A DNA stretch of 64,000 nucleotides, taken from NCBI GenBank assembly GCA_024672275.1, contig GCA_024672275.1_4536.1, one strand, 5' to 3'. Position 1 is the stretch's first letter. Each line of letters begins with the position of its first letter. The notes under the pieces were generated by a model. That model saw only the letters and a list, made by a program, of their open reading frames with translations. It ran no database searches and had not been told where the DNA came from. The DNA comes from a phage. Shown here piece after piece: positions 1-64,000 of the stretch. The translations under genes were made by a program, and so were the position numbers.

Positions 1-34
1 AAAAAAACATCATTCATCACCTGGAGTTAAAATC

Positions 35-232
35 ATGGCAACATTGCACATAGTAGCGAAAGCAGGACAAATCAGCGTCGTGGTAAACGGTTTTACTGAG
101 TTCAGTCATCCCCAGGATGATCATGAAACGGTTTTATCTTTCATTGATTCCCTGTTAGAAATGGGAGTCATTACAGAAGACCAGCACGCTACAAAATGCA
201 AGCGCGTTAATCAAATTGCAGGAATAGAATAA
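35..232 (+). CDS. hypothetical small protein (65 aa)
   Basis: ATG at 35 preceded by purine-rich SD-like tract; same strand as following gene array; no recognisable motif. Confidence 0.45.
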   Translation: MATLHIVAKAGQISVVVNGFTEFSHPQDDHETVLSFIDSLLEMGVITEDQHATKCKRVNQIAGIE

Positions 233-238
233 AAAGTA

Positions 239-296
239 TTGACAACAAACAACAACCTGATAAGATGTATCACGTAGGGCGGCAATGGTGCCGCTC
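239..296 (+). promoter_or_regulatory. sigma70/sigA-type promoter + 5'-proximal GC hairpin cassette
   Basis: TTGACA 239-244, 16-nt spacer, TGn-TAAGAT 261-266, conserved CACGTAGGGCGG box, hairpin GCGGC/GCCGC 277-296 (20-mer TAGGGCGGCAATGGTGCCGC), 23 nt before ATG 320. Confidence 0.7.
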
Positions 297-319
297 ACAA
301 CAGAAGAGAGATTATAATC

Positions 320-592
320 ATGGCATCATATAGCGCAACAATGATCGTAGCTGGCACCACTGGTAAACCTATGAGCGGTGGCGGATCTTTCGCAAATATC
401 AACATTGACGGGCGTTTATCCCTGGACGCAGCGATCACCGTGGCGCGGGAAACATTTAAGAAAGAATGTAAATTCAATAAACAAGATTATCTCGGTTTTG
501 CTATTGAAAAAACCGCGCGCTTTGTTGATTATAAAAGCCCAAAAATGGTTGATACTACACTAAAAGCGCAAGATGTAGCGTTTTTACTTTAA
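320..592 (+). CDS. hypothetical protein (90 aa)
   Basis: ATG 320 directly downstream of promoter-hairpin cassette and purine-rich RBS; ORF track. Confidence 0.6.
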   Translation: MASYSATMIVAGTTGKPMSGGGSFANINIDGRLSLDAAITVARETFKKECKFNKQDYLGFAIEKTARFVDYKSPKMVDTTLKAQDVAFLL

Positions 593-595
593 GGC

Positions 596-651
596 TTGAC
601 ATTAACGAATAATTTGTTTATATGTTACATAAAGCGGGAATAGTTCCCGCT
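596..651 (+). promoter_or_regulatory. sigma70-type promoter + GC hairpin cassette
   Basis: TTGACA 596-601, 17-nt spacer, TATATG 619-624, hairpin AGCGGGAA-TAG-TTCCCGCT 633-651. Confidence 0.65.
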
Positions 652-668
652 ATTTGTAAGGTGGTAGA

Positions 669-926
669 ATGTTTTACATCAAATTAAAAGGTCACGTGAT
701 CGCGTTCAAAGATAACGCTTTTTACAGATTAGCAAAATATGCGTTAATACATCCCCACTATGTTTATATAAGGGGGCGTGATGAAATAAATATCTTTGAT
801 CAAACAACATGCGAAAACATCGAGATCCGCAAGGTTGGCGTACGTGATTATCGTACATCTTTCTACCCTTGCAAGGATTCAGCAAGTCTTTTTAAAGTAT
901 GCCAATTGTTGAAAAAAGGTGGTTAA
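669..926 (+). CDS. hypothetical protein (85 aa)
   Basis: ATG 669 after cassette; RBS GGTGG; ORF track. Confidence 0.6.
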   Translation: MFYIKLKGHVIAFKDNAFYRLAKYALIHPHYVYIRGRDEINIFDQTTCENIEIRKVGVRDYRTSFYPCKDSASLFKVCQLLKKGG

Positions 927-927
927 T

Positions 928-1485
928 ATGGGCCGCGAATATGTGATCCAGTCTTGGGTAAAACATGAAGCAGATGATCCGCGCATCATTCCCAATCATC
1001 TTATCGATGAATCCACGGGATATAGCGGTGAGCAAATAGGTAACAGATTAGCACGTAGTAACGGCAACGTAAAAGCGCGTTATGTGCGCCCTGGTTGGCT
1101 GGCAAATGGTAACGCTGATTTATCCAGTGCGGAAGATGCGAGCGACGGCGCGAAAGATAATCCTTTGTACAAAGTTGATCCGGCTTTTCGTGTCCTGGAT
1201 GAATACCCCAGCAAGATAGCGGCGCTCGATCAGGCCCTGGAAAGTAAGCGCATCACCTGGACCGCTTACAACATGGCAAAAAACGTACTTGATGGTAAAT
1301 TGATTCAAGCTGAAAGAAAATTAGCCAAAATTGCAGCCATAGCCCAGGAGGAAGACGAGGAGACAACGGAAGAGGAAGAGTACGAAGAGATCCCGCCGTT
1401 GTTGTGCGTTGATGCTTTTCCTGATTATCAGCCGACAGAGGAAGAAAAAAGGATCGCACTAGAAAACTTTGAAAATAGTCTTTGA
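928..1485 (+). CDS. hypothetical protein with acidic C-terminal tract (185 aa)
   Basis: Internal ATG 928 with RBS AAAAAGGTGG (track ORF begins at GTG 919); translationally coupled to 669..926. Confidence 0.6.
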   Translation: MGREYVIQSWVKHEADDPRIIPNHLIDESTGYSGEQIGNRLARSNGNVKARYVRPGWLANGNADLSSAEDASDGAKDNPLYKVDPAFRVLDEYPSKIAALDQALESKRITWTAYNMAKNVLDGKLIQAERKLAKIAAIAQEEDEETTEEEEYEEIPPLLCVDAFPDYQPTEEEKRIALENFENSL

Positions 1486-1540
1486 CATATCGCCGCCACT
1501 GGCATAATATTTACCACGTAGGGCGGCAATGGTGCCGCTC
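1482..1540 (+). promoter_or_regulatory. sigma70-type promoter + GC hairpin cassette
   Basis: TTGACA 1482-1487, N17, TAATAT 1505-1510, TTACCACGTAGGGCGG box, exact 20-mer hairpin 1521-1540. Confidence 0.7.
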
Positions 1541-1567
1541 ATAGTGAAATTATGCAAGAGGTTTACA

Positions 1568-1663
1568 ATGATTAATAAAGAAAATAGCTTGACGGTTGGA
1601 ACGATTAACGCTATCATTTTCGCCGTTCCATTTTGGGTTGTAGTAGCGGCTATTATTTTCTAA
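1568..1663 (+). CDS. small hydrophobic peptide (31 aa)
   Basis: ATG 1568 after cassette, RBS AGAGG; predicted single TM helix; below 60-aa ORF-track cutoff. Confidence 0.4.
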   Translation: MINKENSLTVGTINAIIFAVPFWVVVAAIIF

Positions 1664-1672
1664 AAAATATTC

Positions 1673-1733
1673 TTGACAACGTTTTTTAATCTGATAAGAT
1701 GTATCACATAGGGCGGCGGAATACTTCCCCGCC
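1673..1733 (+). promoter_or_regulatory. sigma70-type promoter + GC hairpin cassette
   Basis: TTGACA 1673-1678, N16, TGn-TAAGAT 1695-1700, hairpin GGCGGCGGAA-TAC-TTCCCCGCC 1711-1733. Confidence 0.7.
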
Positions 1734-1754
1734 AAAACAAAAAAGGGTAACACA

Positions 1755-2117
1755 ATGAGCAAGCAAATCAATACTATCATGTTTAATCTGGTATCTTTCC
1801 GCGATGATATGAAAAATTTACCACGTGAAACGGTTGATATTCATGTTTCAGCTTATCGCGCCCTTATTGACATGTTACCGCTAAAACGTGATCAACATGC
1901 CGCTAATATGATGCTTAATGCTATGCTTAAAAAGATGATTCAAACGGATCTCACCCTGGCGTATGAGTATCAAGGGCGCTTATATGCAACTTACAACAAG
2001 GCGGTACCTGGTCTGGGAAGTACCGAAGAGTTGCACGGCTTAAACCTGGATCAAAACACTTGGGATAGTATGCGCCGCGTTATGGTATGGGCTGAAAGCG
2101 GTAAAATTTACGAATAA
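1755..2117 (+). CDS. hypothetical protein (120 aa)
   Basis: ATG 1755 after cassette; ORF track. Confidence 0.6.
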   Translation: MSKQINTIMFNLVSFRDDMKNLPRETVDIHVSAYRALIDMLPLKRDQHAANMMLNAMLKKMIQTDLTLAYEYQGRLYATYNKAVPGLGSTEELHGLNLDQNTWDSMRRVMVWAESGKIYE

Positions 2118-2123
2118 AAACGG

Positions 2124-2183
2124 TTGACACTGTTTAAACTTCTGGTATAGTTTACCACATAGGGCGGGAAGTGGTTTCCCGCC
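2124..2183 (+). promoter_or_regulatory. sigma70-type promoter + GC hairpin cassette
   Basis: TTGACA 2124-2129, N16, TGn-TATAGT 2146-2151, hairpin GGCGGGAA-GTGGT-TTCCCGCC 2162-2183. Confidence 0.7.
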
Positions 2184-2205
2184 AACAATGAAAAAGGTTA
2201 TCATC

Positions 2206-2571
2206 ATGGCTATTAATATTAATGTTTCCTCTTATGCTACCCTGGCTGACACGGCTAAAATTGAATTATCCAGCATTGAGGCGGTGCATATTAGCGCCCG
2301 TCGCTGGTTTCAACAGTCCTACGGTAATACATATTTTTCTTTAATGGTTGACGTTGAGATCGGCGGTAAACTGATCGAGGTGGTTAACGTTCCGTTTCAA
2401 TATGGCTATGGTGATCATTTTGATACCGTCGCCCTGGAAGAATTTAGCAAGGTTGTTAATATGGAAGGTAAAGAGTTTTTACGCGGCGCGTATCTTTCCC
2501 GTTTTTGCCGTGACAATGGGATCACTGTATACAGTCATGCAAGCGATGTTAAACGTAAAAAAGATCTATAA
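2206..2571 (+). CDS. hypothetical protein (121 aa)
   Basis: Internal ATG 2206 with RBS AAAAAGG favoured over track start 2188; N-terminus MA.. like neighbouring genes. Confidence 0.55.
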   Translation: MAININVSSYATLADTAKIELSSIEAVHISARRWFQQSYGNTYFSLMVDVEIGGKLIEVVNVPFQYGYGDHFDTVALEEFSKVVNMEGKEFLRGAYLSRFCRDNGITVYSHASDVKRKKDL

Positions 2572-2577
2572 AAAGCA

Positions 2578-2637
2578 TTGACAACACGAATAAAAAGAGT
2601 AAACTGTATTACATAGAGAGCGGGAACACTTCCCGCC
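2578..2637 (+). promoter_or_regulatory. sigma70-type promoter + GC hairpin cassette
   Basis: TTGACA 2578-2583, N16, TAAACT 2600-2605, hairpin GCGGGAA-CAC-TTCCCGC about 2619-2637. Confidence 0.65.
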
Positions 2638-2660
2638 TCACTGAAAAAGAGAGAAAAATC

Positions 2661-2900
2661 ATGGCTAAATCTAAAATGTACAACGGTCACAAAAACAAAA
2701 CTCATTGGAATGTAAGCCTTTGGATTAATAACGATGAATCGTTATACCGGTTGGCCCAAGATTTTATTAACGCTAATGCTAATCGTAATGATGCGGCGCG
2801 GGATATGATGCTTTTTCTGGAACAAACTGGACAAGATAAAACGCCAGACGGTTTCAAATATAGCACTACTGCGATCCGTGCCGCGATGGTTGGAATGTAA
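2661..2900 (+). CDS. hypothetical protein (79 aa)
   Basis: ATG 2661 after cassette and AGAGAG RBS; ORF track. Confidence 0.6.
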   Translation: MAKSKMYNGHKNKTHWNVSLWINNDESLYRLAQDFINANANRNDAARDMMLFLEQTGQDKTPDGFKYSTTAIRAAMVGM

Positions 2901-2909
2901 TAAAAACAG

Positions 2910-2969
2910 TTGACAACGTTTAAAATTAGTGTAAGATGTATCACATAGGGCGGGAAGTGGTTTCCCGCC
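2910..2969 (+). promoter_or_regulatory. sigma70-type promoter + GC hairpin cassette
   Basis: TTGACA 2910-2915, N16, TAAGAT 2932-2937, hairpin identical to 2162-2183 copy (GGCGGGAAGTGGTTTCCCGCC) 2948-2969. Confidence 0.7.
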
Positions 2970-2990
2970 AAAACAGAGAGATTAAAGATT

Positions 2991-3218
2991 ATGGCTATCA
3001 ATATTGTTCGCGTATCCGGCACCGTTGGCACTTCCCAGGTCATTGCAGTTGTAACAAACAAAAAGATTAATGATGTATGTGAAAGCTTGAATAAGTGGGC
3101 TATTGCTAATTTTGGGGAATATGCAAGCGTTGAGTACATCGAATCCTACCAGGTGCCAACCATCAGCCTAACCGATCTCAACGTTGATCGCCTGTTATGC
3201 CTGGATGAATTAATCTGA
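2991..3218 (+). CDS. hypothetical protein (75 aa)
   Basis: ATG 2991 after cassette; ORF track. Confidence 0.6.
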   Translation: MAINIVRVSGTVGTSQVIAVVTNKKINDVCESLNKWAIANFGEYASVEYIESYQVPTISLTDLNVDRLLCLDELI

Positions 3219-3227
3219 AAAAGATTG

Positions 3228-3285
3228 TTGACACCGGAAAGAAAAAGAGTAAACTGTATTACGTAGGGCGGCAATAGTGCCGCTC
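3228..3285 (+). promoter_or_regulatory. sigma70-type promoter + GC hairpin cassette
   Basis: TTGACA 3228-3233, N16, TAAACT 3250-3255, hairpin GGCGGCAATAGTGCCGC (1 mismatch to 20-mer) 3266-3285. Confidence 0.7.
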
Positions 3286-3308
3286 ACAACAGAAGAGAGA
3301 TTATCACG

Positions 3309-3524
3309 ATGGCTAATATCCGTACACTGTTAAAAAATGCAAGTCAAGTTTTATTTTCAGATGACGAGTATTTCAATAAAGACATTACAGGCGTAAAAAA
3401 TCTTAAAGATGTAAAGGATGTGATAGGTATTCGCGGATCTTTACGTAAAGGTGACTACTACGGCAATAAAGTACAATATAAATTAAATCAGTCTTATGAT
3501 TTTACTTTGACAATTATTTCATAA
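3309..3524 (+). CDS. hypothetical protein (71 aa)
   Basis: ATG 3309 after cassette; ORF track. Confidence 0.6.
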   Translation: MANIRTLLKNASQVLFSDDEYFNKDITGVKNLKDVKDVIGIRGSLRKGDYYGNKVQYKLNQSYDFTLTIIS

Positions 3525-3530
3525 AACCGC

Positions 3531-3592
3531 TTGCAATCTTAATAAAATAAAGTAAACTGTATTACATCAAGGCGGCGGAATGGTCCACCGCC
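3531..3592 (+). promoter_or_regulatory. sigma70-type promoter + GC hairpin cassette
   Basis: TTGCAA 3531-3536, N16, TAAACT 3553-3558, hairpin GGCGGCGGAA-TGG-TCCACCGCC 3571-3592. Confidence 0.6.
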
Positions 3593-3616
3593 TAACAAAG
3601 AGAAGAGGAAAATATC

Positions 3617-3784
3617 ATGATCACTTTCGCTACCCGTGAAGCCGCTCGCAACGTTGCACGTAAAGTTAACGCCGCCAACCTGGGTGCTACTTTTAAAGCC
3701 CCGGTGAAAGATGAATCAGGAAAATGGATCTTCCCTGGTCTGCGTCATGCTGACAAGTTAGGTACTTTAAGCCTTAAAAAATAA
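3617..3784 (+). CDS. hypothetical small protein (55 aa)
   Basis: ATG 3617 after cassette, RBS AGAGGAAAA; below ORF-track size cutoff. Confidence 0.5.
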   Translation: MITFATREAARNVARKVNAANLGATFKAPVKDESGKWIFPGLRHADKLGTLSLKK

Positions 3785-3787
3785 TCG

Positions 3788-3824
3788 TTGACTTTTCGTT
3801 ATAGCGCCTTACAATGGGCGCTAT
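3788..3824 (+). promoter_or_regulatory. sigma70-type promoter with palindrome overlapping -10 (operator-like)
   Basis: TTGACT 3788-3793, N16, TACAAT 3810-3815; perfect inverted repeat ATAGCGCC/GGCGCTAT 3801-3824 straddles the -10 instead of lying downstream. Confidence 0.55.
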
Positions 3825-3858
3825 AGAGAAGAGAAACCACTACTAACAAGGAAACATC

Positions 3859-4080
3859 ATGATCACTTTCGCTATTGTCGCCGTTGTTGCTGGTCAGGTT
3901 TACATAAACGATACATTCACCACAGAAGACAAGGCCGCAGGAGACATAACCGCCGTTTACAATGAGTGCAAGGCAGTAGAAAGGATGTTAGCGCCTTGTA
4001 TGCTAATGAGTGAACGCCAGGACGGGATAACAGTATTTACTAACATTGAAACAGGGTACCAAATGGTAGTAACAAAATAA
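3859..4080 (+). CDS. hypothetical protein (73 aa)
   Basis: ATG 3859; ORF track. Confidence 0.6.
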   Translation: MITFAIVAVVAGQVYINDTFTTEDKAAGDITAVYNECKAVERMLAPCMLMSERQDGITVFTNIETGYQMVVTK

Positions 4081-4083
4081 AGC

Positions 4084-4141
4084 TTGACACGGATTTAATT
4101 TTCAGTAAATTGTTACACGTAGGGCGGGAATAGTTCCCGCT
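4084..4141 (+). promoter_or_regulatory. sigma70-type promoter + GC hairpin cassette
   Basis: TTGACA 4084-4089, N16, TAAATT 4106-4111, GTTACACGTAGGGCGG box, hairpin AGCGGGAA-TAG-TTCCCGCT 4121-4141. Confidence 0.7.
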
Positions 4142-4158
4142 AAAAAGAGAGAAAGACC

Positions 4159-4512
4159 ATGAAAGCACAAAATACAATTAAAGAGTACGTCCTTGCCGCT
4201 ATCGATTTTAATGATTACAGTATTACAACCGAAAAAGAGAAGATCGCGGAATTGATGCGCCGTTTTAATTCCGAGTACTGGTACCCTGATAACCAATCAC
4301 GTTTTAATTATAGTATTGTTAAAGCACTTGCATCATGGTTACAAGGTTTGCCATCAGATATCAATATCGCTTTCGAATATTGGGAAATTGATCGCTTGTT
4401 AACATCCTGGGGATACATTAAAGAGAATAGCAGCGATGATAAAATCCAACGAGAAAGGGAAAATTATTGGCTTTATATTGCAGGCGTGATCCTTGCTTGC
4501 TCTTATGAATGA
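4159..4512 (+). CDS. hypothetical protein (117 aa)
   Basis: ATG 4159 after cassette; ORF track. Confidence 0.6.
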   Translation: MKAQNTIKEYVLAAIDFNDYSITTEKEKIAELMRRFNSEYWYPDNQSRFNYSIVKALASWLQGLPSDINIAFEYWEIDRLLTSWGYIKENSSDDKIQRERENYWLYIAGVILACSYE

Positions 4513-4518
4513 TAAACC

Positions 4519-4572
4519 TTGACAATTTTACAAAACAGTTTAAATTAACAATATAGCGGCAATGGTGCCGCT
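4519..4572 (+). promoter_or_regulatory. sigma70-type promoter + GC hairpin cassette
   Basis: TTGACA 4519-4524, N16, TAAATT 4541-4546, hairpin AGCGGCAATGGTGCCGCT 4555-4572. Confidence 0.65.
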
Positions 4573-4591
4573 CATATGAAGAGGAAACAAA

Positions 4592-4738
4592 ATGAATACA
4601 TCTAATCGCGCAGAAAAAATTCAATCTTCCAAGATCCGCAAAGCCTGGAACGAGGAAGTGATCCGCAAAGGCGACAAGCGCAATAAAACAAAGCGCGGGA
4701 AGAGTGACAAATATAATTGGATGGATTTAGAGGATTAA
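4592..4738 (+). CDS. small basic protein (48 aa, K/R-rich)
   Basis: ATG 4592 after cassette; RBS AGAGGAAA; below ORF-track cutoff. Confidence 0.45.
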   Translation: MNTSNRAEKIQSSKIRKAWNEEVIRKGDKRNKTKRGKSDKYNWMDLED

Positions 4739-4744
4739 CATAAC

Positions 4745-4772
4745 AAGGGCGCACCAAGCGCCCTTTCTTTTT
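4745..4772 (+). terminator. rho-independent terminator
   Basis: Hairpin AGGGCGC-ACCAA-GCGCCCT followed by TTTCTTTTT; identical copy at 10451-10479. Confidence 0.7.
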
Positions 4773-4793
4773 ACATGTAGAGGATAAACAAAA

Positions 4794-4979
4794 ATGACTT
4801 TAAACGAGCTTAAAACAGCCTACAGCGCAACATTAAAAATAGCCGTGCGCTACCGTGACGAATACGGTTTTATTGCGCAGGGCGTGATCCTGGGCTTTTC
4901 TGACGATGGTTTGATCTATGTTGATGCACATCATAATAAGGTAAAACCTGAAAACGTCATTAGCATAAAATATCTTTAA
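4794..4979 (+). CDS. hypothetical protein (61 aa)
   Basis: ATG 4794 with RBS AGAGGA; ORF track. Confidence 0.5.
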   Translation: MTLNELKTAYSATLKIAVRYRDEYGFIAQGVILGFSDDGLIYVDAHHNKVKPENVISIKYL

Positions 4980-4985
4980 AAGTGG

Positions 4986-5045
4986 TTGACACCATAACTG
5001 GACCTGTTAAACTGTATTACATCAGGCGGGGAATAGTTCTCCACC
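4986..5045 (+). promoter_or_regulatory. sigma70-type promoter + GC hairpin cassette
   Basis: TTGACA 4986-4991, N16, TGn-TAAACT 5008-5013, imperfect hairpin GGCGGGGA-ATAGT-TCTCCACC 5025-5045. Confidence 0.6.
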
Positions 5046-5064
5046 ATACAAAAAGGTAAATATT

Positions 5065-5271
5065 ATGATCACCGCAAAACAAGAGAAAATCATTATCGAC
5101 GTTGCAGCCGTTGCCGCTATTGCTATTATTGGATCTTATTATGATACCCGTTTCCCGTCGGCTATGCATGAGGTCGCCGCCGTTGCATCAGTTGGCGTAC
5201 TGTTTTACGTTGGTAAACGCTATTTATCACCAATGATTAACAAGCTGACACCGTGGAAAAATAAAGGTTGA
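5065..5271 (+). CDS. hypothetical membrane protein (68 aa)
   Basis: ATG 5065; hydrophobic segment IIIDVAAVAAIAIIG; ORF track. Confidence 0.55.
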   Translation: MITAKQEKIIIDVAAVAAIAIIGSYYDTRFPSAMHEVAAVASVGVLFYVGKRYLSPMINKLTPWKNKG

Positions 5272-5325
5272 TCCTGTTTTATATTGTGTTATAGTTATCG
5301 TGTAGGGCGGCAATGGTGCCGCGCC
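5268..5325 (+). promoter_or_regulatory. sigma70-type promoter + GC hairpin cassette
   Basis: TTGATC 5268-5273, N16, TATAGT 5290-5295, exact 20-mer hairpin 5305-5322. Confidence 0.6.
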
Positions 5326-5342
5326 CTTTTGAGGATGCAATC

Positions 5343-5627
5343 ATGAGTAAAGCTAACACCGTGCTAATGTTTTCCCTGATTAATGATCCCGCTTACTTGT
5401 CCAACATGACGCAGGACGGTAACACATTAACGGCAACATTCACCAATAAGCTTGACCGGGTGATCATCGTCTCACTGAAAACAGTTAGTAAAGGCTTTTA
5501 CTCGTTAGCTTATCATTGGATCACCGATACCGATGAGACAAGCCAGGACTATAGCGCCCCTTTCCCTGAATCAATGGCACGGGAGATCATCGCCGCCGTT
5601 GTAAATGATGGTTTGTTTACTGCATAA
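5343..5627 (+). CDS. hypothetical protein (94 aa)
   Basis: Internal ATG 5343 with RBS GAGGAT; track start 5313 lies inside the promoter hairpin. Confidence 0.55.
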   Translation: MSKANTVLMFSLINDPAYLSNMTQDGNTLTATFTNKLDRVIIVSLKTVSKGFYSLAYHWITDTDETSQDYSAPFPESMAREIIAAVVNDGLFTA

Positions 5628-5644
5628 AATAATTTAGAAAAAGG

Positions 5645-5701
5645 CTTGCAATCATTTTGAGATAGTGTATATTTAATTCATAGGGCGGCGGGAATAGTTC
5701 C
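5645..5701 (+). promoter_or_regulatory. sigma70-type promoter + GC hairpin cassette
   Basis: TTGCAA 5645-5650, N16, TATATT 5667-5672, hairpin GGGAA-TAG-TTCCC within GGGCGGCGGGAATAGTTCCC 5682-5701. Confidence 0.55.
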
Positions 5702-5725
5702 CAAAGCAAACGAGAGGATTACACG

Positions 5726-5845
5726 ATGAGCAAGTACACAGTAGAATACACGGTAGAAAATCCGGCAGTATCCGAAGGTAAAAAGATGACATTTGCCATC
5801 AGTATAATCGCTTTCGTTGTCACTATCTTATCAATCATCTTATAA
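5726..5845 (+). CDS. small hydrophobic peptide (39 aa)
   Basis: ATG 5726 with RBS GAGAGGA; C-terminal TM helix; below ORF-track cutoff. Confidence 0.45.
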   Translation: MSKYTVEYTVENPAVSEGKKMTFAISIIAFVVTILSIIL

Positions 5846-5855
5846 GGTACATACC

Positions 5856-6017
5856 ATGAAAACAGCAGACATTATCAAAGAGATCGCCCTTGCCGCTGGT
5901 GTTGAAGTCGAGGAAGTGATCGCGCTCAATCTTACAGAAAACGATCTGCGCAACTATGAAGCGGAAAGCGTGAAAGCAAGCGGCGCGGTCCTGGTATATG
6001 ATCCGGCTAACAAGTAA
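5856..6017 (+). CDS. hypothetical small protein (53 aa)
   Basis: Internal ATG 5856 of track ORF 5817..6017; follows stop of previous peptide. Confidence 0.45.
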   Translation: MKTADIIKEIALAAGVEVEEVIALNLTENDLRNYEAESVKASGAVLVYDPANK

Positions 6018-6026
6018 GGGGATAAC

Positions 6027-6137
6027 ATGAATCCGAAAGATATGCAAGCATGGAAAGGGTACGACGATCTAAGCGCCTTGCGCAATAAGTCAAGCCGTAA
6101 CTTTAGACGGTTGGAAGCAAAGAAAAAGAAAAAATAG
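6027..6137 (+). CDS. hypothetical small basic protein (36 aa)
   Basis: ATG 6027 with RBS AAGGGG; ends TAG immediately before next promoter. Confidence 0.4.
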   Translation: MNPKDMQAWKGYDDLSALRNKSSRNFRRLEAKKKKK

Positions 6138-6138
6138 T

Positions 6139-6196
6139 TTGACAAGTCCGCCTAGTCTGATAATATATATCTTGTAGGGCGGCAATGGTGCCGCTC
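6139..6196 (+). promoter_or_regulatory. sigma70-type promoter + GC hairpin cassette
   Basis: TTGACA 6139-6144, N16, TGn-TAATAT 6161-6166, exact 20-mer hairpin 6177-6196. Confidence 0.7.
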
Positions 6197-6215
6197 ACAA
6201 GAAGAGAGAAAAATT

Positions 6216-6500
6216 ATGAAAATCACAAAAAGCCTAACTAATTATGCAGCACGTCGCGGATTATGTTTAACCGTTGAAAACTTAGGGAAAGAAGACTTTT
6301 TGTGTTTTTGGGAGCTTGAAAACGATTGCGAGTGGATGTTTTCCTATTCTATCTGCGAAGATCAAAACGGTTGTTTGTTAACCTGGCGCGGTAATATCTA
6401 TTTACCGGAAGAAATTAAAGAAGAGTTACCAGGTACGATCATGACAGAGAGACAGCTTAAGGAAGTGATCAATTTTGTAGGGCAAAACATTAAAAAATAA
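6216..6500 (+). CDS. hypothetical protein (94 aa)
   Basis: ATG 6216 after cassette; ORF track. Confidence 0.6.
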   Translation: MKITKSLTNYAARRGLCLTVENLGKEDFLCFWELENDCEWMFSYSICEDQNGCLLTWRGNIYLPEEIKEELPGTIMTERQLKEVINFVGQNIKK

Positions 6501-6501
6501 T

Positions 6502-6564
6502 TTGACAGTAGGCAAACAACGTAGTAAAGTTTATTACATAGAGCGGCGGAATGGTCCACCGCTC
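6502..6564 (+). promoter_or_regulatory. sigma70-type promoter + GC hairpin cassette
   Basis: TTGACA 6502-6507, N17, TAAAGT 6525-6530, hairpin GAGCGGCGGAA-TGG-TCCACCGCTC 6541-6564. Confidence 0.65.
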
Positions 6565-6585
6565 ACAACAGAAGAGAAACAAATC

Positions 6586-6756
6586 ATGATCCCGACTATG
6601 TTTTATGTATCGCGCAAAGGTCACAATATTTTTTGGTCTGAAGATTTAAATGAAGCTATGACGTTTGCCCGTGATCGTGTTGCTATCGGTGGCGTTAACA
6701 TCACCGTAACCGATGAAAATGGCATTGAATACTATAACGGCGACGATGAAGAATAA
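6586..6756 (+). CDS. hypothetical small protein (56 aa)
   Basis: Internal ATG 6586 downstream of hairpin and AGAAGAGA RBS; track start 6502 is the TTG inside the -35 box. Confidence 0.55.
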   Translation: MIPTMFYVSRKGHNIFWSEDLNEAMTFARDRVAIGGVNITVTDENGIEYYNGDDEE

Positions 6757-6763
6757 TTAATGA

Positions 6764-6784
6764 GGCGGGGGAGTATTCCCCGCC
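6764..6784 (+). promoter_or_regulatory. GC hairpin of cassette type without recognisable promoter
   Basis: Hairpin GGCGGGGGAG-TAT-TCCCCGCC 20 nt upstream of ATG 6804; no -35/-10 found upstream. Confidence 0.45.
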
Positions 6785-6803
6785 GTCAATAAAGAGGTAA
6801 ATC

Positions 6804-7073
6804 ATGAAAATATCATTGGACGTTGCAATCAAGGCCATCGAGTCCGGTTACATCCTGGTAAAAGATGATAAGGCTAAAATAGTGCATCATGTTAACAAGG
6901 AAACAGGCGAAAGCATGATCACATATAAAGCCGCCTACTTTCTCCAATCAGTAGCAGATCCGCGCGTACAACGCCAGGTTACGGCGACTATTGCTAAAAA
7001 ATTATGTGCTTTACAGGGTGCAAGTTTTAACGAGATCGCCCCGTGTTTTGAGTGGTCAAGCTTGAAAAAATAA
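6804..7073 (+). CDS. hypothetical protein (89 aa)
   Basis: ATG 6804 with RBS AAAGAGG; ORF track. Confidence 0.6.
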   Translation: MKISLDVAIKAIESGYILVKDDKAKIVHHVNKETGESMITYKAAYFLQSVADPRVQRQVTATIAKKLCALQGASFNEIAPCFEWSSLKK

Positions 7074-7074
7074 T

Positions 7075-7136
7075 TTGACAACAATTATAAATCGGGTAGA
7101 ATGTATTTCGTAGGGCGGGGCAATAAGGCAACGCCC
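7075..7136 (+). promoter_or_regulatory. sigma70-type promoter + GC hairpin cassette
   Basis: TTGACA 7075-7080, N16, TAGAAT 7097-7102, hairpin GGGCG..CGCCC 7113-7136. Confidence 0.6.
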
Positions 7137-7154
7137 ATTAATGAGGGTAGAATC

Positions 7155-7259
7155 ATGTTAGAGAAAATTTTCACGGTTGTAATAGTGGGCCTGGCGTTAT
7201 CGGTTGGAGTGGTTGCAACTATGGCTAATATGATCCTATCTTCCCACGGTATCGGTTAA
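7155..7259 (+). CDS. small hydrophobic peptide (34 aa)
   Basis: ATG 7155 with RBS GAGGG; predicted TM helix. Confidence 0.45.
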   Translation: MLEKIFTVVIVGLALSVGVVATMANMILSSHGIG

Positions 7260-7269
7260 GGTGAAACAA

Positions 7270-7431
7270 ATGATCACGAACAAAACAGGCAAAACGGAAT
7301 TTTTACGCGGCTTACAAGTTGGTAAGCCTGAGATCTGGCATTGCACGAAGTCCGCGCATAATGAAATGAAAGATTTTACCGCTACTTTACAACGTGTTAA
7401 AATATCTATCACACAGAAAAAGCCTTGTTAG
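7270..7431 (+). CDS. hypothetical small protein (53 aa)
   Basis: ATG 7270 with RBS AAGGTG; below ORF-track cutoff. Confidence 0.4.
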   Translation: MITNKTGKTEFLRGLQVGKPEIWHCTKSAHNEMKDFTATLQRVKISITQKKPC

Positions 7432-7480
7432 TAGTAGAAAACGAGATCCCGCAAACTATTATTATTGTCGAGCGTACAGC

Positions 7481-7867
7481 ATGAAAACAGAAATCATTAT
7501 TGAAATCATCAACGGCTATAAAGAAGCCTTTATTTTTGCTGAATCAGCAAGGGATCATGAAGGTAATTTTATTGATAACTTAGACGATTATGATTTTTCT
7601 CCTAGCGCGGACGAACGGATCGCCCAGGATGTAACAGCCTTTATTAATGCTAATCTTGCCGCTATCTCTGAGGCAATGAGCGACGGCGCAACAGCCAACC
7701 AGATCGGGAATGATTTACATTTTACCCGTAACGGTCACGGCGTAGGCTTTTGGGATCGCCCTGAGATATACACCACTAACACGGCGAACCGCCTAACCAA
7801 TGCAGCTAAGTTTATGCCGAACGTGTCGGCTTACATTGGTGAAGATAATTTGATTTATATTGAATAA
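7481..7867 (+). CDS. hypothetical protein (128 aa)
   Basis: Internal ATG 7481 of track ORF 7394..7867 (track start is GTG inside previous ORF); start uncertain, weak RBS. Confidence 0.5.
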   Translation: MKTEIIIEIINGYKEAFIFAESARDHEGNFIDNLDDYDFSPSADERIAQDVTAFINANLAAISEAMSDGATANQIGNDLHFTRNGHGVGFWDRPEIYTTNTANRLTNAAKFMPNVSAYIGEDNLIYIE

Positions 7868-7873
7868 AAAGTA

Positions 7874-7931
7874 TTGACACAGATCGCCAGTGTGCTAATA
7901 TTTACCACGTAGGGCGGCAATGGTGCCGCTC
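7874..7931 (+). promoter_or_regulatory. sigma70-type promoter + GC hairpin cassette
   Basis: TTGACA 7874-7879, N16, TGn-TAATAT 7896-7901, TTACCACGTAGGGCGG box, exact 20-mer hairpin 7912-7931. Confidence 0.7.
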
Positions 7932-7950
7932 ACTGTAAAAGGTAAACATT

Positions 7951-8142
7951 ATGAAAACTATCACCTATCTGGAATCGAATAACATGTTTTTTGCGCCCGT
8001 TGATGAAATCATCGAAGCATTAAACAACGAGGAAGGGATCAAAGGTTTATCTTATAGCCAACTTTTAGGAATGGTTGCAGCAAATGTAGAGCTTGCTTAC
8101 TATGTTGAAAATTTTGATGAAGCTGTAATCTTTACAAAATAA
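7951..8142 (+). CDS. hypothetical protein (63 aa)
   Basis: ATG 7951 after cassette; ORF track. Confidence 0.6.
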   Translation: MKTITYLESNNMFFAPVDEIIEALNNEEGIKGLSYSQLLGMVAANVELAYYVENFDEAVIFTK

Positions 8143-8145
8143 TCC

Positions 8146-8202
8146 TTGATCTAATCTCTTAAATAACTTATATTTAATGCGTAGGGCGGCAATGGTGCCG
8201 CC
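8146..8202 (+). promoter_or_regulatory. sigma70-type promoter + GC hairpin cassette
   Basis: TTGATC 8146-8151, N17, TATATT 8169-8174, exact 20-mer hairpin 8183-8202. Confidence 0.6.
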
Positions 8203-8220
8203 GATAATGAGGAAAGTAAA

Positions 8221-8520
8221 ATGGAAACTATCGCTATTGTTACCGTAGAAAAACTGGTTGTTGGTGATGTATTCGCGTTAATGGTGCCTAACAGCAGCAA
8301 GCTGGGCGCTTATGAAGTAATGGATCATAAAAATGAATCATTTGGCGACGGTTGCACAATGGCGGTAAAATCTTTAAAGGATGGAATTATCCGCCAGGCT
8401 AACTGGCACAAAGGGAATCAAGTCGGTTTAATATCAGCTAATTTCTTGCCAGAAGAGCAAACATTAGATCAACTATCAGGCGGTAAGACGTTAGCCGAAC
8501 TACTGGAAACAGCGATCTAA
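8221..8520 (+). CDS. hypothetical protein (99 aa)
   Basis: ATG 8221 with RBS GAGGAAAG; ORF track. Confidence 0.6.
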   Translation: METIAIVTVEKLVVGDVFALMVPNSSKLGAYEVMDHKNESFGDGCTMAVKSLKDGIIRQANWHKGNQVGLISANFLPEEQTLDQLSGGKTLAELLETAI

Positions 8521-8527
8521 TCGACAA

Positions 8528-8545
8528 GGGGGCGGCAACGCCCCC
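8528..8545 (+). promoter_or_regulatory. GC hairpin with GNRA-type loop, no recognisable promoter
   Basis: GGGGGCG-GCAA-CGCCCCC 30 nt upstream of ATG 8575. Confidence 0.4.
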
Positions 8546-8574
8546 ATTAAACGCAATAGAAAGAGGATAGACAC

Positions 8575-8859
8575 ATGAAAAAGATGATCGCAGTAGTTGC
8601 CCTGGTTGTTGGTATTAACGCGCCTGTAATGGCGAAAGAGTTGCCAGAATCCATCACGTTAACCGATATTAACGCAGTGAACCGGATCGGTGTTAATTAT
8701 CGCCTATGCCTTGCCGCTAAAACTTTCCAGGACGGCACAACAGAGTACTACGGATTCGAGGGTATCCGCTGCGGTGAGCTTTCACGCGACCTTAAGGAAG
8801 ATCCAGACCTTGAGGCCATACCGATGACCGTAAACGGTAAAGCCCAGGTAAACCGCTAA
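8575..8859 (+). CDS. secreted/periplasmic small protein (94 aa)
   Basis: N-terminal Sec-type signal peptide MKKMIAVVALVVGINAPVMA; RBS AGAGGA. Confidence 0.6.
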   Translation: MKKMIAVVALVVGINAPVMAKELPESITLTDINAVNRIGVNYRLCLAAKTFQDGTTEYYGFEGIRCGELSRDLKEDPDLEAIPMTVNGKAQVNR

Positions 8860-8882
8860 CCATGAGAAAGGTAATCATCACA

Positions 8883-8996
8883 ATGGGGATCGTAGTAGCA
8901 ACGCTGGCGCTAATCCCCTTCCTGATTAAATATGTGCTAATCAGTGTTGTTCTGGTAGTCAGTGACCTATTGGAAACGGTTGGCACCTGGTTTTAA
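8883..8996 (+). CDS. small hydrophobic peptide (37 aa)
   Basis: ATG 8883 with RBS AGAAAGG; alternative start ATG 8862; one predicted TM helix. Confidence 0.4.
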   Translation: MGIVVATLALIPFLIKYVLISVVLVVSDLLETVGTWF

Positions 8997-9008
8997 GGAG
9001 TAATAAAA

Positions 9009-9200
9009 ATGAATGCAGAACAAGTTAGAAAGGTATTAGCAGCGTTGCGGTATCACAACCATAGCAAGGTAAAGAATGATCCTGACTATGTGGATTCAAG
9101 CCTGGAAGAAGACACATTGCAAGCTATAAGCCATATGCAAAAATTGCTTAAGCGTATGACAGAAAAGAATAGATCTGATTATATAGGTGACGAGATCTAA
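9009..9200 (+). CDS. hypothetical protein (63 aa)
   Basis: ATG 9009 with RBS AAGGAG; ORF track. Confidence 0.55.
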   Translation: MNAEQVRKVLAALRYHNHSKVKNDPDYVDSSLEEDTLQAISHMQKLLKRMTEKNRSDYIGDEI

Positions 9201-9206
9201 AATAGC

Positions 9207-9264
9207 TTGCACAATGTATCGGATAGTGTAAGATGTATCACGTAGGGCGGCAATGGTGCCGCCC
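9207..9264 (+). promoter_or_regulatory. sigma70-type promoter + GC hairpin cassette
   Basis: TTGCAC 9207-9212, N16, TAAGAT 9229-9234, exact 20-mer hairpin 9245-9264. Confidence 0.65.
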
Positions 9265-9284
9265 ACTGAAAAAGGTAAATCATC

Positions 9285-9473
9285 ATGGCAATCGTAAAAG
9301 CAAAAGATCTCAAGGTCGGTATGGAACTGGACACGGGCGCGATGGTAGTGACCGTTATTATCATCGATGCGGATCTCGTAGAGCTTGAATTACAGGTTTA
9401 TGATCCTGATTGCGGGGAGGTTGACTTTTTATCTTTCCAGGAGAACGCCGAGGAAACGTATAACATCAACTAA
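9285..9473 (+). CDS. hypothetical protein (62 aa)
   Basis: ATG 9285 after cassette; ORF track. Confidence 0.6.
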   Translation: MAIVKAKDLKVGMELDTGAMVVTVIIIDADLVELELQVYDPDCGEVDFLSFQENAEETYNIN

Positions 9474-9492
9474 AACACTGATAAAAAACAAG

Positions 9493-9521
9493 GTTGACGA
9501 AAGTCAGCCTTTTTGTTATGC
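9493..9521 (+). promoter_or_regulatory. putative sigma70-type promoter followed by long structured leader
   Basis: TTGACG 9493-9498, N17, TATGCT 9516-9521; about 200-nt leader with GC-rich element GGGCGGCACTGGCAACGGGGGAGG before ATG 9729. Confidence 0.35.
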
Positions 9522-9728
9522 TTATTGAACGGGCGGCACTGGCAACGGGGGAGGTAATCACCGGAAGACCCCGCTATATATTGATAGCTAACATCTATCA
9601 AACAACAAAACATCAAAGAGATAAACTATCAAATCTTTACAATTCTACCTATTGACCAATAAATCACAACAGTTTAATATTGTTTTTAGAGGTTAAAATA
9701 TTCCCCAAACGAAAACAGGAAAAAGAAA

Positions 9729-9965
9729 ATGAAAGAAGTCATGATCCTCAAAAAATCACCTATTTTACGTGGCGGTTTTATCGCTTACTCTGATGATTTG
9801 TTAATTGCAACAGTTGCAAAAATACTAAAATCAGAAGATGACAGTAAAAACGGCGTTTATCGTATCTGTTTCACCCGTGGAAAATTACAAGGTAAGATCG
9901 CTTATGCCTTTGATTTACAAGATGTAAACGATAAAATATGCGCTGTTATTGATTATGCAAAATAG
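9729..9965 (+). CDS. hypothetical protein (78 aa)
   Basis: ATG 9729 with RBS ACAGGAAAAAG; ORF track. Confidence 0.55.
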   Translation: MKEVMILKKSPILRGGFIAYSDDLLIATVAKILKSEDDSKNGVYRICFTRGKLQGKIAYAFDLQDVNDKICAVIDYAK

Positions 9966-9977
9966 TTAATTTTCTTA

Positions 9978-10020
9978 TTGACACCGGATCACGCTTGCAT
10001 TATTATTTATCACGTAGGGC
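9978..10020 (+). promoter_or_regulatory. sigma70-type promoter with conserved box but no hairpin
   Basis: TTGACA 9978-9983, N17, TATTAT 10001-10006, conserved TTATCACGTAGGGC box retained but second hairpin arm absent. Confidence 0.6.
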
Positions 10021-10052
10021 AAATCATTTTAAACGGTAAACGAGGAATCACC

Positions 10053-10436
10053 ATGAGCAATATCATCAACCTGGCAGCGACTGTAAACGGTAAAGACTTT
10101 AACGGCGCTGTAGACCGTGATCCTATGTGGTGCTTATCAGTGTTTAAAGGCGACCTGGTTGAAGTTAGAACAACCGAAGGTTATAGCGACGATTATAAAT
10201 GCGAGATCCATTTACATAACTGGTACACGGGTAAAACTTATGCGCTGAATCACGCGTTTATCGGAAAAATCGAATATCGTGAGATGATCGACGAAGAAAC
10301 GGGGCAAGATTTTAGCGAAAACGTTTATATTCGTTCAGAAACATTGGCCGAACGTTTGATCGAGAAAATGAAAGCAAAAAATAAAATTAATTTATCTCAT
10401 TGGATTGATATAACAAACGATCCAGCTTATCAATAA
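10053..10436 (+). CDS. hypothetical protein (127 aa)
   Basis: Internal ATG 10053 with RBS ACGAGG; track start 9978 is the TTG of the -35 box. Confidence 0.6.
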   Translation: MSNIINLAATVNGKDFNGAVDRDPMWCLSVFKGDLVEVRTTEGYSDDYKCEIHLHNWYTGKTYALNHAFIGKIEYREMIDEETGQDFSENVYIRSETLAERLIEKMKAKNKINLSHWIDITNDPAYQ

Positions 10437-10450
10437 ATAACATTTCATAC

Positions 10451-10479
10451 CAGGGCGCACCAAGCGCCCTTTCTTTTTG
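10451..10479 (+). terminator. rho-independent terminator
   Basis: AGGGCGC-ACCAA-GCGCCCT + TTTCTTTTT; identical to 4745-4772; closes the + strand early-like array. Confidence 0.7.
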
Positions 10480-12057
10480 CCCGAACAATGTTGATAGCTT
10501 TCGCCTATGAAAAACCGACACAGAACAAAATTGAATAAATCGCGGTATCGAGCTAATCAACCATTAAACGAATAACCATACCTCCCAGGGTAACAGGCTG
10601 TTAGAGAGCCATTTATAGCGGTTAAAATCGATCAACAACCAACAACAAACCATCAAAAACACCCTTTTACCTCCTTTCTAGTGCAATGATAACCATTATC
10701 ATCTATACATGATTATATATGCAATATAAGTGCATAACTATAATGTTGATAATAGTTCGCAACAACTAACTAACCAACAACCTAAAACAATAAGCAAACT
10801 AATTATAATCAAAGGAATAATAGCAAGATGATTGATAACGACAAACAATCAAACCATGATGAATACTAAGCAAGATAACGATAACACGACAAAACAACCA
10901 ACTAACGAACAATAACAAACGAAATCATTAAAATAATAACTATTGCCATAATAGTGACTGAATGAATCATTACAAAACGAATCATTCCCAAGATCATCAT
11001 TAGCACGCTATGCCGGACACATAGCGAGCTAATAATAAGCCAACTACACCCCAACAATCATAACCATCGGTGATGGTTATTTCTTGTTACTGCGTAGCTT
11101 GCAATAATTGCAAGCGTAATGACGCTTACACTTATTGCGCTGGCTTATTATTAGCATTATATGTAATTACCAAGATCATAACATTAGCGCAATAACAATA
11201 ATCATTGTAATTGTTACAAGATGAGATTATTAGCATGGCAATAATTATTGGGGGGCAATGGGAGGATGATTATCATCATTCCGATACATTGCACACTATG
11301 CACATAATAGAATAAAAGTCAATAATTTTGGGGCGAAATGTTACCGCCACGGGCGGGAATGTTGAGCACTAAGAAAAGAGATAAACCTTAATCATGGGGG
11401 CGTAAATATCCGAGGATTGCCAACGGCGATCCGGTAGGATGTTGAGCAAGTTTTCTTAAACGTAAATAAAATCAGAAAATTCTTGATTTATTTTAGTTTT
11501 TATGTTAATAAACGTTTAAATAATAATCATTCTCATATGAATAATAGTCCGTCTGTCATGCGCGGGATCAGTTGACATTGTTCCGTCATATGATGAAGTT
11601 GCCAAACCATTGATAAATAAGCGTTTGTGTGATTTATAATCAAGTGGCCCACCTTGTCGCTATGTTGGCATGAGCCTTGCATAAGTCATTGAATACGAAT
11701 GATAATTATTCTCATTCGCATGATATTTGGGAATTGTCGCTGCGTGGACCTGACGGCCCGAAAATTCGCGTTAAGCACTTCTTACGTATGCGCCATGATT
11801 TTTGCCATATCATATTGATTCTATTAGATATTCTTGCCATGATTGCCATGAAACAGGGTGTGTCGAAATAATCTCTCCCCGTAGATATTTTGGGTTACTT
11901 TTTATACAAGAGTGGGGTGTCAAAAATAATCGATATATATGGGATAATTAATAGGAATCCCCTATGGTAATTCGATTGTAATTGCCGAAGATTGATCGTA
12001 TGATGTTGGTGATTGATGATTGCCATGAAAGATGGCTAACGATGAGAGGAGATTGTC
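10480..12057. other. ORF-free, strand-skewed, repeat-rich spacer between gene modules
   Basis: No credible ORF; 10600-11000 is A+C-rich with CAACAA/AAC repeats; ATTAGC/AATAAT repeats 10980-11260; direct repeats GGAATGTTGAGCA (11358, 11428), TTGCCATGAAA and GTGTC(G/A)AAA..AATC (11838-11870, 11913-12030). Confidence 0.5.
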
Positions 12058-12402
12058 ATGCAAGAGAGTAAAAATGTTCCCTTGAGTAGCTTACGTCTAA
12101 TGAAGTTTTACAAAGCTTGGCTTGCTGGTGAGGTAGAAGGTCACACAACGAGTGGTTTGTGCATATGTCTGATTAAGTATGTAGAGGGAACATACCCTGA
12201 TGAACTGTTACCTCGTCTACAACAGGAGATGAAATCACAGTTTATTAGTGCAGGATTGGATTACAATTTCCCGTTTAATGAAGGTGGTTATGAAGAATAC
12301 ACCTTCGAACATAAAAAACTTATTTGCCATAAAAACAAACATCGTATACAATGGGTGCTAGATAGAATTCAGGATTACGAAGGAGAGAAAAATGACAAAT
12401 AG
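12058..12402 (+). CDS. paralog family member 1 (FY..W / GLC.CL / PF / WV.DR motifs), 114 aa
   Basis: RBS GAGAGGAG + ATG; shares conserved motif set with 12392, 17031, 20375, 23213, 24518. Confidence 0.65.
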   Translation: MQESKNVPLSSLRLMKFYKAWLAGEVEGHTTSGLCICLIKYVEGTYPDELLPRLQQEMKSQFISAGLDYNFPFNEGGYEEYTFEHKKLICHKNKHRIQWVLDRIQDYEGEKNDK

Positions 12403-12760
12403 TATTCCGTTGAGCAGTGCAACATTGCTTCGCTTCTATAAAGCATGGATTGCCAACTATCCTGCAATGAATCGCACAACGAGTGGCTTATGTGGTTGTC
12501 TGGTAGATTATGTAAATGATTTTGTTGGTGAGACAACTAGAGAAGAAGATAGAAGATGGCGGGATAGTTTGTTAGACCGTTTGAAATATGAAATGAGGAA
12601 ACAATTTACATGTGCAGGGCTGGACTACAATCTTCCGTTCAATGCAGATTGCATGGATTACCTTTCAGAGTGTATAAACTTGGCGTGTCATACCAACACG
12701 TTACGTCTTCAATGGGTGAAAGATCGCATTGAAGATGCAAATAATTCTTGCATTGAATAA
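12392..12760 (+). CDS. paralog family member 2, 122 aa
   Basis: RBS GAAGGAGAG + ATG overlapping previous gene; motifs LRFYKAW, GLCGCL, PFN, LQWVKDR. Confidence 0.65.
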   Translation: MTNSIPLSSATLLRFYKAWIANYPAMNRTTSGLCGCLVDYVNDFVGETTREEDRRWRDSLLDRLKYEMRKQFTCAGLDYNLPFNADCMDYLSECINLACHTNTLRLQWVKDRIEDANNSCIE

Positions 12761-12819
12761 AAATGTCTGTATGATAGTTTGCATACCGCGCATAACAGAT
12801 AGCCAATGAGGAGATTGAA

Positions 12820-13029
12820 ATGTCAAATATGAAAACTGTATCCTTGTATTTAGCTAACACTGATCGTGTGCACACCCTTGCTAATGCAAGTCGTGTACTC
12901 GTGCAGTTCCGAAACTTAGCACCGTCCGTTGTGACAGGCAGTGAAACGTGTGTGATCGATTTCATCAATGAATATTTCCACGGGAATCCTGTTGCTCGTC
13001 ACTTCGTGGAGAATATGAAAGATGCATAA
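12820..13029 (+). CDS. hypothetical protein (69 aa)
   Basis: RBS GAGGAG + ATG; ORF track. Confidence 0.5.
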   Translation: MSNMKTVSLYLANTDRVHTLANASRVLVQFRNLAPSVVTGSETCVIDFINEYFHGNPVARHFVENMKDA

Positions 13030-13252
13030 CATGAAACGTATGAAAATTCGTATTGAGAATGATGGTGGTTATAAAGGATTGGCACATGCAAAATTTCCAC
13101 TTGTGTTGGAAGCTACAGTGGAATACAGTGGGCTTGCTCATGTGCGATTCTCGAAGATGATGGAAGTGCAGGACTGGTTTTGGGACGAGATAGATGCACG
13201 AGAAGGGGAAGATTATGTTTTCTTTCCTCACGAATATGAAATTGTCTATTAA
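13022..13252 (+). CDS. hypothetical protein (76 aa, start uncertain)
   Basis: ORF track; alternative in-frame ATGs at 13031/13040; overlaps upstream stop. Confidence 0.45.
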   Translation: MHNMKRMKIRIENDGGYKGLAHAKFPLVLEATVEYSGLAHVRFSKMMEVQDWFWDEIDAREGEDYVFFPHEYEIVY

Positions 13253-13264
13253 AGGTTGTGTGCA

Positions 13265-13504
13265 ATGATCACACCACAACAGAACGAAGCAGCAATGGAT
13301 CTTCTTGATAGTTTGTATTTCGATAATTGGTACTCCGAATGTGAATGGATGAATATGCAAACTCTGAAAGAGAAAACAGAAGCGTTGATTACAGTAGATC
13401 AATTTCTTGCAGAGACGGAAAGAATGAACTATGATATGGCATCTCGCGCACGACGCGTTTCCATTTTCAATAGAATGTTAGCATTATGGGGAGGTAGAAA
13501 ATGA
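13265..13504 (+). CDS. hypothetical protein (79 aa)
   Basis: Internal ATG 13265 with RBS AAAGG (track start is TTG 13256). Confidence 0.55.
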   Translation: MITPQQNEAAMDLLDSLYFDNWYSECEWMNMQTLKEKTEALITVDQFLAETERMNYDMASRARRVSIFNRMLALWGGRK

Positions 13505-13962
13505 GACAATTCACTATACTGGCAGCTTATGTGCAATGTGTTCACGATTATGTTAGTGCTCATACAGGTTTGCTGGAAGTTACCAGTAAAATTGAAGGTA
13601 ATATGGGTACTGTCTGTGTGCAACATACTTTATCCAATGTGCCGTTTAAAGTGTTCACTGTTGTAGCTGCCGATTACAATCGTGTAGATGTGCGTTTCTT
13701 GGATCATAATTTTCGTAACGCACTAGATAATATCGAAGATTATCTTCCCGTGAAACCTTTGTCATTTCCACCGAGTCGTGCAAATAATGTAGTGACAAAC
13801 CTTAATGAAAGGAATGTGACTATGCACAAAAAAGTCCGTCAACTGAAAACGCTGATGGAAATGCAAGAAGAGATTGAAAAAGAACTGAAAGAAGATTTTG
13901 GTATGCTTCCAAAAGACGCTTTGAAATGGTATGATGAGTTAGGAGGAGAAAGTTATGAATAA
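13501..13962 (+). CDS. hypothetical protein (153 aa)
   Basis: RBS GGGAGG + ATG overlapping upstream stop (ATGA). Confidence 0.6.
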   Translation: MRQFTILAAYVQCVHDYVSAHTGLLEVTSKIEGNMGTVCVQHTLSNVPFKVFTVVAADYNRVDVRFLDHNFRNALDNIEDYLPVKPLSFPPSRANNVVTNLNERNVTMHKKVRQLKTLMEMQEEIEKELKEDFGMLPKDALKWYDELGGESYE

Positions 13963-14149
13963 AGGAACTACTGTATATTTAGTGACTAAGAACACCCCAG
14001 GGTGGAGCCAATGCAGCACTGTTCCTTACAAGATCTGTGCAACATTAGAACTAGCACAACGCGCAGAAGCAGAAGTGGATGCCATGCAACACAGCTATGG
14101 TGAGATCATTCCTTTTACTCTTGAACAAGAAGGAGCACATCATGTTTAA
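13955..14149 (+). CDS. hypothetical protein (64 aa) consisting of a repeated about 50-aa domain
   Basis: RBS AGGAGGAG + ATG; domain VYLV..C..V...A...A...A....E shared with C-termini of 14142 and 14603 genes. Confidence 0.55.
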   Translation: MNKGTTVYLVTKNTPGWSQCSTVPYKICATLELAQRAEAEVDAMQHSYGEIIPFTLEQEGAHHV

Positions 14150-14597
14150 AGTAGGGTTTACTTATAAATTCAAAAGCGTTGCTGACCAAGGAGATATGGC
14201 AACACATGACAAAGCAAATATTGCTGTTTGCCAAGCGATTGGAAACGAAGTTTTCAAAGTTATGAATACAGATGATAAGTATGGTCATGTTCTTGAGTTT
14301 TATATCAATGGTACCCTCTATACAGCAGGTGTTACCCCAGGGTTTAATTCGTATACTTATTTGATTGATAACGAAGAATTTAAATATTTTGAAGAAGTAA
14401 AGGAGGAAACAATGGGTAAAGCAGAACCACAATGGCATGTTGTGATCGTAGGATCAGAGTGTGTAGATGTTTGTTCTAGTTTTGAAAAAGCTTCTGAAGT
14501 CGCTACAAAAGCTAAGAAGGATTATCCGTCGAAGACGGTTGAGATTTACGCTCGTGTTGCAGTAGCAAACGCCACAATCACTATTGATAAGGAGTAA
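14142..14597 (+). CDS. hypothetical protein (151 aa), MFK-start paralog with shared C-terminal domain
   Basis: Internal ATG 14142 with RBS GAAGGAG; N-terminus MFKVGFTYKF like next two genes. Confidence 0.6.
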   Translation: MFKVGFTYKFKSVADQGDMATHDKANIAVCQAIGNEVFKVMNTDDKYGHVLEFYINGTLYTAGVTPGFNSYTYLIDNEEFKYFEEVKEETMGKAEPQWHVVIVGSECVDVCSSFEKASEVATKAKKDYPSKTVEIYARVAVANATITIDKE

Positions 14598-14602
14598 AGC
14601 CA

Positions 14603-15061
14603 ATGTTCAAAGAAGGTCATGTCTACCGTTTCCAGGATGAAGATTATATGCGACTATATTCTACCTTTGATAACAGTATTGCTGCTATCATTGGAGAGAA
14701 TTTTTTCGAGGTGTTGAGCACTGATGCAAATGGTAATATCTTGTCAATGGTTGTAATAGGTATGAGAGACGGTATTATCACTGCTGGTGACGGGGATCGT
14801 TACATAATCAATTCTGCTCATATAGATTATTTTGTTGATGGTGGTGTTCGTGGTGGTCGTGGAAAACCCCAAGAAGAACCTGTTGATACAACAAAAGAAG
14901 AGTGGTATGTTGTAATGACTGATGACACCTGTATTTCTGGATTTGAAAGTTATGAAGAAGCCTTGAAAGAAGCAGCAGAGCATAAAATGGCTAATCCTAC
15001 AGAAGAGGTTGAAGTTTATAAACGTTTGGTTGTTGCTACCATCGGCGTATCTTTTGTTTAA
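14603..15061 (+). CDS. hypothetical protein (152 aa), MFK-start paralog
   Basis: RBS AAGGAG + ATG; C-terminal WYVVMTDD..C...FESYEEA domain parallels 14142 gene. Confidence 0.6.
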   Translation: MFKEGHVYRFQDEDYMRLYSTFDNSIAAIIGENFFEVLSTDANGNILSMVVIGMRDGIITAGDGDRYIINSAHIDYFVDGGVRGGRGKPQEEPVDTTKEEWYVVMTDDTCISGFESYEEALKEAAEHKMANPTEEVEVYKRLVVATIGVSFV

Positions 15062-15073
15062 AAGGGGAATGTT

Positions 15074-15511
15074 ATGTTTAAAGTTAATGCTGTTTACTGT
15101 TTCAAAAGTAAAGCTGCCTGTGAAGCTTTCTCTATGATCTCTGATGAAAATTTCAAAATGGCAGCTTTGATTGAAGGGTCTTGTTTCCGCGTCGAAGATG
15201 TTAGTGAATCAGGGTCCGTTTGCTCATTGACTTTATTGGACAGCGGAGATATTATTGAAGCTGGACAGTATCCGTTCAGGAGTTGGGAGATATTGTTAGC
15301 TCGCGGAGAGCGTAACTTTTTTATGTGCGTGTCTGCGGGGGAAGTTGTGAAAGAAACTAAAGATGTTTCTGTTTACAATTCTGAATTTATAAGTTATAGT
15401 GAGTATCAACATCTGGAAGGCATTGTTGGTCACTTGTTATCTCTGATTGACGTTGAATGTGACCTGCCTGAATCATTGAAAGAAGAGTTGAAAGCATTAG
15501 ATCTGTTATAA
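15074..15511 (+). CDS. hypothetical protein (145 aa), MFK-start
   Basis: RBS AAAGGGGAA + ATG; ORF track. Confidence 0.6.
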   Translation: MFKVNAVYCFKSKAACEAFSMISDENFKMAALIEGSCFRVEDVSESGSVCSLTLLDSGDIIEAGQYPFRSWEILLARGERNFFMCVSAGEVVKETKDVSVYNSEFISYSEYQHLEGIVGHLLSLIDVECDLPESLKEELKALDLL

Positions 15512-15538
15512 TGTTTCGCACAACGAAAGGAGAATAAG

Positions 15539-15838
15539 ATGAATCTGACCGAACAGTTACGCCGTATTGCAAAAGAAGCTTCCTTCAACTTCCCTGTTGA
15601 AGAAGTGATCGAGACATGCTTTGCTGAAGCACGAGCGGGAAACTCTTCAAGAAATTTCACGCCATCTGATTTTGGTCTGAATAATTCTCCCACTCACCCA
15701 GAGCAGATCTACAATCAGGTGAAGTGGATGGATGAAGCAGTAGCAATTCTTCGTGAGCGTGGGCTTGTTGTTTATAAAGAAATGGATCTGAACGGGGCAT
15801 ACGAGTGGATCACTATTGATTGGTCCGAGGTGAAATGA
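15539..15838 (+). CDS. hypothetical protein (99 aa)
   Basis: RBS AAAGGAGAA + ATG; ORF track. Confidence 0.6.
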   Translation: MNLTEQLRRIAKEASFNFPVEEVIETCFAEARAGNSSRNFTPSDFGLNNSPTHPEQIYNQVKWMDEAVAILRERGLVVYKEMDLNGAYEWITIDWSEVK

Positions 15839-16071
15839 TGAAAGGTAACAAGATGAAAGTTAATCAAGTGCCGAGCGCATACACTTTGTGGCTTGCGCGA
15901 GCGTTACACCAGACGATCAAAGACCCTAAGAAGCCAATGAAGAGCGGGAAGAAGTTTATGTCTAAGGGCAAAACAACCTTTGGCTTCACTCGTATGTCTG
16001 TTAAGATGAAAAGGCTGGGGTATAAGCCAAACTATGCGCGTTACCCTTCCGAATATAACTGGTTCGACTAA
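15835..16071 (+). CDS. hypothetical basic protein (78 aa)
   Basis: Internal ATG 15835 with RBS GAGGTG overlapping upstream stop; K/R-rich. Confidence 0.5.
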   Translation: MMKGNKMKVNQVPSAYTLWLARALHQTIKDPKKPMKSGKKFMSKGKTTFGFTRMSVKMKRLGYKPNYARYPSEYNWFD

Positions 16072-16083
16072 AAGGAGAAAGCA

Positions 16084-16557
16084 ATGGCAGGTTTGAAACT
16101 GGAAATGTTGACAAAGCAAGAATTTGTTCCCGAACATGGTGAAACTTACATTGCTTTCTTGATCAGTGATTTTTATGGGGATTTAGAATACGTTGAACTG
16201 GAATGTGAATTTCACTACCAGATGATCGACGCAGAAACTGGCTATTGCCTTTCTATGTCTGCGGTGTATAATGGGGATAACGGGATTCCTTTTCATACCG
16301 CAATGCGTTACGAAGCGAAAAACCGATTCAAACTTCTCACCGAAGAAGAGAAAGAGACATACAGGTATCACGAAGAAGAGGATCAACGCTTCTGGTGGGA
16401 GAAAACTTGGTTCCTGTCTGATCGCCGTAATCTCCAGATACACCCAGAAGAACTGGATGAAATGTCTATCGGGATTATGAAGAAGAAAGACTTCATGTTC
16501 CAGGTGAGAGAAGCTAATAAGTTCCGTATTGCAATTAAAGAGGAGAACAAAACATGA
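16084..16557 (+). CDS. hypothetical protein (157 aa)
   Basis: RBS AAAGGAGAAAG + ATG; ORF track. Confidence 0.6.
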   Translation: MAGLKLEMLTKQEFVPEHGETYIAFLISDFYGDLEYVELECEFHYQMIDAETGYCLSMSAVYNGDNGIPFHTAMRYEAKNRFKLLTEEEKETYRYHEEEDQRFWWEKTWFLSDRRNLQIHPEELDEMSIGIMKKKDFMFQVREANKFRIAIKEENKT

Positions 16558-16838
16558 AAACATCTATTCGCGTAAAACATGATCCAAACAGCAGTTACCC
16601 ATACGCGGATGTTGAACGTCATGAAGGAGACTATTACACCATAAAACGTAAAGTCCCAACTGATACAGGGTTTAACTTTGATGTTATTGCGCTGGATGAT
16701 CAAGGTGTTGATAATCTGGTGAATGCATTACTCGCATTGAAGGAAGTGCGATATGAAAATCAGACTAAAGGTAAAGTGGCTTTCGATTCTTGTGATCGTT
16801 TAGCCGAAGAGATTGCCGAATGGCGTGACACTAACTAA
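16554..16838 (+). CDS. hypothetical protein (94 aa)
   Basis: RBS AGAGGAG + ATG overlapping upstream stop. Confidence 0.6.
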   Translation: MKTSIRVKHDPNSSYPYADVERHEGDYYTIKRKVPTDTGFNFDVIALDDQGVDNLVNALLALKEVRYENQTKGKVAFDSCDRLAEEIAEWRDTN

Positions 16839-16853
16839 AACAGGAGAAAGATT

Positions 16854-17030
16854 ATGGCTACTTTTCAACAATTGAAAGATGTTTCACGTTTAGTAAGAAA
16901 AATCCGAGAAGCAGACGCTGCTGTGCGGAATGCATTAACGCCAGCAGAGCGTGAAGATCTTGAAGAGGAGGTGAAAACAGCCGAGAATGCTTTTGCTGTG
17001 TATCTTTCAACACTGTATACAGGAGGTTAA
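16854..17030 (+). CDS. hypothetical small protein (58 aa)
   Basis: RBS ACAGGAGAAAG + ATG; stop TAA abuts ATG 17031; below ORF-track cutoff. Confidence 0.5.
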   Translation: MATFQQLKDVSRLVRKIREADAAVRNALTPAEREDLEEEVKTAENAFAVYLSTLYTGG

Positions 17031-17345
17031 ATGTCAGAAGAACTTAAAGAATTTTATCAGGCATATCATAACTGGCTATTAGCTGGTGCTCCAGATAATA
17101 ATCCTTTCTGGCATGATAAAGGATTATGTAGTTGCCTCTACCTTTGGACTGGTGGTTACGATGATCTAAATTATGAAATGCAAATGCAATTTCGAGAAGC
17201 AGGGTTGTCTGAAGAATACCCGTTTGATGACGGAGACTGGTTTAAATATGATTTTGCACAAAGAAACGGGCTATTGCATTTGAATGCTGCCCGTATAAAA
17301 TGGGTAAAAGATCATGCTACACAGGAGGATGTGCAATGCCAATAG
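17031..17345 (+). CDS. paralog family member 3, 104 aa
   Basis: RBS ACAGGAGG + ATG; motifs LKEFYQAYHNWL, GLCSCL, PFD, RIKWVKDH. Confidence 0.65.
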   Translation: MSEELKEFYQAYHNWLLAGAPDNNPFWHDKGLCSCLYLWTGGYDDLNYEMQMQFREAGLSEEYPFDDGDWFKYDFAQRNGLLHLNAARIKWVKDHATQEDVQCQ

Positions 17346-17536
17346 TGTTTAGTTTCTTGATAATTGTTATGGTTGTTCTTTTCGCGGCATGGCTTTGGGA
17401 TTTTGACCCAGGAGCAGCGCAGCAAAGAGCTACAGACTGGAAAGAACAATGTATTGTGCTCAAACATGAACGAAATGCGGAGAAATTTCTTGACCTAGAG
17501 TGTGATCGCCTTGTAAGATACAAGCAAGATAAATAA
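17336..17536 (+). CDS. small membrane protein (66 aa)
   Basis: Internal ATG 17336 with RBS CAGGAGGAT; N-terminal TM helix PIVFSFLIIVMVVLFAAWLW. Confidence 0.55.
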   Translation: MPIVFSFLIIVMVVLFAAWLWDFDPGAAQQRATDWKEQCIVLKHERNAEKFLDLECDRLVRYKQDK

Positions 17537-17550
17537 CCTTGAGGTGCAAA

Positions 17551-17739
17551 ATGGTAATTGAGATTAAACTTGAATATGCTGGGGCTGTTGCTCTGATCGC
17601 ACAAACGCTTGGAGCAAAGATTGAAGAAGTGTATATCAATGCCTGGAGCGTAGAGATTGATGTTCCTATGGACAACATTGCTAATCGCTTGCTGGTGGCA
17701 GAGTGTGAACGCACCAACATAATCTACAAAGGAGCATAA
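17551..17739 (+). CDS. hypothetical protein (62 aa)
   Basis: Internal ATG 17551 with RBS GAGGTG. Confidence 0.5.
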   Translation: MVIEIKLEYAGAVALIAQTLGAKIEEVYINAWSVEIDVPMDNIANRLLVAECERTNIIYKGA

Positions 17740-17740
17740 T

Positions 17741-17962
17741 ATGAAAATTAGAGTTTGCGATGTATTGGGTTATGTTGGTTTTGAGAATGTTCAGATTCCT
17801 TTTGTTGTTGAAGCACATCTTGTTAGCGATGACATGACTACATTCTTTGTTACGATAGAAGAAATGTCCAAAGTTGAGGGATGGGAGTGGTTTGAAGAAG
17901 ATGTTTGGGAAGGTTGTGATTACGTATTTTTCTCTGATGAAGTGAATGTTCTTTCGGAGTAG
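17741..17962 (+). CDS. hypothetical acidic protein (73 aa)
   Basis: RBS AAAGGAG + ATG; ORF track. Confidence 0.55.
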   Translation: MKIRVCDVLGYVGFENVQIPFVVEAHLVSDDMTTFFVTIEEMSKVEGWEWFEEDVWEGCDYVFFSDEVNVLSE

Positions 17963-17964
17963 GT

Positions 17965-18171
17965 ATGTCTTGTTTTACAAAAGCAGTGTCCATATGTAAG
18001 AAACAATATGAAAGTGATTACGGAATATTTAATATTCCAGTGGATCATATAGAGTATTGTTCATGTGGTGGCAGAATGAAGAAAACAGTGATTTATGCGG
18101 ATAATGGAGATGAACTTGTTCCGGTTATGGTTTGCAAAGCTTGTCATTCTGTTAAAACATTAAAAGCGTAA
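17965..18171 (+). CDS. zinc-ribbon small protein (68 aa)
   Basis: Two Cys pairs (C-x-C-G-G ... C-K-A-C); ATG 17965. Confidence 0.5.
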   Translation: MSCFTKAVSICKKQYESDYGIFNIPVDHIEYCSCGGRMKKTVIYADNGDELVPVMVCKACHSVKTLKA

Positions 18172-18174
18172 GGA

Positions 18175-18215
18175 GTCGGGACACCCGACGATTGGAGCTA
18201 AAAATTTTGCGTACA
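18175..18215 (+). terminator. putative hairpin terminator
   Basis: Hairpin GTCGGG-ACAC-CCGAC right after stop 18171, followed downstream by A/T run; precedes gene with own RBS. Confidence 0.3.
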
Positions 18216-18266
18216 ACCCTTTCCGCCCAACAGGGGCGCGTCGGGTAAATAAAGAGGAGAGTTTAT

Positions 18267-18665
18267 ATGAAAAAGATCATTGTAGGTTTATTGTTACTCA
18301 TTGCATCACTTGGAACAGCAAATGCGTCTCAAGTTTATGAGTGTGTGTCAGAGGTGGTTGTTAAAAATCTGAAAGGTGAAGTTATTTCTGGTCCTAAGAA
18401 AATGGCTTCTGTTGTCATTAACAAAGATAACTCCTTTATCCTTAAAAATTCAGGTGGTGCTTTGATGAGTGGCATTCTGCAATACACAGGAGAAAAAAGT
18501 AAAGATGGTAGTGCTATGTACGGTTCACAACAGTTTATTGGCACTACTGAAGTAGTAATGATGCGCACAGAGTATCGAGACACTTTGGCTTGGTTTGCAT
18601 TTCTAAAAAATGATAAAACAATAACGAATGTTCTTACTCTAGAAGCTGATTGTACGCAACGATAA
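18267..18665 (+). CDS. secreted protein or lipoprotein (132 aa)
   Basis: Sec signal peptide MKKIIVGLLLLIASLGTANA; RBS AAAGAGGAG. Confidence 0.6.
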   Translation: MKKIIVGLLLLIASLGTANASQVYECVSEVVVKNLKGEVISGPKKMASVVINKDNSFILKNSGGALMSGILQYTGEKSKDGSAMYGSQQFIGTTEVVMMRTEYRDTLAWFAFLKNDKTITNVLTLEADCTQR

Positions 18666-18675
18666 GGGGGTATTT

Positions 18676-19131
18676 ATGACTAAAATGCGACATTATGCTG
18701 TAAACTGCAACGATGTTTGGCGTTTATGTCCTGATGATCCGACAGAAGGCACATTTGTAAGATATGAGGATTATAAAGAGTTATCGGATGCTGTGATCGC
18801 ATTGTTAACTGATATCCGTTCACGTTATCCAGGACAAGATTTCACTTGCCCTCACATCAAACTTCTTGCCCTTCTGGTAGAAGGGGAGGAACAAGTGGAA
18901 GATGGCTTCAAGCGTGTAGAGTATCAAGGTGAAACTTTAGAGGTTCCTGAATTTGTTAATTATATTGCAACAGATTCGAATGGCGAGCGTTATGGTTACA
19001 GTCATAAACCGGAGATTCCAGATTTCGCTTATGCGTGGCGTATTCCTTATCAAGTTTTTAATGCTGCGGATTACTGGTATTTAGGAGAAGGAGATAGCCG
19101 TAATTGGCGTGACTCCTTGGCTCAGGTTTAA
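18676..19131 (+). CDS. hypothetical protein (151 aa)
   Basis: RBS AAGGGGG + ATG; ORF track. Confidence 0.6.
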   Translation: MTKMRHYAVNCNDVWRLCPDDPTEGTFVRYEDYKELSDAVIALLTDIRSRYPGQDFTCPHIKLLALLVEGEEQVEDGFKRVEYQGETLEVPEFVNYIATDSNGERYGYSHKPEIPDFAYAWRIPYQVFNAADYWYLGEGDSRNWRDSLAQV

Positions 19132-19135
19132 TACT

Positions 19136-19399
19136 ATGAAAGAAACATTACCAGCAGCCTACCGTCTGAATGATGAACGTATTTGGGAGTGGACCGACGT
19201 TTCTTGTTTTTACCCTGAAATAGTTCAATATTGGCGAGCGAAAGGGTGTGTTGTAGTTATCAACCCTTGTGGACCAGTAGATGAAGATTGTTTGTATCTC
19301 AATGGAAAATGGCACAGTTATTGTCGCTGGCCTTTTGAGTGGATGTGTAAAGAAGATCTCCCAGAGGGTTGGGAGTATCCTAAAGCAAATAGGAGATAA
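19136..19399 (+). CDS. hypothetical Cys/Trp-rich protein (87 aa)
   Basis: Internal ATG 19136 (track start is GTG 19109 inside previous gene); weak RBS. Confidence 0.45.
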   Translation: MKETLPAAYRLNDERIWEWTDVSCFYPEIVQYWRAKGCVVVINPCGPVDEDCLYLNGKWHSYCRWPFEWMCKEDLPEGWEYPKANRR

Positions 19400-19400
19400 T

Positions 19401-19763
19401 ATGTCTAAAGATTTTGTTGAAGTATTTGTCAAAGATGAAGAAACTGGTTTAGGCACGGGTTTCATTTGTGAAGAAACTTTTAAGCGTGAACAAGAAAAAG
19501 CTATTCTTATGCACCGCTATGATCATGCACTAGAACAATGGAAAAATGCAGAACAAAAATGCAAAAACCTTTACGCAGAAAATAGAAAACTACAAGATCA
19601 AATGGAGTTGTTAGCTATCAGTTTACGATCTCTCATTTTGGCTGTAGAAGATGGCTTTAAAAATCCAGATGGTTTTCCTGTGAGCGATATTGAACATGAT
19701 TTGTATCTTGCTCGTGGTGCTTACTTTTATGTTAAACAGAAGTCTGTAGAAGGAGAGAAATGA
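19401..19763 (+). CDS. hypothetical coiled-coil protein (120 aa)
   Basis: Internal ATG 19401 with RBS AGGAGATAAT. Confidence 0.55.
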   Translation: MSKDFVEVFVKDEETGLGTGFICEETFKREQEKAILMHRYDHALEQWKNAEQKCKNLYAENRKLQDQMELLAISLRSLILAVEDGFKNPDGFPVSDIEHDLYLARGAYFYVKQKSVEGEK

Positions 19764-19936
19764 TGGAAGAAAAACTGGAACGTATTATCGAGTTAGCCAT
19801 GTCTATTGGCTACGACGATTGTTTTCTCCAAACCATTGGAGAATCAGAGAAAGATTACGACTCTTGGGTGAAAGAGTTGGAAGAACTCAAAACTTCCTTG
19901 ATTGCTGACTTTGCTGAAGCAGAGGAGGATGAATAA
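19763..19936 (+). CDS. hypothetical acidic small protein (57 aa)
   Basis: ATG overlapping upstream TGA (TGATG), RBS AAGGAGAG; ends in TAATG overlap with next gene. Confidence 0.5.
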   Translation: MEEKLERIIELAMSIGYDDCFLQTIGESEKDYDSWVKELEELKTSLIADFAEAEEDE

Positions 19937-20163
19937 TGTCGGATTATAACTGGTATGAACTTGAAGCTGTTTGTCAGTTTTATGATTCAATAGTTCTACG
20001 TGATCCAATCTGTCAAGAATTAAGTCGCCGTGCAAGTGCATTGGCAATCCGTGTTAAAATAAATGGTTGGGACGCAGATCTGGAAAAAGAATTGGAATTC
20101 CTTTTGGAAACAACTCGTGTCTTCCGTAAAGTATTCCCTCAATGGTTTAAGATGGAGGAATAA
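19936..20163 (+). CDS. hypothetical protein (75 aa)
   Basis: ATG 19936 with RBS GAGGAGGATGAA; ORF track. Confidence 0.55.
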   Translation: MSDYNWYELEAVCQFYDSIVLRDPICQELSRRASALAIRVKINGWDADLEKELEFLLETTRVFRKVFPQWFKMEE

Positions 20164-20165
20164 TC

Positions 20166-20378
20166 ATGTGGATTGTCCGTCTTAAGTATGATGGCAAGTT
20201 TCCGTGGGAGAAAGATGTTTGTGCCTGTGATTCGGCAGCACATGCCAAAGCAGCGGGTCAGGCAGTAGTTGACATGTATAACAACACTTCCGTTGATCCA
20301 GAAATGGGAGGTGTTACAATGAGCATGTTCACTTACTATTCTTTTGAGGTTTACTATCATGAAGGAGAGTGGAAATGA
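20166..20378 (+). CDS. hypothetical protein (70 aa)
   Basis: RBS GATGGAGGAA + ATG; ORF track. Confidence 0.55.
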   Translation: MWIVRLKYDGKFPWEKDVCACDSAAHAKAAGQAVVDMYNNTSVDPEMGGVTMSMFTYYSFEVYYHEGEWK

Positions 20379-20695
20379 GCGAAGAACTATTAACATTTTA
20401 CCGCACGTATTTGGCATGGTTGGAAGCTGGTGCTCCTGAAGGTGAACCGTTCACCCGTTGCACAGGATTGTGCTCGAACCTCTATGATTTTTACGATATA
20501 GGGGAAAACGAACGATACGAACCTGTACTGGATGAAATGCATGAGCAGTTCTACCGCAAAGGTTTGGTTATGGTGTTGCCTTTCAACAGTAATTTTGGAA
20601 AGTACACCTTAGAAGCGGAAAGAAGCCGTTGTCATTTGAATGTGGATCGTGTGAACTGGGTAAAAGAACGTGTAGCAGAAGAAATAATTGGTTGA
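20375..20695 (+). CDS. paralog family member 4, 106 aa
   Basis: Internal ATG 20375 with RBS GAAGGAGAG; motifs LLTFYRTYLAWL, GLCSNL, PFN, RVNWVKER. Confidence 0.65.
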   Translation: MSEELLTFYRTYLAWLEAGAPEGEPFTRCTGLCSNLYDFYDIGENERYEPVLDEMHEQFYRKGLVMVLPFNSNFGKYTLEAERSRCHLNVDRVNWVKERVAEEIIG

Positions 20696-20720
20696 CAGAA
20701 GGATCTATCTTTGTCACAAT
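20692..20720 (+). promoter_or_regulatory. putative internal promoter
   Basis: TTGACA 20692-20697 (overlaps stop of upstream gene), N17, CACAAT; shares TTGACAGAAG start with 21160 element. Confidence 0.35.
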
Positions 20721-20749
20721 CATCTCATCGAAACAGAGAGGAGAAAATC

Positions 20750-21163
20750 ATGAAACAGTTTATCTGCACCCGTTCCACTAACAGTGATATCCTTGTAGGT
20801 AAGGTTATCAAAGGAGAACTCTTCCATGCAAACGGTAAGAAATATATTCTGCTGAAAGATTCTTTCAACGGGGAATATCCGCGCTGCACTTTCTTCAATT
20901 ACAACACTCCGTTTGCTTTAGAAGGAGATGCTTGGGAATGGGCTGAACTCAATCCTTGTTGTGAGGAAGAAGAATCTATGTTCTTAGGTTTAAACGTTTA
21001 CCGTGTAGATTACACCATGTGCGGAGCGGAACATTCTGTTCGCGTAGAAGCCGAATCCAAACTACAAGCACCTTTCAAGGCGGGATTGACTTTGGGTCAT
21101 TGTTTGGCAAACATTGAAGATGTTGTGATCCAAAAGGTTGTTTTAGAGAAAGAGGCTATTTGA
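20750..21163 (+). CDS. hypothetical protein (137 aa)
   Basis: Internal ATG 20750 with RBS GAGAGGAGAAAA. Confidence 0.6.
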   Translation: MKQFICTRSTNSDILVGKVIKGELFHANGKKYILLKDSFNGEYPRCTFFNYNTPFALEGDAWEWAELNPCCEEEESMFLGLNVYRVDYTMCGAEHSVRVEAESKLQAPFKAGLTLGHCLANIEDVVIQKVVLEKEAI

Positions 21164-21188
21164 CAGAAGACGGCACAATATTTAAATA
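21160..21188 (+). promoter_or_regulatory. putative internal promoter
   Basis: TTGACA 21160-21165, N17, TAAATA 21183-21188. Confidence 0.35.
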
Positions 21189-21215
21189 TAAAGATTAACC
21201 ACAAAGGAGATAGAT

Positions 21216-21515
21216 ATGCAAGTTGAAGACCTGATCAAAATTTTGAATGAAGCCAAAGAGAAAGGTGCTATCAAGGACTGGAAACGTGAAACAAGTGAAG
21301 ACCTATCTCACTGTTGCCGAGAATTTTACATCGAAGGTATTGCTGACGATCATTATATTATCGAATGGTATATCAACTTAATGACTCTTAAGCACGGTTC
21401 GTTTGAGGTTTGGTTTGATGACATTGATGTAAATGGTTTTCATCCTGGCTATAAAATCGCTATGCAGTTGTCTTATCGTAGAGAAGTTGTAGCACATTTG
21501 GGTTTACATAATTAA
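21216..21515 (+). CDS. hypothetical protein (99 aa)
   Basis: RBS AAAGGAGA + ATG; ORF track. Confidence 0.6.
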   Translation: MQVEDLIKILNEAKEKGAIKDWKRETSEDLSHCCREFYIEGIADDHYIIEWYINLMTLKHGSFEVWFDDIDVNGFHPGYKIAMQLSYRREVVAHLGLHN

Positions 21516-21525
21516 GGAGAAAAGA

Positions 21526-21849
21526 ATGCAAGCAGTTGTTAACGAAGCTATTATGAACTTATCCTTCTTGTTAGCTGGTTTAGGAGGTGTTCTCATAGGT
21601 TTGGCTCTTATCTGGTGTATTCGTCGATTAATCGGGTACCGACAAAAAGGTGTTTCATGTTTTGTATCTTACAATTTTACAACTGCTTACAGCAATGAGG
21701 TTGGATCTGGCAATGCTCAAGCATTTTTACCAACATATCCTCCTACGGTGGAAGATATTCGAAACTTGGAAGTAGAACTTATGGGACTAAGTGATAACTA
21801 TACATCTCTCGTTATTCAAAATATTTTTCGACTAAAACAGGAGGCGTGA
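21526..21849 (+). CDS. membrane protein (107 aa)
   Basis: RBS TAAGGAGAAAAG + ATG; N-terminal TM helix LSFLLAGLGGVLIGLALIW. Confidence 0.6.
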   Translation: MQAVVNEAIMNLSFLLAGLGGVLIGLALIWCIRRLIGYRQKGVSCFVSYNFTTAYSNEVGSGNAQAFLPTYPPTVEDIRNLEVELMGLSDNYTSLVIQNIFRLKQEA

Positions 21850-22062
21850 ATGAAGGCACATTACCCTCATCCCTTTGATCCTAAAAACAAAGCCGTAATT
21901 CTTCGTCAGTGGCAACGGGTTTGTCGTACTAAATGTCCAATTAATAGCCAACACGATGTGGACAAGGACTATCTTGGGACATTTGTTGAATACACTTACA
22001 TAGACAAAAACAAGCGTAAACAACATGTCGAGGAATACTGCTTAAGAGTAGAATGGCTGTAA
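21850..22062 (+). CDS. hypothetical basic protein (70 aa)
   Basis: RBS CAGGAGG + ATG; ORF track. Confidence 0.55.
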   Translation: MKAHYPHPFDPKNKAVILRQWQRVCRTKCPINSQHDVDKDYLGTFVEYTYIDKNKRKQHVEEYCLRVEWL

Positions 22063-22074
22063 ATAATAAATACC

Positions 22075-22103
22075 TTGACAAGTGTTTATTCGTTTTGTAA
22101 AGT
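22075..22103 (+). promoter_or_regulatory. sigma70-type promoter upstream of recombinase gene
   Basis: TTGACA 22075-22080, N17, TAAAGT 22098-22103. Confidence 0.45.
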
Positions 22104-22132
22104 GAGAATACAGCAATGGTTTAGGAGTGGTT

Positions 22133-22804
22133 ATGAAAAAGTTTGTTGTTTACAGTCGTCTTTCTAAACAGAAAAAAGGTGAGGCACAATATGGTATGGA
22201 GAGCCAAGAGAACGATATCCGTTACTTCTTAGACTCTGTGCCTGATGCGGAAGTTATTGGTCAATTTTCTGAATACTATTCGGGTAAGGGCGATTGGAAG
22301 CAACGTAAAGAACTGGTTAAAGCGGTTGAAATGTGTAAAGCTACCGGAGCAACTTTATTGGTAGCTAAAGTTGACCGCTTGGGTCGTAACAACGCCTCCG
22401 TAGCAACTCTTCTGGAGATGATCGATGTTAAGATAGCCATCATGCCAGACGCAGATAAAATGGTTATACAGCTTCTATCTGTTCTGGCTGAACAAGAAGT
22501 TAGAGGTATTGCTGATCGTATTAAAAAGGGTCTTGCTGTAGCAAAAAGTAAAGGTGTTTTATTAGGTAGTGCTAATCCTAAAACTGCCGCTGCACGTAGA
22601 AAAGGAAAAATGGAATACAACTCTGTTAAAGCAGACGCTTTTGCAGAGACATTCCGTGAACGCTTGGAGATCCTTAGAGATTTAAATACACCTTACAAAA
22701 CTATTGCTGAAAAATTCAATAGTAAGAAAATAGCAACAGCACGTGGTGGTAAATGGGATGCTAAAACTGTTTCTCGTTTGTGTGCCAGACTTAACATTAA
22801 ATAG
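22133..22804 (+). CDS. small serine recombinase (resolvase/invertase family), 223 aa
   Basis: N-terminal catalytic motif VYSRLS (Ser nucleophile) and LLVAKVDRLGRN box; C-terminal HTH-like segment; ATG 22133 with RBS TAGGAGTGG. Confidence 0.75.
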   Translation: MKKFVVYSRLSKQKKGEAQYGMESQENDIRYFLDSVPDAEVIGQFSEYYSGKGDWKQRKELVKAVEMCKATGATLLVAKVDRLGRNNASVATLLEMIDVKIAIMPDADKMVIQLLSVLAEQEVRGIADRIKKGLAVAKSKGVLLGSANPKTAAARRKGKMEYNSVKADAFAETFRERLEILRDLNTPYKTIAEKFNSKKIATARGGKWDAKTVSRLCARLNIK

Positions 22805-22812
22805 GAGAGGAT

Positions 22813-23223
22813 ATGAAACAAGAAAATGAATCTGTAGATCACTTAATCATGCTGTCAGCCCTTTTTGCCGGATGGGACGTATTTTTTGAAAATTTGTTCA
22901 ATTCTGCTACAGATGGTTCCGATTTTATGCGGCAGTTTAAACGACGAACTGTTGAGGACTATGCTTTCTATTCAGGTCGGATTGAAAAAGGTTACGAAGA
23001 TACAAATACAACACTCACCATTAAAGTTTTAGATGTGATGTTTAGTGTTATAGATGCTATCGACGAAAGTCTTCCGATCCTAGACAATTGTAATACGAAA
23101 GCCTATGTTTACAAAATAGCTCGTGCTTATGTGTCTGCAAACAGTTGTCTTCTTTCCACGCAGATTGCCGTGAACAATCTTGCCAACTTGTTCGACGAAG
23201 GAGAAACTTTTTATGACAATTGA
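22813..23223 (+). CDS. hypothetical protein (136 aa)
   Basis: RBS ATAGGAGAGG + ATG; ORF track. Confidence 0.6.
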   Translation: MKQENESVDHLIMLSALFAGWDVFFENLFNSATDGSDFMRQFKRRTVEDYAFYSGRIEKGYEDTNTTLTIKVLDVMFSVIDAIDESLPILDNCNTKAYVYKIARAYVSANSCLLSTQIAVNNLANLFDEGETFYDN

Positions 23224-23578
23224 TTTGAAGTGTAAAAGGATTCTTTTAGATTTCTATAATAATTGGTTAGAACACCTCCGTCTCTTTCCAAGAGAAAGTG
23301 GTTACGCTGATGTTGGCTTATGCCGAGGTCTACGTATGTATATAAGTGATGAATTTCGGGCCGAGCATTCTTTAGCATATTCTGTTTATGGTATGCAATT
23401 AGCCAGTTTTGAAAACGCTGGTTTAGATACAACTTTCCCATTTAACACAGCAAAATCTTTTGAGCAAGAGTGTAAGGAAAAACGTTGCATGTTTAATGAA
23501 AAACGTGTACAGTGGGTTAAGGATCGAGTTAAACAATTGGAACAAGAGTTGGATTTCTTCTATGATGAGGCAGAATAA
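23213..23578 (+). CDS. paralog family member 5, 121 aa
   Basis: Internal ATG 23213 with RBS GAAGGAGAAA; motifs LLDFYNNWL, GLCRGL, PFN, RVQWVKDR. Confidence 0.65.
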   Translation: MTIDLKCKRILLDFYNNWLEHLRLFPRESGYADVGLCRGLRMYISDEFRAEHSLAYSVYGMQLASFENAGLDTTFPFNTAKSFEQECKEKRCMFNEKRVQWVKDRVKQLEQELDFFYDEAE

Positions 23579-23850
23579 TGGATAGACAAACCTTAAAAAC
23601 AATGGCAGATGCTACCAATTCCCCGTACTTTGAAAAAGTAAGTAAATTGGTAGCTCAAGCCGCAGAGGAAGGATATTATAACATAAACATCCACAACCCA
23701 AGTCTTATACTAGAAATGCCAAGTGATAAGAAGATACAAGAGAGTATTTGTGAAGGTATTGTTAGTTACTGGCGCGAGCGTGGGTGTGGTGCAAACATGG
23801 CTTTAGACAGTGCAAACATTGTAAGATATATAAATATTTCTTGGGGGTGA
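23578..23850 (+). CDS. hypothetical protein (90 aa)
   Basis: ATG overlapping upstream stop (TAATG), RBS GAGGCAGAA; ORF track. Confidence 0.55.
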   Translation: MDRQTLKTMADATNSPYFEKVSKLVAQAAEEGYYNINIHNPSLILEMPSDKKIQESICEGIVSYWRERGCGANMALDSANIVRYINISWG

Positions 23851-23854
23851 TTTT

Positions 23855-24466
23855 ATGATTCAATGCACTCATATCCAAATTACTTGGAGAGATGAACTTT
23901 ACCATTTGGGACAATTTACTGTAGGGGAAACATACCCTATCATTAAACATAATCCTAACATCGCAAACTTTGACAAGATGGTTCTTGTTGAGGACGATCT
24001 AGGTCAAACTTATTCTTTAGATCTAAAATATCCGTTTTCTTACGGCTACGATTGGATCGTTACTTTTGAAGACGTGGAGGAAAATAAAACAATGAACGAA
24101 AAAAATTCTTGGTATTATCGTTGTGAACTGCCGCCAGTAGGTGAAAAGGTTATCTTTGTTCCTGATTTGGAAAGATATTCTTGGGACAGTTCTTATTCTG
24201 TTCCTAAAGAAGGCACCGAAGTTGAAGTTATTGCACATCGCACAACTTCGCATGGTAACGACGTAGCAGTTGTTTTCTGGGATGATGAAGGTGCTGCTTG
24301 TGCAGGTGGCTTTGTTGCAGGTAATTTTGAACCCCTGCCAGATCCTTTAAAGGAGGCAATTTTAGGCGTAGCTTCTTTTGGACTCTCTTACACGTCTGCA
24401 CAAGAGATCGTAGAAGGTATTTTAAACGGTACCGTTCCAAACGAAATTTTTAAACAGATTAAATAA
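23855..24466 (+). CDS. hypothetical protein (203 aa)
   Basis: RBS GGGGGTGA + ATG; ORF track. Confidence 0.6.
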   Translation: MIQCTHIQITWRDELYHLGQFTVGETYPIIKHNPNIANFDKMVLVEDDLGQTYSLDLKYPFSYGYDWIVTFEDVEENKTMNEKNSWYYRCELPPVGEKVIFVPDLERYSWDSSYSVPKEGTEVEVIAHRTTSHGNDVAVVFWDDEGAACAGGFVAGNFEPLPDPLKEAILGVASFGLSYTSAQEIVEGILNGTVPNEIFKQIK

Positions 24467-24470
24467 CAGT

Positions 24471-24500
24471 TGCACCCCGTTCTGCGGGGTGTTATTGTAT
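24471..24500 (+). terminator. rho-independent terminator
   Basis: Hairpin CACCCCG-TTCTG-CGGGGTG followed by TTATTGTAT. Confidence 0.55.
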
Positions 24501-24517
24501 ATGTAAAGGAGGCGCTA

Positions 24518-24856
24518 ATGTATTACACTGAAGACTACATACTGTATAACTTTTTTAAAGGTTGGTTAGAATGGGCGGAAAAAGCTCCTGTTGGAGATTG
24601 TGTTTTTCCTTGGGATTCTCGTCAAGGTTTGTGTCGTTGTTTGGAAGATTGGCTTATAACCACAAACTACAACTCAGAAACTAAGAAATCTACATCACAG
24701 AGACTAAAAATGTTATTTGAAGAAGATGGTTTAGATCCGATTTATCCTTTCGGTGAGGAAAGTTTCCACAATGGTCTTTTCCTTGGCACTCAACATTATG
24801 ATAAAGATCGTGTAGATTGGGTAAAAGAAAAGGTAGCACAGTATGAATGGGGTTAA
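24518..24856 (+). CDS. paralog family member 6, 112 aa
   Basis: Internal ATG 24518 with RBS AAAGGAGG; motifs ILYNFFKGWLEW, GLCRCL, PFG, RVDWVKEK. Confidence 0.65.
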   Translation: MYYTEDYILYNFFKGWLEWAEKAPVGDCVFPWDSRQGLCRCLEDWLITTNYNSETKKSTSQRLKMLFEEDGLDPIYPFGEESFHNGLFLGTQHYDKDRVDWVKEKVAQYEWG

Positions 24857-25046
24857 GAATTATCACCGCTGGTTAGAAAGCTATCTTAAGAAATGCGAAC
24901 TTGGTGTTCCAGGTTATACTTACGACACGGACGAGATTCTTGATGAAATGGAAGTTTGGTTTAAAGAGCCTCGTGAACTATTGGCAAATATTCTAATGGC
25001 TTGGGATGGTACGGCACAAAGCATCGAAGGAGGTAGAAATGAGTAA
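24843..25046 (+). CDS. hypothetical protein (67 aa)
   Basis: ATG 24843 overlapping end of upstream gene; weak RBS. Confidence 0.45.
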   Translation: MNGVKNYHRWLESYLKKCELGVPGYTYDTDEILDEMEVWFKEPRELLANILMAWDGTAQSIEGGRNE

Positions 25047-25173
25047 GAAATTGTTTAATATTCGTGAGAATCGTGATGGATCGTTCTCTGTAGTCAATGA
25101 ATTTAACGTTTCGGTTGGGACTTTTATTACTAAACGTCAAGCAGAACAAGTAAGAGATACTTTAAACAAGTAA
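25039..25173 (+). CDS. hypothetical small protein (44 aa)
   Basis: RBS GAAGGAGG + ATG 25039; below ORF-track cutoff. Confidence 0.45.
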   Translation: MSKKLFNIRENRDGSFSVVNEFNVSVGTFITKRQAEQVRDTLNK

Positions 25174-25190
25174 GTTTTTAAGGGGGACTT

Positions 25191-25610
25191 ATGTTAGGTA
25201 AGATCAAAGCTTTTTTCAAACATATTATTGAAGGAAGTCCAACAGAAGGTGCATTAGGAAGATCTCTAACAGGAGAACCACTTGCCATAATTTCTATCAG
25301 TCGTCATGGTGGATATTCCATTCGACAAACACCTTTAGGTATAGAAGGTAGTATGCTTTCTTGGACAATATCTCAAGTTGGTGATAACAGACTTGCAGCT
25401 ATAGCGTTACTTCGTGGGGAGTATGACTATTGTTTATCAGCATCTTGTAAAAAGCACCTCATAGAGCACATTAGAGACAGAGTAGAAAGAGAAGGCGGAT
25501 ACTTCTTCGAAACTAAGAGAAACGAACAAGGAACTCTTGACTTCACTAAGGTTTACTGGGACAATCATACTCGTCAAACTGTTGAACAACTTCTGGAGGA
25601 AAGATGTTAA
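25191..25610 (+). CDS. hypothetical protein (139 aa)
   Basis: RBS AAGGGGGA + ATG; ORF track. Confidence 0.6.
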   Translation: MLGKIKAFFKHIIEGSPTEGALGRSLTGEPLAIISISRHGGYSIRQTPLGIEGSMLSWTISQVGDNRLAAIALLRGEYDYCLSASCKKHLIEHIRDRVEREGGYFFETKRNEQGTLDFTKVYWDNHTRQTVEQLLEERC

Positions 25611-25813
25611 AAGCTTTTGCTGTATACTCTACTGTAGGATTCTTTTATTGGATTATCGTTATTGTCGGATGTTGGTTAGGTTCTTGTGTTGTGATGGGAG
25701 AATGGTTAACATACAATGTATTCGAATGGGATGTAGTTTGTAGATCATTACTTGTTATATGGACTGCTATTGTTTGTTGGATAACTGTTAGTCTAACATT
25801 AGATCTATATTGA
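25604..25813 (+). CDS. small membrane protein (69 aa)
   Basis: RBS GGAGGAAAG + ATG; two predicted TM helices. Confidence 0.55.
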   Translation: MLKAFAVYSTVGFFYWIIVIVGCWLGSCVVMGEWLTYNVFEWDVVCRSLLVIWTAIVCWITVSLTLDLY

Positions 25814-26106
25814 TTAATAGATGGTAGATAGATGATCATAGTTTATCTACCTTCACTTACGTTTCATACCTCACTATCGTGAGTAACATGAAACATTATT
25901 ATATAGAAATCTACTACTCGCTATCGCTCGTAAACATATGTTTAGGGTACCATACTTTTTTGAAAAAGTCAATGGTGACTCACCTATCAATTATCTGTTT
26001 AAGATAAGTCTTACCTATCAATCTAACTCTTAACTAGTATTGCACCTATAGTAAGACTATTCCTATAGTTATTAACCCTCTTCTTCTGTAGAATGTAATT
26101 AGATCC
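25813..26106. repeat. intergenic region with nested inverted repeats and direct repeats
   Basis: Inverted repeats GGTAGAT..ATCTACC (about 25822-25850) and GTTTCAT..ATGAAAC (about 25861-25895); direct repeats CCTATCAAT (x2) and CCTATAGT (x2) about 25980-26080. Confidence 0.45.
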
Positions 26107-26135
26107 TTGACAAACTCACAAAACTTGTGTTACAT
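26107..26135 (+). promoter_or_regulatory. putative sigma70-type promoter
   Basis: TTGACA 26107-26112, N17, TTACAT 26130-26135; upstream of ATG 26174. Confidence 0.4.
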
Positions 26136-26173
26136 TGTGTCTCACAGGTGAATAATACCGAACAGGAGGAAGA

Positions 26174-26389
26174 ATGAGTTCCAATTTTCTATACAAAGCA
26201 AAAGATTCACGAGATGGAGAGAACCATTGGTGGTTGATCACAGAAGATGGTGTTATCATCCTACCGTGGGACGGAGAGACGAAAGTTCAAATATTAGAGA
26301 AAGTAAAAGGTGTTAGTTTTAATGTTAGTCATGACATAACAACTTTCAAAGCTTTTGCTATGAATCCTAATCTTGTTGCTGAATGGTAA
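26174..26389 (+). CDS. hypothetical protein (71 aa)
   Basis: RBS ACAGGAGGAAG + ATG; ORF track. Confidence 0.6.
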   Translation: MSSNFLYKAKDSRDGENHWWLITEDGVIILPWDGETKVQILEKVKGVSFNVSHDITTFKAFAMNPNLVAEW

Positions 26390-26402
26390 TCCAGGAGAAA
26401 AT

Positions 26403-26621
26403 ATGACTAAAATGTATGCAGCCGTTGATAAGCTGGATGGGTCTGATTCTGTTTTTATTTTGAATAAAATGGGTGTCTTAGTTTATGCCCGAACTTCTCA
26501 AAACATAGAACACCAAGTGGAAGCAGCACAAATTTTAGAGCAAATAACCCCTCCATACCTATACTCAAATGTTGAGCGTTTTAACGATGCACTTGGTTTG
26601 ACGTTAATAGCGGAATGGTAA
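26403..26621 (+). CDS. hypothetical protein (72 aa)
   Basis: Internal ATG 26403 with RBS CAGGAGAAAA. Confidence 0.55.
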   Translation: MTKMYAAVDKLDGSDSVFILNKMGVLVYARTSQNIEHQVEAAQILEQITPPYLYSNVERFNDALGLTLIAEW

Positions 26622-26623
26622 TA

Positions 26624-26821
26624 ATGGCGAAAATGTTGGAAATTGATAATGTCGTAACAATCACTACGTCCATACCTTGCCATCCTATGCCTTGCCCCTA
26701 TTGTGGTGGTGCAGGATATGTTATGGCGGATGTAGGTCAAATTTACGAGTGTAACCCGTGCAAAACCACAGGTTATATCGAAATAGAATCAGAGGAGAAA
26801 CACTATGAGCCAAAACGCTAA
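26624..26821 (+). CDS. zinc-ribbon small protein (65 aa)
   Basis: Internal ATG 26624; Cys pairs CPYCGG ... CNPCK. Confidence 0.5.
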   Translation: MAKMLEIDNVVTITTSIPCHPMPCPYCGGAGYVMADVGQIYECNPCKTTGYIEIESEEKHYEPKR

Positions 26822-27254
26822 AGAAAAAGAAGTAATCACGGTAATCCGTCAGATGGAAGGTGCCGAAAACAATGCTTTTGTTACTAAGATTCTTCTTAAT
26901 ATCTTTGAAGATATTATTTTAAACAATCCTGGTCATAAAGATTATCAGTATGATGTTATGATGGGTGCTTTGCTTGAGATTAACAAAAACACTTTTGCTG
27001 AATATGAGCAACACATGCTTTTACCAGAGGAAGATCAGGATTATTTGTTATCTGGTGCTTTAAGTGCACAAGAAAATTTCTACCACGTTCTTAATATGGC
27101 TTATGCAGATGAACTTGCTGTTTCCCTTGAAGAGCGTATTCAAATGGTTCGTGATGTGATGAATGAACAAATCCAAGAAGTTGAAGACTTGGTGGCAGAA
27201 CCTTTAGCAGAAATTCGTGCAGCTATTGAAAAACAAAAAGGAACTCAATCATGA
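26805..27254 (+). CDS. hypothetical protein (149 aa)
   Basis: RBS GAGGAGAAA + ATG; ORF track. Confidence 0.6.
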   Translation: MSQNAKEKEVITVIRQMEGAENNAFVTKILLNIFEDIILNNPGHKDYQYDVMMGALLEINKNTFAEYEQHMLLPEEDQDYLLSGALSAQENFYHVLNMAYADELAVSLEERIQMVRDVMNEQIQEVEDLVAEPLAEIRAAIEKQKGTQS

Positions 27255-27418
27255 TGCAAGTAGGTGATGTGGTTTGTCTTAAAGGTGCAAACAAACAAAT
27301 GACAGTAATAGAAAGTTATGGTGAATCTTGTAAAGTAACTTGGTTCGATGAAAACGGGGAATTGCAACACGCCATATTCGATCAAAAAGCTTTGAGGAAG
27401 GTTGAAGAAAAAGAATGA
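27251..27418 (+). CDS. hypothetical small protein (55 aa)
   Basis: ATGATG overlapping upstream TGA; ends in ATGA overlap with next gene; below ORF-track cutoff. Confidence 0.45.
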   Translation: MMQVGDVVCLKGANKQMTVIESYGESCKVTWFDENGELQHAIFDQKALRKVEEKE

Positions 27419-27678
27419 GACATCCGTCAATATTTTTCTGTTTTGTCGATCTTGAAAACGAGTCTTTAATCGTTGATAGTGAGGGTTACTTCACTTATTG
27501 GGAATCCGAGCACGAAACTATAAGTGTAGTGAAAGAAATTATGCAAACCAATCCAAATCTACCAGCGCATAAGTACGGTATTGCAAAAGTGTTTGTTACT
27601 AAAACAGAGTACACAAAAGAGCGAAGCACTTTGTACCATAATATTGAAGTGATTCACTATTTCAAAGATGTTATTTAG
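27415..27678 (+). CDS. hypothetical protein (87 aa)
   Basis: ATG 27415 overlapping upstream stop; ORF track. Confidence 0.55.
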   Translation: MRHPSIFFCFVDLENESLIVDSEGYFTYWESEHETISVVKEIMQTNPNLPAHKYGIAKVFVTKTEYTKERSTLYHNIEVIHYFKDVI

Positions 27679-27686
27679 GAGGTTAT

Positions 27687-28295
27687 ATGGAAGAGAAGAT
27701 TTGGGATGGTAAAGATCCTTTAGAAGTTGGACACGTAGCGCGTGTCAAAAAATCTACTACAGGTCCTGGTTTTTCTGGTTTGTATCATATACCAGAAGAA
27801 GGTCAGCACGTTACAATTTTGGCTCGTGACAAACAAAACGGAGCAACGCCTGTGTGGATTGTTCGTTGGTATGACAAAGATCTTAACATTTGCTTGTCAC
27901 CTATTATGGCTCATTTGCTGGAAGCCCCTTGCTCTGAAGAAGCTCTAATTTTTGTTTCAGCTTTTCAGAAAGCCACAGGTTTAACATTAGATGCAAAAGA
28001 TGTGCAAAAAGCATTTGACATTATTCAGGAAGACAACGATACTACATCTAACGACGAACTGGTTGAAGTTACAATCTTATCTTCAGCAGATATCCGAGAG
28101 ATTGATAATTGTGATTTTCCAATCACATTTAAAATGTCGCAGAAAGACATACAGTCATCTGGAAGTTGTTTTGGTATACCTCGTTGGTTTTTTGATTCTA
28201 TCAAAAATTCTACTACAGAGGGATCAGACTATGATCAAGATGACATGCTTTGGTTCTTAAAAAACCGAGAGATTGTTCTCTCACCACTTAAATAA
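27687..28295 (+). CDS. hypothetical protein (202 aa)
   Basis: RBS TAGGAGG + ATG; ORF track. Confidence 0.6.
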   Translation: MEEKIWDGKDPLEVGHVARVKKSTTGPGFSGLYHIPEEGQHVTILARDKQNGATPVWIVRWYDKDLNICLSPIMAHLLEAPCSEEALIFVSAFQKATGLTLDAKDVQKAFDIIQEDNDTTSNDELVEVTILSSADIREIDNCDFPITFKMSQKDIQSSGSCFGIPRWFFDSIKNSTTEGSDYDQDDMLWFLKNREIVLSPLK

Positions 28296-28304
28296 GGAGA
28301 AATA

Positions 28305-28406
28305 ATGGTTTCATTTATCGTAGGTGTAGTTGTAGGCTATCTTATTAACAAATATCAAGACGTTATCACGGCAAAAGTAAAAGACATTTTAGACTCATCT
28401 AAATAA
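28305..28406 (+). CDS. small hydrophobic peptide (33 aa)
   Basis: RBS AAGGAGAAA + ATG 28305; predicted TM helix. Confidence 0.4.
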   Translation: MVSFIVGVVVGYLINKYQDVITAKVKDILDSSK

Positions 28407-28412
28407 TCTATC

Positions 28413-28446
28413 AAAGCTGCATCTTCAATAGGTGCAGCCTTTTAAA
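28413..28446 (+). terminator. putative rho-independent terminator
   Basis: Hairpin GCTGCA..TGCAGC followed by CTTTT. Confidence 0.4.
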
Positions 28447-28458
28447 AGGAGATATGGC

Positions 28459-28632
28459 ATGACTAAACGCACTGATTTTAAATGTATGCATTGTGGGAAA
28501 TCTTTTGGGGATCATCAAGCTCGCACATTCAACTGTCCACGTAAAGGTCGCGGAAATTTTAAAGGTTTTAATCCCGCACATGTTTATTCTCCAGATTACG
28601 ATAAGCCAGAAGAAGAAAAATTTGTTATTTAA
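28459..28632 (+). CDS. zinc-finger small protein (57 aa)
   Basis: Internal ATG 28459 with RBS AAAGGAGA; CMHCG ... CPRKG motif. Confidence 0.5.
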   Translation: MTKRTDFKCMHCGKSFGDHQARTFNCPRKGRGNFKGFNPAHVYSPDYDKPEEEKFVI

Positions 28633-28644
28633 TAAGGAGGTCAT

Positions 28645-28926
28645 ATGGAACTCGTTCAAGAATTGTATAATGCTTTAGGAGCAAAAGGAAAAGATTGGCC
28701 CGAACATGCGCTTATTGCTATAAGAGACTCCGATGGTGAGATTAAGTTTTCAAGCGTAAGTAAAGAGCACATCGTAGAAACAAAACTGGGTATTTACATG
28801 CGTGGAACTTATTGCTTATTCAACACCAGAATGGTAGAAGCCCCTGTTATCGAGGATGGAACAAAAGATTGTCCCACAATCGTAACAAAATCTGAATATG
28901 AGAAGTTTTTCTACGCTAAGGCTTGA
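28645..28926 (+). CDS. hypothetical protein (93 aa)
   Basis: RBS TAAGGAGG + ATG; ORF track. Confidence 0.6.
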   Translation: MELVQELYNALGAKGKDWPEHALIAIRDSDGEIKFSSVSKEHIVETKLGIYMRGTYCLFNTRMVEAPVIEDGTKDCPTIVTKSEYEKFFYAKA

Positions 28927-28960
28927 CACAGAAACAATACTATAGGATAGTGATCCTATC
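28923..28960 (+). promoter_or_regulatory. putative promoter with operator-like palindrome
   Basis: TTGACA 28923-28928; palindrome GATAG-TGATC-CTATC about 28945-28960; -10 assignment ambiguous. Confidence 0.3.
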
Positions 28961-28967
28961 GTAGCAA

Positions 28968-28993
28968 TAGAACCCGCTTCGGCGGGTTTTTTC
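28968..28993 (+). terminator. rho-independent terminator (UUCG tetraloop)
   Basis: CCCGC-TTCG-GCGGG followed by TTTTTT. Confidence 0.65.
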
Positions 28994-29044
28994 ATATCTG
29001 TAGCAATAGGAGGTCGTGTGTTAAATAAAATCGAAGAAGGTTGT

Positions 29045-29248
29045 ATGGCATTTTTGGTAGATAACCCGTTTCCCTTTATGGTTAAGGTCCATGTAGGAGA
29101 GTATTTAGGTTATGACGAATGGGATTGTAGTATCAATAGTGAAATGCACCACTACCAACCAACAATACTTAAGACGGATCAAATGGCGCGTATTACAGTA
29201 GAGGATGAATTGATCATTGAGTTATACGAGAGAGCACTACACAAGTAA
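29045..29248 (+). CDS. hypothetical protein (67 aa)
   Basis: Internal ATG 29045 with RBS GAAGAAGG; alternative GTG 29018. Confidence 0.5.
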   Translation: MAFLVDNPFPFMVKVHVGEYLGYDEWDCSINSEMHHYQPTILKTDQMARITVEDELIIELYERALHK

Positions 29249-29287
29249 GCTAGAACCCACCTAAATCGAACAGAGACGCTCTAAAAT

Positions 29288-29320
29288 AGAAAAGGCACCC
29301 ACTTGGGTGCCTTTGTTTTA
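29288..29320. terminator. bidirectional rho-independent terminator at convergence point
   Basis: Hairpin GGCACCC-ACTT-GGGTGCC flanked by A-run upstream and T-run downstream; + strand block ends, - strand block begins. Confidence 0.65.
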
Positions 29321-29590
29321 TTCTTCGTTAGATTGCGTCTCAGACGCGTTAAATTCGGTTTCAGTACAACTTGCTAGGTAACTTATATTTTGCATCACTA
29401 CAACTACAGGTGTTTGAAGTTTATCTTCTAGCCCCGCAGCCACTTGAGCCAAGGCATTATCAATATTTGATTTCCTAACGCCTGTTCCATGTCCTGTTGC
29501 CAAGTAAAGATTACCTTCCCCTTTTTGTGTAGCATTGGCAAAGTAGTAAACGTAATGTGCAAGGTAGTAATCACGGATTTCTTCAGTCAT
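29318..29590 (-). CDS. hypothetical protein (90 aa)
   Basis: RBS AGGAG + ATG at 29590; ORF track. Confidence 0.55.
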   Translation of the reverse strand: MTEEIRDYYLAHYVYYFANATQKGEGNLYLATGHGTGVRKSNIDNALAQVAAGLEDKLQTPVVVVMQNISYLASCTETEFNASETQSNEE

Positions 29591-29605
29591 TTTATTCTCC
29601 TAATA

Positions 29606-29628
29606 AGAAAGGGGCCGAAGCCCCTTGA
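29606..29628 (-). terminator. UUCG-tetraloop hairpin terminator (family copy 1)
   Basis: AAGGGGC-TTCG-GCCCCTT on - strand followed by UUUCUUAUU and the next RBS; identical hairpin at about 41715 and 46005. Confidence 0.6.
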
Positions 29629-29633
29629 GTGGT

Positions 29634-30449
29634 TTATTTGTTTAAGTGGTCTTCGACCATTTTAATGAAACCTTCATTGCTGAAGGCTGTTGCAGCTTTT
29701 TCTCGGTAAACAAAAACTCCACGATCTTCATAGAGAAGTGTTTCTTCGTAATTAACTCCAGGGTTAACTACAACCATTTTTGTACCCATACTAAGTGCAG
29801 GAAATAATTCCCAATTAAAATTGATAACTTGGTTTGAACATCCTACTACTACAACCAAATCTTGCATGGTCAAAGTATCGAACAAGTGAGCCATATCTGC
29901 ATACAAAGGTGCAGCCTCACCAAAAAATACAACATTAGGCTTCACCCAGTTATAATCATCTATGTTTATACTATTGTAACCAATATCTACCAGTGTTTTG
30001 TAATCTCCAGGATGCATACGGTAAACTACTTCAGGAAGATATCCGTGTACGTGAATAACAGAATCTCTGTCTACACCTGCTCGCTCTAGTAGATCATCAA
30101 CGTTTGTTGTCAAGTTTACTATTTGGTTAGGATATTCCTTAAACCACTTTGCTATTTGAATATGTGCAGCATTAGGTTGTACATCTTTAAGCTCAACACG
30201 TCTTTTGTTATAAAATTCGTGTGTTTTGGCATACAAATCCATACCGTTCTCGTCTACACCACCGACCACTGGAAGATCTGGAGATGTTCTAACACGATAA
30301 CCTGCCTGGAAAGCTCCAATATCGCAGACCTCTTCTAAATCATATTCTTCCCATAAGGCACGACCACTATCGGTGTCTGTTCGGAATGTTCTAATCCCAC
30401 TATCTGCACTTAAACCTGCACCGCTTACAAAAATCACTCGTCTTGGCAT
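29634..30449 (-). CDS. Sir2-family NAD-dependent deacylase/ADP-ribosyltransferase-like protein (271 aa)
   Basis: Sirtuin motifs GAGLSADSGIRTFR, TTNVDDL, HVHG, VFFGE, LVVVGCS; no Cys4 zinc ribbon; RBS GAGGAGG. Confidence 0.6.
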   Translation of the reverse strand: MPRRVIFVSGAGLSADSGIRTFRTDTDSGRALWEEYDLEEVCDIGAFQAGYRVRTSPDLPVVGGVDENGMDLYAKTHEFYNKRRVELKDVQPNAAHIQIAKWFKEYPNQIVNLTTNVDDLLERAGVDRDSVIHVHGYLPEVVYRMHPGDYKTLVDIGYNSINIDDYNWVKPNVVFFGEAAPLYADMAHLFDTLTMQDLVVVVGCSNQVINFNWELFPALSMGTKMVVVNPGVNYEETLLYEDRGVFVYREKAATAFSNEGFIKMVEDHLNK

Positions 30450-30925
30450 TCTTCCTCCTCATAATCATCATAATCTTCGTCATCCAAATCGTACACTTCG
30501 TCTTGAGAATAACTCACTTCAAAGTAAATATCAAACTCCGCAAACAAACGTAGAATGTTGGACATGCTATAATAATTATCGTAGGCAGATTCAGCTTCAT
30601 AGTAAACATAAAGCAAATGGTTAGCCTTATCATCTTCCAAATATTTCCCGTCTGCATACGCATAGTCTGCATATGCTTTACCTGCATCTTCCACAAGAGA
30701 ACGATCAAGCAGAGTAGGAAATGGTTTCTCTTTTTCTTTTAGTTTGCTCACCAACCAGTGTGCAATATTATGCCAATCTGCATCCTCTCCGCTGAAGCAG
30801 CTTGCGACTTCGCCAAACTTGGCATCTCCTAAGTCCCCGCTGATAGTGATCATGGTTGAACTATTGTAACCACAAGTTTCGCAATTTGAACAACTGTTGT
30901 GCACATGAATTTCTACTTGAAACAT
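30434..30925 (-). CDS. hypothetical protein with N-terminal Cys cluster and acidic C-terminus (163 aa)
   Basis: Internal ATG 30925 with RBS GGGAGG; CSNCETCG motif. Confidence 0.5.
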   Translation of the reverse strand: MFQVEIHVHNSCSNCETCGYNSSTMITISGDLGDAKFGEVASCFSGEDADWHNIAHWLVSKLKEKEKPFPTLLDRSLVEDAGKAYADYAYADGKYLEDDKANHLLYVYYEAESAYDNYYSMSNILRLFAEFDIYFEVSYSQDEVYDLDDEDYDDYEEEECQDE

Positions 30926-30942
30926 ATTTCCTCCCATAAAAG

Positions 30943-30970
30943 AAAAGCCCCCTGAAACAGGAGGCTTTGT
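30943..30970 (-). terminator. putative rho-independent terminator
   Basis: - strand hairpin AGCCUCCUG..CAGGGGGCU followed by UUUCUUUU. Confidence 0.45.
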
Positions 30971-30983
30971 TCAGATGCTGGCA

Positions 30984-31637
30984 CTATACCAGACTTTGTA
31001 GGTATTTGTCAAGGGCTTCTTGATCGCCTTGACAAACATAGCAACGGAAGTCTTGAGCCGAAGGTTGTTTATTTTCATCCCAGTCCCAATAAACATTACC
31101 CTTATAACGTGAACCAGGAAACTCAAAAGAGGCTGTATGTGTAATGTATCCTGGGCCACCAGTGAAATCACAGAATGAGAATTGGGGGTATGCCGCCTTT
31201 ACTGCCTCAATAAACCAAGCTTTACGATCTAAGGCTTCATTGATGCTATATGCATGTCTCTCCATTTCTTCCCAAGTTTTCCAGACACTTCTCTCATCAG
31301 GAGAAAAGACAAGCCATTCTGGAAGGTAGAGAGTGTCATAGTAATCATCATATTCGATCTCGGAGGCGCACGAAGCTGACTCCTCCAGTTTTGAGTAATC
31401 AAAAGCAGAATATACCCACCAACCATCTTCCAGTAAGGCTTTGATAGGGACGAAGCCTTTATCAGCATATTGATCGAAGTGTTTGACACGGTGGCTTGTG
31501 CAGTCTTCAAACTCACATTCTAAACGATATGCACCTTTTCGACGAGCCTCAAGACCGTGTGTACTGAAAATAACAACACTTCCTTCACCATCATTACGAT
31601 CTACTTGATAAGCAACTACTGGTTTTGAATTTGACAT
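30984..31637 (-). CDS. hypothetical protein (217 aa)
   Basis: RBS AAGGAG + ATG at 31637; ORF track. Confidence 0.6.
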   Translation of the reverse strand: MSNSKPVVAYQVDRNDGEGSVVIFSTHGLEARRKGAYRLECEFEDCTSHRVKHFDQYADKGFVPIKALLEDGWWVYSAFDYSKLEESASCASEIEYDDYYDTLYLPEWLVFSPDERSVWKTWEEMERHAYSINEALDRKAWFIEAVKAAYPQFSFCDFTGGPGYITHTASFEFPGSRYKGNVYWDWDENKQPSAQDFRCYVCQGDQEALDKYLQSLV

Positions 31638-32320
31638 TATTTCTCCTTATCTAGAAGATTGTTAGACAAAAACACGGCACGAGCAAAACCACGTGCGGTT
31701 AGGGATCTAAGTTGTTTTGTTTTTGCACTAGCTCCACCTAAGCTTTTCCAACCCCAGAAGCAGCCTATATGATCTACTGGTTTCTTCACTGGTTGAACAA
31801 AACCATTGCCGTGCCAAATACAAGTTTTCTTTGTATACCCATCACGGGTAGGCATTTTAGGATGAAAGCTTCCTTCCTCTTCAAACAAATACCCACCATA
31901 CTCATAAGGATCAAAGTAAAAATCGGGTTTACGCCATAAGGTTGAAAGTTTACCTACTGGGTTTTCAATCATCCAAGGAACATTATATTTGTTACCCAAA
32001 GCTTCCACTACACGAATATTAGCTAAAGCTTCATCTAATTCCTCTGTGCTACGTTCGTGTTTGCTACCACTACCTGCTAACATAGTGCAAGGTGGAAATC
32101 CAAAAATAATATCGGGTTTAGGTATCCCATGATCTTCAGGGTTGAATGTAGAATCTATCCAGGCATTCACATAGGTTATGTTTGGGTGCTCCATCCTAAC
32201 CTCGTATTTACCGTGATCCCCTTCATCAGCGTTTACACAAAAACACTTGTGACCTGCTTCGGCATAACGTAACACCATGATCCCAGATCCGTCAAACATA
32301 GACAAAACTGTTTTACTCAT
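31637..32320 (-). CDS. C5-cytosine methyltransferase-like small protein (227 aa)
   Basis: Motif I-like FDGSG, motif IV-like GFPPCT, motif VI-like ENPVG; no obvious target-recognition domain; internal ATG 32320 with RBS GGAGGGG. Confidence 0.4.
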   Translation of the reverse strand: MSKTVLSMFDGSGIMVLRYAEAGHKCFCVNADEGDHGKYEVRMEHPNITYVNAWIDSTFNPEDHGIPKPDIIFGFPPCTMLAGSGSKHERSTEELDEALANIRVVEALGNKYNVPWMIENPVGKLSTLWRKPDFYFDPYEYGGYLFEEEGSFHPKMPTRDGYTKKTCIWHGNGFVQPVKKPVDHIGCFWGWKSLGGASAKTKQLRSLTARGFARAVFLSNNLLDKEK

Positions 32321-32708
32321 TACCCCTCCATTCAAGACAAGCCATAACTTTACGCCAATCACTTTCTGTAAGAAAAATCTCGTTTGCTTTCTTCCACAAA
32401 TCTAAATCGTGAAGGGTTGGAATACGATATGTTAGTTCACAGAATCTATGCTCTTCTTCTGTAATATAACCAAAATGCAGAGCCACATCGTGAAACCAAC
32501 ACCAACCATGCATCTCTCGAACAACATGGTCATGTTGAGACATTGTTTTATGCCGTAAACCTAACCAACAAGGAACAGATACTTTAGTAGTCTTTAATCT
32601 GTGATCAACAGTATTAGAGTATTCAATAATAGCTGTCAGTTTCAATCGTGCTTTTTCTAAATCCTCGTGCGTCACTTTGAAATAACTTTCTGAAAGATAT
32701 CCACACAT
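32313..32708 (-). CDS. hypothetical protein (131 aa)
   Basis: Internal ATG 32708 with RBS AAGGAGG. Confidence 0.5.
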   Translation of the reverse strand: MCGYLSESYFKVTHEDLEKARLKLTAIIEYSNTVDHRLKTTKVSVPCWLGLRHKTMSQHDHVVREMHGWCWFHDVALHFGYITEEEHRFCELTYRIPTLHDLDLWKKANEIFLTESDWRKVMACLEWRGNE

Positions 32709-32709
32709 A

Positions 32710-33651
32710 TTAATAACCTCCTTCAAAAGGCTTTACTACATGTTGATTAGCTTTAAAACGTTCAACATAATCGTTTTCGCCCATGTTTTCATATAGCTTA
32801 GTAACAACATAAAAGTTTTCCCAAGCATATTCCCTAAACCAACCACTAGTGATGGATGTGCAGACTTTAGATAAAGCCATTATAAAACTTTGCTTAGGGG
32901 TTGGACCTCCGATCTCTCCACCGAAAGGAATTTGTGAACGTTCCAAAGCCAAAACACACGCTTCTTCATAAACACCTAACAGGCGCACATGTTTTGGTTG
33001 AGCAAAAAACTTTTCTTTGCTGGTCATAACTTCACTTCCATCTTTCATATAAGATTTATATGCCGGAGCATCCATTACCGCGATTGCTTCATGGATAGAA
33101 TCATGATCATAAACATACGGAACCTCATCACCTTTAAAAAAGTCTTTACTTTTTACGTTTAAGTTCGGATGAGAGTAAGTGTATGTTTCTTTCTCACGCA
33201 ACTCATAAATACTCTTAAGATTTTCTGGGATCTTTGCGCCCAGTGACCGCATGAAATGAATATCTTTCATAGTTTTAAAGAAGTGAGGACTATCCTTTTT
33301 AAAACGATGACTCATTTTAAGAAGGTAGAGCACATCTAAAGGAGCAACAACATGTCCAGCGTAAGTTCGACGAACATCATCAGAATCTTCACAATAACTA
33401 ATCAAAGCTTCTGTGCTATCTCCTTGAGAAGCAATATCGTATTCCAAATGTGCACCAGCTATCATTTTGACATGGCCTTTGTTTCCTTTACGTTCTACAA
33501 GTTCAACAAACTCATCTTGAGAGAACATTTTTGATAATTCTTCCCACTCTTGTTCTGTACACAGGTAATCTAAATCTACACAAGGGCGATACAAGTCTTT
33601 TCCCATGTCCATAGCATGAATTTGCAATGCACGGCTACCAATTAACACCAT
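32710..33651 (-). CDS. hypothetical protein (313 aa), weak nucleotidyltransferase-like N-terminus
   Basis: RBS AGAGGAG + ATG; N-terminal GS...(19)...DLD pattern reminiscent of Pol-beta-type NTases (weak). Confidence 0.55.
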   Translation of the reverse strand: MVLIGSRALQIHAMDMGKDLYRPCVDLDYLCTEQEWEELSKMFSQDEFVELVERKGNKGHVKMIAGAHLEYDIASQGDSTEALISYCEDSDDVRRTYAGHVVAPLDVLYLLKMSHRFKKDSPHFFKTMKDIHFMRSLGAKIPENLKSIYELREKETYTYSHPNLNVKSKDFFKGDEVPYVYDHDSIHEAIAVMDAPAYKSYMKDGSEVMTSKEKFFAQPKHVRLLGVYEEACVLALERSQIPFGGEIGGPTPKQSFIMALSKVCTSITSGWFREYAWENFYVVTKLYENMGENDYVERFKANQHVVKPFEGGY

Positions 33652-33681
33652 AATATTTCTCCTCTATTGGTTGATAGGTTA

Positions 33682-33710
33682 AGTTTATCAAGCTTCCAGA
33701 TTCCTGTCAA
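33682..33710 (-). promoter_or_regulatory. sigma70-type promoter (- strand)
   Basis: On - strand TTGACA, N17, TAAACT immediately after terminator hairpin and upstream of ATG 33651. Confidence 0.5.
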
Positions 33711-33711
33711 T

Positions 33712-33737
33712 AAAAAACCCGCCGAAGCGGGTTATTA
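33712..33737 (-). terminator. rho-independent terminator (UUCG tetraloop)
   Basis: - strand AACCCGC-UUCG-GCGGGUU followed by UUUUUAUU. Confidence 0.65.
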
Positions 33738-33741
33738 TTTA

Positions 33742-34014
33742 CTAACACATTGAGGAAGAAGAGATCCAAACACCTCTTGTGGTTAAACCATTTTCATCCA
33801 ACTCTACACCATAATCTTCACAAATGAAATCAATATAGTGATCTGCGGCTGGCGTTCCTGTAGGGTAATAAGTTTCTCCGTTACCGTAGTCACCTATCCA
33901 AGCTTGTTCCTGAAACTGTTCACAAAGTTCTTCAATCTCCTTACGAAACTTTCTTTGTGCTTGTTCCATCTCTTTAACTTTCTTTTTTATCAGCAGTTCG
34001 CCTTCAGACTCCAC
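33742..34014 (-). CDS. small acidic protein, C-terminal W-x-SSS-x-C family (90 aa)
   Basis: RBS AAGGAGAG + GTG start; C-terminus GVWISSSSMC. Confidence 0.5.
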   Translation of the reverse strand: MESEGELLIKKKVKEMEQAQRKFRKEIEELCEQFQEQAWIGDYGNGETYYPTGTPAADHYIDFICEDYGVELDENGLTTRGVWISSSSMC

Positions 34015-34023
34015 AATCTCTCC

Positions 34024-34242
34024 TTAACAGCTACTACTGTGCCAAACGCCTTGAGAATTAACGACGAAACCATCATCACCTTCACCATAACAAGAAGAGG
34101 ATTGCCAATCTTCAAAACAGATTGCGTCATTTTCTAAACTAAGACCAAAACCAGCATCTTCAGCTTCTTTTGTAAGTTCGTCCACTAAAGCCATAATAGC
34201 TTGGGCTTTTTCAGTTAATTCTTCAACATTACGATCACTCAT
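34024..34242 (-). CDS. small acidic protein, C-terminal W-x-SSS-C family (72 aa)
   Basis: Internal ATG 34242 with RBS AGAGGAGAAA; C-terminus GVWHSSSC. Confidence 0.5.
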   Translation of the reverse strand: MSDRNVEELTEKAQAIMALVDELTKEAEDAGFGLSLENDAICFEDWQSSSCYGEGDDGFVVNSQGVWHSSSC

Positions 34243-34517
34243 TAGTATTTCTCCTCTGGTTGGAAAACTGAACGACAAGCCCACATACTAGCTTCTTTTA
34301 AATGTTTAATAGCACAACGGATTTGATCAATACGTTCGTATGCAAAATCTAATTCTTTCTCTGTGCCGTCAAAAGACCCATGATATGCTTCACAATACTC
34401 TTCCTCTAAAGCTTTGAAGATTAAACCTAAACGCTCTTCTGCATCTTTAATAGCGTTAACCTTGCCAATCTTATCGTCAGTATGCGCCTTATAACCTTTG
34501 ATATCTTCGATTCCCAC
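34242..34517 (-). CDS. hypothetical acidic protein (91 aa)
   Basis: GTG 34517 with RBS TAGGAGG preferred over track ATG 34556. Confidence 0.45.
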   Translation of the reverse strand: MGIEDIKGYKAHTDDKIGKVNAIKDAEERLGLIFKALEEEYCEAYHGSFDGTEKELDFAYERIDQIRCAIKHLKEASMWACRSVFQPEEKY

Positions 34518-34528
34518 TTTACCTCCTA

Positions 34529-34726
34529 TTAACAACTTAAAGAAGATGGATGCCAATTTGTTCCAGTATTCTCATTTTCATCTTCTGGATCATAATAACC
34601 ACCCATCCCATATTCAGGGGAGAAACGGAAACCTTTACCAGTCTCATCTGCTAACTGCTCTGCTTCCGCTAAAGCCTCATAAGCTGCTTTTACGGCTTCT
34701 TCTACTGTTTTAAACTTGGTCGTCAT
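34529..34726 (-). CDS. small acidic protein, C-terminal W-x-SS-x-SC family (65 aa)
   Basis: RBS AGGAGAGGAGAAA + ATG; C-terminus NWHPSSLSC. Confidence 0.5.
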   Translation of the reverse strand: MTTKFKTVEEAVKAAYEALAEAEQLADETGKGFRFSPEYGMGGYYDPEDENENTGTNWHPSSLSC

Positions 34727-35000
34727 AAAATTTCTCCTCTCCTAAAGACATGTTGACATGAAATGCACGATATGTAAATTCGTTGTCCGTTGTGTTTGAA
34801 TAAAACTCAAATTGAACAACACCATCTTGAGAAGACAGATACATGCCAATTTGAACTGTTCCTTCTGGTACCAGGTAAGCATACTCTGGACGTAGTGTTA
34901 CATTGTAAAAATAAAGTTCCCCAACACCCATTTCATCCCAAGCTTCCCAAGCGGTAACGAAGTTACTTTCAAAACTTGTTACTGATCTGAACTCTGCCAT
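34710..35000 (-). CDS. hypothetical protein (96 aa)
   Basis: RBS GAGGAGG + ATG; ORF track. Confidence 0.55.
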   Translation of the reverse strand: MAEFRSVTSFESNFVTAWEAWDEMGVGELYFYNVTLRPEYAYLVPEGTVQIGMYLSSQDGVVQFEFYSNTTDNEFTYRAFHVNMSLGEEKFYDDQV

Positions 35001-35491
35001 AAAACCTCCTCAATCTTGTAGTTTGACTCCATCTCCAACACATTTCCACGAACGTCTCTCCGAAGAAAGGCATAAGCTTTATTAGGTATTGTAGACTCAT
35101 ATTTAACCATATCTGGCACAGCAAAAGATACTACTACTCCTGCTGGGCTTCTGTCAAGAGCCTTATTAATATTTCTAAGGATATCGTTAGCCAAGATTTC
35201 TGCCAATTCTCCAAGAACAGTTTCGGTTATATCTTTATATCCCATTAAGTATTTGTTGATATCTTTCATCTCTGTATTGTTCAGAGTATAGTCCAAAGGA
35301 TAGAAATTCAAAGCGGAGTCACTTTTATGTGTCCACATGAAATGCACCCGATCAGAGCAGAATCGTAACCCTCTATGAAGAATATCTTCTACAACAGGGA
35401 GAATTTCTTTTGTCACATCATTAACCATGTTGTAATCTAAGATTTCTGCCAAGTTTGTTCTTTGTTCACCACGTTTACGTTTAGGAATCAC
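34979..35491 (-). CDS. hypothetical protein (170 aa)
   Basis: GTG start, weak RBS; ORF track. Confidence 0.5.
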   Translation of the reverse strand: MIPKRKRGEQRTNLAEILDYNMVNDVTKEILPVVEDILHRGLRFCSDRVHFMWTHKSDSALNFYPLDYTLNNTEMKDINKYLMGYKDITETVLGELAEILANDILRNINKALDRSPAGVVVSFAVPDMVKYESTIPNKAYAFLRRDVRGNVLEMESNYKIEEVLWQSSDQ

Positions 35492-36062
35492 TTGTTATTG
35501 CCCTCATTACCAAAGGTCGTAGAAAATCGTAAATCTCTTGTTTTGTTTTCCCACGAATGTTTAAACAAGGAACATTATTGGCTTTAGCTATCTTCCAAGC
35601 CGTAGCTGTTCCACCTTTTGCATCTCCATGTTTATCAGTATTAGCACAAGCCAACAAGAAACAGGATGGAGCAGGATTTTCCAAATCTCTACCTAACACT
35701 TGATGCACATTACGTTGGTGCAATTTTCTAGCACCCTGCTTAAGCTTTTCATAGGCTGGGTGAACATCTTTGATCCATTGCACAGAGATAGCATAGTTCA
35801 TTGTATCTGGTTTTGCAAGAACAATAACATCCCCTGGAATCTGATTACCTTTGAAATTTTCCCAAGGAACATAAATCTCCTTGTTAGTAGGATTTTCAGA
35901 CTCTTGGACACCTGTTTCAAAAGCAGAATCACTACCCTCTGCCTTCCCAGACCTTAATTTAAACCCAAGGTTTGAAAGCCATTTCCCTATGCCTACCATC
36001 AAAGCCCACTCTTCTTCGGATATATCTCTACTTCCAACTCCCGTATAGAACAGTTCTGCCAT
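35481..36062 (-). CDS. Rossmann-fold DprA/SLOG-like nucleotide-binding protein (193 aa)
   Basis: Internal ATG 36062 with RBS GAGGTG; GVGSRD ... SGKAEGSDSA pattern resembles DprA/SLOG motifs (weak). Confidence 0.35.
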   Translation of the reverse strand: MAELFYTGVGSRDISEEEWALMVGIGKWLSNLGFKLRSGKAEGSDSAFETGVQESENPTNKEIYVPWENFKGNQIPGDVIVLAKPDTMNYAISVQWIKDVHPAYEKLKQGARKLHQRNVHQVLGRDLENPAPSCFLLACANTDKHGDAKGGTATAWKIAKANNVPCLNIRGKTKQEIYDFLRPLVMRAITSDS

Positions 36063-36069
36063 AATCACC

Positions 36070-36378
36070 TCAACAAGTAATTTCAAAAGGTGTATAGGGT
36101 TCCGTATTTCTCATGATCCAAGGACTGCTAGGATTGCTCGGATCATAAGGACCAAAAGGTTTTATGGTAGGTTGTGTTTCTTTCTTCTGAATCTCTTCAA
36201 AAATACGACGAAGTTCAGAATATTCTTGATCCACCATAAGATTCGGTGCATCTGATTCTACAGCTTGCAGGTTATCTTCCTTAAGAACAATCTCACGAAC
36301 AAGATTAACATCTTCTGTTTCTAAGATAACTTCTTTACGGATATTGCCTACACTTTGAATAATTGTAACCTTATACAT
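36070..36378 (-). CDS. hypothetical protein (102 aa)
   Basis: RBS GAGGAGG + ATG; ORF track. Confidence 0.55.
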   Translation of the reverse strand: MYKVTIIQSVGNIRKEVILETEDVNLVREIVLKEDNLQAVESDAPNLMVDQEYSELRRIFEEIQKKETQPTIKPFGPYDPSNPSSPWIMRNTEPYTPFEITC

Positions 36379-37121
36379 TAATCCTCCTCAAGAGTTGAAT
36401 AAAATTGAAGACCACCGTCCATATCGAAATAAGCAAATGTTAAGTTATTATTGAACACAGATCCAGTATCCATATAAACACGATTCGCATTGATAATAGG
36501 TGTTTTTACATAAGAGTGTCCATGAAACACATAATCCACACCCATCACAACAGGAAGTTTCATTCCCTCTTTAGCACAATCCACCATATCTCTGTCCCAC
36601 ATAAGTGCTTCAGCAAAACGGTTTTCCTGTGTTTTTGTCATCTTCGAAGTGTATTCTGGAATATCTGTTACAGGGAGATATTCCAAAGAAGACGGATACC
36701 CACCATGAATAAACGCAAGTTTCATGCCTCTGTAGTTAACAATGAGAACAACAGGTAAATCTTCTGTCATCATTGCTAAGGCTGTAGCTCCTTCTTCACC
36801 ACATTCTTCAAGGACCGTATATCCTCCATTTTGATACCAACACTCGAAGTAGCTACGATCTCCTTCCAGCATACCTTTAATCATCATGTCTTCATGATTT
36901 CCACGAATAGCGTAGCGATTGTGTTTACGAGTAAATTCTAAAACACAACGAAAGTTTTGCTTTCCACGGTCAGTAAGATCTCCTAAAGATACAACTACAT
37001 CTGTATCTCGGATACCTAACTTTGCCTTTCCTTTTTCATACAAATTATAACAACCGTGTAGATCTCCAATTATAAAAAGATCTTGATCGCTTTTAACAGT
37101 AATTTCTCTGTGTATGATCAC
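36378..37121 (-). CDS. Ser/Thr protein phosphatase (calcineurin-like metallophosphatase), 247 aa
   Basis: PPP-family motifs GDLHG, GDLTDRG, GNHE; GTG start with RBS GAGGAGG. Confidence 0.75.
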   Translation of the reverse strand: MIIHREITVKSDQDLFIIGDLHGCYNLYEKGKAKLGIRDTDVVVSLGDLTDRGKQNFRCVLEFTRKHNRYAIRGNHEDMMIKGMLEGDRSYFECWYQNGGYTVLEECGEEGATALAMMTEDLPVVLIVNYRGMKLAFIHGGYPSSLEYLPVTDIPEYTSKMTKTQENRFAEALMWDRDMVDCAKEGMKLPVVMGVDYVFHGHSYVKTPIINANRVYMDTGSVFNNNLTFAYFDMDGGLQFYSTLEED

Positions 37122-37447
37122 TTATCCTCCTCAAAATCTAAGAAAATAAAAATATTCACCTTTCCTTCAATCTCTTGTTCTAAAACAAGATCGGCAAATT
37201 CTGCATAAGCTTTCTCTTCAACTTTTTCAATATGTTCTGCGGCATCTTTAAAAGGTGTATCCCCATCCACCTTTACTAATAAGAAAAGAGATCGCATTTC
37301 GACGCTTTTACTGTTACGAGGAAGGAAATCTACAGCTTCAACAATTCTCCAACCCAAATAGCCAGGGGTTTTATGAATCTCCCCTAAATACTTTTCTAAG
37401 ATTTTACGACCCTCGTCGATAAGGGCTTGTTCTGTAGTAATTTCCAT
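37118..37447 (-). CDS. hypothetical protein (109 aa)
   Basis: RBS GAGGAGGAAGG + ATG; ORF track. Confidence 0.55.
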   Translation of the reverse strand: MEITTEQALIDEGRKILEKYLGEIHKTPGYLGWRIVEAVDFLPRNSKSVEMRSLFLLVKVDGDTPFKDAAEHIEKVEEKAYAEFADLVLEQEIEGKVNIFIFLDFEEDK

Positions 37448-37457
37448 TCCTTCCTCC

Positions 37458-38030
37458 TCAAATTATTAACGAAACCGCATGACTAAATCTTGGTTCAGAT
37501 ATAACCTCTGCTACAGTCACATATGTATCGTGCAGCCAAAAAGATTCTACTCTACAAACACAAATACCGTTGATAATGAAATCTACACAGGATTTATTAT
37601 TTTCGCACACTTGTTGACTATAAACAACCCCTAAAGAGTCATAAAGTGATCTCACTGTTGCTACCATCTCATCTGTTTCGTCTTCCTGTGAAACAAAGAA
37701 AACGAATACAGACAAGTTATTAGCGAAAGTATTGCTATTCTCTACTTCAACCGACTTACAAGGTAAAAAGGAGTAATATTTACCGTTAGGTATCAATTTC
37801 GCCTCAACCTGGTTAAGTATGCTTTGAGATGGTTTTGTTACATAAAAAAGATTTTCTGTTGGGTTTTCAACATTGCTCCTTACTATGCAACGAGTGGGGT
37901 TCGAAGGATCAAAAACATGATCGAAATCGACACACACAGGTAAGTTAACAACTTTAAACTTTTTGCTAAGAATGCTTACTGCTGTAAAAATCAAACCAGC
38001 ATTTATTTTGCCAGTGAAAGTTGAACGCAT
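37458..38030 (-). CDS. hypothetical protein (190 aa)
   Basis: Internal ATG 38030 with RBS CGAGGAG. Confidence 0.5.
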   Translation of the reverse strand: MRSTFTGKINAGLIFTAVSILSKKFKVVNLPVCVDFDHVFDPSNPTRCIVRSNVENPTENLFYVTKPSQSILNQVEAKLIPNGKYYSFLPCKSVEVENSNTFANNLSVFVFFVSQEDETDEMVATVRSLYDSLGVVYSQQVCENNKSCVDFIINGICVCRVESFWLHDTYVTVAEVISEPRFSHAVSLII

Positions 38031-38044
38031 AACTACTCCTCGGA

Positions 38045-38239
38045 TCATTCTACCAAAGAGAATTCCGCCTCTTCCAGGTAGATTACAGACCTTGTTGCAT
38101 GATATTTAACGCTCCAGAAATTACCTTCGCGCCGTAAAAGTATCTCATTCACATCAAGATTGCTTAGAAAAACCATATAACTTAAAGCTTGTTGACGCGT
38201 TGAGAATTGTTTCTCTAAAAGTTCTTCTCCGCTCTGCAT
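38045..38239 (-). CDS. hypothetical protein (64 aa)
   Basis: RBS AAGGAGGG + ATG; ORF track. Confidence 0.55.
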   Translation of the reverse strand: MQSGEELLEKQFSTRQQALSYMVFLSNLDVNEILLRREGNFWSVKYHATRSVIYLEEAEFSLVE

Positions 38240-38284
38240 AATCCCTCCTTAAAATACTCCCTCCGAAAAGGGAGTATAAGTATA

Positions 38285-38488
38285 TCACGTAGTTGTTATG
38301 TTGTCTTCTTGGATACTAGAATCCACTTCTGCAAACATATCTTCTGCACTGTAATTATTTCCAGTCCAGCGTGATAAAAGGATAGCAGCAATCTCTTTCG
38401 CATGAGATTCGGACTCTGCATAAACGTTAGTCCCAGTGTCACCTTTTTTCTTTTCATGTGCATAAATGCAGTAATAATTGTAAGCCAT
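38285..38488 (-). CDS. hypothetical protein (67 aa)
   Basis: ATG overlapping upstream stop (TAATG); ORF track. Confidence 0.5.
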   Translation of the reverse strand: MAYNYYCIYAHEKKKGDTGTNVYAESESHAKEIAAILLSRWTGNNYSAEDMFAEVDSSIQEDNITTT

Positions 38489-38724
38489 TAATCTTCCCAG
38501 TCATTGCCCTCGGTAGAGTGAACTAAAGCTCGCACGATACCACCGTAATCTACTGCCTGATTTGCAGCATGTTCGGCATAAACTTCAATGGCTTTTTTGA
38601 AGAAAAGAGCAGTAGCTGCTTCAATATTATCCATTTCGCCATCTACGTCAGTAGAAAGTGAAAGGTTGAGGCTTTCATCTACTTCATCAAAATCAATAGC
38701 CACTGTCATAATTAGTTTACCCAT
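38488..38724 (-). CDS. hypothetical acidic protein (78 aa)
   Basis: RBS TAAGGAG + ATG; ORF track. Confidence 0.55.
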   Translation of the reverse strand: MGKLIMTVAIDFDEVDESLNLSLSTDVDGEMDNIEAATALFFKKAIEVYAEHAANQAVDYGGIVRALVHSTEGNDWED

Positions 38725-38736
38725 AGTTCACACTCC

Positions 38737-39246
38737 TTAAACAAAATAAAATGGTTGAGAGAGGCCCAAACGATTCTTTGGGTCGTATACATACCAAGCG
38801 TATGCTGTCTTATCTGTTCCACCTGCAACAAACGAAGGCCGTTCTGAAAGGACTATAAGGTTTGTTGGTGGATTCTTTTGATGGAACTCTCGTCGTTTCT
38901 TTGACTCCAAGAAGCCCAACCGAAGAAGATAAATACAAACATCCGCCTCTTTTAAGCTCTTTTCCAAGAACTCCATTGCTAACTTAAATGGAGGATTTGT
39001 GATTATAATGTCGGGACGATTTTCCCATTCATGACTAAAATAATCTTTACCTTCTTCAAGTTCGCAATATTCTGAACCTTCAGGAAAATGGCGATAAATC
39101 GCTTCAGCTTCACCTCTGCAAGGTTCTGCAAAAACCCAACCTTCTTCCTTTAGATTTTTGAAATCTATAACACTAAACAAACTATTGATTGCTTTTTGCG
39201 GTGTCGGATAATAATCGCTCGTTGGGCGATCATAATCTAATGCCAT
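38737..39246 (-). CDS. small methyltransferase-like protein with NPPF motif (169 aa)
   Basis: TNPPF resembles N6-adenine/amino-MTase motif IV (D/N-PP-Y/F); RBS AGAGGAG. Confidence 0.35.
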   Translation of the reverse strand: MALDYDRPTSDYYPTPQKAINSLFSVIDFKNLKEEGWVFAEPCRGEAEAIYRHFPEGSEYCELEEGKDYFSHEWENRPDIIITNPPFKLAMEFLEKSLKEADVCIYLLRLGFLESKKRREFHQKNPPTNLIVLSERPSFVAGGTDKTAYAWYVYDPKNRLGLSQPFYFV

Positions 39247-39664
39247 CTAAAATCTCCTCTTTTGTAATATTATCCAACTCTTTAAAGGATGAAATCTCGT
39301 TTAATAATCCTATTTGATCAGCTTCTAGAGGATAAGTGTTTTTATCTGTTTTTCTAGACAGAATATCTTCAACAAACTTATCAATAGCCAAAGAAGAATC
39401 ATAAAATTTTAAAAGTTGGTAATCCATAGGAGATATTTTGTCATCTCTTAGAAATATTTCTAACATGTTTTCAGGAGTGTCATGGTTTAGTTTATGTTCA
39501 CCAAAAATATTAACTTCATAAACATCTTTGCCAAACCAACGTTTCTTCTTTTCAACAGTATAGGTTTTTGCCACCAGACCATCTAAACAGTTTCTTGCCC
39601 TCTTACATGTTTGACGGTAAGAGTGGATAGCGCCTTCAACAAACTTAGCAGGAACTTGTAACAT
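39230..39664 (-). CDS. hypothetical protein (144 aa)
   Basis: RBS ATAGGAGA + ATG; ORF track. Confidence 0.55.
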   Translation of the reverse strand: MLQVPAKFVEGAIHSYRQTCKRARNCLDGLVAKTYTVEKKKRWFGKDVYEVNIFGEHKLNHDTPENMLEIFLRDDKISPMDYQLLKFYDSSLAIDKFVEDILSRKTDKNTYPLEADQIGLLNEISSFKELDNITKEEILDGIRL

Positions 39665-39685
39665 TATTAATCTCCTATGTTTAAG

Positions 39686-39706
39686 AAATGCCCCCGAAGG
39701 GGCAGT
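39686..39706 (-). terminator. rho-independent terminator
   Basis: - strand UGCCCC-UUCG-GGGGCA followed by UUUCUUAAA. Confidence 0.6.
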
Positions 39707-39709
39707 TTG

Positions 39710-40402
39710 TTAAATAGCGGTTCCTTCGAAATCCGCCACATTTACGAGATTAATATTTTCAGATTTAGAAGTCAAGTTGTTTTCTGCAACAGATTTTTCT
39801 TCAGTATCCGCCTCGTTACCTGCCACGTTACGAGGTTCTTCTTCACCGTAGGGATTACCGAATTTCAAAAGATTGATCAATTCTTCTTTGGAGAAGTTTT
39901 CTAAATCATCATCTGTTAATTCAATAATCTCGTCTTGTTCTTCAATAAATGTTTCACCACCAGAAAAAGCATCTCGCTTTTTAGCTACTTCCATAGCCTG
40001 TTCTGGTGTTGCCCCTGCATCAAGAGCAGCTAAAGCAAAATCTGACCCACTCCCTACTGCATAATATTCTTCATCAATCGGATATGCACGTGTTGGGTTG
40101 TTACCTTCGTGCAGGAAAATACGTCCGTCTGGATGAACAACAAGTGCAATAAACTCTTCATCTTCTTTATCTGGATCAGAGTGAATCATCAAACCAGGGA
40201 CAGCATCACGTGCTGCTTCGCACTGTAGATTTTGTTCAAACCATTGAAAGAAAGAAAGCACGGAGGTCAGACGACCAGCACCACCTACAAGGTAATCTCC
40301 AATTTTTCGGACCTTTTTGAAATTAATAGAATCTACACGTCCACCAAAAGTTACCTTACCGTCACTCAAAATCTTATTTTTGGTTGCAATAATTGTCGTC
40401 AC
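39710..40402 (-). CDS. HslV/proteasome beta-like Ntn-hydrolase protein (230 aa)
   Basis: GTG start giving N-terminus (M)TTIIATKN with Thr after initiator, followed by GG.......KKVRK...GGAG pattern like HslV; RBS GGAGGAAGAA. Confidence 0.45.
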   Translation of the reverse strand: MTTIIATKNKILSDGKVTFGGRVDSINFKKVRKIGDYLVGGAGRLTSVLSFFQWFEQNLQCEAARDAVPGLMIHSDPDKEDEEFIALVVHPDGRIFLHEGNNPTRAYPIDEEYYAVGSGSDFALAALDAGATPEQAMEVAKKRDAFSGGETFIEEQDEIIELTDDDLENFSKEELINLLKFGNPYGEEEPRNVAGNEADTEEKSVAENNLTSKSENINLVNVADFEGTAI

Positions 40403-40905
40403 TATTCTTCCTCCTCTGTTAATGTTTTAAGAACCGCTTTCCCGCCATTCACGTATTTGCAGATGTATTCTATCGCACGTAGCGTCTCTTTGTCAACAAA
40501 AATTTGATCAGACGTTGCGAGCGGGTTATTAAGAAGATCACTGCAATCACGAACAAGCAGTGCTTTCTTATTAAACAAATTACTTAAGAACAGTAACTTC
40601 GCCTCTTCTTCTGTTATGTGCAGAAGGCTAGGATCGGAGCCAGCTATTCCTATTATACAATCAAACAAGCTTTCTTTACTATCAGAAAGTTCTTGAAAAT
40701 GGTTTAAAAGCCAATCTTCTCCTAGACACCAACATTTAAACATTTCCAGTTTATCTCGGAGGGTCATATTCTCTAAAGTAAGAGCAATCTCTTTTTCAAT
40801 ATGGTTTACACAAATTTGACGAAATTCGTTAGGTTTTACGAGTCCCGTTTGATAGCACTCATCTATACCGCTTCTTCCGATAGCTATTGTTGCTACACCC
40901 ATCAA
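40402..40905 (-). CDS. hypothetical protein (167 aa)
   Basis: RBS AAGGAGG + ATG; ORF track. Confidence 0.55.
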   Translation of the reverse strand: MMGVATIAIGRSGIDECYQTGLVKPNEFRQICVNHIEKEIALTLENMTLRDKLEMFKCWCLGEDWLLNHFQELSDSKESLFDCIIGIAGSDPSLLHITEEEAKLLFLSNLFNKKALLVRDCSDLLNNPLATSDQIFVDKETLRAIEYICKYVNGGKAVLKTLTEEEE

Positions 40906-40937
40906 TCCTCCTTATAAATGGCTTCCCTGCCATGTTA

Positions 40938-41696
40938 TTAAATAAACACTTCAGTAATCAGTTTAGACAAACGTCCACGTTTATTATCGTCCGTTGTCAG
41001 TTCAACGTATCCAATAAAATCTACAATTGGCTCACGAACACCTTCTTCATTTTCTGGATATAAAAGTTCCAAAATTTGATGCAGACCATTGCTACGTTTT
41101 TTAATTGCATATGTCTGGCGAACATCGCCTAATACAATAACATGCGTATTAATACCTGCACGTTCAATAAGAAGTTTAAGTGTTTCTGTTGACATAAGTT
41201 GTGCTTCGTCAATAATGACGATTGTATTATCCAGGGTAGCCCCTAACAAATAGTTAGGAATATTCAATTCGATCTTACCTGATCCAATATCGTTTTCCAA
41301 TTTGTTGGCTGTCATGAATTGCTGGAAAATACGTTTTGTAGATTCATAGTGTGCTGCTAGTTTATCTGTTTTATCCCCCGACAAGAAACCAATCTGATCA
41401 TCTCCGACTTCAGTAGGGTTCTTGATAAAAAGTAGTTTACGGAAGTCTCCTGAACGAAGCATCTGCAAAGCTTTCCATAAAGCAACAGAGGTTTTACCAG
41501 TCCCTGCCGGAGCATTTACAACAGTCAGATCATTCCAAATCATGCTTTGAACAATCTTATTTTGGTCCCCTTCAGGCATAAATTCATCTAAACGGTAATC
41601 GTCATTACCTACCGCTTTTGCTGCATAACGGCTTTCAATCTTTGCTGAATTAGCCAGTTTCTGCCGTTGTGTTTTAGCTGCGGTTTTATTTCCCAT
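40938..41696 (-). CDS. phoH: PhoH-like ATPase (252 aa)
   Basis: Walker A APAGTGKTSVAL, Walker B IIDEAQ, PhoH-like C-terminus; internal ATG 41696 with RBS AAAAGGAG just after hairpin. Confidence 0.8.
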   Translation of the reverse strand: MGNKTAAKTQRQKLANSAKIESRYAAKAVGNDDYRLDEFMPEGDQNKIVQSMIWNDLTVVNAPAGTGKTSVALWKALQMLRSGDFRKLLFIKNPTEVGDDQIGFLSGDKTDKLAAHYESTKRIFQQFMTANKLENDIGSGKIELNIPNYLLGATLDNTIVIIDEAQLMSTETLKLLIERAGINTHVIVLGDVRQTYAIKKRSNGLHQILELLYPENEEGVREPIVDFIGYVELTTDDNKRGRLSKLITEVFI

Positions 41697-41711
41697 AGTA
41701 GCACTCCTTTT

Positions 41712-41735
41712 AGAAGGGGCCGAAGCCCCTTTATT
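41712..41735 (-). promoter_or_regulatory. UUCG-tetraloop hairpin (family copy 2), terminator/processing site
   Basis: Identical AAGGGGC-TTCG-GCCCCTT between lysozyme stop (41734) and phoH RBS; weak U-tract, so may be attenuator or stability element. Confidence 0.5.
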
Positions 41736-42234
41736 AGTTGTAAGCATCTAAAGTTCCAGAAGTCAGAACTTTAATTACTCGTTCAGCACGGTTTGGCGTC
41801 TGGCTATACCATCGGCTTTTACGCATGTTTTTACCTGCTTGAGTATAATATGCATTGCTGATTAAAGTCAAGCTATTTTGAAACCCTTCAGCACCTTTTA
41901 ACCCCAACTGGAAAACCATGTTGATTATTCCCAATTTACGAGTATCACTAACCTTATCATAGATTGGTGATAAGATAGTACTGTTTTTTATGTCTCTCTT
42001 CACTTTTGCAACATCATCAGCAAAGATTTGACGGGCTTCTTTTTCTGTGATAACTCCATTAGTCTTACGACCAAGAAGATTATCTAAGATTTGAATAGCC
42101 TTTGCTTTATCTTTTATTTTAGTCAGAAGGTGTCCTATGCCGACTGTCCAATAACCAAGATGGTCTTGATAAACAGTAAGCTTCAGTCCTTCATCGACTC
42201 GTAGCATATCAAACTCATCTACTACTTTAGCCAT
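41734..42234 (-). CDS. T4-type lysozyme (GH24 endolysin), 166 aa
   Basis: Near-colinear with T4 gene e lysozyme: catalytic region MLR.DEGL.L..Y.D..GYWTIGIGHLLTK, C-terminal SRWY.QTPNRA..VI. Confidence 0.9.
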   Translation of the reverse strand: MAKVVDEFDMLRVDEGLKLTVYQDHLGYWTVGIGHLLTKIKDKAKAIQILDNLLGRKTNGVITEKEARQIFADDVAKVKRDIKNSTILSPIYDKVSDTRKLGIINMVFQLGLKGAEGFQNSLTLISNAYYTQAGKNMRKSRWYSQTPNRAERVIKVLTSGTLDAYN

Positions 42235-42241
42235 TTACTTC

Positions 42242-42391
42242 CTATTCGTCGTCTCCTACTCCGTGATCCAACTCGTTAAACAACAGATGTTCTGGAGAAG
42301 TTTCACGTTTTGGTTTCGTTTTCTTTATGTTGGACTTCAGCTCATTTGCCAAAGCACGAGAAAAGATCTTACGTTTCTGTTTACTTTTCAT
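42242..42391 (-). CDS. small basic protein (49 aa)
   Basis: ATG 42391 with RBS GGAG; K/R-rich; below ORF-track cutoff. Confidence 0.35.
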   Translation of the reverse strand: MKSKQKRKIFSRALANELKSNIKKTKPKRETSPEHLLFNELDHGVGDDE

Positions 42392-42396
42392 AATTG

Positions 42397-42657
42397 TTAC
42401 TCCGCAATTTGAGCCATGAGATCACGCAGTTCGGTAAAACCGCCTACGTATGTTACCTCCCCGTTCACTTCAGACAGAATTTGTGGAAATGTGCGTGGAG
42501 GAACTCCGGTAAGATCAACAACTGTTTTAGTCATTGATTCTAAATCATAGTCTTGATCAAGACTTAAATATTCAAACTGTTTATTGCGCATGGTTAATAG
42601 TTGTTTTGACATTTCGCAAAATTGACAGTTAGGTTTACCAAAAATTACAAATTCCAT
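42397..42657 (-). CDS. glutaredoxin-like redoxin (NrdH/Grx-type), 86 aa
   Basis: Active-site CQFC in thioredoxin-fold context FGKPNCQFCE; location beside nrdAB. Confidence 0.7.
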   Translation of the reverse strand: MEFVIFGKPNCQFCEMSKQLLTMRNKQFEYLSLDQDYDLESMTKTVVDLTGVPPRTFPQILSEVNGEVTYVGGFTELRDLMAQIAE

Positions 42658-43499
42658 TACCTCTCCTTATTAAGTAATACTGCTAAAGACTGTTCAATAC
42701 CTTTATTTAAATCTGATTTTGTAAGATAGTGACTGGTTACTAATTGTGACTTCACCGGACGTGCTGCTGGAGCATTATAGGTTGAAGCTGATACCGCCGA
42801 TATCTTAACAGGTTCTGGCATCTGTGTCAAGATCTTTTCCGCAAACTCCGCCCAAGAAATAAAATGGCTTCCTGCAAAATGGTAAGTCTTAACAGACCTT
42901 GACCAACCTGTTTTTAATACTTCAAAAATAGCTTCTGCTAAATCTGGAGCATATGTTGGACAAGAGAACTGATCAGCAACAATAATAAAATCACGTTGTC
43001 CATCGTTATAGCGAGACAACATCGTTTTTAGAAAGTTATTTCCAAATTCACTATATACCGAGGCTGTTCGAATAATATATGCATTTGGGTTAACTCCTCG
43101 CACCATTTTTTCACCAAGTTCTTTCGTATACCCATAATTGTTTATTGGGTTAGGTGTAGTATCTTCAAAAATAGGATGAGAATAATTAAAAATATAGTCT
43201 GTAGAAATATGCACAAAATCAATTTTAAGTTTGCTGCACACTGCCGCAATATTCGCAGGTCCATAAGCATTAACAGCCAAAGCAGTAGCAAAATCATGTT
43301 CTGCTTTATCTACAGCCGTATAAGCGGCGCAATTAATAACACCATCTACATAATCTTCAATAATAGCGTTTCGCACAGCTTCAAAATTTGTAATATCTAC
43401 ACGTTCTTTAGGATAAATTAAAGATACATTTGAAGGAGCCACTTTACGTAAAGCTTGTCCCAGTTGTCCATTACCACCCAATACCAGATATGTTAGCAT
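42657..43499 (-). CDS. rmlD: dTDP-4-dehydrorhamnose reductase RmlD (280 aa)
   Basis: N-terminal Rossmann LVLGGNGQLG, YTAVDKAE, STDY..Y.K...E catalytic region; overlaps rmlC stop. Confidence 0.85.
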   Translation of the reverse strand: MLTYLVLGGNGQLGQALRKVAPSNVSLIYPKERVDITNFEAVRNAIIEDYVDGVINCAAYTAVDKAEHDFATALAVNAYGPANIAAVCSKLKIDFVHISTDYIFNYSHPIFEDTTPNPINNYGYTKELGEKMVRGVNPNAYIIRTASVYSEFGNNFLKTMLSRYNDGQRDFIIVADQFSCPTYAPDLAEAIFEVLKTGWSRSVKTYHFAGSHFISWAEFAEKILTQMPEPVKISAVSASTYNAPAARPVKSQLVTSHYLTKSDLNKGIEQSLAVLLNKER

Positions 43500-44059
43500 A
43501 CACCCTCACTACGCAACTGTTGAAAAGATTTAGCCATTGCATCTTTTGTTGATAAGATAGGTTTAAAACCTTCGTCAAAAATCATATCGAAGCCCCAATC
43601 GATCCCTATGTCAGGATCATCCCAACGTAAACTTTGTTCGCTAGAAGGGTCGTATGGAGTTGTGCATTTGTATTCAAAGATAGCGTCCATACTCAAAACT
43701 ATAAAACCATGTGCCAAACCAGGGGGAAGCCAAAACTGCGTATGGTGTCGTGCACGAAGAACAACACCGTCCCAAGCACCGTAAGTTGGACTATCTTTAC
43801 GTAAATCTACAGCGAAATCCAATACTTCTCCACTTACACAACGAACAAGCTTACCTTGCGGGTTATTTGTTTGAAAGTGCATTCCTCGCAAAACACCGAA
43901 GTTTGATTTAGACATATTGTCTTGAACGAAAGTTTGTTTACCAATGATATCTTCGTATTTTTGTTCATTGTATGTTTCTAAAAAGAAACCACGATCATCT
44001 TTATAAACGTCTGGTTTGATAATTACCGCACCTTCAATTTTTGTTTTTTCTACTTTCAT
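43493..44059 (-). CDS. rmlC: dTDP-4-dehydrorhamnose 3,5-epimerase RmlC (188 aa)
   Basis: Cupin signature DDRGFFLETYN, VQDN.SKS..GVLRG.HFQ, GKLVRCV.GEV.D.AVD.RK.SPT.G, DP.IGIDW. Confidence 0.9.
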   Translation of the reverse strand: MKVEKTKIEGAVIIKPDVYKDDRGFFLETYNEQKYEDIIGKQTFVQDNMSKSNFGVLRGMHFQTNNPQGKLVRCVSGEVLDFAVDLRKDSPTYGAWDGVVLRARHHTQFWLPPGLAHGFIVLSMDAIFEYKCTTPYDPSSEQSLRWDDPDIGIDWGFDMIFDEGFKPILSTKDAMAKSFQQLRSEGVC

Positions 44060-44068
44060 TTTCTCTCC

Positions 44069-44395
44069 TTACCAGACATGTTGAGAAATAATAGTTTCCG
44101 TTTTAATGTTATATTTTTCAAGTAGCTCTACATAGGCTTCTTTTGCATTCTCATTTACTTGCTCAAGATCTACAGCTACGCTTCCTTCTCCGCCTTCTAA
44201 ATAAATACCATATATGCAATAAGACTCATCAGCATCGTAGAAAGGAGAGATGCGACTTAAGTCAAGACCTTCTTGTAAGAACCAGTTAAAATCTCCATCA
44301 AATTCTTCTTCAATTCTAGGATCTTCTCCTACAACCTCTTCCCACTTATTAAAAGGTGCACCCTGTAACATACGCCATTCGATATCAATACCCAT
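44069..44395 (-). CDS. hypothetical acidic protein (108 aa)
   Basis: RBS AGGAGGAG + ATG; ORF track. Confidence 0.55.
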   Translation of the reverse strand: MGIDIEWRMLQGAPFNKWEEVVGEDPRIEEEFDGDFNWFLQEGLDLSRISPFYDADESYCIYGIYLEGGEGSVAVDLEQVNENAKEAYVELLEKYNIKTETIISQHVW

Positions 44396-44549
44396 TTTTC
44401 ATCTCCTCCTCTTCTTGAGCAGCTTTAATAATTGCTTCATAAATATCGTAAGCAATGCCTCCACAACATCTAGCTTCGAAAGCTATTGCTTCTGCAATAT
44501 GATCTGTTAATTCTCGTGGAATTCGGACATACTCTTTTTCACTCTCCAT
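44385..44549 (-). CDS. hypothetical small protein (54 aa)
   Basis: RBS GGAGGTAGAAG + ATG 44549; overlaps both neighbours; below ORF-track cutoff. Confidence 0.45.
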   Translation of the reverse strand: MESEKEYVRIPRELTDHIAEAIAFEARCCGGIAYDIYEAIIKAAQEEEEMKNGY

Positions 44550-44691
44550 CTTCTACCTCCAACCCTTCTTTTTCAAAGACTACTACTCGTCCTTCACCAT
44601 GACAATTCAGGCAAGGAAATGTTACCATAATTTCCACTTCCATCTGTCCAGTCCCACCACACACAGGACAAAAAATAAGTTTTTCAGCCAT
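44539..44691 (-). CDS. zinc-ribbon small protein (50 aa)
   Basis: RBS AAGGAGGAATA + ATG 44691 (TAATG overlap); CPVCGG ... CLNCHG. Confidence 0.45.
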   Translation of the reverse strand: MAEKLIFCPVCGGTGQMEVEIMVTFPCLNCHGEGRVVVFEKEGLEVEDGE

Positions 44692-44900
44692 TATTCCTCC
44701 TTAATTATTTCAAACTTGGCAACACCATTTACAATAATATGACCACAAGACATAACTCCTAGCCAAGGATCGCCGTTTTTCTTCAGGCGTTTACCGAATA
44801 CATCACAAAAACCATTCTTCATTTCGGAGGCTTCATAAGAAGCCCCTTTGTCAAAAACGTCTTTGAATGTGTCGATTATACCAACACATCTCAAAATCAT
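44691..44900 (-). CDS. hypothetical protein (69 aa)
   Basis: ATG overlapping nrdB stop (TAATG); ORF track. Confidence 0.5.
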   Translation of the reverse strand: MILRCVGIIDTFKDVFDKGASYEASEMKNGFCDVFGKRLKKNGDPWLGVMSCGHIIVNGVAKFEIIKEE

Positions 44901-45985
44901 TAGAAGTCAAGCTCCTCATCATCAGAGAGATCTTTGTTAGCTGAATTCAATTTGTAATTAGTTAACTGAATCTCTTGGGCTGCTGACTGAATCAAATCAG
45001 GATTCAACCATTTTTCCATCCAAGCTAAAGGACTATGTTTAGGTGCTTTAAACTTAGCTTTCATTTTCAATCGACGATAAATAGGAGCAGCATTGAAATA
45101 AACCCACTGTTTAGACAATTCAGCGTTAAGACCTACAATAAAACGACCTTCACTAAACAGGTAGTCACACCACTGTTCCTCTTGTTCAACAACAGTGTCG
45201 AGGATCAAAGTCAACTCTTCAATATTGTCTTCGTAAATTTTACGCCAAATTGGGTCATGCAGCAATGCATCAATTACAGCATAATCCATCTTAACATGCA
45301 AGATTTCATCTAGCATAATTTTCTGGATCAGTTTACAAGCCCCAACAAACAGTTGTTGTTCTGCCATAGCAAAAGTAGCAGAGAAGGAAGATATAAACTG
45401 AATACCTTCTAATCCAATCAGGGCTACCATCCCTTTAAGAATCAGCAGTCGAAGTTCATCGTTAGCTTCAATCAATCCTAGAGCATACTTATGACCAGCT
45501 TCTTCCAACTGACCCATGATATCAGCAATGATACCCATACGATTGAAAATTTTATCATTAATCATAATCTGATTGATGACTTCAATTGGATCTGGAGTAC
45601 ATTGACGGATTATTTCAGAATACGTTAACGCATGGAGAACTTCCATTTCACTCTGCTTCATCATCATAGCACAGGCTTCATTGTTACTCAAGAATGGAGA
45701 GAACAAAGTGATGATTGATTTTGCAAGAGAATCATTTTCCCATTGGAACGATAAGTTTTTAATCATAACATCATAGTTGTTTTTAGAACAAGCTACGAAA
45801 TCTTTACGTGTCTGATCCAGATTAACTTCGTTTTCATCCCAATCTTGTGCTTTTTGAAGTTTGTAGAGTTTGTGCATTTCTGGATAAGTTACGTTAACAG
45901 AATCAAAGATCCCTAATTGTTCCCCTAAAAATACTGGATATTTTCCTGTTTTGTAAACTTCGTTATGTAAATTAATTGCTGCCAT
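44900..45985 (-). CDS. nrdB: ribonucleotide reductase class Ia small subunit NrdB (361 aa)
   Basis: Colinear with E. coli NrdB: N-terminal PVFLGE...Y....KLYKLQKAQDW..NEV, di-iron ligand region, C-terminal acidic tail DDEELDF. Confidence 0.9.
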   Translation of the reverse strand: MAAINLHNEVYKTGKYPVFLGEQLGIFDSVNVTYPEMHKLYKLQKAQDWDENEVNLDQTRKDFVACSKNNYDVMIKNLSFQWENDSLAKSIITLFSPFLSNNEACAMMMKQSEMEVLHALTYSEIIRQCTPDPIEVINQIMINDKIFNRMGIIADIMGQLEEAGHKYALGLIEANDELRLLILKGMVALIGLEGIQFISSFSATFAMAEQQLFVGACKLIQKIMLDEILHVKMDYAVIDALLHDPIWRKIYEDNIEELTLILDTVVEQEEQWCDYLFSEGRFIVGLNAELSKQWVYFNAAPIYRRLKMKAKFKAPKHSPLAWMEKWLNPDLIQSAAQEIQLTNYKLNSANKDLSDDEELDF

Positions 45986-46001
45986 TTAAATCCTCCTCAA
46001 T

Positions 46002-46024
46002 AAAAGGGGCCGAAGCCCCTTTAC
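46002..46024 (-). terminator. UUCG-tetraloop hairpin terminator (family copy 3)
   Basis: Identical AAGGGGC-TTCG-GCCCCTT between nrdA stop and nrdB RBS; - strand U-tract UUUUAUU. Confidence 0.6.
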
Positions 46025-46051
46025 GTTTACCCTTCTTCACCTGTTCTCCTA

Positions 46052-48295
46052 CTACATTTTACAGGCACTACACCCTTCGTCTTCAGAATCTTCTTGTGCT
46101 AAAGAGTCTGCTGATTTTGTTCTACTATTAAGGTAATACAATGACTTGCCACCCAATCTGGCAAAATTCAGAATAAACTGCATCTCAGCTTTCACTGATA
46201 AACGTCCACCTACCAATTTAGAATAATCTAGCCAAGAATCACAAGAAATTCCTTGGTCCGTGAATTTGGTAAAGATACCATACATTTCTGCAAGATCTTT
46301 AGCCGGAGTATCCCAGGCGGATTGGTAGAACATTTTCAGTTTTTCGTAGTCTGGAACAATAAATAATACACTACCTTTCTGACTTTGTTTATACATGATA
46401 GTATCACGAACAGGATACAGAGAGTTAGTAGTATTGCTTACCAAACTGCTGGACTCATTAGGTGCAATAGCAGCCAAAACACTGTTACGGATACCACCTT
46501 GTTCAATGATTTCAGCACGTAAGCCTTCCCAGTCCATTTTAAGATCGAAATTACCGATACTATCTACTGTTTTAGCATAAGTATCAATTGGTAGCCAACC
46601 TTGAGGCCATTTGGTCTTATCGATCCACTCCGCATTACCTTTTTCCTTAGCCAGGCGCAGAGAGGCTTTTGCCAACCAAAAGTAATGACGTTCTGCAAGT
46701 TCATGCATTAATTTTTTAGCATAAGCATCTGAATAATTTACAAAATTACTTGCCAAGTAATGCGCTAAGTTTGTAATGCCTACACCAATAGATCTACGTG
46801 CTTTAGCAGTTATTTCGTTATGTTTAAATGGATAATCCATTGTTTCAATAACGTTGTCAATTGTCAATACAGCGTAGTATGCAACATCTTCATATTCTTC
46901 AGGTAATACACGACCAGCAACAATAGAAGATAAGAAACATAAAGCCAATTCTTGATCTTCAGTATTCTCACCAGTAAAGAGATCCGGCATATTGTGGAAA
47001 GCTTTAGTCGGTAAGAAAATCTCTTGACACAGATTTGATTGATACACCGTATCCAGGAAAGGTGTATGGTTGTTAACGTTGTCAGCAAAGAACATGTAAA
47101 TACGTCCTGTTTCTGCACGTTGAACAATAATCTCTGTCAGAAGATCACGAGCCTTAACAAATTTTTTCTTAATGCGACGACGGCTTACTTTGTCATAAAC
47201 TGCATCAAACTCTTCTTCACTTTTATACAAAGCTTCATAAAGTTCAGGAGCATCATCACAACTAACTAACATCCAATCTTCGTTTTTTGCTGCTCGACGC
47301 AAGAATGAACGGTTAACAACAATAGAATAATCCAGTTTGTCTACTCGTTTATCTATAGGTGTTGTTGGATTCTTCAGTCGAATCAGATCATCAAAGTCTG
47401 GTTCAAGTATGGTGAAGGTAACTGTAGCACTACCTCCACGGCTTGCTTGCTTCGAAGCTCCAACACTATCTTCCATCCATTTCAGATACGGAAGAAGACC
47501 ACCATGAATAATACGATTATTCTTAACACCTTGACCTGTGGCACGAGTTTGAAGATTAACACCAATACCTGCGTTATTCAACGTATACTCATGAGCTAAG
47601 TAGTTAGCAATGGCTAAAGACTCTGCCGTATCGTCTGCACGGAATAAACAACAAGACGCACTTCCTTTGATTGGAGTTCGTAGAGTTGTCAGATACGGCG
47701 ATGGCAGATTAATCTTAAGATCGCTAACATAAGTATAAAGTTTTTTAATATCTTCTATACGGCGTTCTTTTGGTTGGATCTCCATAACCTTCATTGCGAT
47801 ACCAATGAAAAGAAACTGTGGAGACTCATGCACAACATCGTTTACTGCATCTCGAATAAGATATTTATCTACCATCTGACGTAAAACAGAATAACCATAA
47901 GTTAGATTTTTATTATGCTTTACAATCTTACCGATTTCTTTGATCTCTTCATCAGTATAATCCATTTTAGCCCAATGTCCACGTTCTACCATATCATGAT
48001 AAAAGGTATTCAGTGAAGGGATACTGTGGTATCCCCCATGAGCCTGTTTGTAAATCATACCCAGAAGAAGTCTTCCTGCCATATCACTGTAAGCTTGTGT
48101 TTTCTTGTCAATACACGCTGCAATCATTGCTTTATGCAGATCACGTGTAGACACACCGTCATAACACCGCTTCACAGCTTCTAATTCAATTTCAGACCAG
48201 TTTAGTTTACCTGCTGCAAATTCAGACCACTTGCGAAGTTTTTCTGGATTAAACTCCTCTGTCTTACCGTTAGATTTAGTTACAAAACGAATCAA
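46052..48295 (-). CDS. nrdA: ribonucleotide reductase class Ia large subunit NrdA (747 aa)
   Basis: ATP-cone N-terminus (VTKSNGKTEEFNPEK), active-site region SNLCQEIFLPT, C-terminal redox Cys pair CSACKM; TTG start with RBS AGGGAGGAG. Confidence 0.95.
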   Translation of the reverse strand: MIRFVTKSNGKTEEFNPEKLRKWSEFAAGKLNWSEIELEAVKRCYDGVSTRDLHKAMIAACIDKKTQAYSDMAGRLLLGMIYKQAHGGYHSIPSLNTFYHDMVERGHWAKMDYTDEEIKEIGKIVKHNKNLTYGYSVLRQMVDKYLIRDAVNDVVHESPQFLFIGIAMKVMEIQPKERRIEDIKKLYTYVSDLKINLPSPYLTTLRTPIKGSASCCLFRADDTAESLAIANYLAHEYTLNNAGIGVNLQTRATGQGVKNNRIIHGGLLPYLKWMEDSVGASKQASRGGSATVTFTILEPDFDDLIRLKNPTTPIDKRVDKLDYSIVVNRSFLRRAAKNEDWMLVSCDDAPELYEALYKSEEEFDAVYDKVSRRRIKKKFVKARDLLTEIIVQRAETGRIYMFFADNVNNHTPFLDTVYQSNLCQEIFLPTKAFHNMPDLFTGENTEDQELALCFLSSIVAGRVLPEEYEDVAYYAVLTIDNVIETMDYPFKHNEITAKARRSIGVGITNLAHYLASNFVNYSDAYAKKLMHELAERHYFWLAKASLRLAKEKGNAEWIDKTKWPQGWLPIDTYAKTVDSIGNFDLKMDWEGLRAEIIEQGGIRNSVLAAIAPNESSSLVSNTTNSLYPVRDTIMYKQSQKGSVLFIVPDYEKLKMFYQSAWDTPAKDLAEMYGIFTKFTDQGISCDSWLDYSKLVGGRLSVKAEMQFILNFARLGGKSLYYLNSRTKSADSLAQEDSEDEGCSACKM

Positions 48296-48311
48296 CTTCT
48301 CCTCCCTATTA

Positions 48312-48554
48312 TTAATGCATATTCAAAACATCTACATCATAACCGAACTTCATTTCATTAAAAAGTCCATTAGCATATAGAAAACCTTCAAAATGAGTTA
48401 TGTCATCAAACCCTTTTGCTTTTGCTCGACGATCTGCTTCTTGTCTTTTAGGAGATAAACGTTTTGAAGTGTCTAGAATTACAGTTACATTACAACCAAC
48501 AGTTTCATCAAAATAGACTTCGATTTCACAGCCTTCATATTTATTATCAGTCAT
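48312..48554 (-). CDS. hypothetical protein (80 aa)
   Basis: Internal ATG 48554 with RBS GAGAGGG; track ATG 48566 overlaps upstream stop. Confidence 0.5.
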   Translation of the reverse strand: MTDNKYEGCEIEVYFDETVGCNVTVILDTSKRLSPKRQEADRRAKAKGFDDITHFEGFLYANGLFNEMKFGYDVDVLNMH

Positions 48555-48562
48555 TGTCCCTC

Positions 48563-48973
48563 TCATTGATTAGTATCATCTGCTTTCGCAGGATCATAAG
48601 AGTTACCGAAATCATCCATCTTAATATGTGACGCACCCCAACCTGTAAATTCTTCATCACCAAAATGAAAAATATCATTTTCTTGGTAGATTCGTTTAAA
48701 ACCACAATTAGGTGAAACAGGGAAAGTGAAAAGCGTTGTATTTGCAAACACTACTCGCTTATCGTTATTGCTTCGGATATTCACATTACGCTCAACAGAA
48801 TAGTGTGAATCTTCAGCCATACCCAGCATTACAAGCGACGCTCTAATAACAGCATTTTGTTTCTCGTGTGGGATATTACCATTGTGTTTATTTGATTCTA
48901 GTTTCCAGATAGGGGTAGACATTACAGTAGACATGCTTACGGTAGCCCAAGTTGTAGTATTTACTAATGACAT
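48563..48973 (-). CDS. dUTPase-like protein (divergent), 136 aa
   Basis: Internal ATG 48973 with RBS GAAGGAG; alignable to trimeric dUTPase motifs (SNKHNG..IP ~ RSG.G.KHG; LGMAEDSHY ~ GLIDSDY; RVVFANTTLFTFPV ~ RIAQMIFVPV) with substitutions. Confidence 0.45.
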   Translation of the reverse strand: MSLVNTTTWATVSMSTVMSTPIWKLESNKHNGNIPHEKQNAVIRASLVMLGMAEDSHYSVERNVNIRSNNDKRVVFANTTLFTFPVSPNCGFKRIYQENDIFHFGDEEFTGWGASHIKMDDFGNSYDPAKADDTNQ

Positions 48974-49027
48974 ATTTTCTCCTTCATTTTGAATGGGAGG
49001 ACTCACCTCCTCCCAGTATTGTGCTAT

Positions 49028-49055
49028 ATTATACTAAAACTAATACTAAAGTCAA
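49028..49055 (-). promoter_or_regulatory. sigma70-type promoter (- strand)
   Basis: On - strand TTGACT, N16, TATAAT upstream of dUTPase-like gene. Confidence 0.5.
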
Positions 49056-49071
49056 TAACTATTTAAACAGA

Positions 49072-50070
49072 TCACCATTTAGTATGATTTGTTAAAAGTT
49101 GACGATGTTGAATCCAGCCTTTGAAATTGCCAGACCAAAACTTACCATTACGATCTACATGGGTAATACCTGGTTCCCAAGAGTTAGAATCCCAAGGAGC
49201 ATTGATAAACAAATCTTCAAAACAGTTCTCTCCATATTGTTCGCATGTTTCTTGCATTGGAGTGGCTTGATGTTCAAACGGAGAAGCATGAACCTTGCGC
49301 CCAGTCAGCAAACGACCATAGATATCTAAAGCTTTATCTTTAGTTGCATTTAAACGACGATAGCTAACCTGTGCACAACACGAAGCTGAAATAGCTTTGG
49401 CTTCTTCCAAAGTAAGCACAACAACTTCTCCAGATTCATCTTGAACGTAGTATCCACCAAAAACAAAATGATCGTCACCTTCTGTGCCAATATTATCATA
49501 GAAATGGTCTACATAAGGTGTGTGCCATTGCCCTGGTTTCAGCACTTCTGGTGTAGATTCTTCATACTCTTTGTGCATCTCTTTAGCCAAAGCTTCGATA
49601 GTAGGATCGGCTTCTTTGTCATCACGTAGCCACCAGAAATTTTCATATTCTGTTGCTGTCAGAACTGTTTTAATTCGTTGGAAAGGTTCCAGAAGACGGT
49701 TTGCAACTTGTTTGTGGTACCCTGCCAAAGAGAATTCTTCTGCAAAACGTGCTGCACTAAGCGCGGCAAGATCCCACCACTCTTGAGCAGTATAACCTGC
49801 ATCAATAAGAGCGTCATGATCAACACCTTTATCCTGCATACCAGGTTGGTTAGCCCCAAAACGATAAGGACGAGCAGGTTGATTTCGCACCATTTCAATC
49901 AGTGTTTTAACAGGTATAGCACGGCTAGAAGCAGCATTACGACTGAACAGGCGGTGAGTCATCAATTCTGAATGAATAATACGTGGATATTCTAGTTCAA
50001 AAGTTACAATCTCTTTTCCGTCTTCAGTGATGGAATGCGCAATAATACTAGCCGAAATCTGTTTTGTCAT
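49072..50070 (-). CDS. thyX: flavin-dependent thymidylate synthase ThyX-like protein (332 aa)
   Basis: ThyX signature region FELEYPRIIHSELMTHRLFSRNAASSR matches FTFH...P.....RQ.RHR..S.N..S.RY pattern; extra C-terminal domain. Confidence 0.55.
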   Translation of the reverse strand: MTKQISASIIAHSITEDGKEIVTFELEYPRIIHSELMTHRLFSRNAASSRAIPVKTLIEMVRNQPARPYRFGANQPGMQDKGVDHDALIDAGYTAQEWWDLAALSAARFAEEFSLAGYHKQVANRLLEPFQRIKTVLTATEYENFWWLRDDKEADPTIEALAKEMHKEYEESTPEVLKPGQWHTPYVDHFYDNIGTEGDDHFVFGGYYVQDESGEVVVLTLEEAKAISASCCAQVSYRRLNATKDKALDIYGRLLTGRKVHASPFEHQATPMQETCEQYGENCFEDLFINAPWDSNSWEPGITHVDRNGKFWSGNFKGWIQHRQLLTNHTKW

Positions 50071-50079
50071 TTTTTCTCC

Positions 50080-50688
50080 TTAGTTTTTAAAATTGTTCAA
50101 AGTGTTAAAAACATCCAAACATGTTAGCCACTGATCTTCTAAACTTGTGATCACAACATTTGGTTTTTTCTTTAGTTCTTCTAGATGGTTATCTTTATAA
50201 GGCGTATTAAAATATATTTTAACCACTTCATCTGGAAAATATAGTAGGTTATCAGCCCTGTCATCTATTGCTATGTCACAAGGCAATAAGTATTTTTCTT
50301 TCGTAGCAAAAAAGCCGTTGCCAGATCCTTTGCTAAAATCAATCGTATCTAATGTTCTTAAAACATGCTTATGTTTAGAACTTAAGTGACCACCTTTTGT
50401 CACACTTGCGATCAAAAGATTGCTACCTTTTCTTGAAACATACTTTAAGAAATCTGGCATACCTGTAACAAAACCCATCGTATCATAGAGATGAGGATTA
50501 TCCAGAAATCCGTAAGGATCTATGTTGAACTCTTCCCTGAAACCAGGAAAATAGTTGGTAAGATCGTAATCTGCATTTTTTGTGAATGTGTCGATTTTAA
50601 CACCAAGGCCACTAATCTTATTCAACCATTCTAACCAAGCAACATCTAACGGAGCCACAACTAAATCCCAATCACATACTATCTGCAT
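50080..50688 (-). CDS. HAD-family 5'(3')-deoxyribonucleotidase-like protein (202 aa)
   Basis: N-terminal DxD motif (VCDWDLV) of HAD phosphatases; location in dNTP metabolism cluster. Confidence 0.4.
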   Translation of the reverse strand: MQIVCDWDLVVAPLDVAWLEWLNKISGLGVKIDTFTKNADYDLTNYFPGFREEFNIDPYGFLDNPHLYDTMGFVTGMPDFLKYVSRKGSNLLIASVTKGGHLSSKHKHVLRTLDTIDFSKGSGNGFFATKEKYLLPCDIAIDDRADNLLYFPDEVVKIYFNTPYKDNHLEELKKKPNVVITSLEDQWLTCLDVFNTLNNFKN

Positions 50689-50706
50689 AAAACCTCCTCT
50701 CTCTTT

Positions 50707-50735
50707 TAGTATAGTTATCTTATACTAACTTTCAA
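50707..50735 (-). promoter_or_regulatory. putative sigma70-type promoter (- strand)
   Basis: On - strand TTGAAA, N16, TATACT upstream of HAD gene RBS. Confidence 0.35.
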
Positions 50736-51300
50736 TTTCCTGCAATAGGATTTTGACTATTTGTTTACGGCGTTTTGCTACTGTGCTTTCAGGTTCTATT
50801 TTACGCTTCTTCAACCAAGCTTTATCTTTCTTAGCTCTACACAAAGCTATTGCTTCTTTTTCAGCTTTTGCTTCTTCAAAAGATATGCCTTGCTTGTCTG
50901 CATAAGCAAGAATAGAGTTGCACAATTTACAAACCATTCGCAAATCTTCTTCTTTCACATAGATTAAACGGAAAACAAAAAGAGGAATATCATCAAAACA
51001 TTGAAGTTGTTTTGCTGCGTGAATATGATCCACTTGGAAGTCTTTCATTCCTCCTCTATGTCCACATATTTCGCACTCACAATTCCAAACTTGTTTTGGT
51101 TTTCCAGTTTTCTTGTCTATCATCACATTGCCGTCTTTATCTACTCGATCAACTTTAAAACGCCTTGCATTGATAACCTTAATTTTATTAGGGTGTCTCA
51201 TCCATGCTTTTCTAAAACATCCCCTAAGATAAGTATAAAATTCAGCTTGTGTTTTCCAGGGTGTTCCTTCACCCCACATTATTTTTGGTTCACCTGCCAA
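50725..51300 (-). CDS. HNH endonuclease (homing-endonuclease-like), 191 aa
   Basis: HNH motif CECEICGHRGG...DHIH...CKLCN; start ambiguous (TTG 51300 or ATG 51279). Confidence 0.6.
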   Translation of the reverse strand: MAGEPKIMWGEGTPWKTQAEFYTYLRGCFRKAWMRHPNKIKVINARRFKVDRVDKDGNVMIDKKTGKPKQVWNCECEICGHRGGMKDFQVDHIHAAKQLQCFDDIPLFVFRLIYVKEEDLRMVCKLCNSILAYADKQGISFEEAKAEKEAIALCRAKKDKAWLKKRKIEPESTVAKRRKQIVKILLQEIES

Positions 51301-51347
51301 TATTGCTCACCTTTTTAGCTGTATATTCCCCTGGTGGGATATTGTGT

Positions 51348-51380
51348 TTAAAAAACAAAAGGCGGTCTAACCCCGCCTTG
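51348..51380 (-). terminator. rho-independent terminator
   Basis: - strand AAGGCGG-GGUUAGA-CCGCCUU followed by UUUGUUUUUU. Confidence 0.55.
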
Positions 51381-51467
51381 CACATTGTTTCTGGAATAGT
51401 CAAAGTTAGTAAAAGTTTATCACCTTTTCGGTTGAATATTTTATAAACTTCTCCTGCTCCATATTGT

Positions 51468-51869
51468 TTAGTATTGCTCGCCACTAATACGTTCCTTAAG
51501 TTGTTTAATAGCTTCAACTGCATCTACATAAGAAGAGTTATACATGTGTTTCAGTGCCACTCGGATTAAAGGATCTTTTGTGAAGAAATCAATAAGAAGC
51601 ATAGCTTGATCATGTTTAGCTGCATTTGTCATAGATGGATAATTTTCACGAACCATATACGTGTTATTTTGCATAAGGGTTCTTTCTAGTTCAATACAAT
51701 GAATAGCTTTATCTAGGTTAATCTGACGTTCACCTTTAATACGTGTTGCGTATTTTGCCAATTTGCAAAAACAAGGTGTACCACCAACCAAATAAGCTAG
51801 TTCAATAGGTTGCATTGCCATTTTTGTGTAGTGATCACCGTCAACCTGATTATCAAAAGCATTAGACAT
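51468..51869 (-). CDS. hypothetical protein (133 aa)
   Basis: RBS CAGGAGGAAA + ATG; ORF track. Confidence 0.55.
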   Translation of the reverse strand: MSNAFDNQVDGDHYTKMAMQPIELAYLVGGTPCFCKLAKYATRIKGERQINLDKAIHCIELERTLMQNNTYMVRENYPSMTNAAKHDQAMLLIDFFTKDPLIRVALKHMYNSSYVDAVEAIKQLKERISGEQY

Positions 51870-52089
51870 AATTTTCCTCCTGAATTCCTACTGCGCCTTC
51901 TTCTGGGTAGTCTGTATAATAAGCTACCCTACCTTGATAGATAACATCACCATCATCATTGTAGATTGCTGTATCTTCTTGAATTGTTATTTCAACGTCA
52001 AGTAAATCTGGGTCTTTCTCGATGGTATAGTTTAGACCTAACATTTCAAACAGTTCGAAAATTTCGTTACCTGTTAATGTAATGCTCAT
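51862..52089 (-). CDS. hypothetical acidic protein (75 aa)
   Basis: Internal ATG 52089 with RBS AAAGGAGGAAAT (track start 52134 lacks RBS). Confidence 0.5.
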   Translation of the reverse strand: MSITLTGNEIFELFEMLGLNYTIEKDPDLLDVEITIQEDTAIYNDDGDVIYQGRVAYYTDYPEEGAVGIQEENYV

Positions 52090-52175
52090 ATTTCCTCCTT
52101 TTATTGTGGTTAGCAGAGTATACACTAATATCAAATTTTTGTCAATAAAAAAGGGAGCAATAAGCTCCCTGATTA

Positions 52176-53135
52176 TTAGATTCCAATAATAGTTGCTGCT
52201 CGTTTATCTTTGGATCTGGTGTTTGCTCTACTACGTGACAAACCTCCACAAGATTCACAACGAATGATATCGAAAGAACTTACCGCAGTGTGGTATTGCT
52301 TACCAGTAACAACGTGAACATGATCACTGCCGCAACGAGAACAACGGACTTTCTCATCTGGGTAATAAGCGGATAAGTTAGGATGCTGTGGAATCCACGG
52401 AAGGATTTTCATATACAAATCACGGAGTGAAACAACATCGCCATCATTGTAAATCTGCATACGTTCAAAAGCATCACGATCACCTTCACAACATGCTTTC
52501 CATAAAGGGAACCCCTCGTTATCCAGTTTTTCACTTTCTGTTTCAAAATACGCTCCCATTTCTTTAAGAGAATTGGAAGGAAGTGCAAACTGTTTCTTAG
52601 CTGCCTTCAAGGTATCAACAACTACATAGTTAGAAGGTGGAGCCATATCATGATATGCGAAGCGTTGGTTAATGTATGCACGGTCAAACTTATACCCGTT
52701 GTGTGCCACAACTACATCTGCCTCGTTCAGAAGGTTCCAAAGATCTTGGCAAAGCTCCCAATCATCCGTATGATCAATATCAAAAAGAGGATAAGAAGAC
52801 AAGTTCTTACCTTCCACTTCGCCAGTATACAGGTCAGCAGAAGAGTAGGATAACAAATAACCTCTGCGAATCACCTGGTCTGGAGAAATGAAGGCTTTGA
52901 ATCGACGGAAAGTATATGCAATCTCTGGTGCAGTTTCAACATCAATAATTTTAATAACTGGTTGTTTCTTTTTAACTGGCTCTTGTTTACTTGCTCCAAA
53001 TCGTGCAAGGAAATCGTTCACTGTGCTTTTTCTTGTTGGACTACCTAAAACAATTGCTGCAATATTACGAGAAGACATACCCTCTGCACTCATACTAAGG
53101 ATATCTGCTTTCTGCTCTTCTGTTAATCTGCTCAC
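52176..53135 (-). CDS. DnaQ-like (DEDD) 3'-5' exonuclease with N-terminal HTH and C-terminal zinc ribbon (319 aa)
   Basis: Exo I IDVETAP, Exo II VVAHNGYKFD, Exo III YNDGD; C-terminal CSRCG...CESCG; GTG start with RBS CAGGAGG. Confidence 0.6.
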   Translation of the reverse strand: MSRLTEEQKADILSMSAEGMSSRNIAAIVLGSPTRKSTVNDFLARFGASKQEPVKKKQPVIKIIDVETAPEIAYTFRRFKAFISPDQVIRRGYLLSYSSADLYTGEVEGKNLSSYPLFDIDHTDDWELCQDLWNLLNEADVVVAHNGYKFDRAYINQRFAYHDMAPPSNYVVVDTLKAAKKQFALPSNSLKEMGAYFETESEKLDNEGFPLWKACCEGDRDAFERMQIYNDGDVVSLRDLYMKILPWIPQHPNLSAYYPDEKVRCSRCGSDHVHVVTGKQYHTAVSSFDIIRCESCGGLSRSRANTRSKDKRAATIIGI

Positions 53136-54250
53136 TCTGCCTCCTGTTGTGAGATGTATGACTGAAGCATACTCTCAAATGTTGTATCGTCATTATCCCA
53201 GCGTTTCATGTATACCAACTGGAAAATTGTTTCTATCCATTCATCTGTTGTCATATGGACTTCTTCTCCATCCCAAGAAGTAAAATTAACACCATCTGGG
53301 AACCACGAGTAGTAAGTATCTTTAACTGTTTGGAAAAGTTCTGCTTGAGTTTTACAAGCTGAAAGAAGATTAAAACAAGTAATATCTCCGAACTTAATAT
53401 CAAAATCTTGATAAGGTCGGATACTATCTGTTTTATCTCCCATTAGCATCTGATATGCTAACCAGTAACTGCCCCAACCTTTAACTTCTTTCTTTTTACC
53501 TTTATCTACAATCCATATATCGCCAATAGACTCGTCAATAAGAATTATATCTGGATTTTTAAATACTCCATCCTCTTTGTAGAAATTAAAAAGGATACTA
53601 GGAGTATGTAAACTATCTTTATCTATAGACACTACGATATAAGAAAATTTACCCGTCCTTTTATAATCTTTATAACCTTGGAAACCATACTTCTCTAACT
53701 CATCGTCAGCCTCTATTACAGTAACAACATCACCATTGTGGAACTCCACAAGATAATCTTTGGTTTCTGAAAGCTGAAGTGGTTTGATATCTAATCGTTC
53801 AGATTTATATTCTACAGGCATTTTGAAGGCGTGTCTGAAAGTTTTTCCTACGCCAATAACTCCGCAATATTTTTCTAAACGTAGATGTTTTAGAATACCT
53901 AAGACTTTTGTTTTAGCTGCTTGGAAGGTGTGTCCGATATCTTCTGGCGGGTATTGCTTATCAATGATTTCGAACTCTTCCTTTGTGAAGGGACGTTTGT
54001 TTTTGGAGGCTCTTTCTGCATTTGTATCTCCTAGCCAACCTCCAATTTTAGTCTTGCTTTTACCCCAAAACTCTGTCTTATTTTTAAATTCCTTTTGAGC
54101 ACCTGAAGGGATGTGCTTCGCAATGATTGTTCTTTTCTCTAACGCAGACGCTGCTTGGAAAGCGATCTGATCATAATCAATTGCAGCTATTGTTTCTTCG
54201 TTGACATATAAATGAAGATCTTCAGGTTTAATTAAAATATAACCGCTAAT
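53132..54250 (-). CDS. T4 RNase H-like 5'-3' exonuclease / flap endonuclease (about 372 aa) with non-canonical start
   Basis: C-terminal half (track ORF 53132..53821) has FEN motifs EADDE, VVSIDKDS, MLMGDKTDSIRPY; 146 stop-free in-frame codons upstream encode N-terminal IAAIDYDQIAF (cf. T4 RNase H ICLIDFSQIAL) but contain no ATG/GTG/TTG; candidate AUU start at 54250 after AGGGGG. Confidence 0.65.
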   Translation of the reverse strand: MSGYILIKPEDLHLYVNEETIAAIDYDQIAFQAASALEKRTIIAKHIPSGAQKEFKNKTEFWGKSKTKIGGWLGDTNAERASKNKRPFTKEEFEIIDKQYPPEDIGHTFQAAKTKVLGILKHLRLEKYCGVIGVGKTFRHAFKMPVEYKSERLDIKPLQLSETKDYLVEFHNGDVVTVIEADDELEKYGFQGYKDYKRTGKFSYIVVSIDKDSLHTPSILFNFYKEDGVFKNPDIILIDESIGDIWIVDKGKKKEVKGWGSYWLAYQMLMGDKTDSIRPYQDFDIKFGDITCFNLLSACKTQAELFQTVKDTYYSWFPDGVNFTSWDGEEVHMTTDEWIETIFQLVYMKRWDNDDTTFESMLQSYISQQEAE

Positions 54251-54262
54251 ATTTCCCCCTAA

Positions 54263-54472
54263 TTATTCATCGTCATCCTCTGTTGAGAATGTTTTAGTAT
54301 ACGGACATTGACGACTTTTCGGGATTGCTATAACTTCATCTTGGTTAGCGTTAGAATAGTAGCAATATTTTGTATTGCCATTAACTTCAGAATCAGACAA
54401 GATTAAAGTAATTTGACCTGCTGCTACTGTGAAACTAAAAGCTAAAAGAACGACTGTCAGAATCTTTTTCAT
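54263..54472 (-). CDS. secreted small protein (69 aa)
   Basis: Signal peptide MKKILTVVLLAFSFTVAAGQ; RBS AGGAGG; stop codon in frame with downstream FEN reading frame. Confidence 0.55.
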   Translation of the reverse strand: MKKILTVVLLAFSFTVAAGQITLILSDSEVNGNTKYCYYSNANQDEVIAIPKSRQCPYTKTFSTEDDDE

Positions 54473-54483
54473 AACGCCTCCTA

Positions 54484-54512
54484 AAAAGCCTACCTCATTA
54501 AGTAGGTAGGCA
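54484..54512 (-). terminator. rho-independent terminator
   Basis: - strand 8-bp stem GCCUACCU/AGGUAGGC followed by UUUUUAGGAGG. Confidence 0.6.
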
Positions 54513-54544
54513 TAATATCATAACTAATCCCGCAAGTCAAGAAC

Positions 54545-55423
54545 TTATTTAAGGATTGTTGCTTTGGTTAAATCTTCCATCAGACCTCGAATCTCATTGA
54601 AGCACAGAAGGACCGAAGCTTCAATACTACCTTCTTCGTCTGCAAAATATTTCGGAAAACGTAGTTTAGAAAGTTTAAACTCTTTATCCACTACAAAATC
54701 TACAACACCGTCATATTCAAGACCGATTGCAACAACATCTTTACCATCTTCTTTTAGTTCGACAGCTTTAGACTCGTATAGGGATTCTTTACTCCAAACA
54801 ACAACGCCCTCGCTATCCTCCATTTTGATATAATTTCCGAGAGTAATACGATCTGCTTCATGATTCTCCAGCAATTCACCAAAACCTTTTACAATAGCTT
54901 CTTCGTGCACACTAAAACCTACCGAAGGGAAAGTCCCCAGAACGGAACGGAGGAAAGAAGTAATCTCTTCTGCAACCTTTTTACTTCCATTAAGAACATA
55001 AAGAAGATTCGTAGTTTTATCCAAGACAACATAGTTAAAGAAATCTTCAGGTTCTGTTTCAGGCAATAGTGCAAATTCAATATCTTCCTTCATTGCTTTG
55101 ACTACTTCTTTATCGACATAAAACTCTTTACCTTCGCTCTCCATGTCCTGACGCATTTCTTCTAGACGTTCATTCAGAATACGTTTAACTTTCTTTTTAT
55201 CTACCTTCTTCACAGATTGACCTACATTAAGTAGTTCAAGATCTGAAAACTCTTTTACAAATTTAGAGTCATCTTCGAAACGAACAAGACCGATAGTGTG
55301 TGACTGGGAGCCTTCTGCTGTTACAAATTCCAGAGGAATATCTGTAATGCTGTTAAGGGATGCTACAGAAGCATTGTCACCAACAACCATAGGCAGAGCG
55401 GATTTAAAAGATTTTACAAACAT
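54545..55423 (-). CDS. RdgC-like recombination-associated protein (292 aa)
   Basis: Size and segment ITSFLRSVLGTFPSVGFS resembling RdgC LALLRKSLGSLPVVPLS; RBS ATAGGAGGAAA. Confidence 0.4.
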   Translation of the reverse strand: MFVKSFKSALPMVVGDNASVASLNSITDIPLEFVTAEGSQSHTIGLVRFEDDSKFVKEFSDLELLNVGQSVKKVDKKKVKRILNERLEEMRQDMESEGKEFYVDKEVVKAMKEDIEFALLPETEPEDFFNYVVLDKTTNLLYVLNGSKKVAEEITSFLRSVLGTFPSVGFSVHEEAIVKGFGELLENHEADRITLGNYIKMEDSEGVVVWSKESLYESKAVELKEDGKDVVAIGLEYDGVVDFVVDKEFKLSKLRFPKYFADEEGSIEASVLLCFNEIRGLMEDLTKATILK

Positions 55424-55453
55424 GTTTCCTCCTATTTAATACATCTCACATTA

Positions 55454-55470
55454 CCGCCCGTAAAGGGCGG
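55454..55470 (-). promoter_or_regulatory. GC hairpin upstream of RBS (- strand)
   Basis: CCGCCC-TTTAC-GGGCGG between stop 55480 and RBS of 55423 gene; resembles + strand cassette hairpins; no U-tract. Confidence 0.4.
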
Positions 55471-55479
55471 CTTACAACA

Positions 55480-56205
55480 TTACTTGTTAATAATACCTGC
55501 GATATTAGGTTTAATGAAACCTGACCACTTCATGATCTTACCTTTATCATCAAAGAACACATACACTTTCTGTTTTTCATTATAAACAGCATGGACACCA
55601 GTGTATGCCCCTTCTGGACGATTGGCATTTCGTTCTTCAATTGCAGCGCATTCTTGTGCAATGGCTGAATCGATATCTGAAGTTTTCCAAGTTTTCAGCA
55701 ACTGTTGTTTAGTTGGATACTTGGAATCATTACTTTTCAATACCTCTTTAATAACTTTCTTTTCTGGATATTTTGAACGGATCAGAGTGTCACGAGACAT
55801 ACGCATAATACCCGCAGCCATTAGCGCCATTTGAACTGGCTCTGTAAATGTTTGTTCCAAAGCATCGAAATCGGTATACACAGTTGGAGTAAAAACATCG
55901 CCTACAGCATAGTCCAAGAAATTCAGCGTATGTTCTTCACCAAAGAACATGTAAGTAAGATAACTGGATACTACAAAAATATCCGCTGCTGCATCCAAGA
56001 GTTCTACATGATCGTTTACTTTCGCGGCTGTTTCATACTCTTTAAGCTCTTCACGAACGAACCCGATTTGGGACATAAATAACTCTTGAGTGAATTCAGG
56101 TTGTTCACCACCTCGTGCTTTGGCATTCCAATCAATTACGTGCTTTGCTGCATTTTTGAAAAATTCAGTATCGAATTTAATATCTTTAAAAAAATTCTCG
56201 ATCAT
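55480..56205 (-). CDS. MazG-like all-alpha NTP pyrophosphohydrolase-like protein (241 aa)
   Basis: EE..E...A......VELLDAAADI pattern typical of MazG/HisE fold (weak); RBS TAAGGAGAAA. Confidence 0.35.
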   Translation of the reverse strand: MIENFFKDIKFDTEFFKNAAKHVIDWNAKARGGEQPEFTQELFMSQIGFVREELKEYETAAKVNDHVELLDAAADIFVVSSYLTYMFFGEEHTLNFLDYAVGDVFTPTVYTDFDALEQTFTEPVQMALMAAGIMRMSRDTLIRSKYPEKKVIKEVLKSNDSKYPTKQQLLKTWKTSDIDSAIAQECAAIEERNANRPEGAYTGVHAVYNEKQKVYVFFDDKGKIMKWSGFIKPNIAGIINK

Positions 56206-56218
56206 TGTTTCTCCTTAT

Positions 56219-56407
56219 TTAAAAATATTGTTTTGTAAATTCCACCAGATATACAACAACTGCACCCATTTGTGTACCTGCTGCACCGTAGACAATAATT
56301 AGACTAACCTTCTGCCACCATGTTGGGTGAGAGAAAGTTGATGCGCCAATTATACCACAAGCAACAATAGAAAGGAACACAAGAACCAGAATAACTTCAA
56401 TGCTCAC
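56219..56407 (-). CDS. small membrane protein, holin-like (62 aa)
   Basis: Two predicted TM helices; GTG start with RBS AAGGAGG. Confidence 0.45.
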   Translation of the reverse strand: MSIEVILVLVFLSIVACGIIGASTFSHPTWWQKVSLIIVYGAAGTQMGAVVVYLVEFTKQYF

Positions 56408-56418
56408 TGCAACCTCCT

Positions 56419-57048
56419 TTATGTTTTAATCTTGCCAAAATACAATACTTCAGCTTCCTGTCTTGCTGATATAGCATCTTCAATATCAGTAAATGCTCCA
56501 AGACGGATATCTTTTCCTTGATAGGATATACGAGCAATCCATCTTTTTTCTTTCTCGCTCCACACAACACCTGTTTTACCAGAAGTGTTGTTTTTCTGTT
56601 TTCGTGTATTGTATGACTGGACAGACCTTGTAGCCCAGCGACAATTTTCTTTACTGTAATCTTTTTCCGAGTCTATTCTGTCAAGAGATAAACCTTTAGG
56701 TCTATCTCCCATATCCTCAAAAAATGCAGAGAATGAATTTCTCCAAGCATCGCAGACCTTAATACCACGACCACCGTAGTATTCAAAGTGAGTATTGTTT
56801 TTGTTATAGCATCTCCCTAACATAGCTTCCCACGATTTGTATGCTCCTGTTTGTGTTGTTTGCGGTCTACACTTCGAACAATAAGAACTTTTATTCTTCC
56901 TAAGTGTTGCCATAGTTACCGTGCAAATATTACCACAATCACAAGAACAAGTAAAACGTCTTTTGCCATGCTTGTCCCTTTCAATCTCTTCTAAGACAGT
57001 ATAACAACCACATTTCTTACCTACAAGGTCTACTCTCTTGGCTCCCAT
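56419..57048 (-). CDS. homing-endonuclease-like protein with AP2-type DNA-binding repeats (209 aa)
   Basis: N-terminal Cys cluster; AP2-like repeats W.AMLGRC....YGGRGIKVCD.W and GVVWSEKEKRWIARISYQGKDIRLGAFTDIEDA; paralogous to 62751..63356. Confidence 0.5.
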   Translation of the reverse strand: MGAKRVDLVGKKCGCYTVLEEIERDKHGKRRFTCSCDCGNICTVTMATLRKNKSSYCSKCRPQTTQTGAYKSWEAMLGRCYNKNNTHFEYYGGRGIKVCDAWRNSFSAFFEDMGDRPKGLSLDRIDSEKDYSKENCRWATRSVQSYNTRKQKNNTSGKTGVVWSEKEKRWIARISYQGKDIRLGAFTDIEDAISARQEAEVLYFGKIKT

Positions 57049-58145
57049 GTTCCCTCCACCATTTCCCGTAAACGGACACCTGTTGGTTTAGTAGGTATTC
57101 CACCATCAGAAAACTCTTCATACTCAATCTCAACAAATTTACCAATTAACATTTCGGCATTCTCTGCTTTACGATAATTGATAGTCTCATGAGCATCTTT
57201 ACGCATTAAGAATTCGACTACTTTACCATTTTCCATCTCACCTGTCAACACTCCATCGCCATTTTTATCACTTTTTGAATTTGTTACTTTAACTTCAAGG
57301 GTATGGCGAGGCTTACGTTTAATAACGTCATAAGAACGTTTATCAAATTCGTAAACTCCGTGAGCATTACGATATACTACACCTTCAGCTTTCTCAAGTA
57401 AAGCTTTTTCATAGAAAGCATCAAACTGTTCTTGGTTTTCAATATACTCTGTATGAACTACACAAATAAGCTCGTCAAGACCATAATCTTCAACTACTGC
57501 CTTAAGAGCAGCAAGAACATCAACACGTTTTTCAAACGGTAGATCTGGAACTGGAATATCGTATACGTAATAGTTCAGCAAAGGTGTATTTGCATTATGC
57601 TTCTTCCAGGCACTGTTAATTTGTTGTAGACTAAGGACACCTAACCCAGCAAACACTTCACCATCAAGAGGATGACCAACAACTTCACTAATAAAGTTTG
57701 GAATACCTTTCCAATGAGGTGGCAGGTTATACACTTCCCCAGCTTTTGATAAACACTCTCCTTTCATGTTAATCATAGAACGTAACCCGTTCAGTTTGTA
57801 TTGTGCATAACCAGGGAACACAACCCTTTCAGGATAATCTTTATAATCCTGGCATTTCATTGGTGTGGAAGGAACATGGTTTTCAGCTTCTTCTTTTGTT
57901 TTATAATAGCCATTCTTTAACTGTTTTGTCCATTTGGCAAAAGCTTCAAGTTCAGCTTGTTCTTCTGGTGTTGTTTCATTGGAACGACCAATGTTTTTTG
58001 CTTCTGCTGTATAAGATTTTTCTGTGATTTTTCCACCTACCCTTCCATGAGCTACAGTAACAACTGCACCATCTGTATACACTGTCCACTGTTTAAGTTT
58101 TCCTTTTGAATCTTTACCATACAGCGTTTGATTTGTTTGTTGCAT
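57030..58145 (-). CDS. ATP-dependent polynucleotide ligase-like nucleotidyltransferase (371 aa)
   Basis: Motif I variant YAQYKLNGLR (KxNG), motif IV-like EGVVYR, motif V-like KRKPR; internal ATG 58145 with RBS GGGAGGA. Confidence 0.5.
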   Translation of the reverse strand: MQQTNQTLYGKDSKGKLKQWTVYTDGAVVTVAHGRVGGKITEKSYTAEAKNIGRSNETTPEEQAELEAFAKWTKQLKNGYYKTKEEAENHVPSTPMKCQDYKDYPERVVFPGYAQYKLNGLRSMINMKGECLSKAGEVYNLPPHWKGIPNFISEVVGHPLDGEVFAGLGVLSLQQINSAWKKHNANTPLLNYYVYDIPVPDLPFEKRVDVLAALKAVVEDYGLDELICVVHTEYIENQEQFDAFYEKALLEKAEGVVYRNAHGVYEFDKRSYDVIKRKPRHTLEVKVTNSKSDKNGDGVLTGEMENGKVVEFLMRKDAHETINYRKAENAEMLIGKFVEIEYEEFSDGGIPTKPTGVRLREMVEGTWEPRE

Positions 58146-58366
58146 TAGTCCTCCCATTTAAAAACTGAAATTTTCAATCTGTTACACACTTCATCCAAAT
58201 CTGCGTCGAGTAACGTTGTAGATGTTGCCAACATATAATCAATGCTTGTGAAACCTTGCCCTTTGGCATAGTCAAGCATATCTTCATACATATCTTCAAG
58301 ATCACCGTCATCAAAAGTAGCTAGAAAATCCTCGTCCCCACTACGAACATAAAATGCAGTACTCAT
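58145..58366 (-). CDS. hypothetical acidic protein (73 aa)
   Basis: ATG overlapping upstream TGA; ORF track. Confidence 0.5.
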   Translation of the reverse strand: MSTAFYVRSGDEDFLATFDDGDLEDMYEDMLDYAKGQGFTSIDYMLATSTTLLDADLDEVCNRLKISVFKWED

Positions 58367-58554
58367 TCATCTTCATCCCAAGATTCAAAAACGCAGCAAT
58401 CATCGGTTTCTATAATACCAACACGTCCGCAGGTATTGCAAGTGATTTTATCACCGTAGAATAAATAATTTTTATCACCCTCTGTGTTTACAGTTATGTC
58501 ATTACTACCACAAGGGCAAGTCAGCCAACCAACAACAACGATATCTTTTTTCAT
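58363..58554 (-). CDS. zinc-ribbon small protein (63 aa)
   Basis: CPCGSN ... CNTCG; RBS AAGGAGGGATT. Confidence 0.5.
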   Translation of the reverse strand: MKKDIVVVGWLTCPCGSNDITVNTEGDKNYLFYGDKITCNTCGRVGIIETDDCCVFESWDEDE

Positions 58555-58563
58555 AATCCCTCC

Positions 58564-58890
58564 TTAAGCGTTAAGTTCGTTGTTGAGTTCGTAAATCTCT
58601 TCTTGAAGAGCATCAATCTCTTCCTCCAAACGGGAGATCTCTTCTTTTAGATATACCATTTCGGATTCTTTCTCTTCTAATTCATTTTCAAATTTTACTT
58701 TATTAGCCTCATTTTCATAATGCAGTTCAGCGTAATCATCACGCATTTGTTCAATAAGATGAATCAGAGACAAGATATAATTGTCTCCCGTTTCATCACG
58801 CCACTCTTCACCGTGACGGAGAACGGTAATTCGTCCAGTATCTTCATCTAAAATTGTCTCATATTTACGATCATCTGTATAAATCTGCAT
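58564..58890 (-). CDS. hypothetical coiled-coil protein (108 aa)
   Basis: RBS AAGGAGAAATA + ATG; heptad-rich C-terminus. Confidence 0.55.
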   Translation of the reverse strand: MQIYTDDRKYETILDEDTGRITVLRHGEEWRDETGDNYILSLIHLIEQMRDDYAELHYENEANKVKFENELEEKESEMVYLKEEISRLEEEIDALQEEIYELNNELNA

Positions 58891-58899
58891 TATTTCTCC

Positions 58900-59304
58900 T
58901 TATTGAAGTTTAAGTGAACCACGAAGACGTTTCTCTTGCTGATCACGGATATATTGTGGAACCTCGTGAATTGAATCATTACCGTGCCTATTTTCAACAA
59001 CTAAAGAGATAACTTGATAACCAAATTCTTCAGCAAGAGCTAGATAAGGTTTAAGTTCTTTCTCTGTGGTTGAAGTATTAGAAACAATAATCTTGTTAAG
59101 ATTAGATGCCATAGCATCACGAACAATACCCTGACACCATGCGTGTGCTTTACCTACATTTTCTGGCTTCCAATCGTAAACACCACTCTCTGTGTAATGA
59201 TATTGATCTGCCTCACAGATAGGCCAATAACCTTCAGAAATAATTTCTGCTACTGTAGATTTACCAGCACCTGAAACACCACGTAAAATGATAAGTTGTT
59301 TCAT
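58900..59304 (-). CDS. P-loop polynucleotide kinase-like protein (134 aa)
   Basis: Walker A GVSGAGKST at N-terminus as in T4 Pnk kinase domain; directly follows RNA ligase gene. Confidence 0.55.
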   Translation of the reverse strand: MKQLIILRGVSGAGKSTVAEIISEGYWPICEADQYHYTESGVYDWKPENVGKAHAWCQGIVRDAMASNLNKIIVSNTSTTEKELKPYLALAEEFGYQVISLVVENRHGNDSIHEVPQYIRDQQEKRLRGSLKLQ

Positions 59305-60237
59305 TTATCCTCCAAAAAAGTTTTCGATTTTTTCACGTCGCTCTTGCTGATTTAAAGCAGCCCATTGAATCTTCGTAAAATTATTTCGAATCCATTCTAA
59401 CAAAGCGTAATATTCTTCGTCAACCATTTGTTTGGCATTTTTTGGATTATCCCAAATCAGATCCCACTTTTTATCTCCACCGCGCATAAGAAACTTCTTA
59501 GTAAGATAGTGTGGTGATTTAATTTTTAAAAGTAAGTTGAACGGATAGTTTGTTTCACGAACTACAAACCCTTCGTGTTTACAATGTTTAGACATTTCAA
59601 CAACATCTGAAAACTTAACCATTGGATGAACTTCAGGACGCTTAAATTTGGTGACAGAAGCAATTCCATCAAGAGCACCTTCAGGTAACATAAAACTTGT
59701 CCCATCAGGATTTTGAATTCTGGCACCAATTAAGTATGCACCTGGTTCTTCTTCGACAATATGCGGATCAGAAGGATCACAGATTTCAAACAGGAAAGTT
59801 GCTTTTGCACTCTCTGCCCATTTGATGAAATGTTCTATGTCATCGCACTCTGAAACAATATGATTCTTTGCAATACTTGCAAAATCTGATTCAAGGCTTC
59901 CTGTTGTCGATACAATAAGTTGACCTTTATATACACCTACAGAGGCCATAAAACCATTTACTTTACGAACCACATCTACAAGTTCATCCGCTGGTAGATC
60001 TGTGCCATTCTCAAAACGATTAAAAATCTTAGTGAAAGGCCAAATAACAACATTGTCATCAGCATCAACAACGATTCCGCGACATTCTAGAAGACGAGAA
60101 TCAATGCTCCATAAGTTATCCCAGAAAACTTTGTTCTTATACTTAAGAACAGATAGGCCAGAATACTCTCCTTCTTTATATGTTTTCTTATGAACTAAAC
60201 CTTTTTCAACCAAATCGTCGCAATTAAATTTAGTCAC
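59305..60237 (-). CDS. RNA ligase, T4 Rnl1-like (310 aa)
   Basis: Colinear with T4 RnlA N-terminal half: LLECRGIVVDADDNVVIWPFTKIFN (cf. [29 protein letters not shown]), motif I KVNG, EGFVVRE, LLLKIK; GTG start with RBS AAAGGAGAG. Confidence 0.75.
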   Translation of the reverse strand: MTKFNCDDLVEKGLVHKKTYKEGEYSGLSVLKYKNKVFWDNLWSIDSRLLECRGIVVDADDNVVIWPFTKIFNRFENGTDLPADELVDVVRKVNGFMASVGVYKGQLIVSTTGSLESDFASIAKNHIVSECDDIEHFIKWAESAKATFLFEICDPSDPHIVEEEPGAYLIGARIQNPDGTSFMLPEGALDGIASVTKFKRPEVHPMVKFSDVVEMSKHCKHEGFVVRETNYPFNLLLKIKSPHYLTKKFLMRGGDKKWDLIWDNPKNAKQMVDEEYYALLEWIRNNFTKIQWAALNQQERREKIENFFGG

Positions 60238-60238
60238 A

Positions 60239-60790
60239 TTACTCTCCTTTGATTATTTTGTGATGGTCTACAGTCACGATATCTCGTTTACCCATCATAG
60301 AAATTATCTCATCAAAATGCAAGATTTTTCCGTGTGCATCCCAACCCACATCTAACATTTTACCATAAGCTTCATCAGGGAAAGATCCGTGGGAATGCCC
60401 GTGTAGCATGATTGATCCACGCCCTTGTTTATTCCAGGAGGCTATAGGGTAATGGCTTAAGACGAAGAACAGCTTCTGATATTTCACTTCGTCATAATAC
60501 ACCACTTCTCCATACTCTGCAAGCACTTCTCGGTGTTTGCTGTAATCATGGTTCCCAACACAGTAGGTGATATCTCCTTGGAGACGGGAAGCAATTTTAC
60601 GGGTATCTTCTTCAGTTCCGAAACAGAAGTCGCCCAAATGCCACATCTTAACACCAGGAGTAGTAGCACATTTGTTCCATGCTTCGATCAAGGCTTCTGT
60701 CATGTGGTCCATATCTTCCCACGGACGATATTCAGGAGCAAACTCTCGAATACGTTTATGCATAAAATGCAAATCGCTTGTAATAAACAT
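60239..60790 (-). CDS. calcineurin-like metallophosphoesterase, candidate polynucleotide 2',3'/3'-phosphatase (183 aa)
   Basis: MPE motifs SDLHFMH, HLGDF, GNHD, LHGHSHG; immediately upstream of RNA ligase and kinase. Confidence 0.6.
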   Translation of the reverse strand: MFITSDLHFMHKRIREFAPEYRPWEDMDHMTEALIEAWNKCATTPGVKMWHLGDFCFGTEEDTRKIASRLQGDITYCVGNHDYSKHREVLAEYGEVVYYDEVKYQKLFFVLSHYPIASWNKQGRGSIMLHGHSHGSFPDEAYGKMLDVGWDAHGKILHFDEIISMMGKRDIVTVDHHKIIKGE

Positions 60791-61146
60791 TAGTATAATC
60801 CCTCGCTAAATAATTCATGGTCGTGACCATTACGCTCATGGTCGATCTGGTCCGCATTTTCCGCGATGATGTAAGCATCCGCACGACTCCACCAATTGTA
60901 ATACTGATCGATAAAGCCTTGATTATCTGGTGTGCACAAAGTTTTGTTGATTACACCTGCTTCTTTCAACACGCTTAACTGTGCATATAGTACAGGATTT
61001 GCATGTCGAACACAAGGAATAATTAACTCTTCACCATTATTCAAAATATACTTATTCGCAGCACAGACGATAACACGTTGCGCATAATGACCCTCACCAA
61101 TCCAGGTAAGAGGTTGGTAACAAATGTTGTTTTCAATACCACTCAT
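60790..61146 (-). CDS. hypothetical protein (118 aa)
   Basis: RBS GAGGAGGATT + ATG; ORF track. Confidence 0.55.
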   Translation of the reverse strand: MSGIENNICYQPLTWIGEGHYAQRVIVCAANKYILNNGEELIIPCVRHANPVLYAQLSVLKEAGVINKTLCTPDNQGFIDQYYNWWSRADAYIIAENADQIDHERNGHDHELFSEGLY

Positions 61147-61296
61147 TGTTTCCTAATCCTCCTCTCTTAAGTTATCCTCGAAAAAACTAGTGTCTGGAAG
61201 TAAAAGATCATTACTTGTGTCGGGCCAATCCTCTTCTTCTCGGTAGATAAAGTAACCTTCGTCCTCTTCTTGTTCCGACCAAACCGAATGATGCAT
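61147..61296 (-). CDS. hypothetical acidic small protein (49 aa)
   Basis: RBS TAAGGAGAAAAC + ATG about 61296; fills gap between flanking genes; below ORF-track cutoff. Confidence 0.4.
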
Positions 61297-61305
61297 GTTT
61301 TCTCC

Positions 61306-61650
61306 TTAGTAGTGCACACGAATCATTTTAATACCATAACGCAGCATGGATTCTTTTGCAAGCATGAATTTATCCCCAGCGGCGGGATTAGAAGTATGCA
61401 CGAAAATGGTAGGTGAACCAAAGCAAGGTTTACCAAACGCCAGAAGTTCTTCCAGGTGCAGGAAAACATCATACCCATCTTGGTCTGACTCCATACCTAA
61501 ATCATTGTCAAAAGACCACTCGGTTACTCTTCGATACAGTTTAGCAGGATCATTGAGAAAGGTCATAGCTTCTTGTGACGTTTTAAACCAAATTGCGTCT
61601 TCCTGTCCATAGTCGGCTGGGTTCCGCATATCATCTATCCAAACTTTCAT
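61306..61650 (-). CDS. hypothetical protein (114 aa)
   Basis: RBS AAAGGAGG + ATG; ORF track. Confidence 0.55.
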   Translation of the reverse strand: MKVWIDDMRNPADYGQEDAIWFKTSQEAMTFLNDPAKLYRRVTEWSFDNDLGMESDQDGYDVFLHLEELLAFGKPCFGSPTIFVHTSNPAAGDKFMLAKESMLRYGIKMIRVHY

Positions 61651-61660
61651 ATAACCTCCT

Positions 61661-62131
61661 TTAAGCTGGCATGATCAAAAAAGAACTTTCCACTTCAAAA
61701 TGCCAATCATCAACAAGCCCTGATTCCCAATCTTTCTCTTCATGGAAAGAGCAAATCCAACGGTACATACCTGGCGGTGTATTCTCAACATCTTCTGGCA
61801 ACCCATAATCCAAAGCTGTCTTACCGTTCTCTGTAAAACCAGGATGGAGATTAGGAGCTTTCAGTACAGAAACCATACCTCCAACATCCACAGCTACGAT
61901 CCACTCTGTCATGTATGGGCTGTCATATTGAGGCTCATCAGAACCTACCTCAACAGCCTCTGTGCGTAAGATGATAATAGCCTGCTCTGTGATTGGGGCT
62001 TTGACAATATACCCGTGATCCTCAAAAAGATCGATAACCTCGAACTCATCGCCGTTTTCTACACCATAACTCTTATTCAAAGAGATAAACTTCGGGTTAT
62101 CATCGTAAGCTTTAGTTACTTTAATTCTCAT
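61661..62131 (-). CDS. hypothetical protein (156 aa)
   Basis: RBS GAAGGAGG + ATG; ORF track. Confidence 0.55.
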   Translation of the reverse strand: MRIKVTKAYDDNPKFISLNKSYGVENGDEFEVIDLFEDHGYIVKAPITEQAIIILRTEAVEVGSDEPQYDSPYMTEWIVAVDVGGMVSVLKAPNLHPGFTENGKTALDYGLPEDVENTPPGMYRWICSFHEEKDWESGLVDDWHFEVESSFLIMPA

Positions 62132-62334
62132 TTTTCCTCCTTCACTTTAACCTCAAATTCTACAGGATTACCCTCAATGTAAAAACACTGATACTCTGCC
62201 TTATCATCCTCATCATGAGGCCAAGTTACCAAAGAGTTATAGCAATCTTCTGGTGCTTTGAAGATGGTTTTAGTCTCCACAGTAACATTCCCATTGAGTG
62301 TTGCCAATACCACCCACCCAGCTACAGGGATCAT
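62128..62334 (-). CDS. hypothetical protein (68 aa)
   Basis: Internal ATG 62334 with RBS GTGGAGG. Confidence 0.5.
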   Translation of the reverse strand: MIPVAGWVVLATLNGNVTVETKTIFKAPEDCYNSLVTWPHDEDDKAEYQCFYIEGNPVEFEVKVKEEK

Positions 62335-62513
62335 AGTGCCTCCACTTTCCACGTTTTACCATTATCAACCAAGGTCTTTGCTACAGCATACTCCTTCCCA
62401 TTAACAAGGAAATAATAAACGATAAAAGATTTCCCGATTGTTACTGTCTTAGTAACCTCTACACGTTTAACACCTTGCATGTATTTTGCCTTACCGGAAT
62501 AGAGTAAAATCAT
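62331..62513 (-). CDS. hypothetical protein (60 aa)
   Basis: RBS AGAGGAAT + ATG; ORF track. Confidence 0.5.
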   Translation of the reverse strand: MILLYSGKAKYMQGVKRVEVTKTVTIGKSFIVYYFLVNGKEYAVAKTLVDNGKTWKVEAL

Positions 62514-62791
62514 TTTGCATTCCTCTTGTTGTTGATAACATCCATAGCAGTATATGGTTTATTAGTGCCATGATACTCCAGAATCATTGGAGAGCCTTCT
62601 TGCACTACTTCAAAGATACCATAAACAGAACTTTCAGCAAATACCATTTGCTTCGTGCCTTCATCGTTTACAACGAGAGAAAACTTCTTGCCTGTCCCGT
62701 TGAGGATCTCATATTTCTTGCCAGCAGTGAATAATCCAGAGTACCACTCATTATCTGTTGCTTTTACACACTTCAGGAAAGTCTTGATCAT
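62510..62791 (-). CDS. hypothetical protein (93 aa)
   Basis: RBS AGAGGAGATAAA + ATG; ORF track. Confidence 0.55.
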   Translation of the reverse strand: MIKTFLKCVKATDNEWYSGLFTAGKKYEILNGTGKKFSLVVNDEGTKQMVFAESSVYGIFEVVQEGSPMILEYHGTNKPYTAMDVINNKRNAK

Positions 62792-63356
62792 TTCTTTTTA
62801 TCTCCTCTTTTAATCTATCTACTATACGAACATCATAGACGCCCTCTGTATACATGTCAATAACTTCTTCAAGATAAACTTTTTTAGCTTTTCTGTAAGC
62901 TTCTTTTGCTGCCTCTTCTGTAGAAAAACTTCCAAGATAGAAGCCCTTACCGAACTTACGGATGCTCGCTTGGTAGACCTTATCTCTCTTGTGATATGTA
63001 ACACCCCTATAAGATGTCGAACCCATAAGTGCAAAATTCACATACTCTGGTATAAAGACACACGTGCTTGGTGAATAAACTTTAGAATCGGAAAGAAAAT
63101 CCTTATCTAAAACTTTACCTTCCCAAGATTGACTCTCCATCCAGTTTTTGAAGTTAGAGAAGACCAACCATTCATCACAAACTTGAGCATTTTTGTATGC
63201 TGGCATCCTTGCCAACTGCTTCTCACAGTAACACCTACGCAACATATCCGTCCATCTCTCGTAATAAGGGCATGTCTTCCTTTTACCATCTTCTCCCCAA
63301 AAAGTAACTGGAACTTTTGAATCATTTATTCCTTTTCCGAACACTAGTTTTTTCAT
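62751..63356 (-). CDS. homing-endonuclease-like protein with AP2-type DNA-binding domain (201 aa)
   Basis: AP2-like segment YRGVTYHKRDKVYQASIRKFGKGFYLGSFSTEEAAKEAY; W..MLRRCY box shared with 56419..57048. Confidence 0.5.
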   Translation of the reverse strand: MKKLVFGKGINDSKVPVTFWGEDGKRKTCPYYERWTDMLRRCYCEKQLARMPAYKNAQVCDEWLVFSNFKNWMESQSWEGKVLDKDFLSDSKVYSPSTCVFIPEYVNFALMGSTSYRGVTYHKRDKVYQASIRKFGKGFYLGSFSTEEAAKEAYRKAKKVYLEEVIDMYTEGVYDVRIVDRLKEEIKRNDQDFPEVCKSNR

Positions 63357-63675
63357 AAATTTTTAATACTCCGTTTTCTTTTGCACAGGTTGGTACTGTC
63401 TTAAGTCCTCTTCGTTTTGCATCTGGAAGATTGAGTGTCCACCATCCGAACCAATAAATTTGGTCTGCCGTGAGTGGTTCAGCCATTGGATCTGCCTCCT
63501 GCTCCTCAAGACGTTGCAACGCTTCTTCAATCTTCTCGATTGGTGTGTCAAAGACGAATGCCTCCGTATCAAATTTATCTTTCTTAGGAACTGATTTAGC
63601 TACTTTGAGAACCTCGTTTTTCGGTTTCTTAGTAACGTTCTTTGGCTTTGATAACTTCTTCGGTGTTTTCGCCAC
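63322..63675 (-). CDS. hypothetical protein with basic N-terminus (117 aa)
   Basis: GTG start with RBS GGAGGTAGTAA; K-rich N-terminal 40 aa. Confidence 0.5.
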   Translation of the reverse strand: MAKTPKKLSKPKNVTKKPKNEVLKVAKSVPKKDKFDTEAFVFDTPIEKIEEALQRLEEQEADPMAEPLTADQIYWFGWWTLNLPDAKRRGLKTVPTCAKENGVLKIYEKTSVRKRNK

Positions 63676-63868
63676 TTACTACCTCCATACGATCTAAAAA
63701 GTCATTCACAAATCTCCAGTAACGTTGACCTGTTCTAAGATCTTCATAGATAACCACAGGATCAAACACTTTAGATATTCCGGCAGGTTTTGGAAATTCC
63801 ACTACTGTATATAAACCACCTTTTGCTACACAAGAATAGGTTACGCCTGTAATTGGATAGTTGCTCAT
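63629..63868 (-). CDS. hypothetical protein (79 aa)
   Basis: ATG overlapping upstream TGA (ATGA); ORF track. Confidence 0.5.
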   Translation of the reverse strand: MSNYPITGVTYSCVAKGGLYTVVEFPKPAGISKVFDPVVIYEDLRTGQRYWRFVNDFLDRMEVVSGENTEEVIKAKERY

Positions 63869-64000
63869 TTCTTTACGTACTCCATGATTGGGGTATGGTC
63901 GCCAGTAAGCGTAACACGGCTGTAGGACACATCTTGTGTCTTCAGTGTATCAATCCACTCTAAGAAGTGTTCTTTCGCTTCTGTGTAGTTCTGTGTGCCT
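63865..64000 (-). CDS. hypothetical protein, 3' end only (continues beyond window)
   Basis: Stop-free - strand frame from window edge to TGA at about 63865 that overlaps ATG of next gene. Confidence 0.4.
   Translation of the reverse strand, partial: GTQNYTEAKEHFLEWIDTLKTQDVSYSRVTLTGDHTPIMEYVKK

What the first reader, a model, noticed from the sequence alone, without database searches (positions are those of the whole stretch)
22075..22804. Small serine recombinase with its own promoter in an otherwise lytic-looking module
A 223-aa resolvase/invertase-type serine recombinase sits among anonymous small genes, with no adjacent integrase-type C-terminal domain and no recognisable IS boundaries. 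In phages such enzymes drive invertible host-range switches (Gin/Cin-like), resolve replication multimers or act on plasmid-like prophages. No flanking inverted crossover sites were identified next to the gene.
Basis: partly seen in the sequence, partly recalled or inferred. Interest (0 to 1): 0.55.

Follow-up and report, generated by a model that had tools for sequence, protein, structure and literature searches.

The report
Orphan serine recombinase in lytic coliphage

Summary
Window 22133-22804 (+) encodes a 223-aa serine recombinase (Pfam Resolvase, E 5e-18). A sigma70-like promoter (TTGACA-17-TAAAGT) lies at 22075-22103. The window is a Phapecoctavirus (phAPEC8-like, about 150 kb, Stephanstirmvirinae).

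The enzyme looks active and selected:
- Y7, R9, S11, R58, D81, R82 and R85 are invariant in 39 diverse homologues.
- All 15 differing codons between the window and phage ESCO5 are synonymous.
- The protein is at least 99% identical in 63 phage records, and homologue counts match the subfamily's record counts.

It is a stand-alone gene, not an IS, an integrase or a Gin/Hin-type module:
- It has no Hin-type HTH. The short C-terminal HTH matches only the start of the large-serine-recombinase "Recombinase" domain.
- An exhaustive scan of a complete relative found no credible inverted site pair.
- No inversion breakpoint was seen at the one candidate arm in 68 records.
- There is no copy in 5,426 complete E. 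coli genomes.

The gene sits at different loci in two genera, each time with its own promoter. Its divergence equals that of syntenic core genes, which fits vertical descent plus one relocation.

The target and role are unresolved. My best guess is a resolution- or cyclisation-type reaction on phage DNA. Interest is modest; this is a new member of a known kind.

The parts
22075..22103 (+). Predicted sigma70-type promoter: -35 TTGACA (22075-22080), 17-nt spacer, -10 TAAAGT (22098-22103).
   Evidence: 10 of 12 positions match. The 70-bp upstream region 22063-22132 is identical in the window, ESCO5 and DE16. Analogous promoters precede the homologues in alia, L005, FKP3 and phiWec179. Prediction only.
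22065..22090 (.). 26-bp imperfect dyad AATAAATACCTTG-A-CAAGTGTTTATT overlapping the -35 hexamer. A weak candidate for an operator or binding site.
   Evidence: It occurs once in the window. Folded as a hairpin it is no more stable than shuffled sequence (z -0.24). Its centre is an odd single base, and it is not conserved in other lineages. Probably not significant.
22124..22127 (+). Shine-Dalgarno GGAG, with a 5-nt spacer before the ATG.
   Evidence: Read directly from the sequence.
22133..22804 (+). Coding sequence of the 223-aa small serine recombinase, stop codon included.
   Evidence: The protein is 100% identical in about 60 phage records. Window against ESCO5 shows 16 nt differences in 15 codons, all synonymous.
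22145..22558 (+). Catalytic (Resolvase N-terminal) domain, aa 5-142, including the long E-helix at aa 109-139.
   Evidence: Pfam. AlphaFold2 model with mean pLDDT 88.3. Foldseek matches to Sin, gamma-delta, TP901-1 and Bxb1 catalytic domains. The family profile matches Gin at 1.5e-17 and Tn3 at 5e-16.
22163..22165 (+). Codon TCT for Ser11, the predicted nucleophile, in the motif Y7-x-R9-x-S11.
   Evidence: Invariant in 39 homologues that are 31-78% identical to the window protein, together with R58, D81, R82 and R85. It aligns with S10 of gamma-delta/Tn3 resolvase (established knowledge of the family).
22577..22789 (+). C-terminal helical DNA-binding domain, aa ~149-219, with the motif IAexfNxkxixTxRGGkWxxxxVxRl.
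   Evidence: Weak PF07508 match. No HTH_7 hit. Only large serine recombinases (Bxb1 9iu2, SPbeta 9dxh) align through this region. Helices H149-172, H175-183, H188-197 and H210-219 in the model.

Best explanation
SHOWN. The locus encodes an intact, stand-alone small serine recombinase. It has an N-terminal catalytic domain, an E-helix, and a short HTH domain of the type that begins the 'recombinase domain' of large serine recombinases. It is preceded by its own sigma70-like promoter inside the early-gene block of a virulent Phapecoctavirus. It is under strong purifying selection. Homologue counts indicate it is present in essentially all sampled Stephanstirmvirinae. It has diverged at the same rate as syntenic core genes, although it sits at different loci in Phapecoctavirus-like and Justusliebigvirus-like phages.

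INFERRED. Host RNA polymerase makes the protein early in infection. A dimer binds a roughly 24-30 bp dyad-symmetric site, two bound sites synapse into a tetramer, Ser11 makes 2-bp staggered double-strand breaks with 5'-phosphoserine links, and subunit rotation followed by religation exchanges the partners.

MOST LIKELY ROLE (low confidence). The enzyme performs a resolution- or cyclisation-type reaction between directly repeated copies of one phage site. Such copies would exist in the terminal repeats or in successive genome units of replicating DNA. This is analogous in outcome to P1 Cre/lox or to plasmid multimer resolvases, and it is not an inversion switch. The site itself was not identified.
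For: Identity and activity:
- establish the domain content and fold.
- The catalytic residues are invariant.

Selection:
- There are 15 synonymous and 0 non-synonymous codon differences between the window and ESCO5, at the same nucleotide divergence as the flanks.

Prevalence:
- tblastn finds the gene in 107 Escherichia records plus Klebsiella, Citrobacter and other relatives.
- The same numbers of records carry the replication module and the terminal element.

Vertical descent:
- The window and alia proteins are 57% identical, within the 24-85% range of 20 syntenic orthologues.

Own promoter at two different loci.

Against inversion.

Resolution-type leaning:
- The same ~220-aa architecture is a very large family, with 3,872 50%-identity clusters at E<=1e-30.
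- Members are among the five or six annotated genes of 5.7-7 kb plasmids of Klebsiella, Synechococcus, Marinovum and Phaeobacter, with about 650 bp of non-coding DNA upstream. This is the usual layout of a multimer-resolution system (inference).
- A relative, BME3, has 342-bp direct terminal repeats (PMC12210895), so directly repeated copies of any terminal site exist on every infecting genome.
Against: - No recombination site was identified.
- Only 70 bp separate the gene from the upstream ORF, too little for a classical three-subsite res.
- The upstream dyad is statistically unremarkable and is not conserved between lineages.
- Lytic phages that package from concatemers have no obvious need to resolve multimers.
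- The plasmid analogy rests on annotation and gene context, not on experiments.
- The catalytic domain is equally similar to invertases and to resolvases, so sequence does not discriminate between the two reaction types.
- No published functional data were found.
Confidence: 0.35

Rival explanations
1. Selfish or formerly mobile gene cassette (promoter plus recombinase). It would behave like the free-standing homing-endonuclease genes of T4-type phages and persist without a role in the phage life cycle.
For: - The gene occupies different intergenic positions in two genera, each time with its own promoter and in the orientation of its neighbours.
- The Justusliebigvirus insertion point is an 'empty site' in the window (38246-38286, minus strand) that holds a terminator hairpin instead.
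- In Vibrio phage ICP1 a 30%-identical homologue occurs only in some isolates, inside a replaced block of accessory genes.
- The upstream neighbour is a recently exchanged T4-like gene.
Against: - Homologue counts match the subfamily's record counts, and the position is stable within each lineage down to 52-67% protein identity.
- Its divergence equals that of syntenic core genes.
- dN/dS is about 0.
- There are no flanking repeats or target duplications at the filled against the empty site.
- Serine recombinases with this domain order are not known to transpose on their own (established knowledge: IS607 TnpA has the inverted domain order).
Confidence: 0.15
2. Gin/Cin/Hin-type DNA invertase that flips a phage segment to switch tail fibres or host range.
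For: - PHROG 125 and many GenBank records call it 'DNA invertase'.
- The family profile's best solved-structure match is Gin.
- A 43%-identical homologue in a Vibrio element is bracketed by a 19-nt inverted pair that is 95% complementary, with both arms in frame in the flanking genes (unverified).
Against: - There is no HTH_7 domain.
- An exhaustive diagonal scan of the complete ESCO5 genome for 26-nt inverted pairs at >=22/26 gave only terminators, RBS regions and chance-level coding matches. None flanks the tail-fibre genes.
- The one pair that brackets the gene (16880-16905 / 25118-25143) lies inside two ORFs, and none of 68 records breaks there.
- The window, ESCO5 and DE16 are colinear.
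- The tail-fibre module lies outside the window, tens of kb from the gene.
Confidence: 0.04
3. The enzyme acts on DNA other than the phage's own. Possible targets are the host chromosome, resident prophages or plasmids, or co-infecting phages. The purpose would be host takeover, counter-defence or inter-phage competition.
For: - The gene is in the early block among host-takeover-type small genes and has a host-type promoter.
- No target was found in the phage genome.
- E. coli serine recombinases PinQ and PinR change phage susceptibility by inverting prophage DNA (PMC12529663; 10.1101/2025.03.28.646004; abstracts listed), so such switches exist in the host.
Against: No candidate host site was identified. 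The DNA-binding domain is unlike that of the Pin/Gin enzymes, so cross-reaction with their sites is unlikely (inference). The idea is purely speculative.
Confidence: 0.13
4. It drives cassette shuffling in the hyperplastic early region by recombining the repeated promoter-plus-hairpin elements (analogues of the PeSL elements of T4-type phages).
For: - At least 13 directly repeated promoter-plus-dyad elements lie in window 230-9300.
- Several indel breakpoints between the window and ESCO5 (3306, 7930, 8167) fall at these elements.
- The element is conserved in Justusliebigvirus BME3.
Against: - The stems vary by compensatory changes and variable loops (GCGGCA..TGCCGC, GCGGGAA..TTCCCGC). This points to a hairpin rather than a fixed protein site.
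- Repeats of 50-90 bp are ample for homologous recombination.
- T4-type phages shuffle PeSL cassettes without any serine recombinase (own knowledge, not checked here).
Confidence: 0.07
5. It has a non-recombinational role, for example as a DNA-binding regulator or a topoisomerase-like nicking-closing enzyme that keeps the catalytic fold.
For: No partner sites were found, and weak dyads overlap the promoters in some lineages (window; FKP3, a 10-5-10 palindrome over the -10).
Against: The full catalytic constellation is invariant over a family that spans 31-100% identity to the window protein. This argues for selection on catalysis. The dyads are not conserved between lineages.
Confidence: 0.08

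Closest known systems
Gin/Hin/Cin/Pin DNA invertases (phage Mu, Salmonella, P1, e14)
   Same: They share the serine-recombinase catalytic domain and E-helix with the same catalytic residues, a similar size class, and phage encoding. The family profile matches Gin at E 1.5e-17.
   Different: The window protein has no Hin-type HTH_7 domain. No inverted 26-bp sites, invertible segment or adjacent tail-fibre genes were found. The identity of the window protein to Gin is low (single-sequence E only 6e-3).
Tn3 / gamma-delta and Sin / beta resolvases
   Same: They share the catalytic domain: Tn3 gives E 2.8e-6 with the single sequence and 5e-16 with the family profile. Like them, the gene is stand-alone and has a promoter immediately upstream.
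   Different: There is no multi-subsite res (only 70 bp lie upstream), no transposon or plasmid context, and the C-terminal DNA-binding domain is different.
Large serine recombinases / integrases (Bxb1, TP901-1, PhiC31, SPbeta SprA)
   Same: These are the only solved proteins that align through the C-terminal HTH. There is a weak hit to the start of Pfam PF07508, and the motif 'G.kW....V.riL' is shared.
   Different: The protein is 223 aa, against more than 400 aa for these enzymes. It lacks the rest of the recombinase domain, the zinc-ribbon domain and the coiled coil. No att sites or lysogeny were found.
Uncharacterised ~220-aa 'recombinase family proteins' of small plasmids (Klebsiella 5.8 kb, Synechococcus 6.4 kb, Marinovum 5.8 kb)
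   Same: They have the same full-length architecture and are 35-39% identical over 95-99% of the protein. They are stand-alone genes.
   Different: They sit on circular replicons, where a multimer-resolution role is expected (inference). They have long non-coding regions upstream. None is known to me to have been tested experimentally.
P1 Cre/lox (functional analogy only)
   Same: It is a phage-encoded site-specific recombinase that can cyclise a terminally redundant infecting genome and resolve multimers.
   Different: Cre is a tyrosine recombinase, P1 is temperate, and lox is defined. Here no site is known.

Membership tests
Serine recombinase superfamily (Pfam PF00239) | Resolvase-type catalytic domain scoring above the curated threshold. 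| tested here: met
   66 bits against a cut-off of 23.3, E 5.2e-18, aa 5-142. Fold matches to Sin, gamma-delta, TP901-1 and Bxb1.
Serine recombinase superfamily (Pfam PF00239) | Catalytic Ser nucleophile with the conserved Arg/Asp constellation (gamma-delta R8, S10, D67, R68, R71). | tested here: met
   Y7, R9, S11, R58, D81, R82 and R85 are invariant in 39 homologues.
Serine recombinase superfamily (Pfam PF00239) | Demonstrated strand exchange at a pair of specific sites. | not testable with these tools
   This needs an in vitro or in vivo recombination assay.
DNA invertases (Hin/Gin/Cin/Pin) | C-terminal Hin-type HTH (Pfam HTH_7). | tested here: not met
   Only PF00239 and a weak PF07508 hit were reported at E<=1.
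DNA invertases (Hin/Gin/Cin/Pin) | Two ~26-bp crossover sites in inverted orientation bounding an invertible segment next to or around the gene. | tested here: not met
   Genome-wide scan at >=22/26 and repeat searches. The one candidate pair was rejected.
DNA invertases (Hin/Gin/Cin/Pin) | Fis-dependent recombinational enhancer. | not tested
   No reliable sequence test was available.
Tn3/gamma-delta-type and Sin-type resolvases | A res site with several dimer-binding subsites adjacent to the gene. | tested here: inconclusive
   Only 70 bp lie upstream, with one weak dyad. No repeated subsites were recognised, but sites inside neighbouring ORFs cannot be excluded.
Tn3/gamma-delta-type and Sin-type resolvases | Residence on a transposon or plasmid. 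| tested here: not met
   The gene lies in a virulent phage genome with no transposase or terminal repeats nearby.
Large serine recombinases (phage integrases) | Full recombinase domain plus zinc-ribbon domain and coiled coil (more than 400 aa). | tested here: not met
   The protein is 223 aa. Only positions 19-48 of the 102 positions of PF07508 match, and below threshold.
Large serine recombinases (phage integrases) | Integrated prophage form flanked by attL and attR. | tested here: not met
   No match to the locus in 5,426 complete E. coli genomes.
IS607-type serine transposases | N-terminal MerR-like HTH followed by a C-terminal catalytic domain. | tested here: not met
   The catalytic domain is N-terminal. 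The fold match to ISC1926 TnpA covers the catalytic domain only.
PHROG 125 ('DNA invertase') | Profile match over the full length. | tested here: met
   E 2.6e-32, aa 1-222. The family name is an annotation, not a tested function.

The most novel reading that the evidence does not exclude
The recombinase is the protein half of a Cre/lox-like genome-processing module of a virulent DTR myovirus. In this reading it recombines a site in or next to the short terminal repeats. One candidate region is the single-copy, strongly covarying cluster of DNA palindromes at window ~11010-11165, which every sampled Stephanstirmvirinae genome also carries. The reaction would cyclise the infecting genome or convert replication products. 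If so, a serine recombinase would be an essential replication-cycle enzyme in a strictly lytic phage.
Probability: 0.1. Interest if true: 0.7.

Novelty: new member of a known kind. Interest (0 to 1): 0.3.

Why it matters
- 'Recombinase', 'integrase' and 'invertase' hits are routinely used to flag phages as potentially temperate and unsuitable for therapy. phAPEC8-like and phi92-like phages are therapy candidates. The evidence here is that the gene is not an integrase and that no integrated or plasmid form exists in 5,426 complete E. coli genomes.
- A catalytically intact serine recombinase kept under strong purifying selection, apparently in all sampled members of a lytic phage subfamily and with no visible substrate, is a small but genuine open question. 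Finding its site would show what site-specific recombination is for in a virulent phage.
- It would also give a function to a very large uncharacterised subfamily of ~220-aa serine recombinases whose DNA-binding domain is of the large-serine-recombinase type.

Tried and rejected
1. Long inverted repeats in a complete relative (ESCO5). The 22-nt perfect pair at 28971-28992 / 33712-33733 is simply two intrinsic terminators.

2. Exhaustive 26-mer inverted-pair scan at >=22/26. It gave 23 clusters, all terminators, RBS regions or chance-level coding matches.

3. The pair 16880-16905 / 25118-25143, which brackets the gene. Both arms lie inside ORFs, and none of 68 records has a breakpoint there.

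4. The pair 21660-21697 / 23796-23833 (28 of 38 complementary). This is chance level, with both arms in coding sequence.

5. The upstream 26-bp dyad as an operator or site. It is unique, but its stability is not above shuffled sequence and it is not conserved in other lineages.

6. WPEC1/2/4/6 records that seemed to carry an inversion. WPEC1 is a scrambled assembly with many breakpoints and fragmented ORFs, so this is an artefact.

7. Defence-system membership. There was no PADLOC hit.

8. NCBIfam. There were only far-sub-threshold hits to YneB, XisF, Mpi and CcrB.

9. Literature. Only unsupported remarks were found (a 'resolvase keeping concatemers as single genome' in PMC10282059). No experiments were found.

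10. Prophage or plasmid form in E. coli. None was found.

11. Rfam match for the terminal structured element. None was found.

Full report
WHAT IS THERE

The ORF runs from ATG 22133 to the stop ending at 22804 on the + strand, giving 223 aa. An in-frame GTG lies two codons upstream, and GGAG sits at 22124-22127. The protein matches Pfam Resolvase PF00239 at E 5.2e-18 over aa 5-142. At aa 187-216 it matches the first third of PF07508 'Recombinase' below threshold. It also matches PHROG 125 'DNA invertase' and the Tn3, gamma-delta, Sin and Gin structures.

An AlphaFold2 model built on 39 homologues has a mean pLDDT of 88. It shows the mixed alpha/beta catalytic core, a long E-helix (aa 109-139) and four C-terminal helices. 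Foldseek returns serine-recombinase catalytic domains. Among full-length matches it returns only the large serine recombinases Bxb1, SPbeta and PhiC31.

A sigma70-like promoter, TTGACA-17-TAAAGT, lies at 22075-22103.

WHERE THE WINDOW COMES FROM

The window is 95-99% identical to about 65 Phapecoctavirus genomes (phAPEC8-like myoviruses of about 150 kb, subfamily Stephanstirmvirinae). It maps colinearly onto phage ESCO5. It spans three regions:
- a rightward block of small early genes;
- a 1.6-kb non-coding stretch;
- more small early genes, including the recombinase, followed by the leftward nucleotide-metabolism and replication module.

The structural and tail-fibre genes lie outside the window, tens of kb away.

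IS THE ENZYME FUNCTIONAL?

In an alignment of 39 homologues that are 31-78% identical to it, Y7, R9, S11, Q25, R58, D81, R82 and R85 are invariant. These correspond to the Y6/R8/S10/R45/D67/R68/R71 constellation of gamma-delta/Tn3 resolvase (established knowledge of the family).

Between the window and ESCO5 the gene differs at 16 nucleotides in 15 codons, and every change is synonymous. Its nucleotide divergence (2.4%) is the same as that of the flanking genes, so this is purifying selection rather than a recent sweep. The protein is 100% identical in about 60 records.

HOW WIDELY IS IT KEPT, AND IS IT MOBILE?

tblastn finds it in 107 Escherichia phage records plus Klebsiella, Citrobacter, Pseudomonas-labelled and other relatives. 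The replication module and a conserved terminal element are found in the same numbers of records (133 in total, 107 Escherichia). By this indirect count, essentially every Stephanstirmvirinae genome carries the gene.

Its position differs between lineages:
- In Phapecoctavirus-like phages (the window; phiWec179, 75% identity; Citrobacter Tr1, 67%) it lies in the rightward early block.
- In Justusliebigvirus-like phages (alia, phi92, BME3, Klebsiella FKP3, a metagenomic contig; 55-57% identity) it lies inside the replication module, between two small genes.

The corresponding place in the window (38246-38286, minus strand) holds only a terminator hairpin. At both loci the gene brings its own TTGACA/T-17-CATACT, TAAAGT or TAAAAT promoter. 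No repeats or target duplications mark the boundaries.

The 57% identity between the two genera falls within the 24-85% range of 20 syntenic orthologues. The simplest history is presence in the common ancestor, one relocation, and long vertical inheritance. That fits a gene useful to the phage better than an actively moving selfish element.

TESTS OF THE PROPOSED ROLES

Inversion switch:
- Pfam finds no Hin-type HTH.
- A self-comparison of the complete ESCO5 genome found no long inverted repeats. An exhaustive diagonal scan for 26-nt inverted pairs with at least 22 matches also found no credible site pair. What it found were intrinsic terminators, ribosome-binding regions and chance-level coding matches.
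- The only pair that brackets the gene (16880-16905 / 25118-25143) lies inside two small ORFs. In 68 phage records every match crosses the arm without a break.
- WPEC records that looked inverted turned out to be scrambled assemblies.
- The inversion reading is therefore not supported.

Integrase, lysogeny or plasmid prophage:
- The protein lacks the zinc-ribbon and coiled-coil domains.
- The locus has no match in 5,426 complete E. coli genomes, including their plasmids.

IS or transposon:
- There are no terminal repeats, and the domain order is the opposite of IS607 TnpA.

Defence system:
- There is no PADLOC hit.

WHAT KIND OF SERINE RECOMBINASE IS IT?

The family profile matches the catalytic domains of Gin (1.5e-17), Tn3/gamma-delta (about 5e-16) and Sin (8.5e-15) about equally. 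Only large serine recombinases align through the C-terminal HTH.

A profile search of 1.84 billion representatives finds 3,872 clusters at E<=1e-30, and most of the best 150 hits are 215-240 aa long. This is therefore a large, uncharacterised subfamily of small serine recombinases with a DNA-binding domain of the large-serine-recombinase type.

Members that are 35-39% identical are among the five or six annotated genes on 5.7-7 kb plasmids of Klebsiella, Synechococcus, Marinovum and Phaeobacter, with about 650 bp of non-coding DNA upstream. That is the usual layout of a plasmid multimer-resolution system, although this is an inference from context. More distant homologues occur in other large lytic phages, namely Vibrio phages (including some ICP1 isolates) and Shewanella phages, again among small accessory genes.

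MOST LIKELY MECHANISM

Shown:
- the enzyme is intact;
- it is under purifying selection;
- it has a predicted early promoter at every locus examined but one.

Inferred from the family:
- a dimer binds a dyad-symmetric site;
- two bound sites synapse into a tetramer;
- Ser11 makes 2-bp staggered double-strand breaks;
- subunit rotation and religation exchange the partners.

Guessed (confidence about 0.35): the substrate is a phage site present as direct repeats. A relative has 342-bp direct terminal repeats (PMC12210895), and replication produces tandem genome units. The outcome would then be cyclisation or resolution, as with P1 Cre/lox or plasmid resolvases.

No site was found. The 26-bp dyad over the -35 hexamer is statistically unremarkable and is not conserved.

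The rivals are listed with their evidence in the rival-explanations section:
- a relic selfish cassette;
- action on host or competitor DNA;
- shuffling of early cassettes at repeated promoter-hairpin elements;
- a non-recombinational role;
- an inversion switch, now unlikely.

COMPARISON WITH WHAT IS KNOWN, AND NOVELTY

The gene is already annotated in GenBank as 'DNA invertase', 'resolvase', 'serine recombinase' or 'recombinase family protein'. In several records it is mislabelled 'methionine ABC transporter ATP-binding protein'. I found no experimental work on it. One paper merely asserts that it keeps concatemers as single genomes (PMC10282059), and another states that no recombinase genes were predicted in ESCO5 (PMC10269720).

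It is a new, uncharacterised member of a known enzyme kind. Its DNA-binding domain differs from that of the characterised small serine recombinases. Interest is modest (0.3). The open point is what a strongly conserved site-specific recombinase does in a strictly lytic phage.

SIDE OBSERVATIONS

Several features outside the finding are recorded under 'noticed in passing'. The most notable is a single-copy, roughly 155-nt cluster of nested palindromes at window ~11010-11165, found in all 133 subfamily records. It shows strong two-sided covariation: 96.8% of cells are paired, and 14 pairs changed on both sides against 5.2 in shuffles (0 of 500 shuffles reached the observed value). It has almost no G-U pairs, which points to a DNA-level structure near the genome terminus.

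Noticed in passing
window 11010-11165 (inside the non-coding stretch 10480-12050): A conserved cluster of nested palindromes with a cloverleaf-like layout. It has a hairpin GCCTATG-ccggaca-CATAGGC, then a 15-bp closing stem GCTAATAATAAnnCA / TGnnTTATTATTAGC that encloses three further hairpins, including the invariant CTTGCAA-taa-TTGCAAG. It occurs once per genome in all 133 Stephanstirmvirinae records (BME3 has two copies). Identity between genera is 75-80%. 96.8% of cells are paired, and 14 of 50 pairs changed on both sides (0 of 500 shuffles reached this). There are almost no G-U pairs, so the structure is probably at the DNA level (origin, packaging site or other site). There is no Rfam match. 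Many genome records are opened 450-700 bp from it, so it lies near the physical termini.
   Followed up: partly
window 230-9300 (+): At least 13 directly repeated early-promoter cassettes. Each has an A-tract, TTGACA-17-TAAGAT/TAAACT, a GC hairpin about 7 nt downstream (GTAGGGCGGCAATGGTGCCGC or GGGCGGGAAnnGGTTTCCCGCC, with compensatory stem variants), and then the RBS and a small ORF. Indel breakpoints between the window and ESCO5 fall at these elements. The element is also present in Justusliebigvirus BME3. It resembles the promoter-early stem-loop (PeSL) cassettes of T4-type phages (own knowledge).
   Followed up: partly
window 10680-11730, and ESCO5 140330-140480 (just left of the window start): Several Fur-box-like or iteron-like motifs, such as AATGATAACCATTATCAT, AATAATCATTCTCAT and GAATGATAATTATTCTCATT, together with repeated TTATTAGC motifs. 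They lie in the non-coding region that corresponds to the neighbourhood of the 342-bp direct terminal repeat annotated in phage BME3. Position 1 of the phAPEC8/ESCO5 records equals window 11698, inside one such motif.
   Followed up: partly
window 21850-22062 (+): The 70-aa ORF immediately upstream of the recombinase is 76-82% identical at the nucleotide level to the tk.3/tk.4 region of hundreds of T4-like (Tequatrovirus) genomes. This implies fairly recent gene exchange between unrelated coliphages. GenBank records label it 'putative ABC transporter ATP-binding protein', and some records put a 'methionine ABC transporter' label on the recombinase itself.
   Followed up: partly
window 12058-12402, 12392-12760, 17031-17345, 20369-20695, 23180-23578, 24470-24856 (+): A paralogous family of at least six small early proteins (about 105-130 aa). 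They share an N-terminal 'FY..Y..WL' motif, a central 'GLC' motif and a C-terminal 'R(V/I).WVK(D/E)R' motif, which also appear as DNA repeat families D6 and D8. No function is known.
   Followed up: no
window 38246-38286 (-): This intergenic site holds a terminator hairpin (ACTCCCTTTTCGGAGGGAGT). It is homologous to the place where phi92/alia-type phages carry the promoter-plus-recombinase cassette. In those phages the stop codon of the upstream gene is embedded in the -35 hexamer TTGACA.
   Followed up: yes
L007 5534-5552 / 7177-7195 (Vibrio-associated element encoding homologue P0071, 43% identity): A 19-nt inverted pair, 95% complementary, brackets the recombinase gene. Both arms are in frame in the flanking genes (ENNLNL and ENNMNL). 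This could be a Hin-like invertible segment that contains its own invertase. It is unverified, and the flanking proteins do not look like tail fibres.
   Followed up: partly
PV659873.1 (phage WPEC1; L024); the related WPEC2/4/6 records show the same odd orientation: These records are 5-11 kb longer than their relatives. WPEC1 is scrambled against ESCO5 at many unrelated breakpoints and has many fragmentary ORFs. This looks like a mis-assembly rather than a biological rearrangement.
   Followed up: yes
window 28971-28992 and 33712-33733: A perfect 22-nt inverted pair, 4.7 kb apart, consists of two copies of the same intrinsic terminator (AAAAAACCCGCCGAAGCGGGTT). Similar shared terminators (AAGGGGCCGAAGCCCCTT) recur at 29609, 41714 and 46004.
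   Followed up: yes

Follow-up and report, generated by a model that had tools for sequence, protein, structure and literature searches.

The window analysed here, the whole stretch of 64,000 nucleotides, belongs to a phAPEC8-like E. coli myophage of the genus Phapecoctavirus, subfamily Stephanstirmvirinae, and one and the same hairpin recurs in its spacers. In fact the exact 18-mer AAGGGGCTTCGGCCCCTT (AAGGGGC-TTCG-GCCCCTT) has three matches, at 29609-29626, 41714-41731 and 46004-46021, all on the minus strand, which is the mRNA-sense strand there, and all between genes. A sequence-only reading had placed it three times between a stop codon and the next ribosome-binding site, and so it is; no additional site with up to two mismatches exists in the window. 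The copies and the gene remnant beside the third are:

29609..29626, minus strand: copy 1, AAGGGGC-UUCG-GCCCCUU, between a Sir2-like gene (29634-30449) and a 90-aa gene (29318-29590)
41714..41731, minus strand: copy 2, the 18-mer hairpin, between the endolysin/lysozyme gene (41734-42234) and phoH (ATG at 41696)
46003..46022, minus strand: copy 3, the 18-mer hairpin with an eighth A-U pair, between nrdA (stop at 46052-46054) and nrdB (ATG at 45985)
46023..46051, minus strand: remnant of an HNH homing-endonuclease gene, in the spacer from the nrdA stop to copy 3

Placed 2-30 nt past a stop codon and 17-18 nt ahead of the next ATG, they are RNA hairpins of the sense strand at the ends of genes. 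The distances to the preceding stop codon and to the following ATG are 7 nt (Sir2) and 18 nt (90-aa gene) for copy 1, 2 nt (endolysin, a tandem TAATAA) and 17 nt (phoH) for copy 2, and 30 nt (nrdA) and 18 nt (nrdB) for copy 3. In each, a 7-8 bp stem that includes five G-C pairs carries a C(UUCG)G loop of 4 nt, which falls within the dimensions of intrinsic-terminator hairpins (GC-rich stem of ~5-14 bp, loop of 3-8 nt), and each stands where such terminators stand, on the transcribed strand and 3' of coding sequence. The minimum free energy structure is the hairpin itself in all three 56-nt contexts (-13.9 kcal/mol for copy 1), with modest dinucleotide-shuffle z values of -2.3, -1.6 and -0.75. 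The copies share the hairpin only, as a search for longer repeats found that identity ends at 18 nt and that the flanking sequence is unrelated. Scans of the whole window gave no Rfam family at the gathering score and no tRNA or tmRNA. That a functionless GC-rich palindrome merely recurred by chance is a practically negligible explanation: its small size is all that speaks for it, and against it stand the intergenic placement, the orientation, the conservation across genera and the dinucleotide shuffles of the window, which yield 0.01 matches on average and reach three or more in 0/100 cases.

The tails following the hairpins were scored by the TransTermHP formula (PMC1852404), counted from the G-C core, with -2.5 as the candidate cut-off. 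Copy 1 is followed by UUUCUUAUU and then the ribosome-binding site AGGAG, and copy 3 by UUUUAUU and then GAGGAGG; their scores of -4.45 and -4.63 are both in the top 0.5% of sense-strand positions. The tail of copy 2 before phoH, UUCUAAAA, is weak and offers no more than UUCU, with a score of -3.29 that passes the cut-off and lies at the 7th percentile of the background. This agrees with the earlier description of two good U-tracts and a weak one before phoH, and the difference goes with the site: orthologous tails at the phoH site are weak (-3.3 to -3.6) in every lineage examined but Justusliebigvirus (-4.38), and those at the nrdA-nrdB site and downstream of Sir2 are U-rich and strong in all lineages examined. 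A stricter terminator scan of the sense strand, in which the tail starts beyond the stem's A-U pairs, for this reason flags only copy 1 among the three. The next ribosome-binding site comes at once, which keeps the tails short (4-9 nt), and the strongest tails, scoring -5.45, belong to hairpins with a promoter directly after them (33718 and 52152).

Besides the three copies, the window contains further hairpins with the same loop:

33712..33733, minus strand: AACCCGC-UUCG-GCGGGUU followed by U6, second family, strong predicted terminator, tail score -5.45
28969..28992, plus strand: AACCCGC-UUCG-GCGGGUU followed by U6, between two small genes, z = -3.98, tail score -5.26
39689..39704, minus strand: UGCCCC-UUCG-GGGGCA (DNA TGCCCC-TTCG-GGGGCA), tail UUUCUU, intergenic
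38254..38277, minus strand: AUACUCCCUU-UUCG-GAGGGAGUAU (DNA ATACTCCCTT-TTCG-GAGGGAGTAT), 14 nt before a start codon

The first two, whose core CCCGCTTCGGCGGG lies at 33718-33731 (-) and 28973-28986 (+) and is given 0 times by shuffles, had been described as related CCCGC-TTCG-GCGGG hairpins, and they are in fact identical across 22 nt, AACCCGCTTCGGCGGGTTTTTT. At the minus-strand copy the T-tract merges into a sigma70-like promoter, TTGACA-N17-TAAACT at 33710-33682, and its stem and loop also occur in Justusliebigvirus VEcB and in Klebsiella phage phi1_175008; the plus-strand copy is in the sense orientation for a plus-strand gene block. The other two, at 39689-39704 and 38254-38277, are absent from the sequence-only reading; for the one at 39689-39704, phi1_175008 has AATGCCC-TTCG-GGGCATT after hslV. 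The C(UUCG)G hairpins of the window (n=6) carry UUCG on the local coding strand in 6/6 cases and are intergenic in 6/6. According to passages of PMC8948821, the motif described by Tuerk in 1988 is (X)2-8 CUUCGG (Y)2-8 with X complementary to Y, and such hairpins are predominantly intergenic, are unusually stable to heat and stop reverse transcriptase; all six window hairpins have this motif and are intergenic.

The exact reuse of one hairpin had been taken to suggest a dedicated punctuation element, and in that form the idea is not supported. The same 18-mer turns up in unrelated viral contigs of IMG/VR (at least 120, with 103 distinct flanks and GC 21-65%) and in bacteria of many phyla (at least 120 contigs). 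Among the viral matches listed, at least five T are found in the next 8 nt in 70% in the UUCG sense vs 33% in the opposite sense, and a ribosome-binding site with a start codon follows within 30 nt in 34% vs 3% on the other side; among the bacterial matches listed, 76% have the T-tract. Judged from these contexts, the 18-mer is a terminator hairpin of generic design, reused by convergence, and not a phage-specific punctuation mark.

The same three junctions were then compared between the window and five other lineages of the subfamily, whose PhoH proteins are 70-100% identical. Flanking sequence diverges between lineages, and the GGGGC/GCCCC stem is intact in 31 of the 32 instances fitting the search pattern, the remaining one having a G-U wobble. 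The loops in these 32 instances are TTCG, TACG, GAAA, GTAA, GCAA and GGAA only, all among 12 of the 256 possible tetraloops, and across the junctions they are extra-stable tetraloops, bar one exception at one junction. For example in the five other lineages, the junction downstream of Sir2 has GAAA or TACG loops and the phoH junction has GAAA, GTAA or GCAA loops; at the nrdA junction most relatives have a TTCG, GAAA or GGAA loop or a variant GGGGG/CCCCC stem, the stem being variant or imperfect in two lineages. The stems are essentially invariant and show no compensatory changes, so covariation is unusable, and what supports the hairpins is their thermodynamics, their position and the narrow choice of loop classes. 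Moreover in the close relative DIJ07P1 (142.9 kb), 10/10 TTCG and 5/5 GNRA GC-rich hairpins are sense-oriented, 13 of these 15 lie outside all mechanical ORFs of 80 aa or more, and just these three have the GGGGC stem, the other stems being different, which again speaks against a dedicated element. As the stem is kept while the loop varies among stable tetraloops, the property under selection is apparently a very stable RNA hairpin and not UUCG itself.

Loop changes tend to be all-or-none. At the phoH site, the window and L125 differ in 4/4 loop positions vs 2/43 non-loop positions (Fisher p = 8e-5), and all switches of loop class towards UNCG fall within one clade. Inversion of the loop by template switching was considered and rejected, since the reverse complement of TTCG is CGAA, which is not one of the GNRA loops seen here. 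The invariant GGGGC stem might be recognised by a protein of the phage or the host, be it an antiterminator, a nuclease or a translational regulator, so that nrdB, phoH and the post-Sir2 gene would be coordinated and the copies kept alike by gene conversion. Such a regulon mark would suit a stem unchanged at three sites in six lineages though the flanks diverge, as well as a loop class flipping as a block and UNCG switches confined to one clade. It is nevertheless very unlikely, since purifying selection on a 5-bp G-C helix already predicts an invariant stem, hairpins with other stems (CCCGC, TGCCCC) are conserved equally, the identical 18-mer sits in hundreds of unrelated genomes, and no candidate binding protein was identified. 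Moreover at a fourth orthologous site the window carries the unrelated AGGGAGC-UUAUU-GCUCCCU in place of the GGGGC hairpin. A somewhat different proposal, to which we give small odds, is that the GGGGC-stem hairpins are a small ancient set evolving in concert, the 4-nt loop being copied as a cassette by short-patch gene conversion, and that the fixed stem might be read by a phage factor tuning read-through into nrdB, phoH and the post-Sir2 gene. Loop copying between copies with identical arms would explain both the all-or-none flips and the all-UUCG state of Phapecoctavirus.

The spacer at 46023..46051 keeps the ribosome-binding site of the HNH gene together with its start codon and its first seven codons. 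The gene is intact at the equivalent position in VEcB, where the ORF (locus 19461-20117) matches phrog_953, HNH endonuclease (E = 7e-57, PHROGs), and where the hairpin is positioned after the inserted gene and not directly after nrdA. The two sequences are near-identical up to ...GAACAG(G/A)TGAAGAAGGGTAAACGTAAAG and divergent beyond. At copy 1, the Sir2 gene is 97% identical to that of Justusliebigvirus and its downstream neighbour 46%. Hairpins at such mosaic junctions, the near-perfect palindrome and a 29-nt identical stretch in the unrelated phage 4MG would be in keeping with a DNA-level element (a palindrome bound by protein, or a signal for recombination or replication) or with a mobile miniature repeat. 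This is extremely unlikely, however, considering that the asymmetric loop is strictly sense-oriented, as in 10/10 TTCG hairpins across DIJ07P1, and that a restriction to RNA-stable tetraloops is meaningless in duplex DNA; the repeat is just 18 nt with unrelated flanks, and the flanking sequence, read by eye, has no terminal repeats or target duplications. In particular a mobile miniature repeat of the REP/MITE type was rejected, as identity ends at 18 nt and the sites are orthologous in all relatives, six lineages with the window, and hence not mobile.

From the sequence, position, orientation, conservation and tail quality of the hairpins we infer termination, read-through and stabilisation, and our main reading, held at a probability of about 0.7, is that the copies are leaky Rho-independent terminators or attenuators also capping 3' ends, in the class of the T4 intercistronic C(UUCG)G hairpins. 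The window is rich in host-type sigma70 promoters, and its transcription, at least early, would therefore fall to E. coli RNA polymerase, an enzyme that obeys intrinsic terminators. This polymerase would read the hairpins from the sense strand inside a long early/middle gene block of nucleotide metabolism and accessory functions; at hairpin and U-rich stretch part of the transcripts would stop, their 3' ends capped against 3' exonucleases, and the remaining ones would read through into the next gene. Since the hairpins lie inside operons, and the next ribosome-binding site starts 5-9 nt past the hairpin, which leaves no space for a promoter of its own, termination would have to be partial. The products of nrdA and nrdB are required in equal amounts, which makes an efficient terminator between them odd and is the reason for the word leaky. 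The strength appears graded by the tail, with the nrdA and Sir2 sites stronger and the phoH site weak, so that copy 2 may act mainly as an RNA-stability element. The identity of the copies would come partly from a tiny design space (a 5-bp G/C stem, C-G closing, a stable tetraloop and A/U flanks) and partly from ancestry, each site going back to a GGGGC-stem hairpin that the common ancestor of the subfamily already had, with the loop possibly copied between the three. The suggestion of termination, attenuation or 3'-end stabilisation is in line with all that was seen in the sequence. In the literature on Phapecoctavirus/phAPEC8 and relatives we found genome descriptions with terminator counts and no transcriptome or terminator mapping, and the detailed annotation of phi92 has at the phoH junction ribosome-binding-site and CDS features only and no terminator.

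Stabilisation or processing of mRNA with no termination at all is the most probable of the alternatives, though an unlikely one. RNase E would cut the AU-rich stretches beside the hairpin, which would shield the 3' end of the upstream fragment or the 5' end of the downstream one, and neighbouring cistrons would differ in half-life. This could account for the U-tract of copy 2 being weak in all lineages but one, for the constant 17-18 nt between hairpin and ATG, and for the downstream genes all lacking promoter space, so that read-through must be substantial; the 5' CUUCGG hairpin of T4 gene 32, which stabilises its mRNA (PMC8948821), is a precedent, and the phage itself places another hairpin family right behind early promoters, that is, as non-terminator RNA elements. 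However, U-rich tails in the top 0.5% are kept at two of the three sites in all lineages, and a pure block to exonucleases would need none; elsewhere too a T-tract follows the 18-mer in 70-76% of the matches listed. Stabilisation and termination are moreover not mutually exclusive.

Among known systems, the E. coli intrinsic terminators and leaky attenuators have the same GC-rich 7-8 bp hairpin, tetraloop, upstream A-tract and downstream U-tract after a stop codon, whereas here the tails are only 4-9 nt, one copy has UUCU only, and all are within operons. The malE-malF REP of E. coli and the puf stem-loop of Rhodobacter are intercistronic mRNA-stabilising structures. Like these and the T4 gene 32 leader, the present hairpins are stable and intercistronic and could set different half-lives, a likeness that fits the phoH copy best; unlike REP elements they are much smaller, and two of the three have terminator-grade U-tracts. 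Strong terminators combine a 7-bp stem, a tetraloop and a high-U tail (PMC9257418). The intercistronic C(UUCG)G hairpins of T4 and other phages, with roles in termination and mRNA stability according to passages of PMC8948821, share with ours the short G/C stem, the C-G-closed UUCG, the mostly intergenic and mRNA-sense placement, and the setting in a large lytic E. coli myophage. The differences are the lineage (Stephanstirmvirinae), the interchange of UUCG and GNRA at a fixed-stem site, and the fact that stability here means predicted energies. Hence the hairpins are real and conserved and not a new kind of element, the type being known in phages since 1988, and they open no new question. Mildly new are the invariant stem and the loop class that switches as a block, of which gene conversion between copies may be the cause. 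This frozen stem, with the loop hopping between UNCG and GNRA at fixed sites, is a natural experiment that argues for selection on fast, stable folding over a particular tetraloop. For annotating phAPEC8-like phages, which serve therapy-oriented work, the hairpins offer three (really seven or more) candidate transcript boundaries.

As a separate observation, repeated GC-rich promoter-proximal hairpin cassettes occur in the first 1-10 kb of the window just upstream of ribosome-binding sites, ~7 nt past a sigma70-like -10 box, with an AAUGGU/AUGG-type loop and no U-tract. They resemble the 18-mer hairpins in being GC-rich, repeated and near a ribosome-binding site, but would be 5'-end and not gene-end elements.

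From 29 to 47 kb the window shares 98-98.6% identity with complete genomes of phAPEC8-like E. coli myophages, which belong to the genus Phapecoctavirus in the subfamily Stephanstirmvirinae. The + strand carries the genes as far as about 29.25 kb, and the - strand carries those from about 29.3 kb onward. All three copies of the hairpin AAGGGGCTTCGGCCCCTT fall inside the - strand block of nucleotide-metabolism and accessory genes (nrdA, nrdB, dTDP-sugar enzymes, endolysin, phoH, hslV-like, methyltransferases and Sir2).

29609-29626, - strand: copy 1, 7 nt past the Sir2 stop and 18 nt ahead of the start of a 90-aa gene
41714-41731, - strand: copy 2, 2 nt past the endolysin stop and 17 nt ahead of the phoH start
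46004-46021, - strand: copy 3, 30 nt past the nrdA stop and 18 nt ahead of the nrdB start
28973 (+) and 33718 (-): CCCGCTTCGGCGGG, the two copies identical over 22 nt, T6 tail included
39689-39704: TGCCCC-TTCG-GGGGCA
38254-38277: 10-bp hairpin with TTCG loop
29291-29314, both strands: convergence hairpin, perfect 10-bp AAAGGCACCC-ACTT-GGGTGCCTTT, T-rich tails on each strand

The recurrence of the hairpin is real and non-random; no dinucleotide shuffle of the window contained three matches, and no further match with up to 2 mismatches was found in the window. The flanks of the copies are unrelated, so that the shared repeat is the hairpin alone. By the TransTermHP tail function (formula from PMC1852404), counted from the G-C core, the tail of copy 1 scores -4.45 (top 0.5% of sense-strand positions) and that of copy 3 -4.63 (top 0.3%), while that of copy 2 scores -3.29, at the 7th percentile. 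The sequence-only reading, which placed three exact copies between a stop codon and the next ribosome-binding site, with good tails at two and a weak one before phoH, is thus borne out, as is its CCCGC-TTCG-GCGGG pair; the hairpins at 39689-39704 and 38254-38277, which it did not list, came from a hairpin scan. The hexamer CTTCGG occurs 24 times in the window; six of these occurrences lie within strong hairpins, and in all six the UUCG sense is that of the local coding strand. The hairpin at 29291-29314 stands at the exact meeting point of the + and - strand gene blocks and looks like a bidirectional terminator.

The same junctions were compared in the Justusliebigvirus phage VEcB, Klebsiella phage phi1_175008 and about ten IMG/VR contigs found by their PhoH and Sir2 proteins, which together with the window's genus represent six lineages (PhoH identity 70-100%). 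The pattern GGGGC-N4-GC(C/T)CC returned 32 instances, across which the core stem is GGGGC/GCCCC save for one G-U wobble. Outside this pattern, the nrdA junction carries an imperfect TGGGC/GCCCC hairpin in VEcB, after its HNH gene, and in PD06-like contigs a variant hairpin whose stem is GGGGG/CCCCC and whose loop is longer. The loops found at each junction are as follows.

Before phoH: TTCG, GCAA, GTAA, GAAA
After Sir2: TTCG, TACG, GAAA
After nrdA: TTCG, GGAA, GAAA, and the PD06-like variant hairpin

All loops except the PD06-like variant belong to the UNCG or GNRA families, which make up 12 of the 256 tetranucleotides, and therefore the selected property seems to be an extra-stable RNA hairpin rather than UUCG itself. 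A role at the DNA level or as a mobile element is contradicted, since these loop classes are RNA-specific, the asymmetric loop is strictly in sense orientation, and the positions are orthologous and immobile. Inside one class the loops vary by single changes at the N position, and the switch between UNCG and GNRA is all-or-none; for example at the phoH junction, the window and a relative's contig (L125) differ at 4/4 loop positions against 2/43 others (Fisher p = 8e-5). Such a block-wise switch, together with the invariant stem, is compatible with a factor recognising a fixed stem or with concerted evolution of the copies by gene conversion; against both, different stems are equally conserved in the same genomes, and the hairpin sequence is ubiquitous.

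The close relative DIJ07P1 (142.9 kb) has 15 GC-rich hairpins, 10 with a TTCG loop and 5 with a GNRA loop. Every one of them is sense to its upstream genes, 13 fall outside mechanical ORFs, and the GGGGC stem is confined to the same three. The exact 18-mer occurs in at least 120 IMG/VR contigs, with 103 distinct upstream flanks and a GC content of 21-65% among the matches listed; in these, the 8 nt that follow on the UUCG-sense side hold 5 or more T in 70% versus 33% in the other direction, and a Shine-Dalgarno sequence with a start codon lies within 30 nt in 34% versus 3% on the opposite side. At least 120 bacterial contigs of many phyla (Yersinia, Citrobacter, Aeromonas, Pseudomonas and Bacteroidota among them) carry it too, and there the matches listed have a T-tract in 76% and a nearby start in 8%; by our own arithmetic, chance would give about 17 matches per 596 Gb. 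This spread, with T-tracts across viruses and bacteria, points to a generic terminator design with many independent origins, and compact phage genomes typically place such a hairpin right up against the following ribosome-binding site. The sequence-only interpretation was essentially right in kind, and overstated in proposing a dedicated UUCG element, as the loops vary and the 18-mer is generic. The three hairpins are a fresh instance of a long-known class, mildly new only in the frozen stem, the UNCG/GNRA loop hopping at fixed sites and a hint of loop copying between copies.

Near-consensus host-type sigma70 promoters are frequent in the window, which suggests that E. coli RNA polymerase transcribes at least the early genes, and this enzyme responds to hairpin and U-tract signals. 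The best-tailed hairpins, at 33718 and 52152, each have a promoter directly downstream and read as classical terminator-promoter junctions. After the three GGGGC copies the ribosome-binding site comes directly and the space is too short for a promoter, so the genes that follow would depend on read-through for their expression; among them is nrdB, the obligate partner of nrdA. On the most economical reading, every functional step of which we infer from sequence, the copies would act as leaky intrinsic terminators or attenuators, and a hairpin at the transcript 3' end would also serve as a cap against exonucleases. How strong a tail is depends on the site: the nrdA and Sir2 tails are strong in all lineages (-4.45 to -5.56), and the phoH tails are weak (-3.3 to -3.6) in every lineage but Justusliebigvirus (-4.38). 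The phoH copy may accordingly be shifted toward a pure stability element, and for copy 2 a stability-only role probably accounts for some of the picture. The leaky-terminator reading is consistent with mutational data in which a 7-bp stem, a tetraloop and a U-rich tail make strong terminators (PMC9257418). The behaviour proposed here is that described for intercistronic CUUCGG hairpins of T4 and other phages in PMC8948821 (citing Tuerk et al. 1988). The literature searched yielded no 3'-end map or transcriptome for the phAPEC8-like group.

A fourth junction, which follows a DNA-polymerase-like gene, carries a GGGGC-GAAA-GCCCC hairpin in VEcB and in the Klebsiella phage, and another element in the window.

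52095-52170, - strand: unrelated AGGGAGC-TTATT-GCTCCCT-T6 hairpin fused to a TTGACA-N17-TATACT promoter

With the extra small ORF that follows, it resembles a moron-like insertion (an extra gene with its own promoter and terminator), and this swap suggests that positional function may persist while the sequence is replaced.

Possible traces of gene exchange also lie around the hairpins. The 30-nt spacer from the nrdA stop to copy 3 (46023-46051, - strand) is the remnant of an HNH homing-endonuclease gene, keeping its ribosome-binding site, start codon and seven codons; the gene is intact between nrdA and nrdB in VEcB (L122 19461-20117; phrog_953, E = 7e-57), and the deletion junction lies inside the 5' arm of copy 3, a perfect AAAGGGGC in the window versus AAATGGGC in VEcB. 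In T4 the homing endonuclease gene mobE likewise sits between nrdA and nrdB; other relatives have a different 109-aa ORF downstream of the hairpin. The Sir2-like protein (29634-30449, - strand) shares 97% identity with its counterpart in Justusliebigvirus contigs (L133/L134), its neighbours being far more diverged (downstream 90-aa protein 46%, PhoH 76%), and the similarity ends at the extreme 3' end of the gene, just ahead of copy 1. The pattern has the look of a recent exchange whose junction lies at the hairpin. In Escherichia phage 4MG (NC_022968.1; Seunavirus, Vequintavirinae), positions 601-636 hold CAACTAATAAAGGGGCTTCGGCCCCTTCT followed by AAGGAG in an unrelated context, between a tail-fibre gene and a hypothetical gene, and share 29 identical nt with the endolysin-phoH junction (41704-41740), last sense codon and tandem stops included, which may be chance on a common hairpin or terminator-cassette transfer between co-infecting phages. 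A number of database records of about 146-151 kb that bear the name "Campylobacter phage" (e.g. MG065650.1 and MG065645.1) show 78-100% identity to this group across the phoH junction, and further ones have matches to rV5-like nrdB; mislabelling or contaminated samples are the probable cause.

A separate hairpin family of about 14 copies lies at 230-9300 (+).

277-296, 1521-1540, 2163-2183, 3266-3285, 6177-6196, 7912-7931 and 9245-9264, + strand: examples of this promoter-hairpin family

Each cassette has a sigma70-like promoter (TTGACA-N17-TAAGAT/TAATAT) and, after a gap of about 7 nt (tAtCACGTA), a hairpin without a U-tract, either GGGCGGCAATGGTGCCGCTC or one of its variants GGCGGGAAGTGGTTTCCCGCC and AGCGGGAATAGTTCCCGCT; about 10 nt further on come a purine-rich ribosome-binding site and the ATG of a small gene. 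As the hairpin is predicted at the extreme 5' end of early transcripts, it may serve to stabilise the mRNA from that end or to regulate it. At two further sites a strong sigma70-like promoter is followed, about 10-20 nt on and before the next gene, by a terminator-type hairpin and U-tract.

28923-29017, + strand: TTGACA-N17-GATAGT, then CCCGC-UUCG-GCGGG-U6, with the 9-mer TAGCAATAG on both sides of the hairpin
31012-30944, - strand: TTGACA-N18-TATAGT, then AAAGCCTCCTG-TTT-CAGGGGGCTTT

Such arrangements could yield very short RNAs or act as leader attenuators, or the promoter calls could be false.
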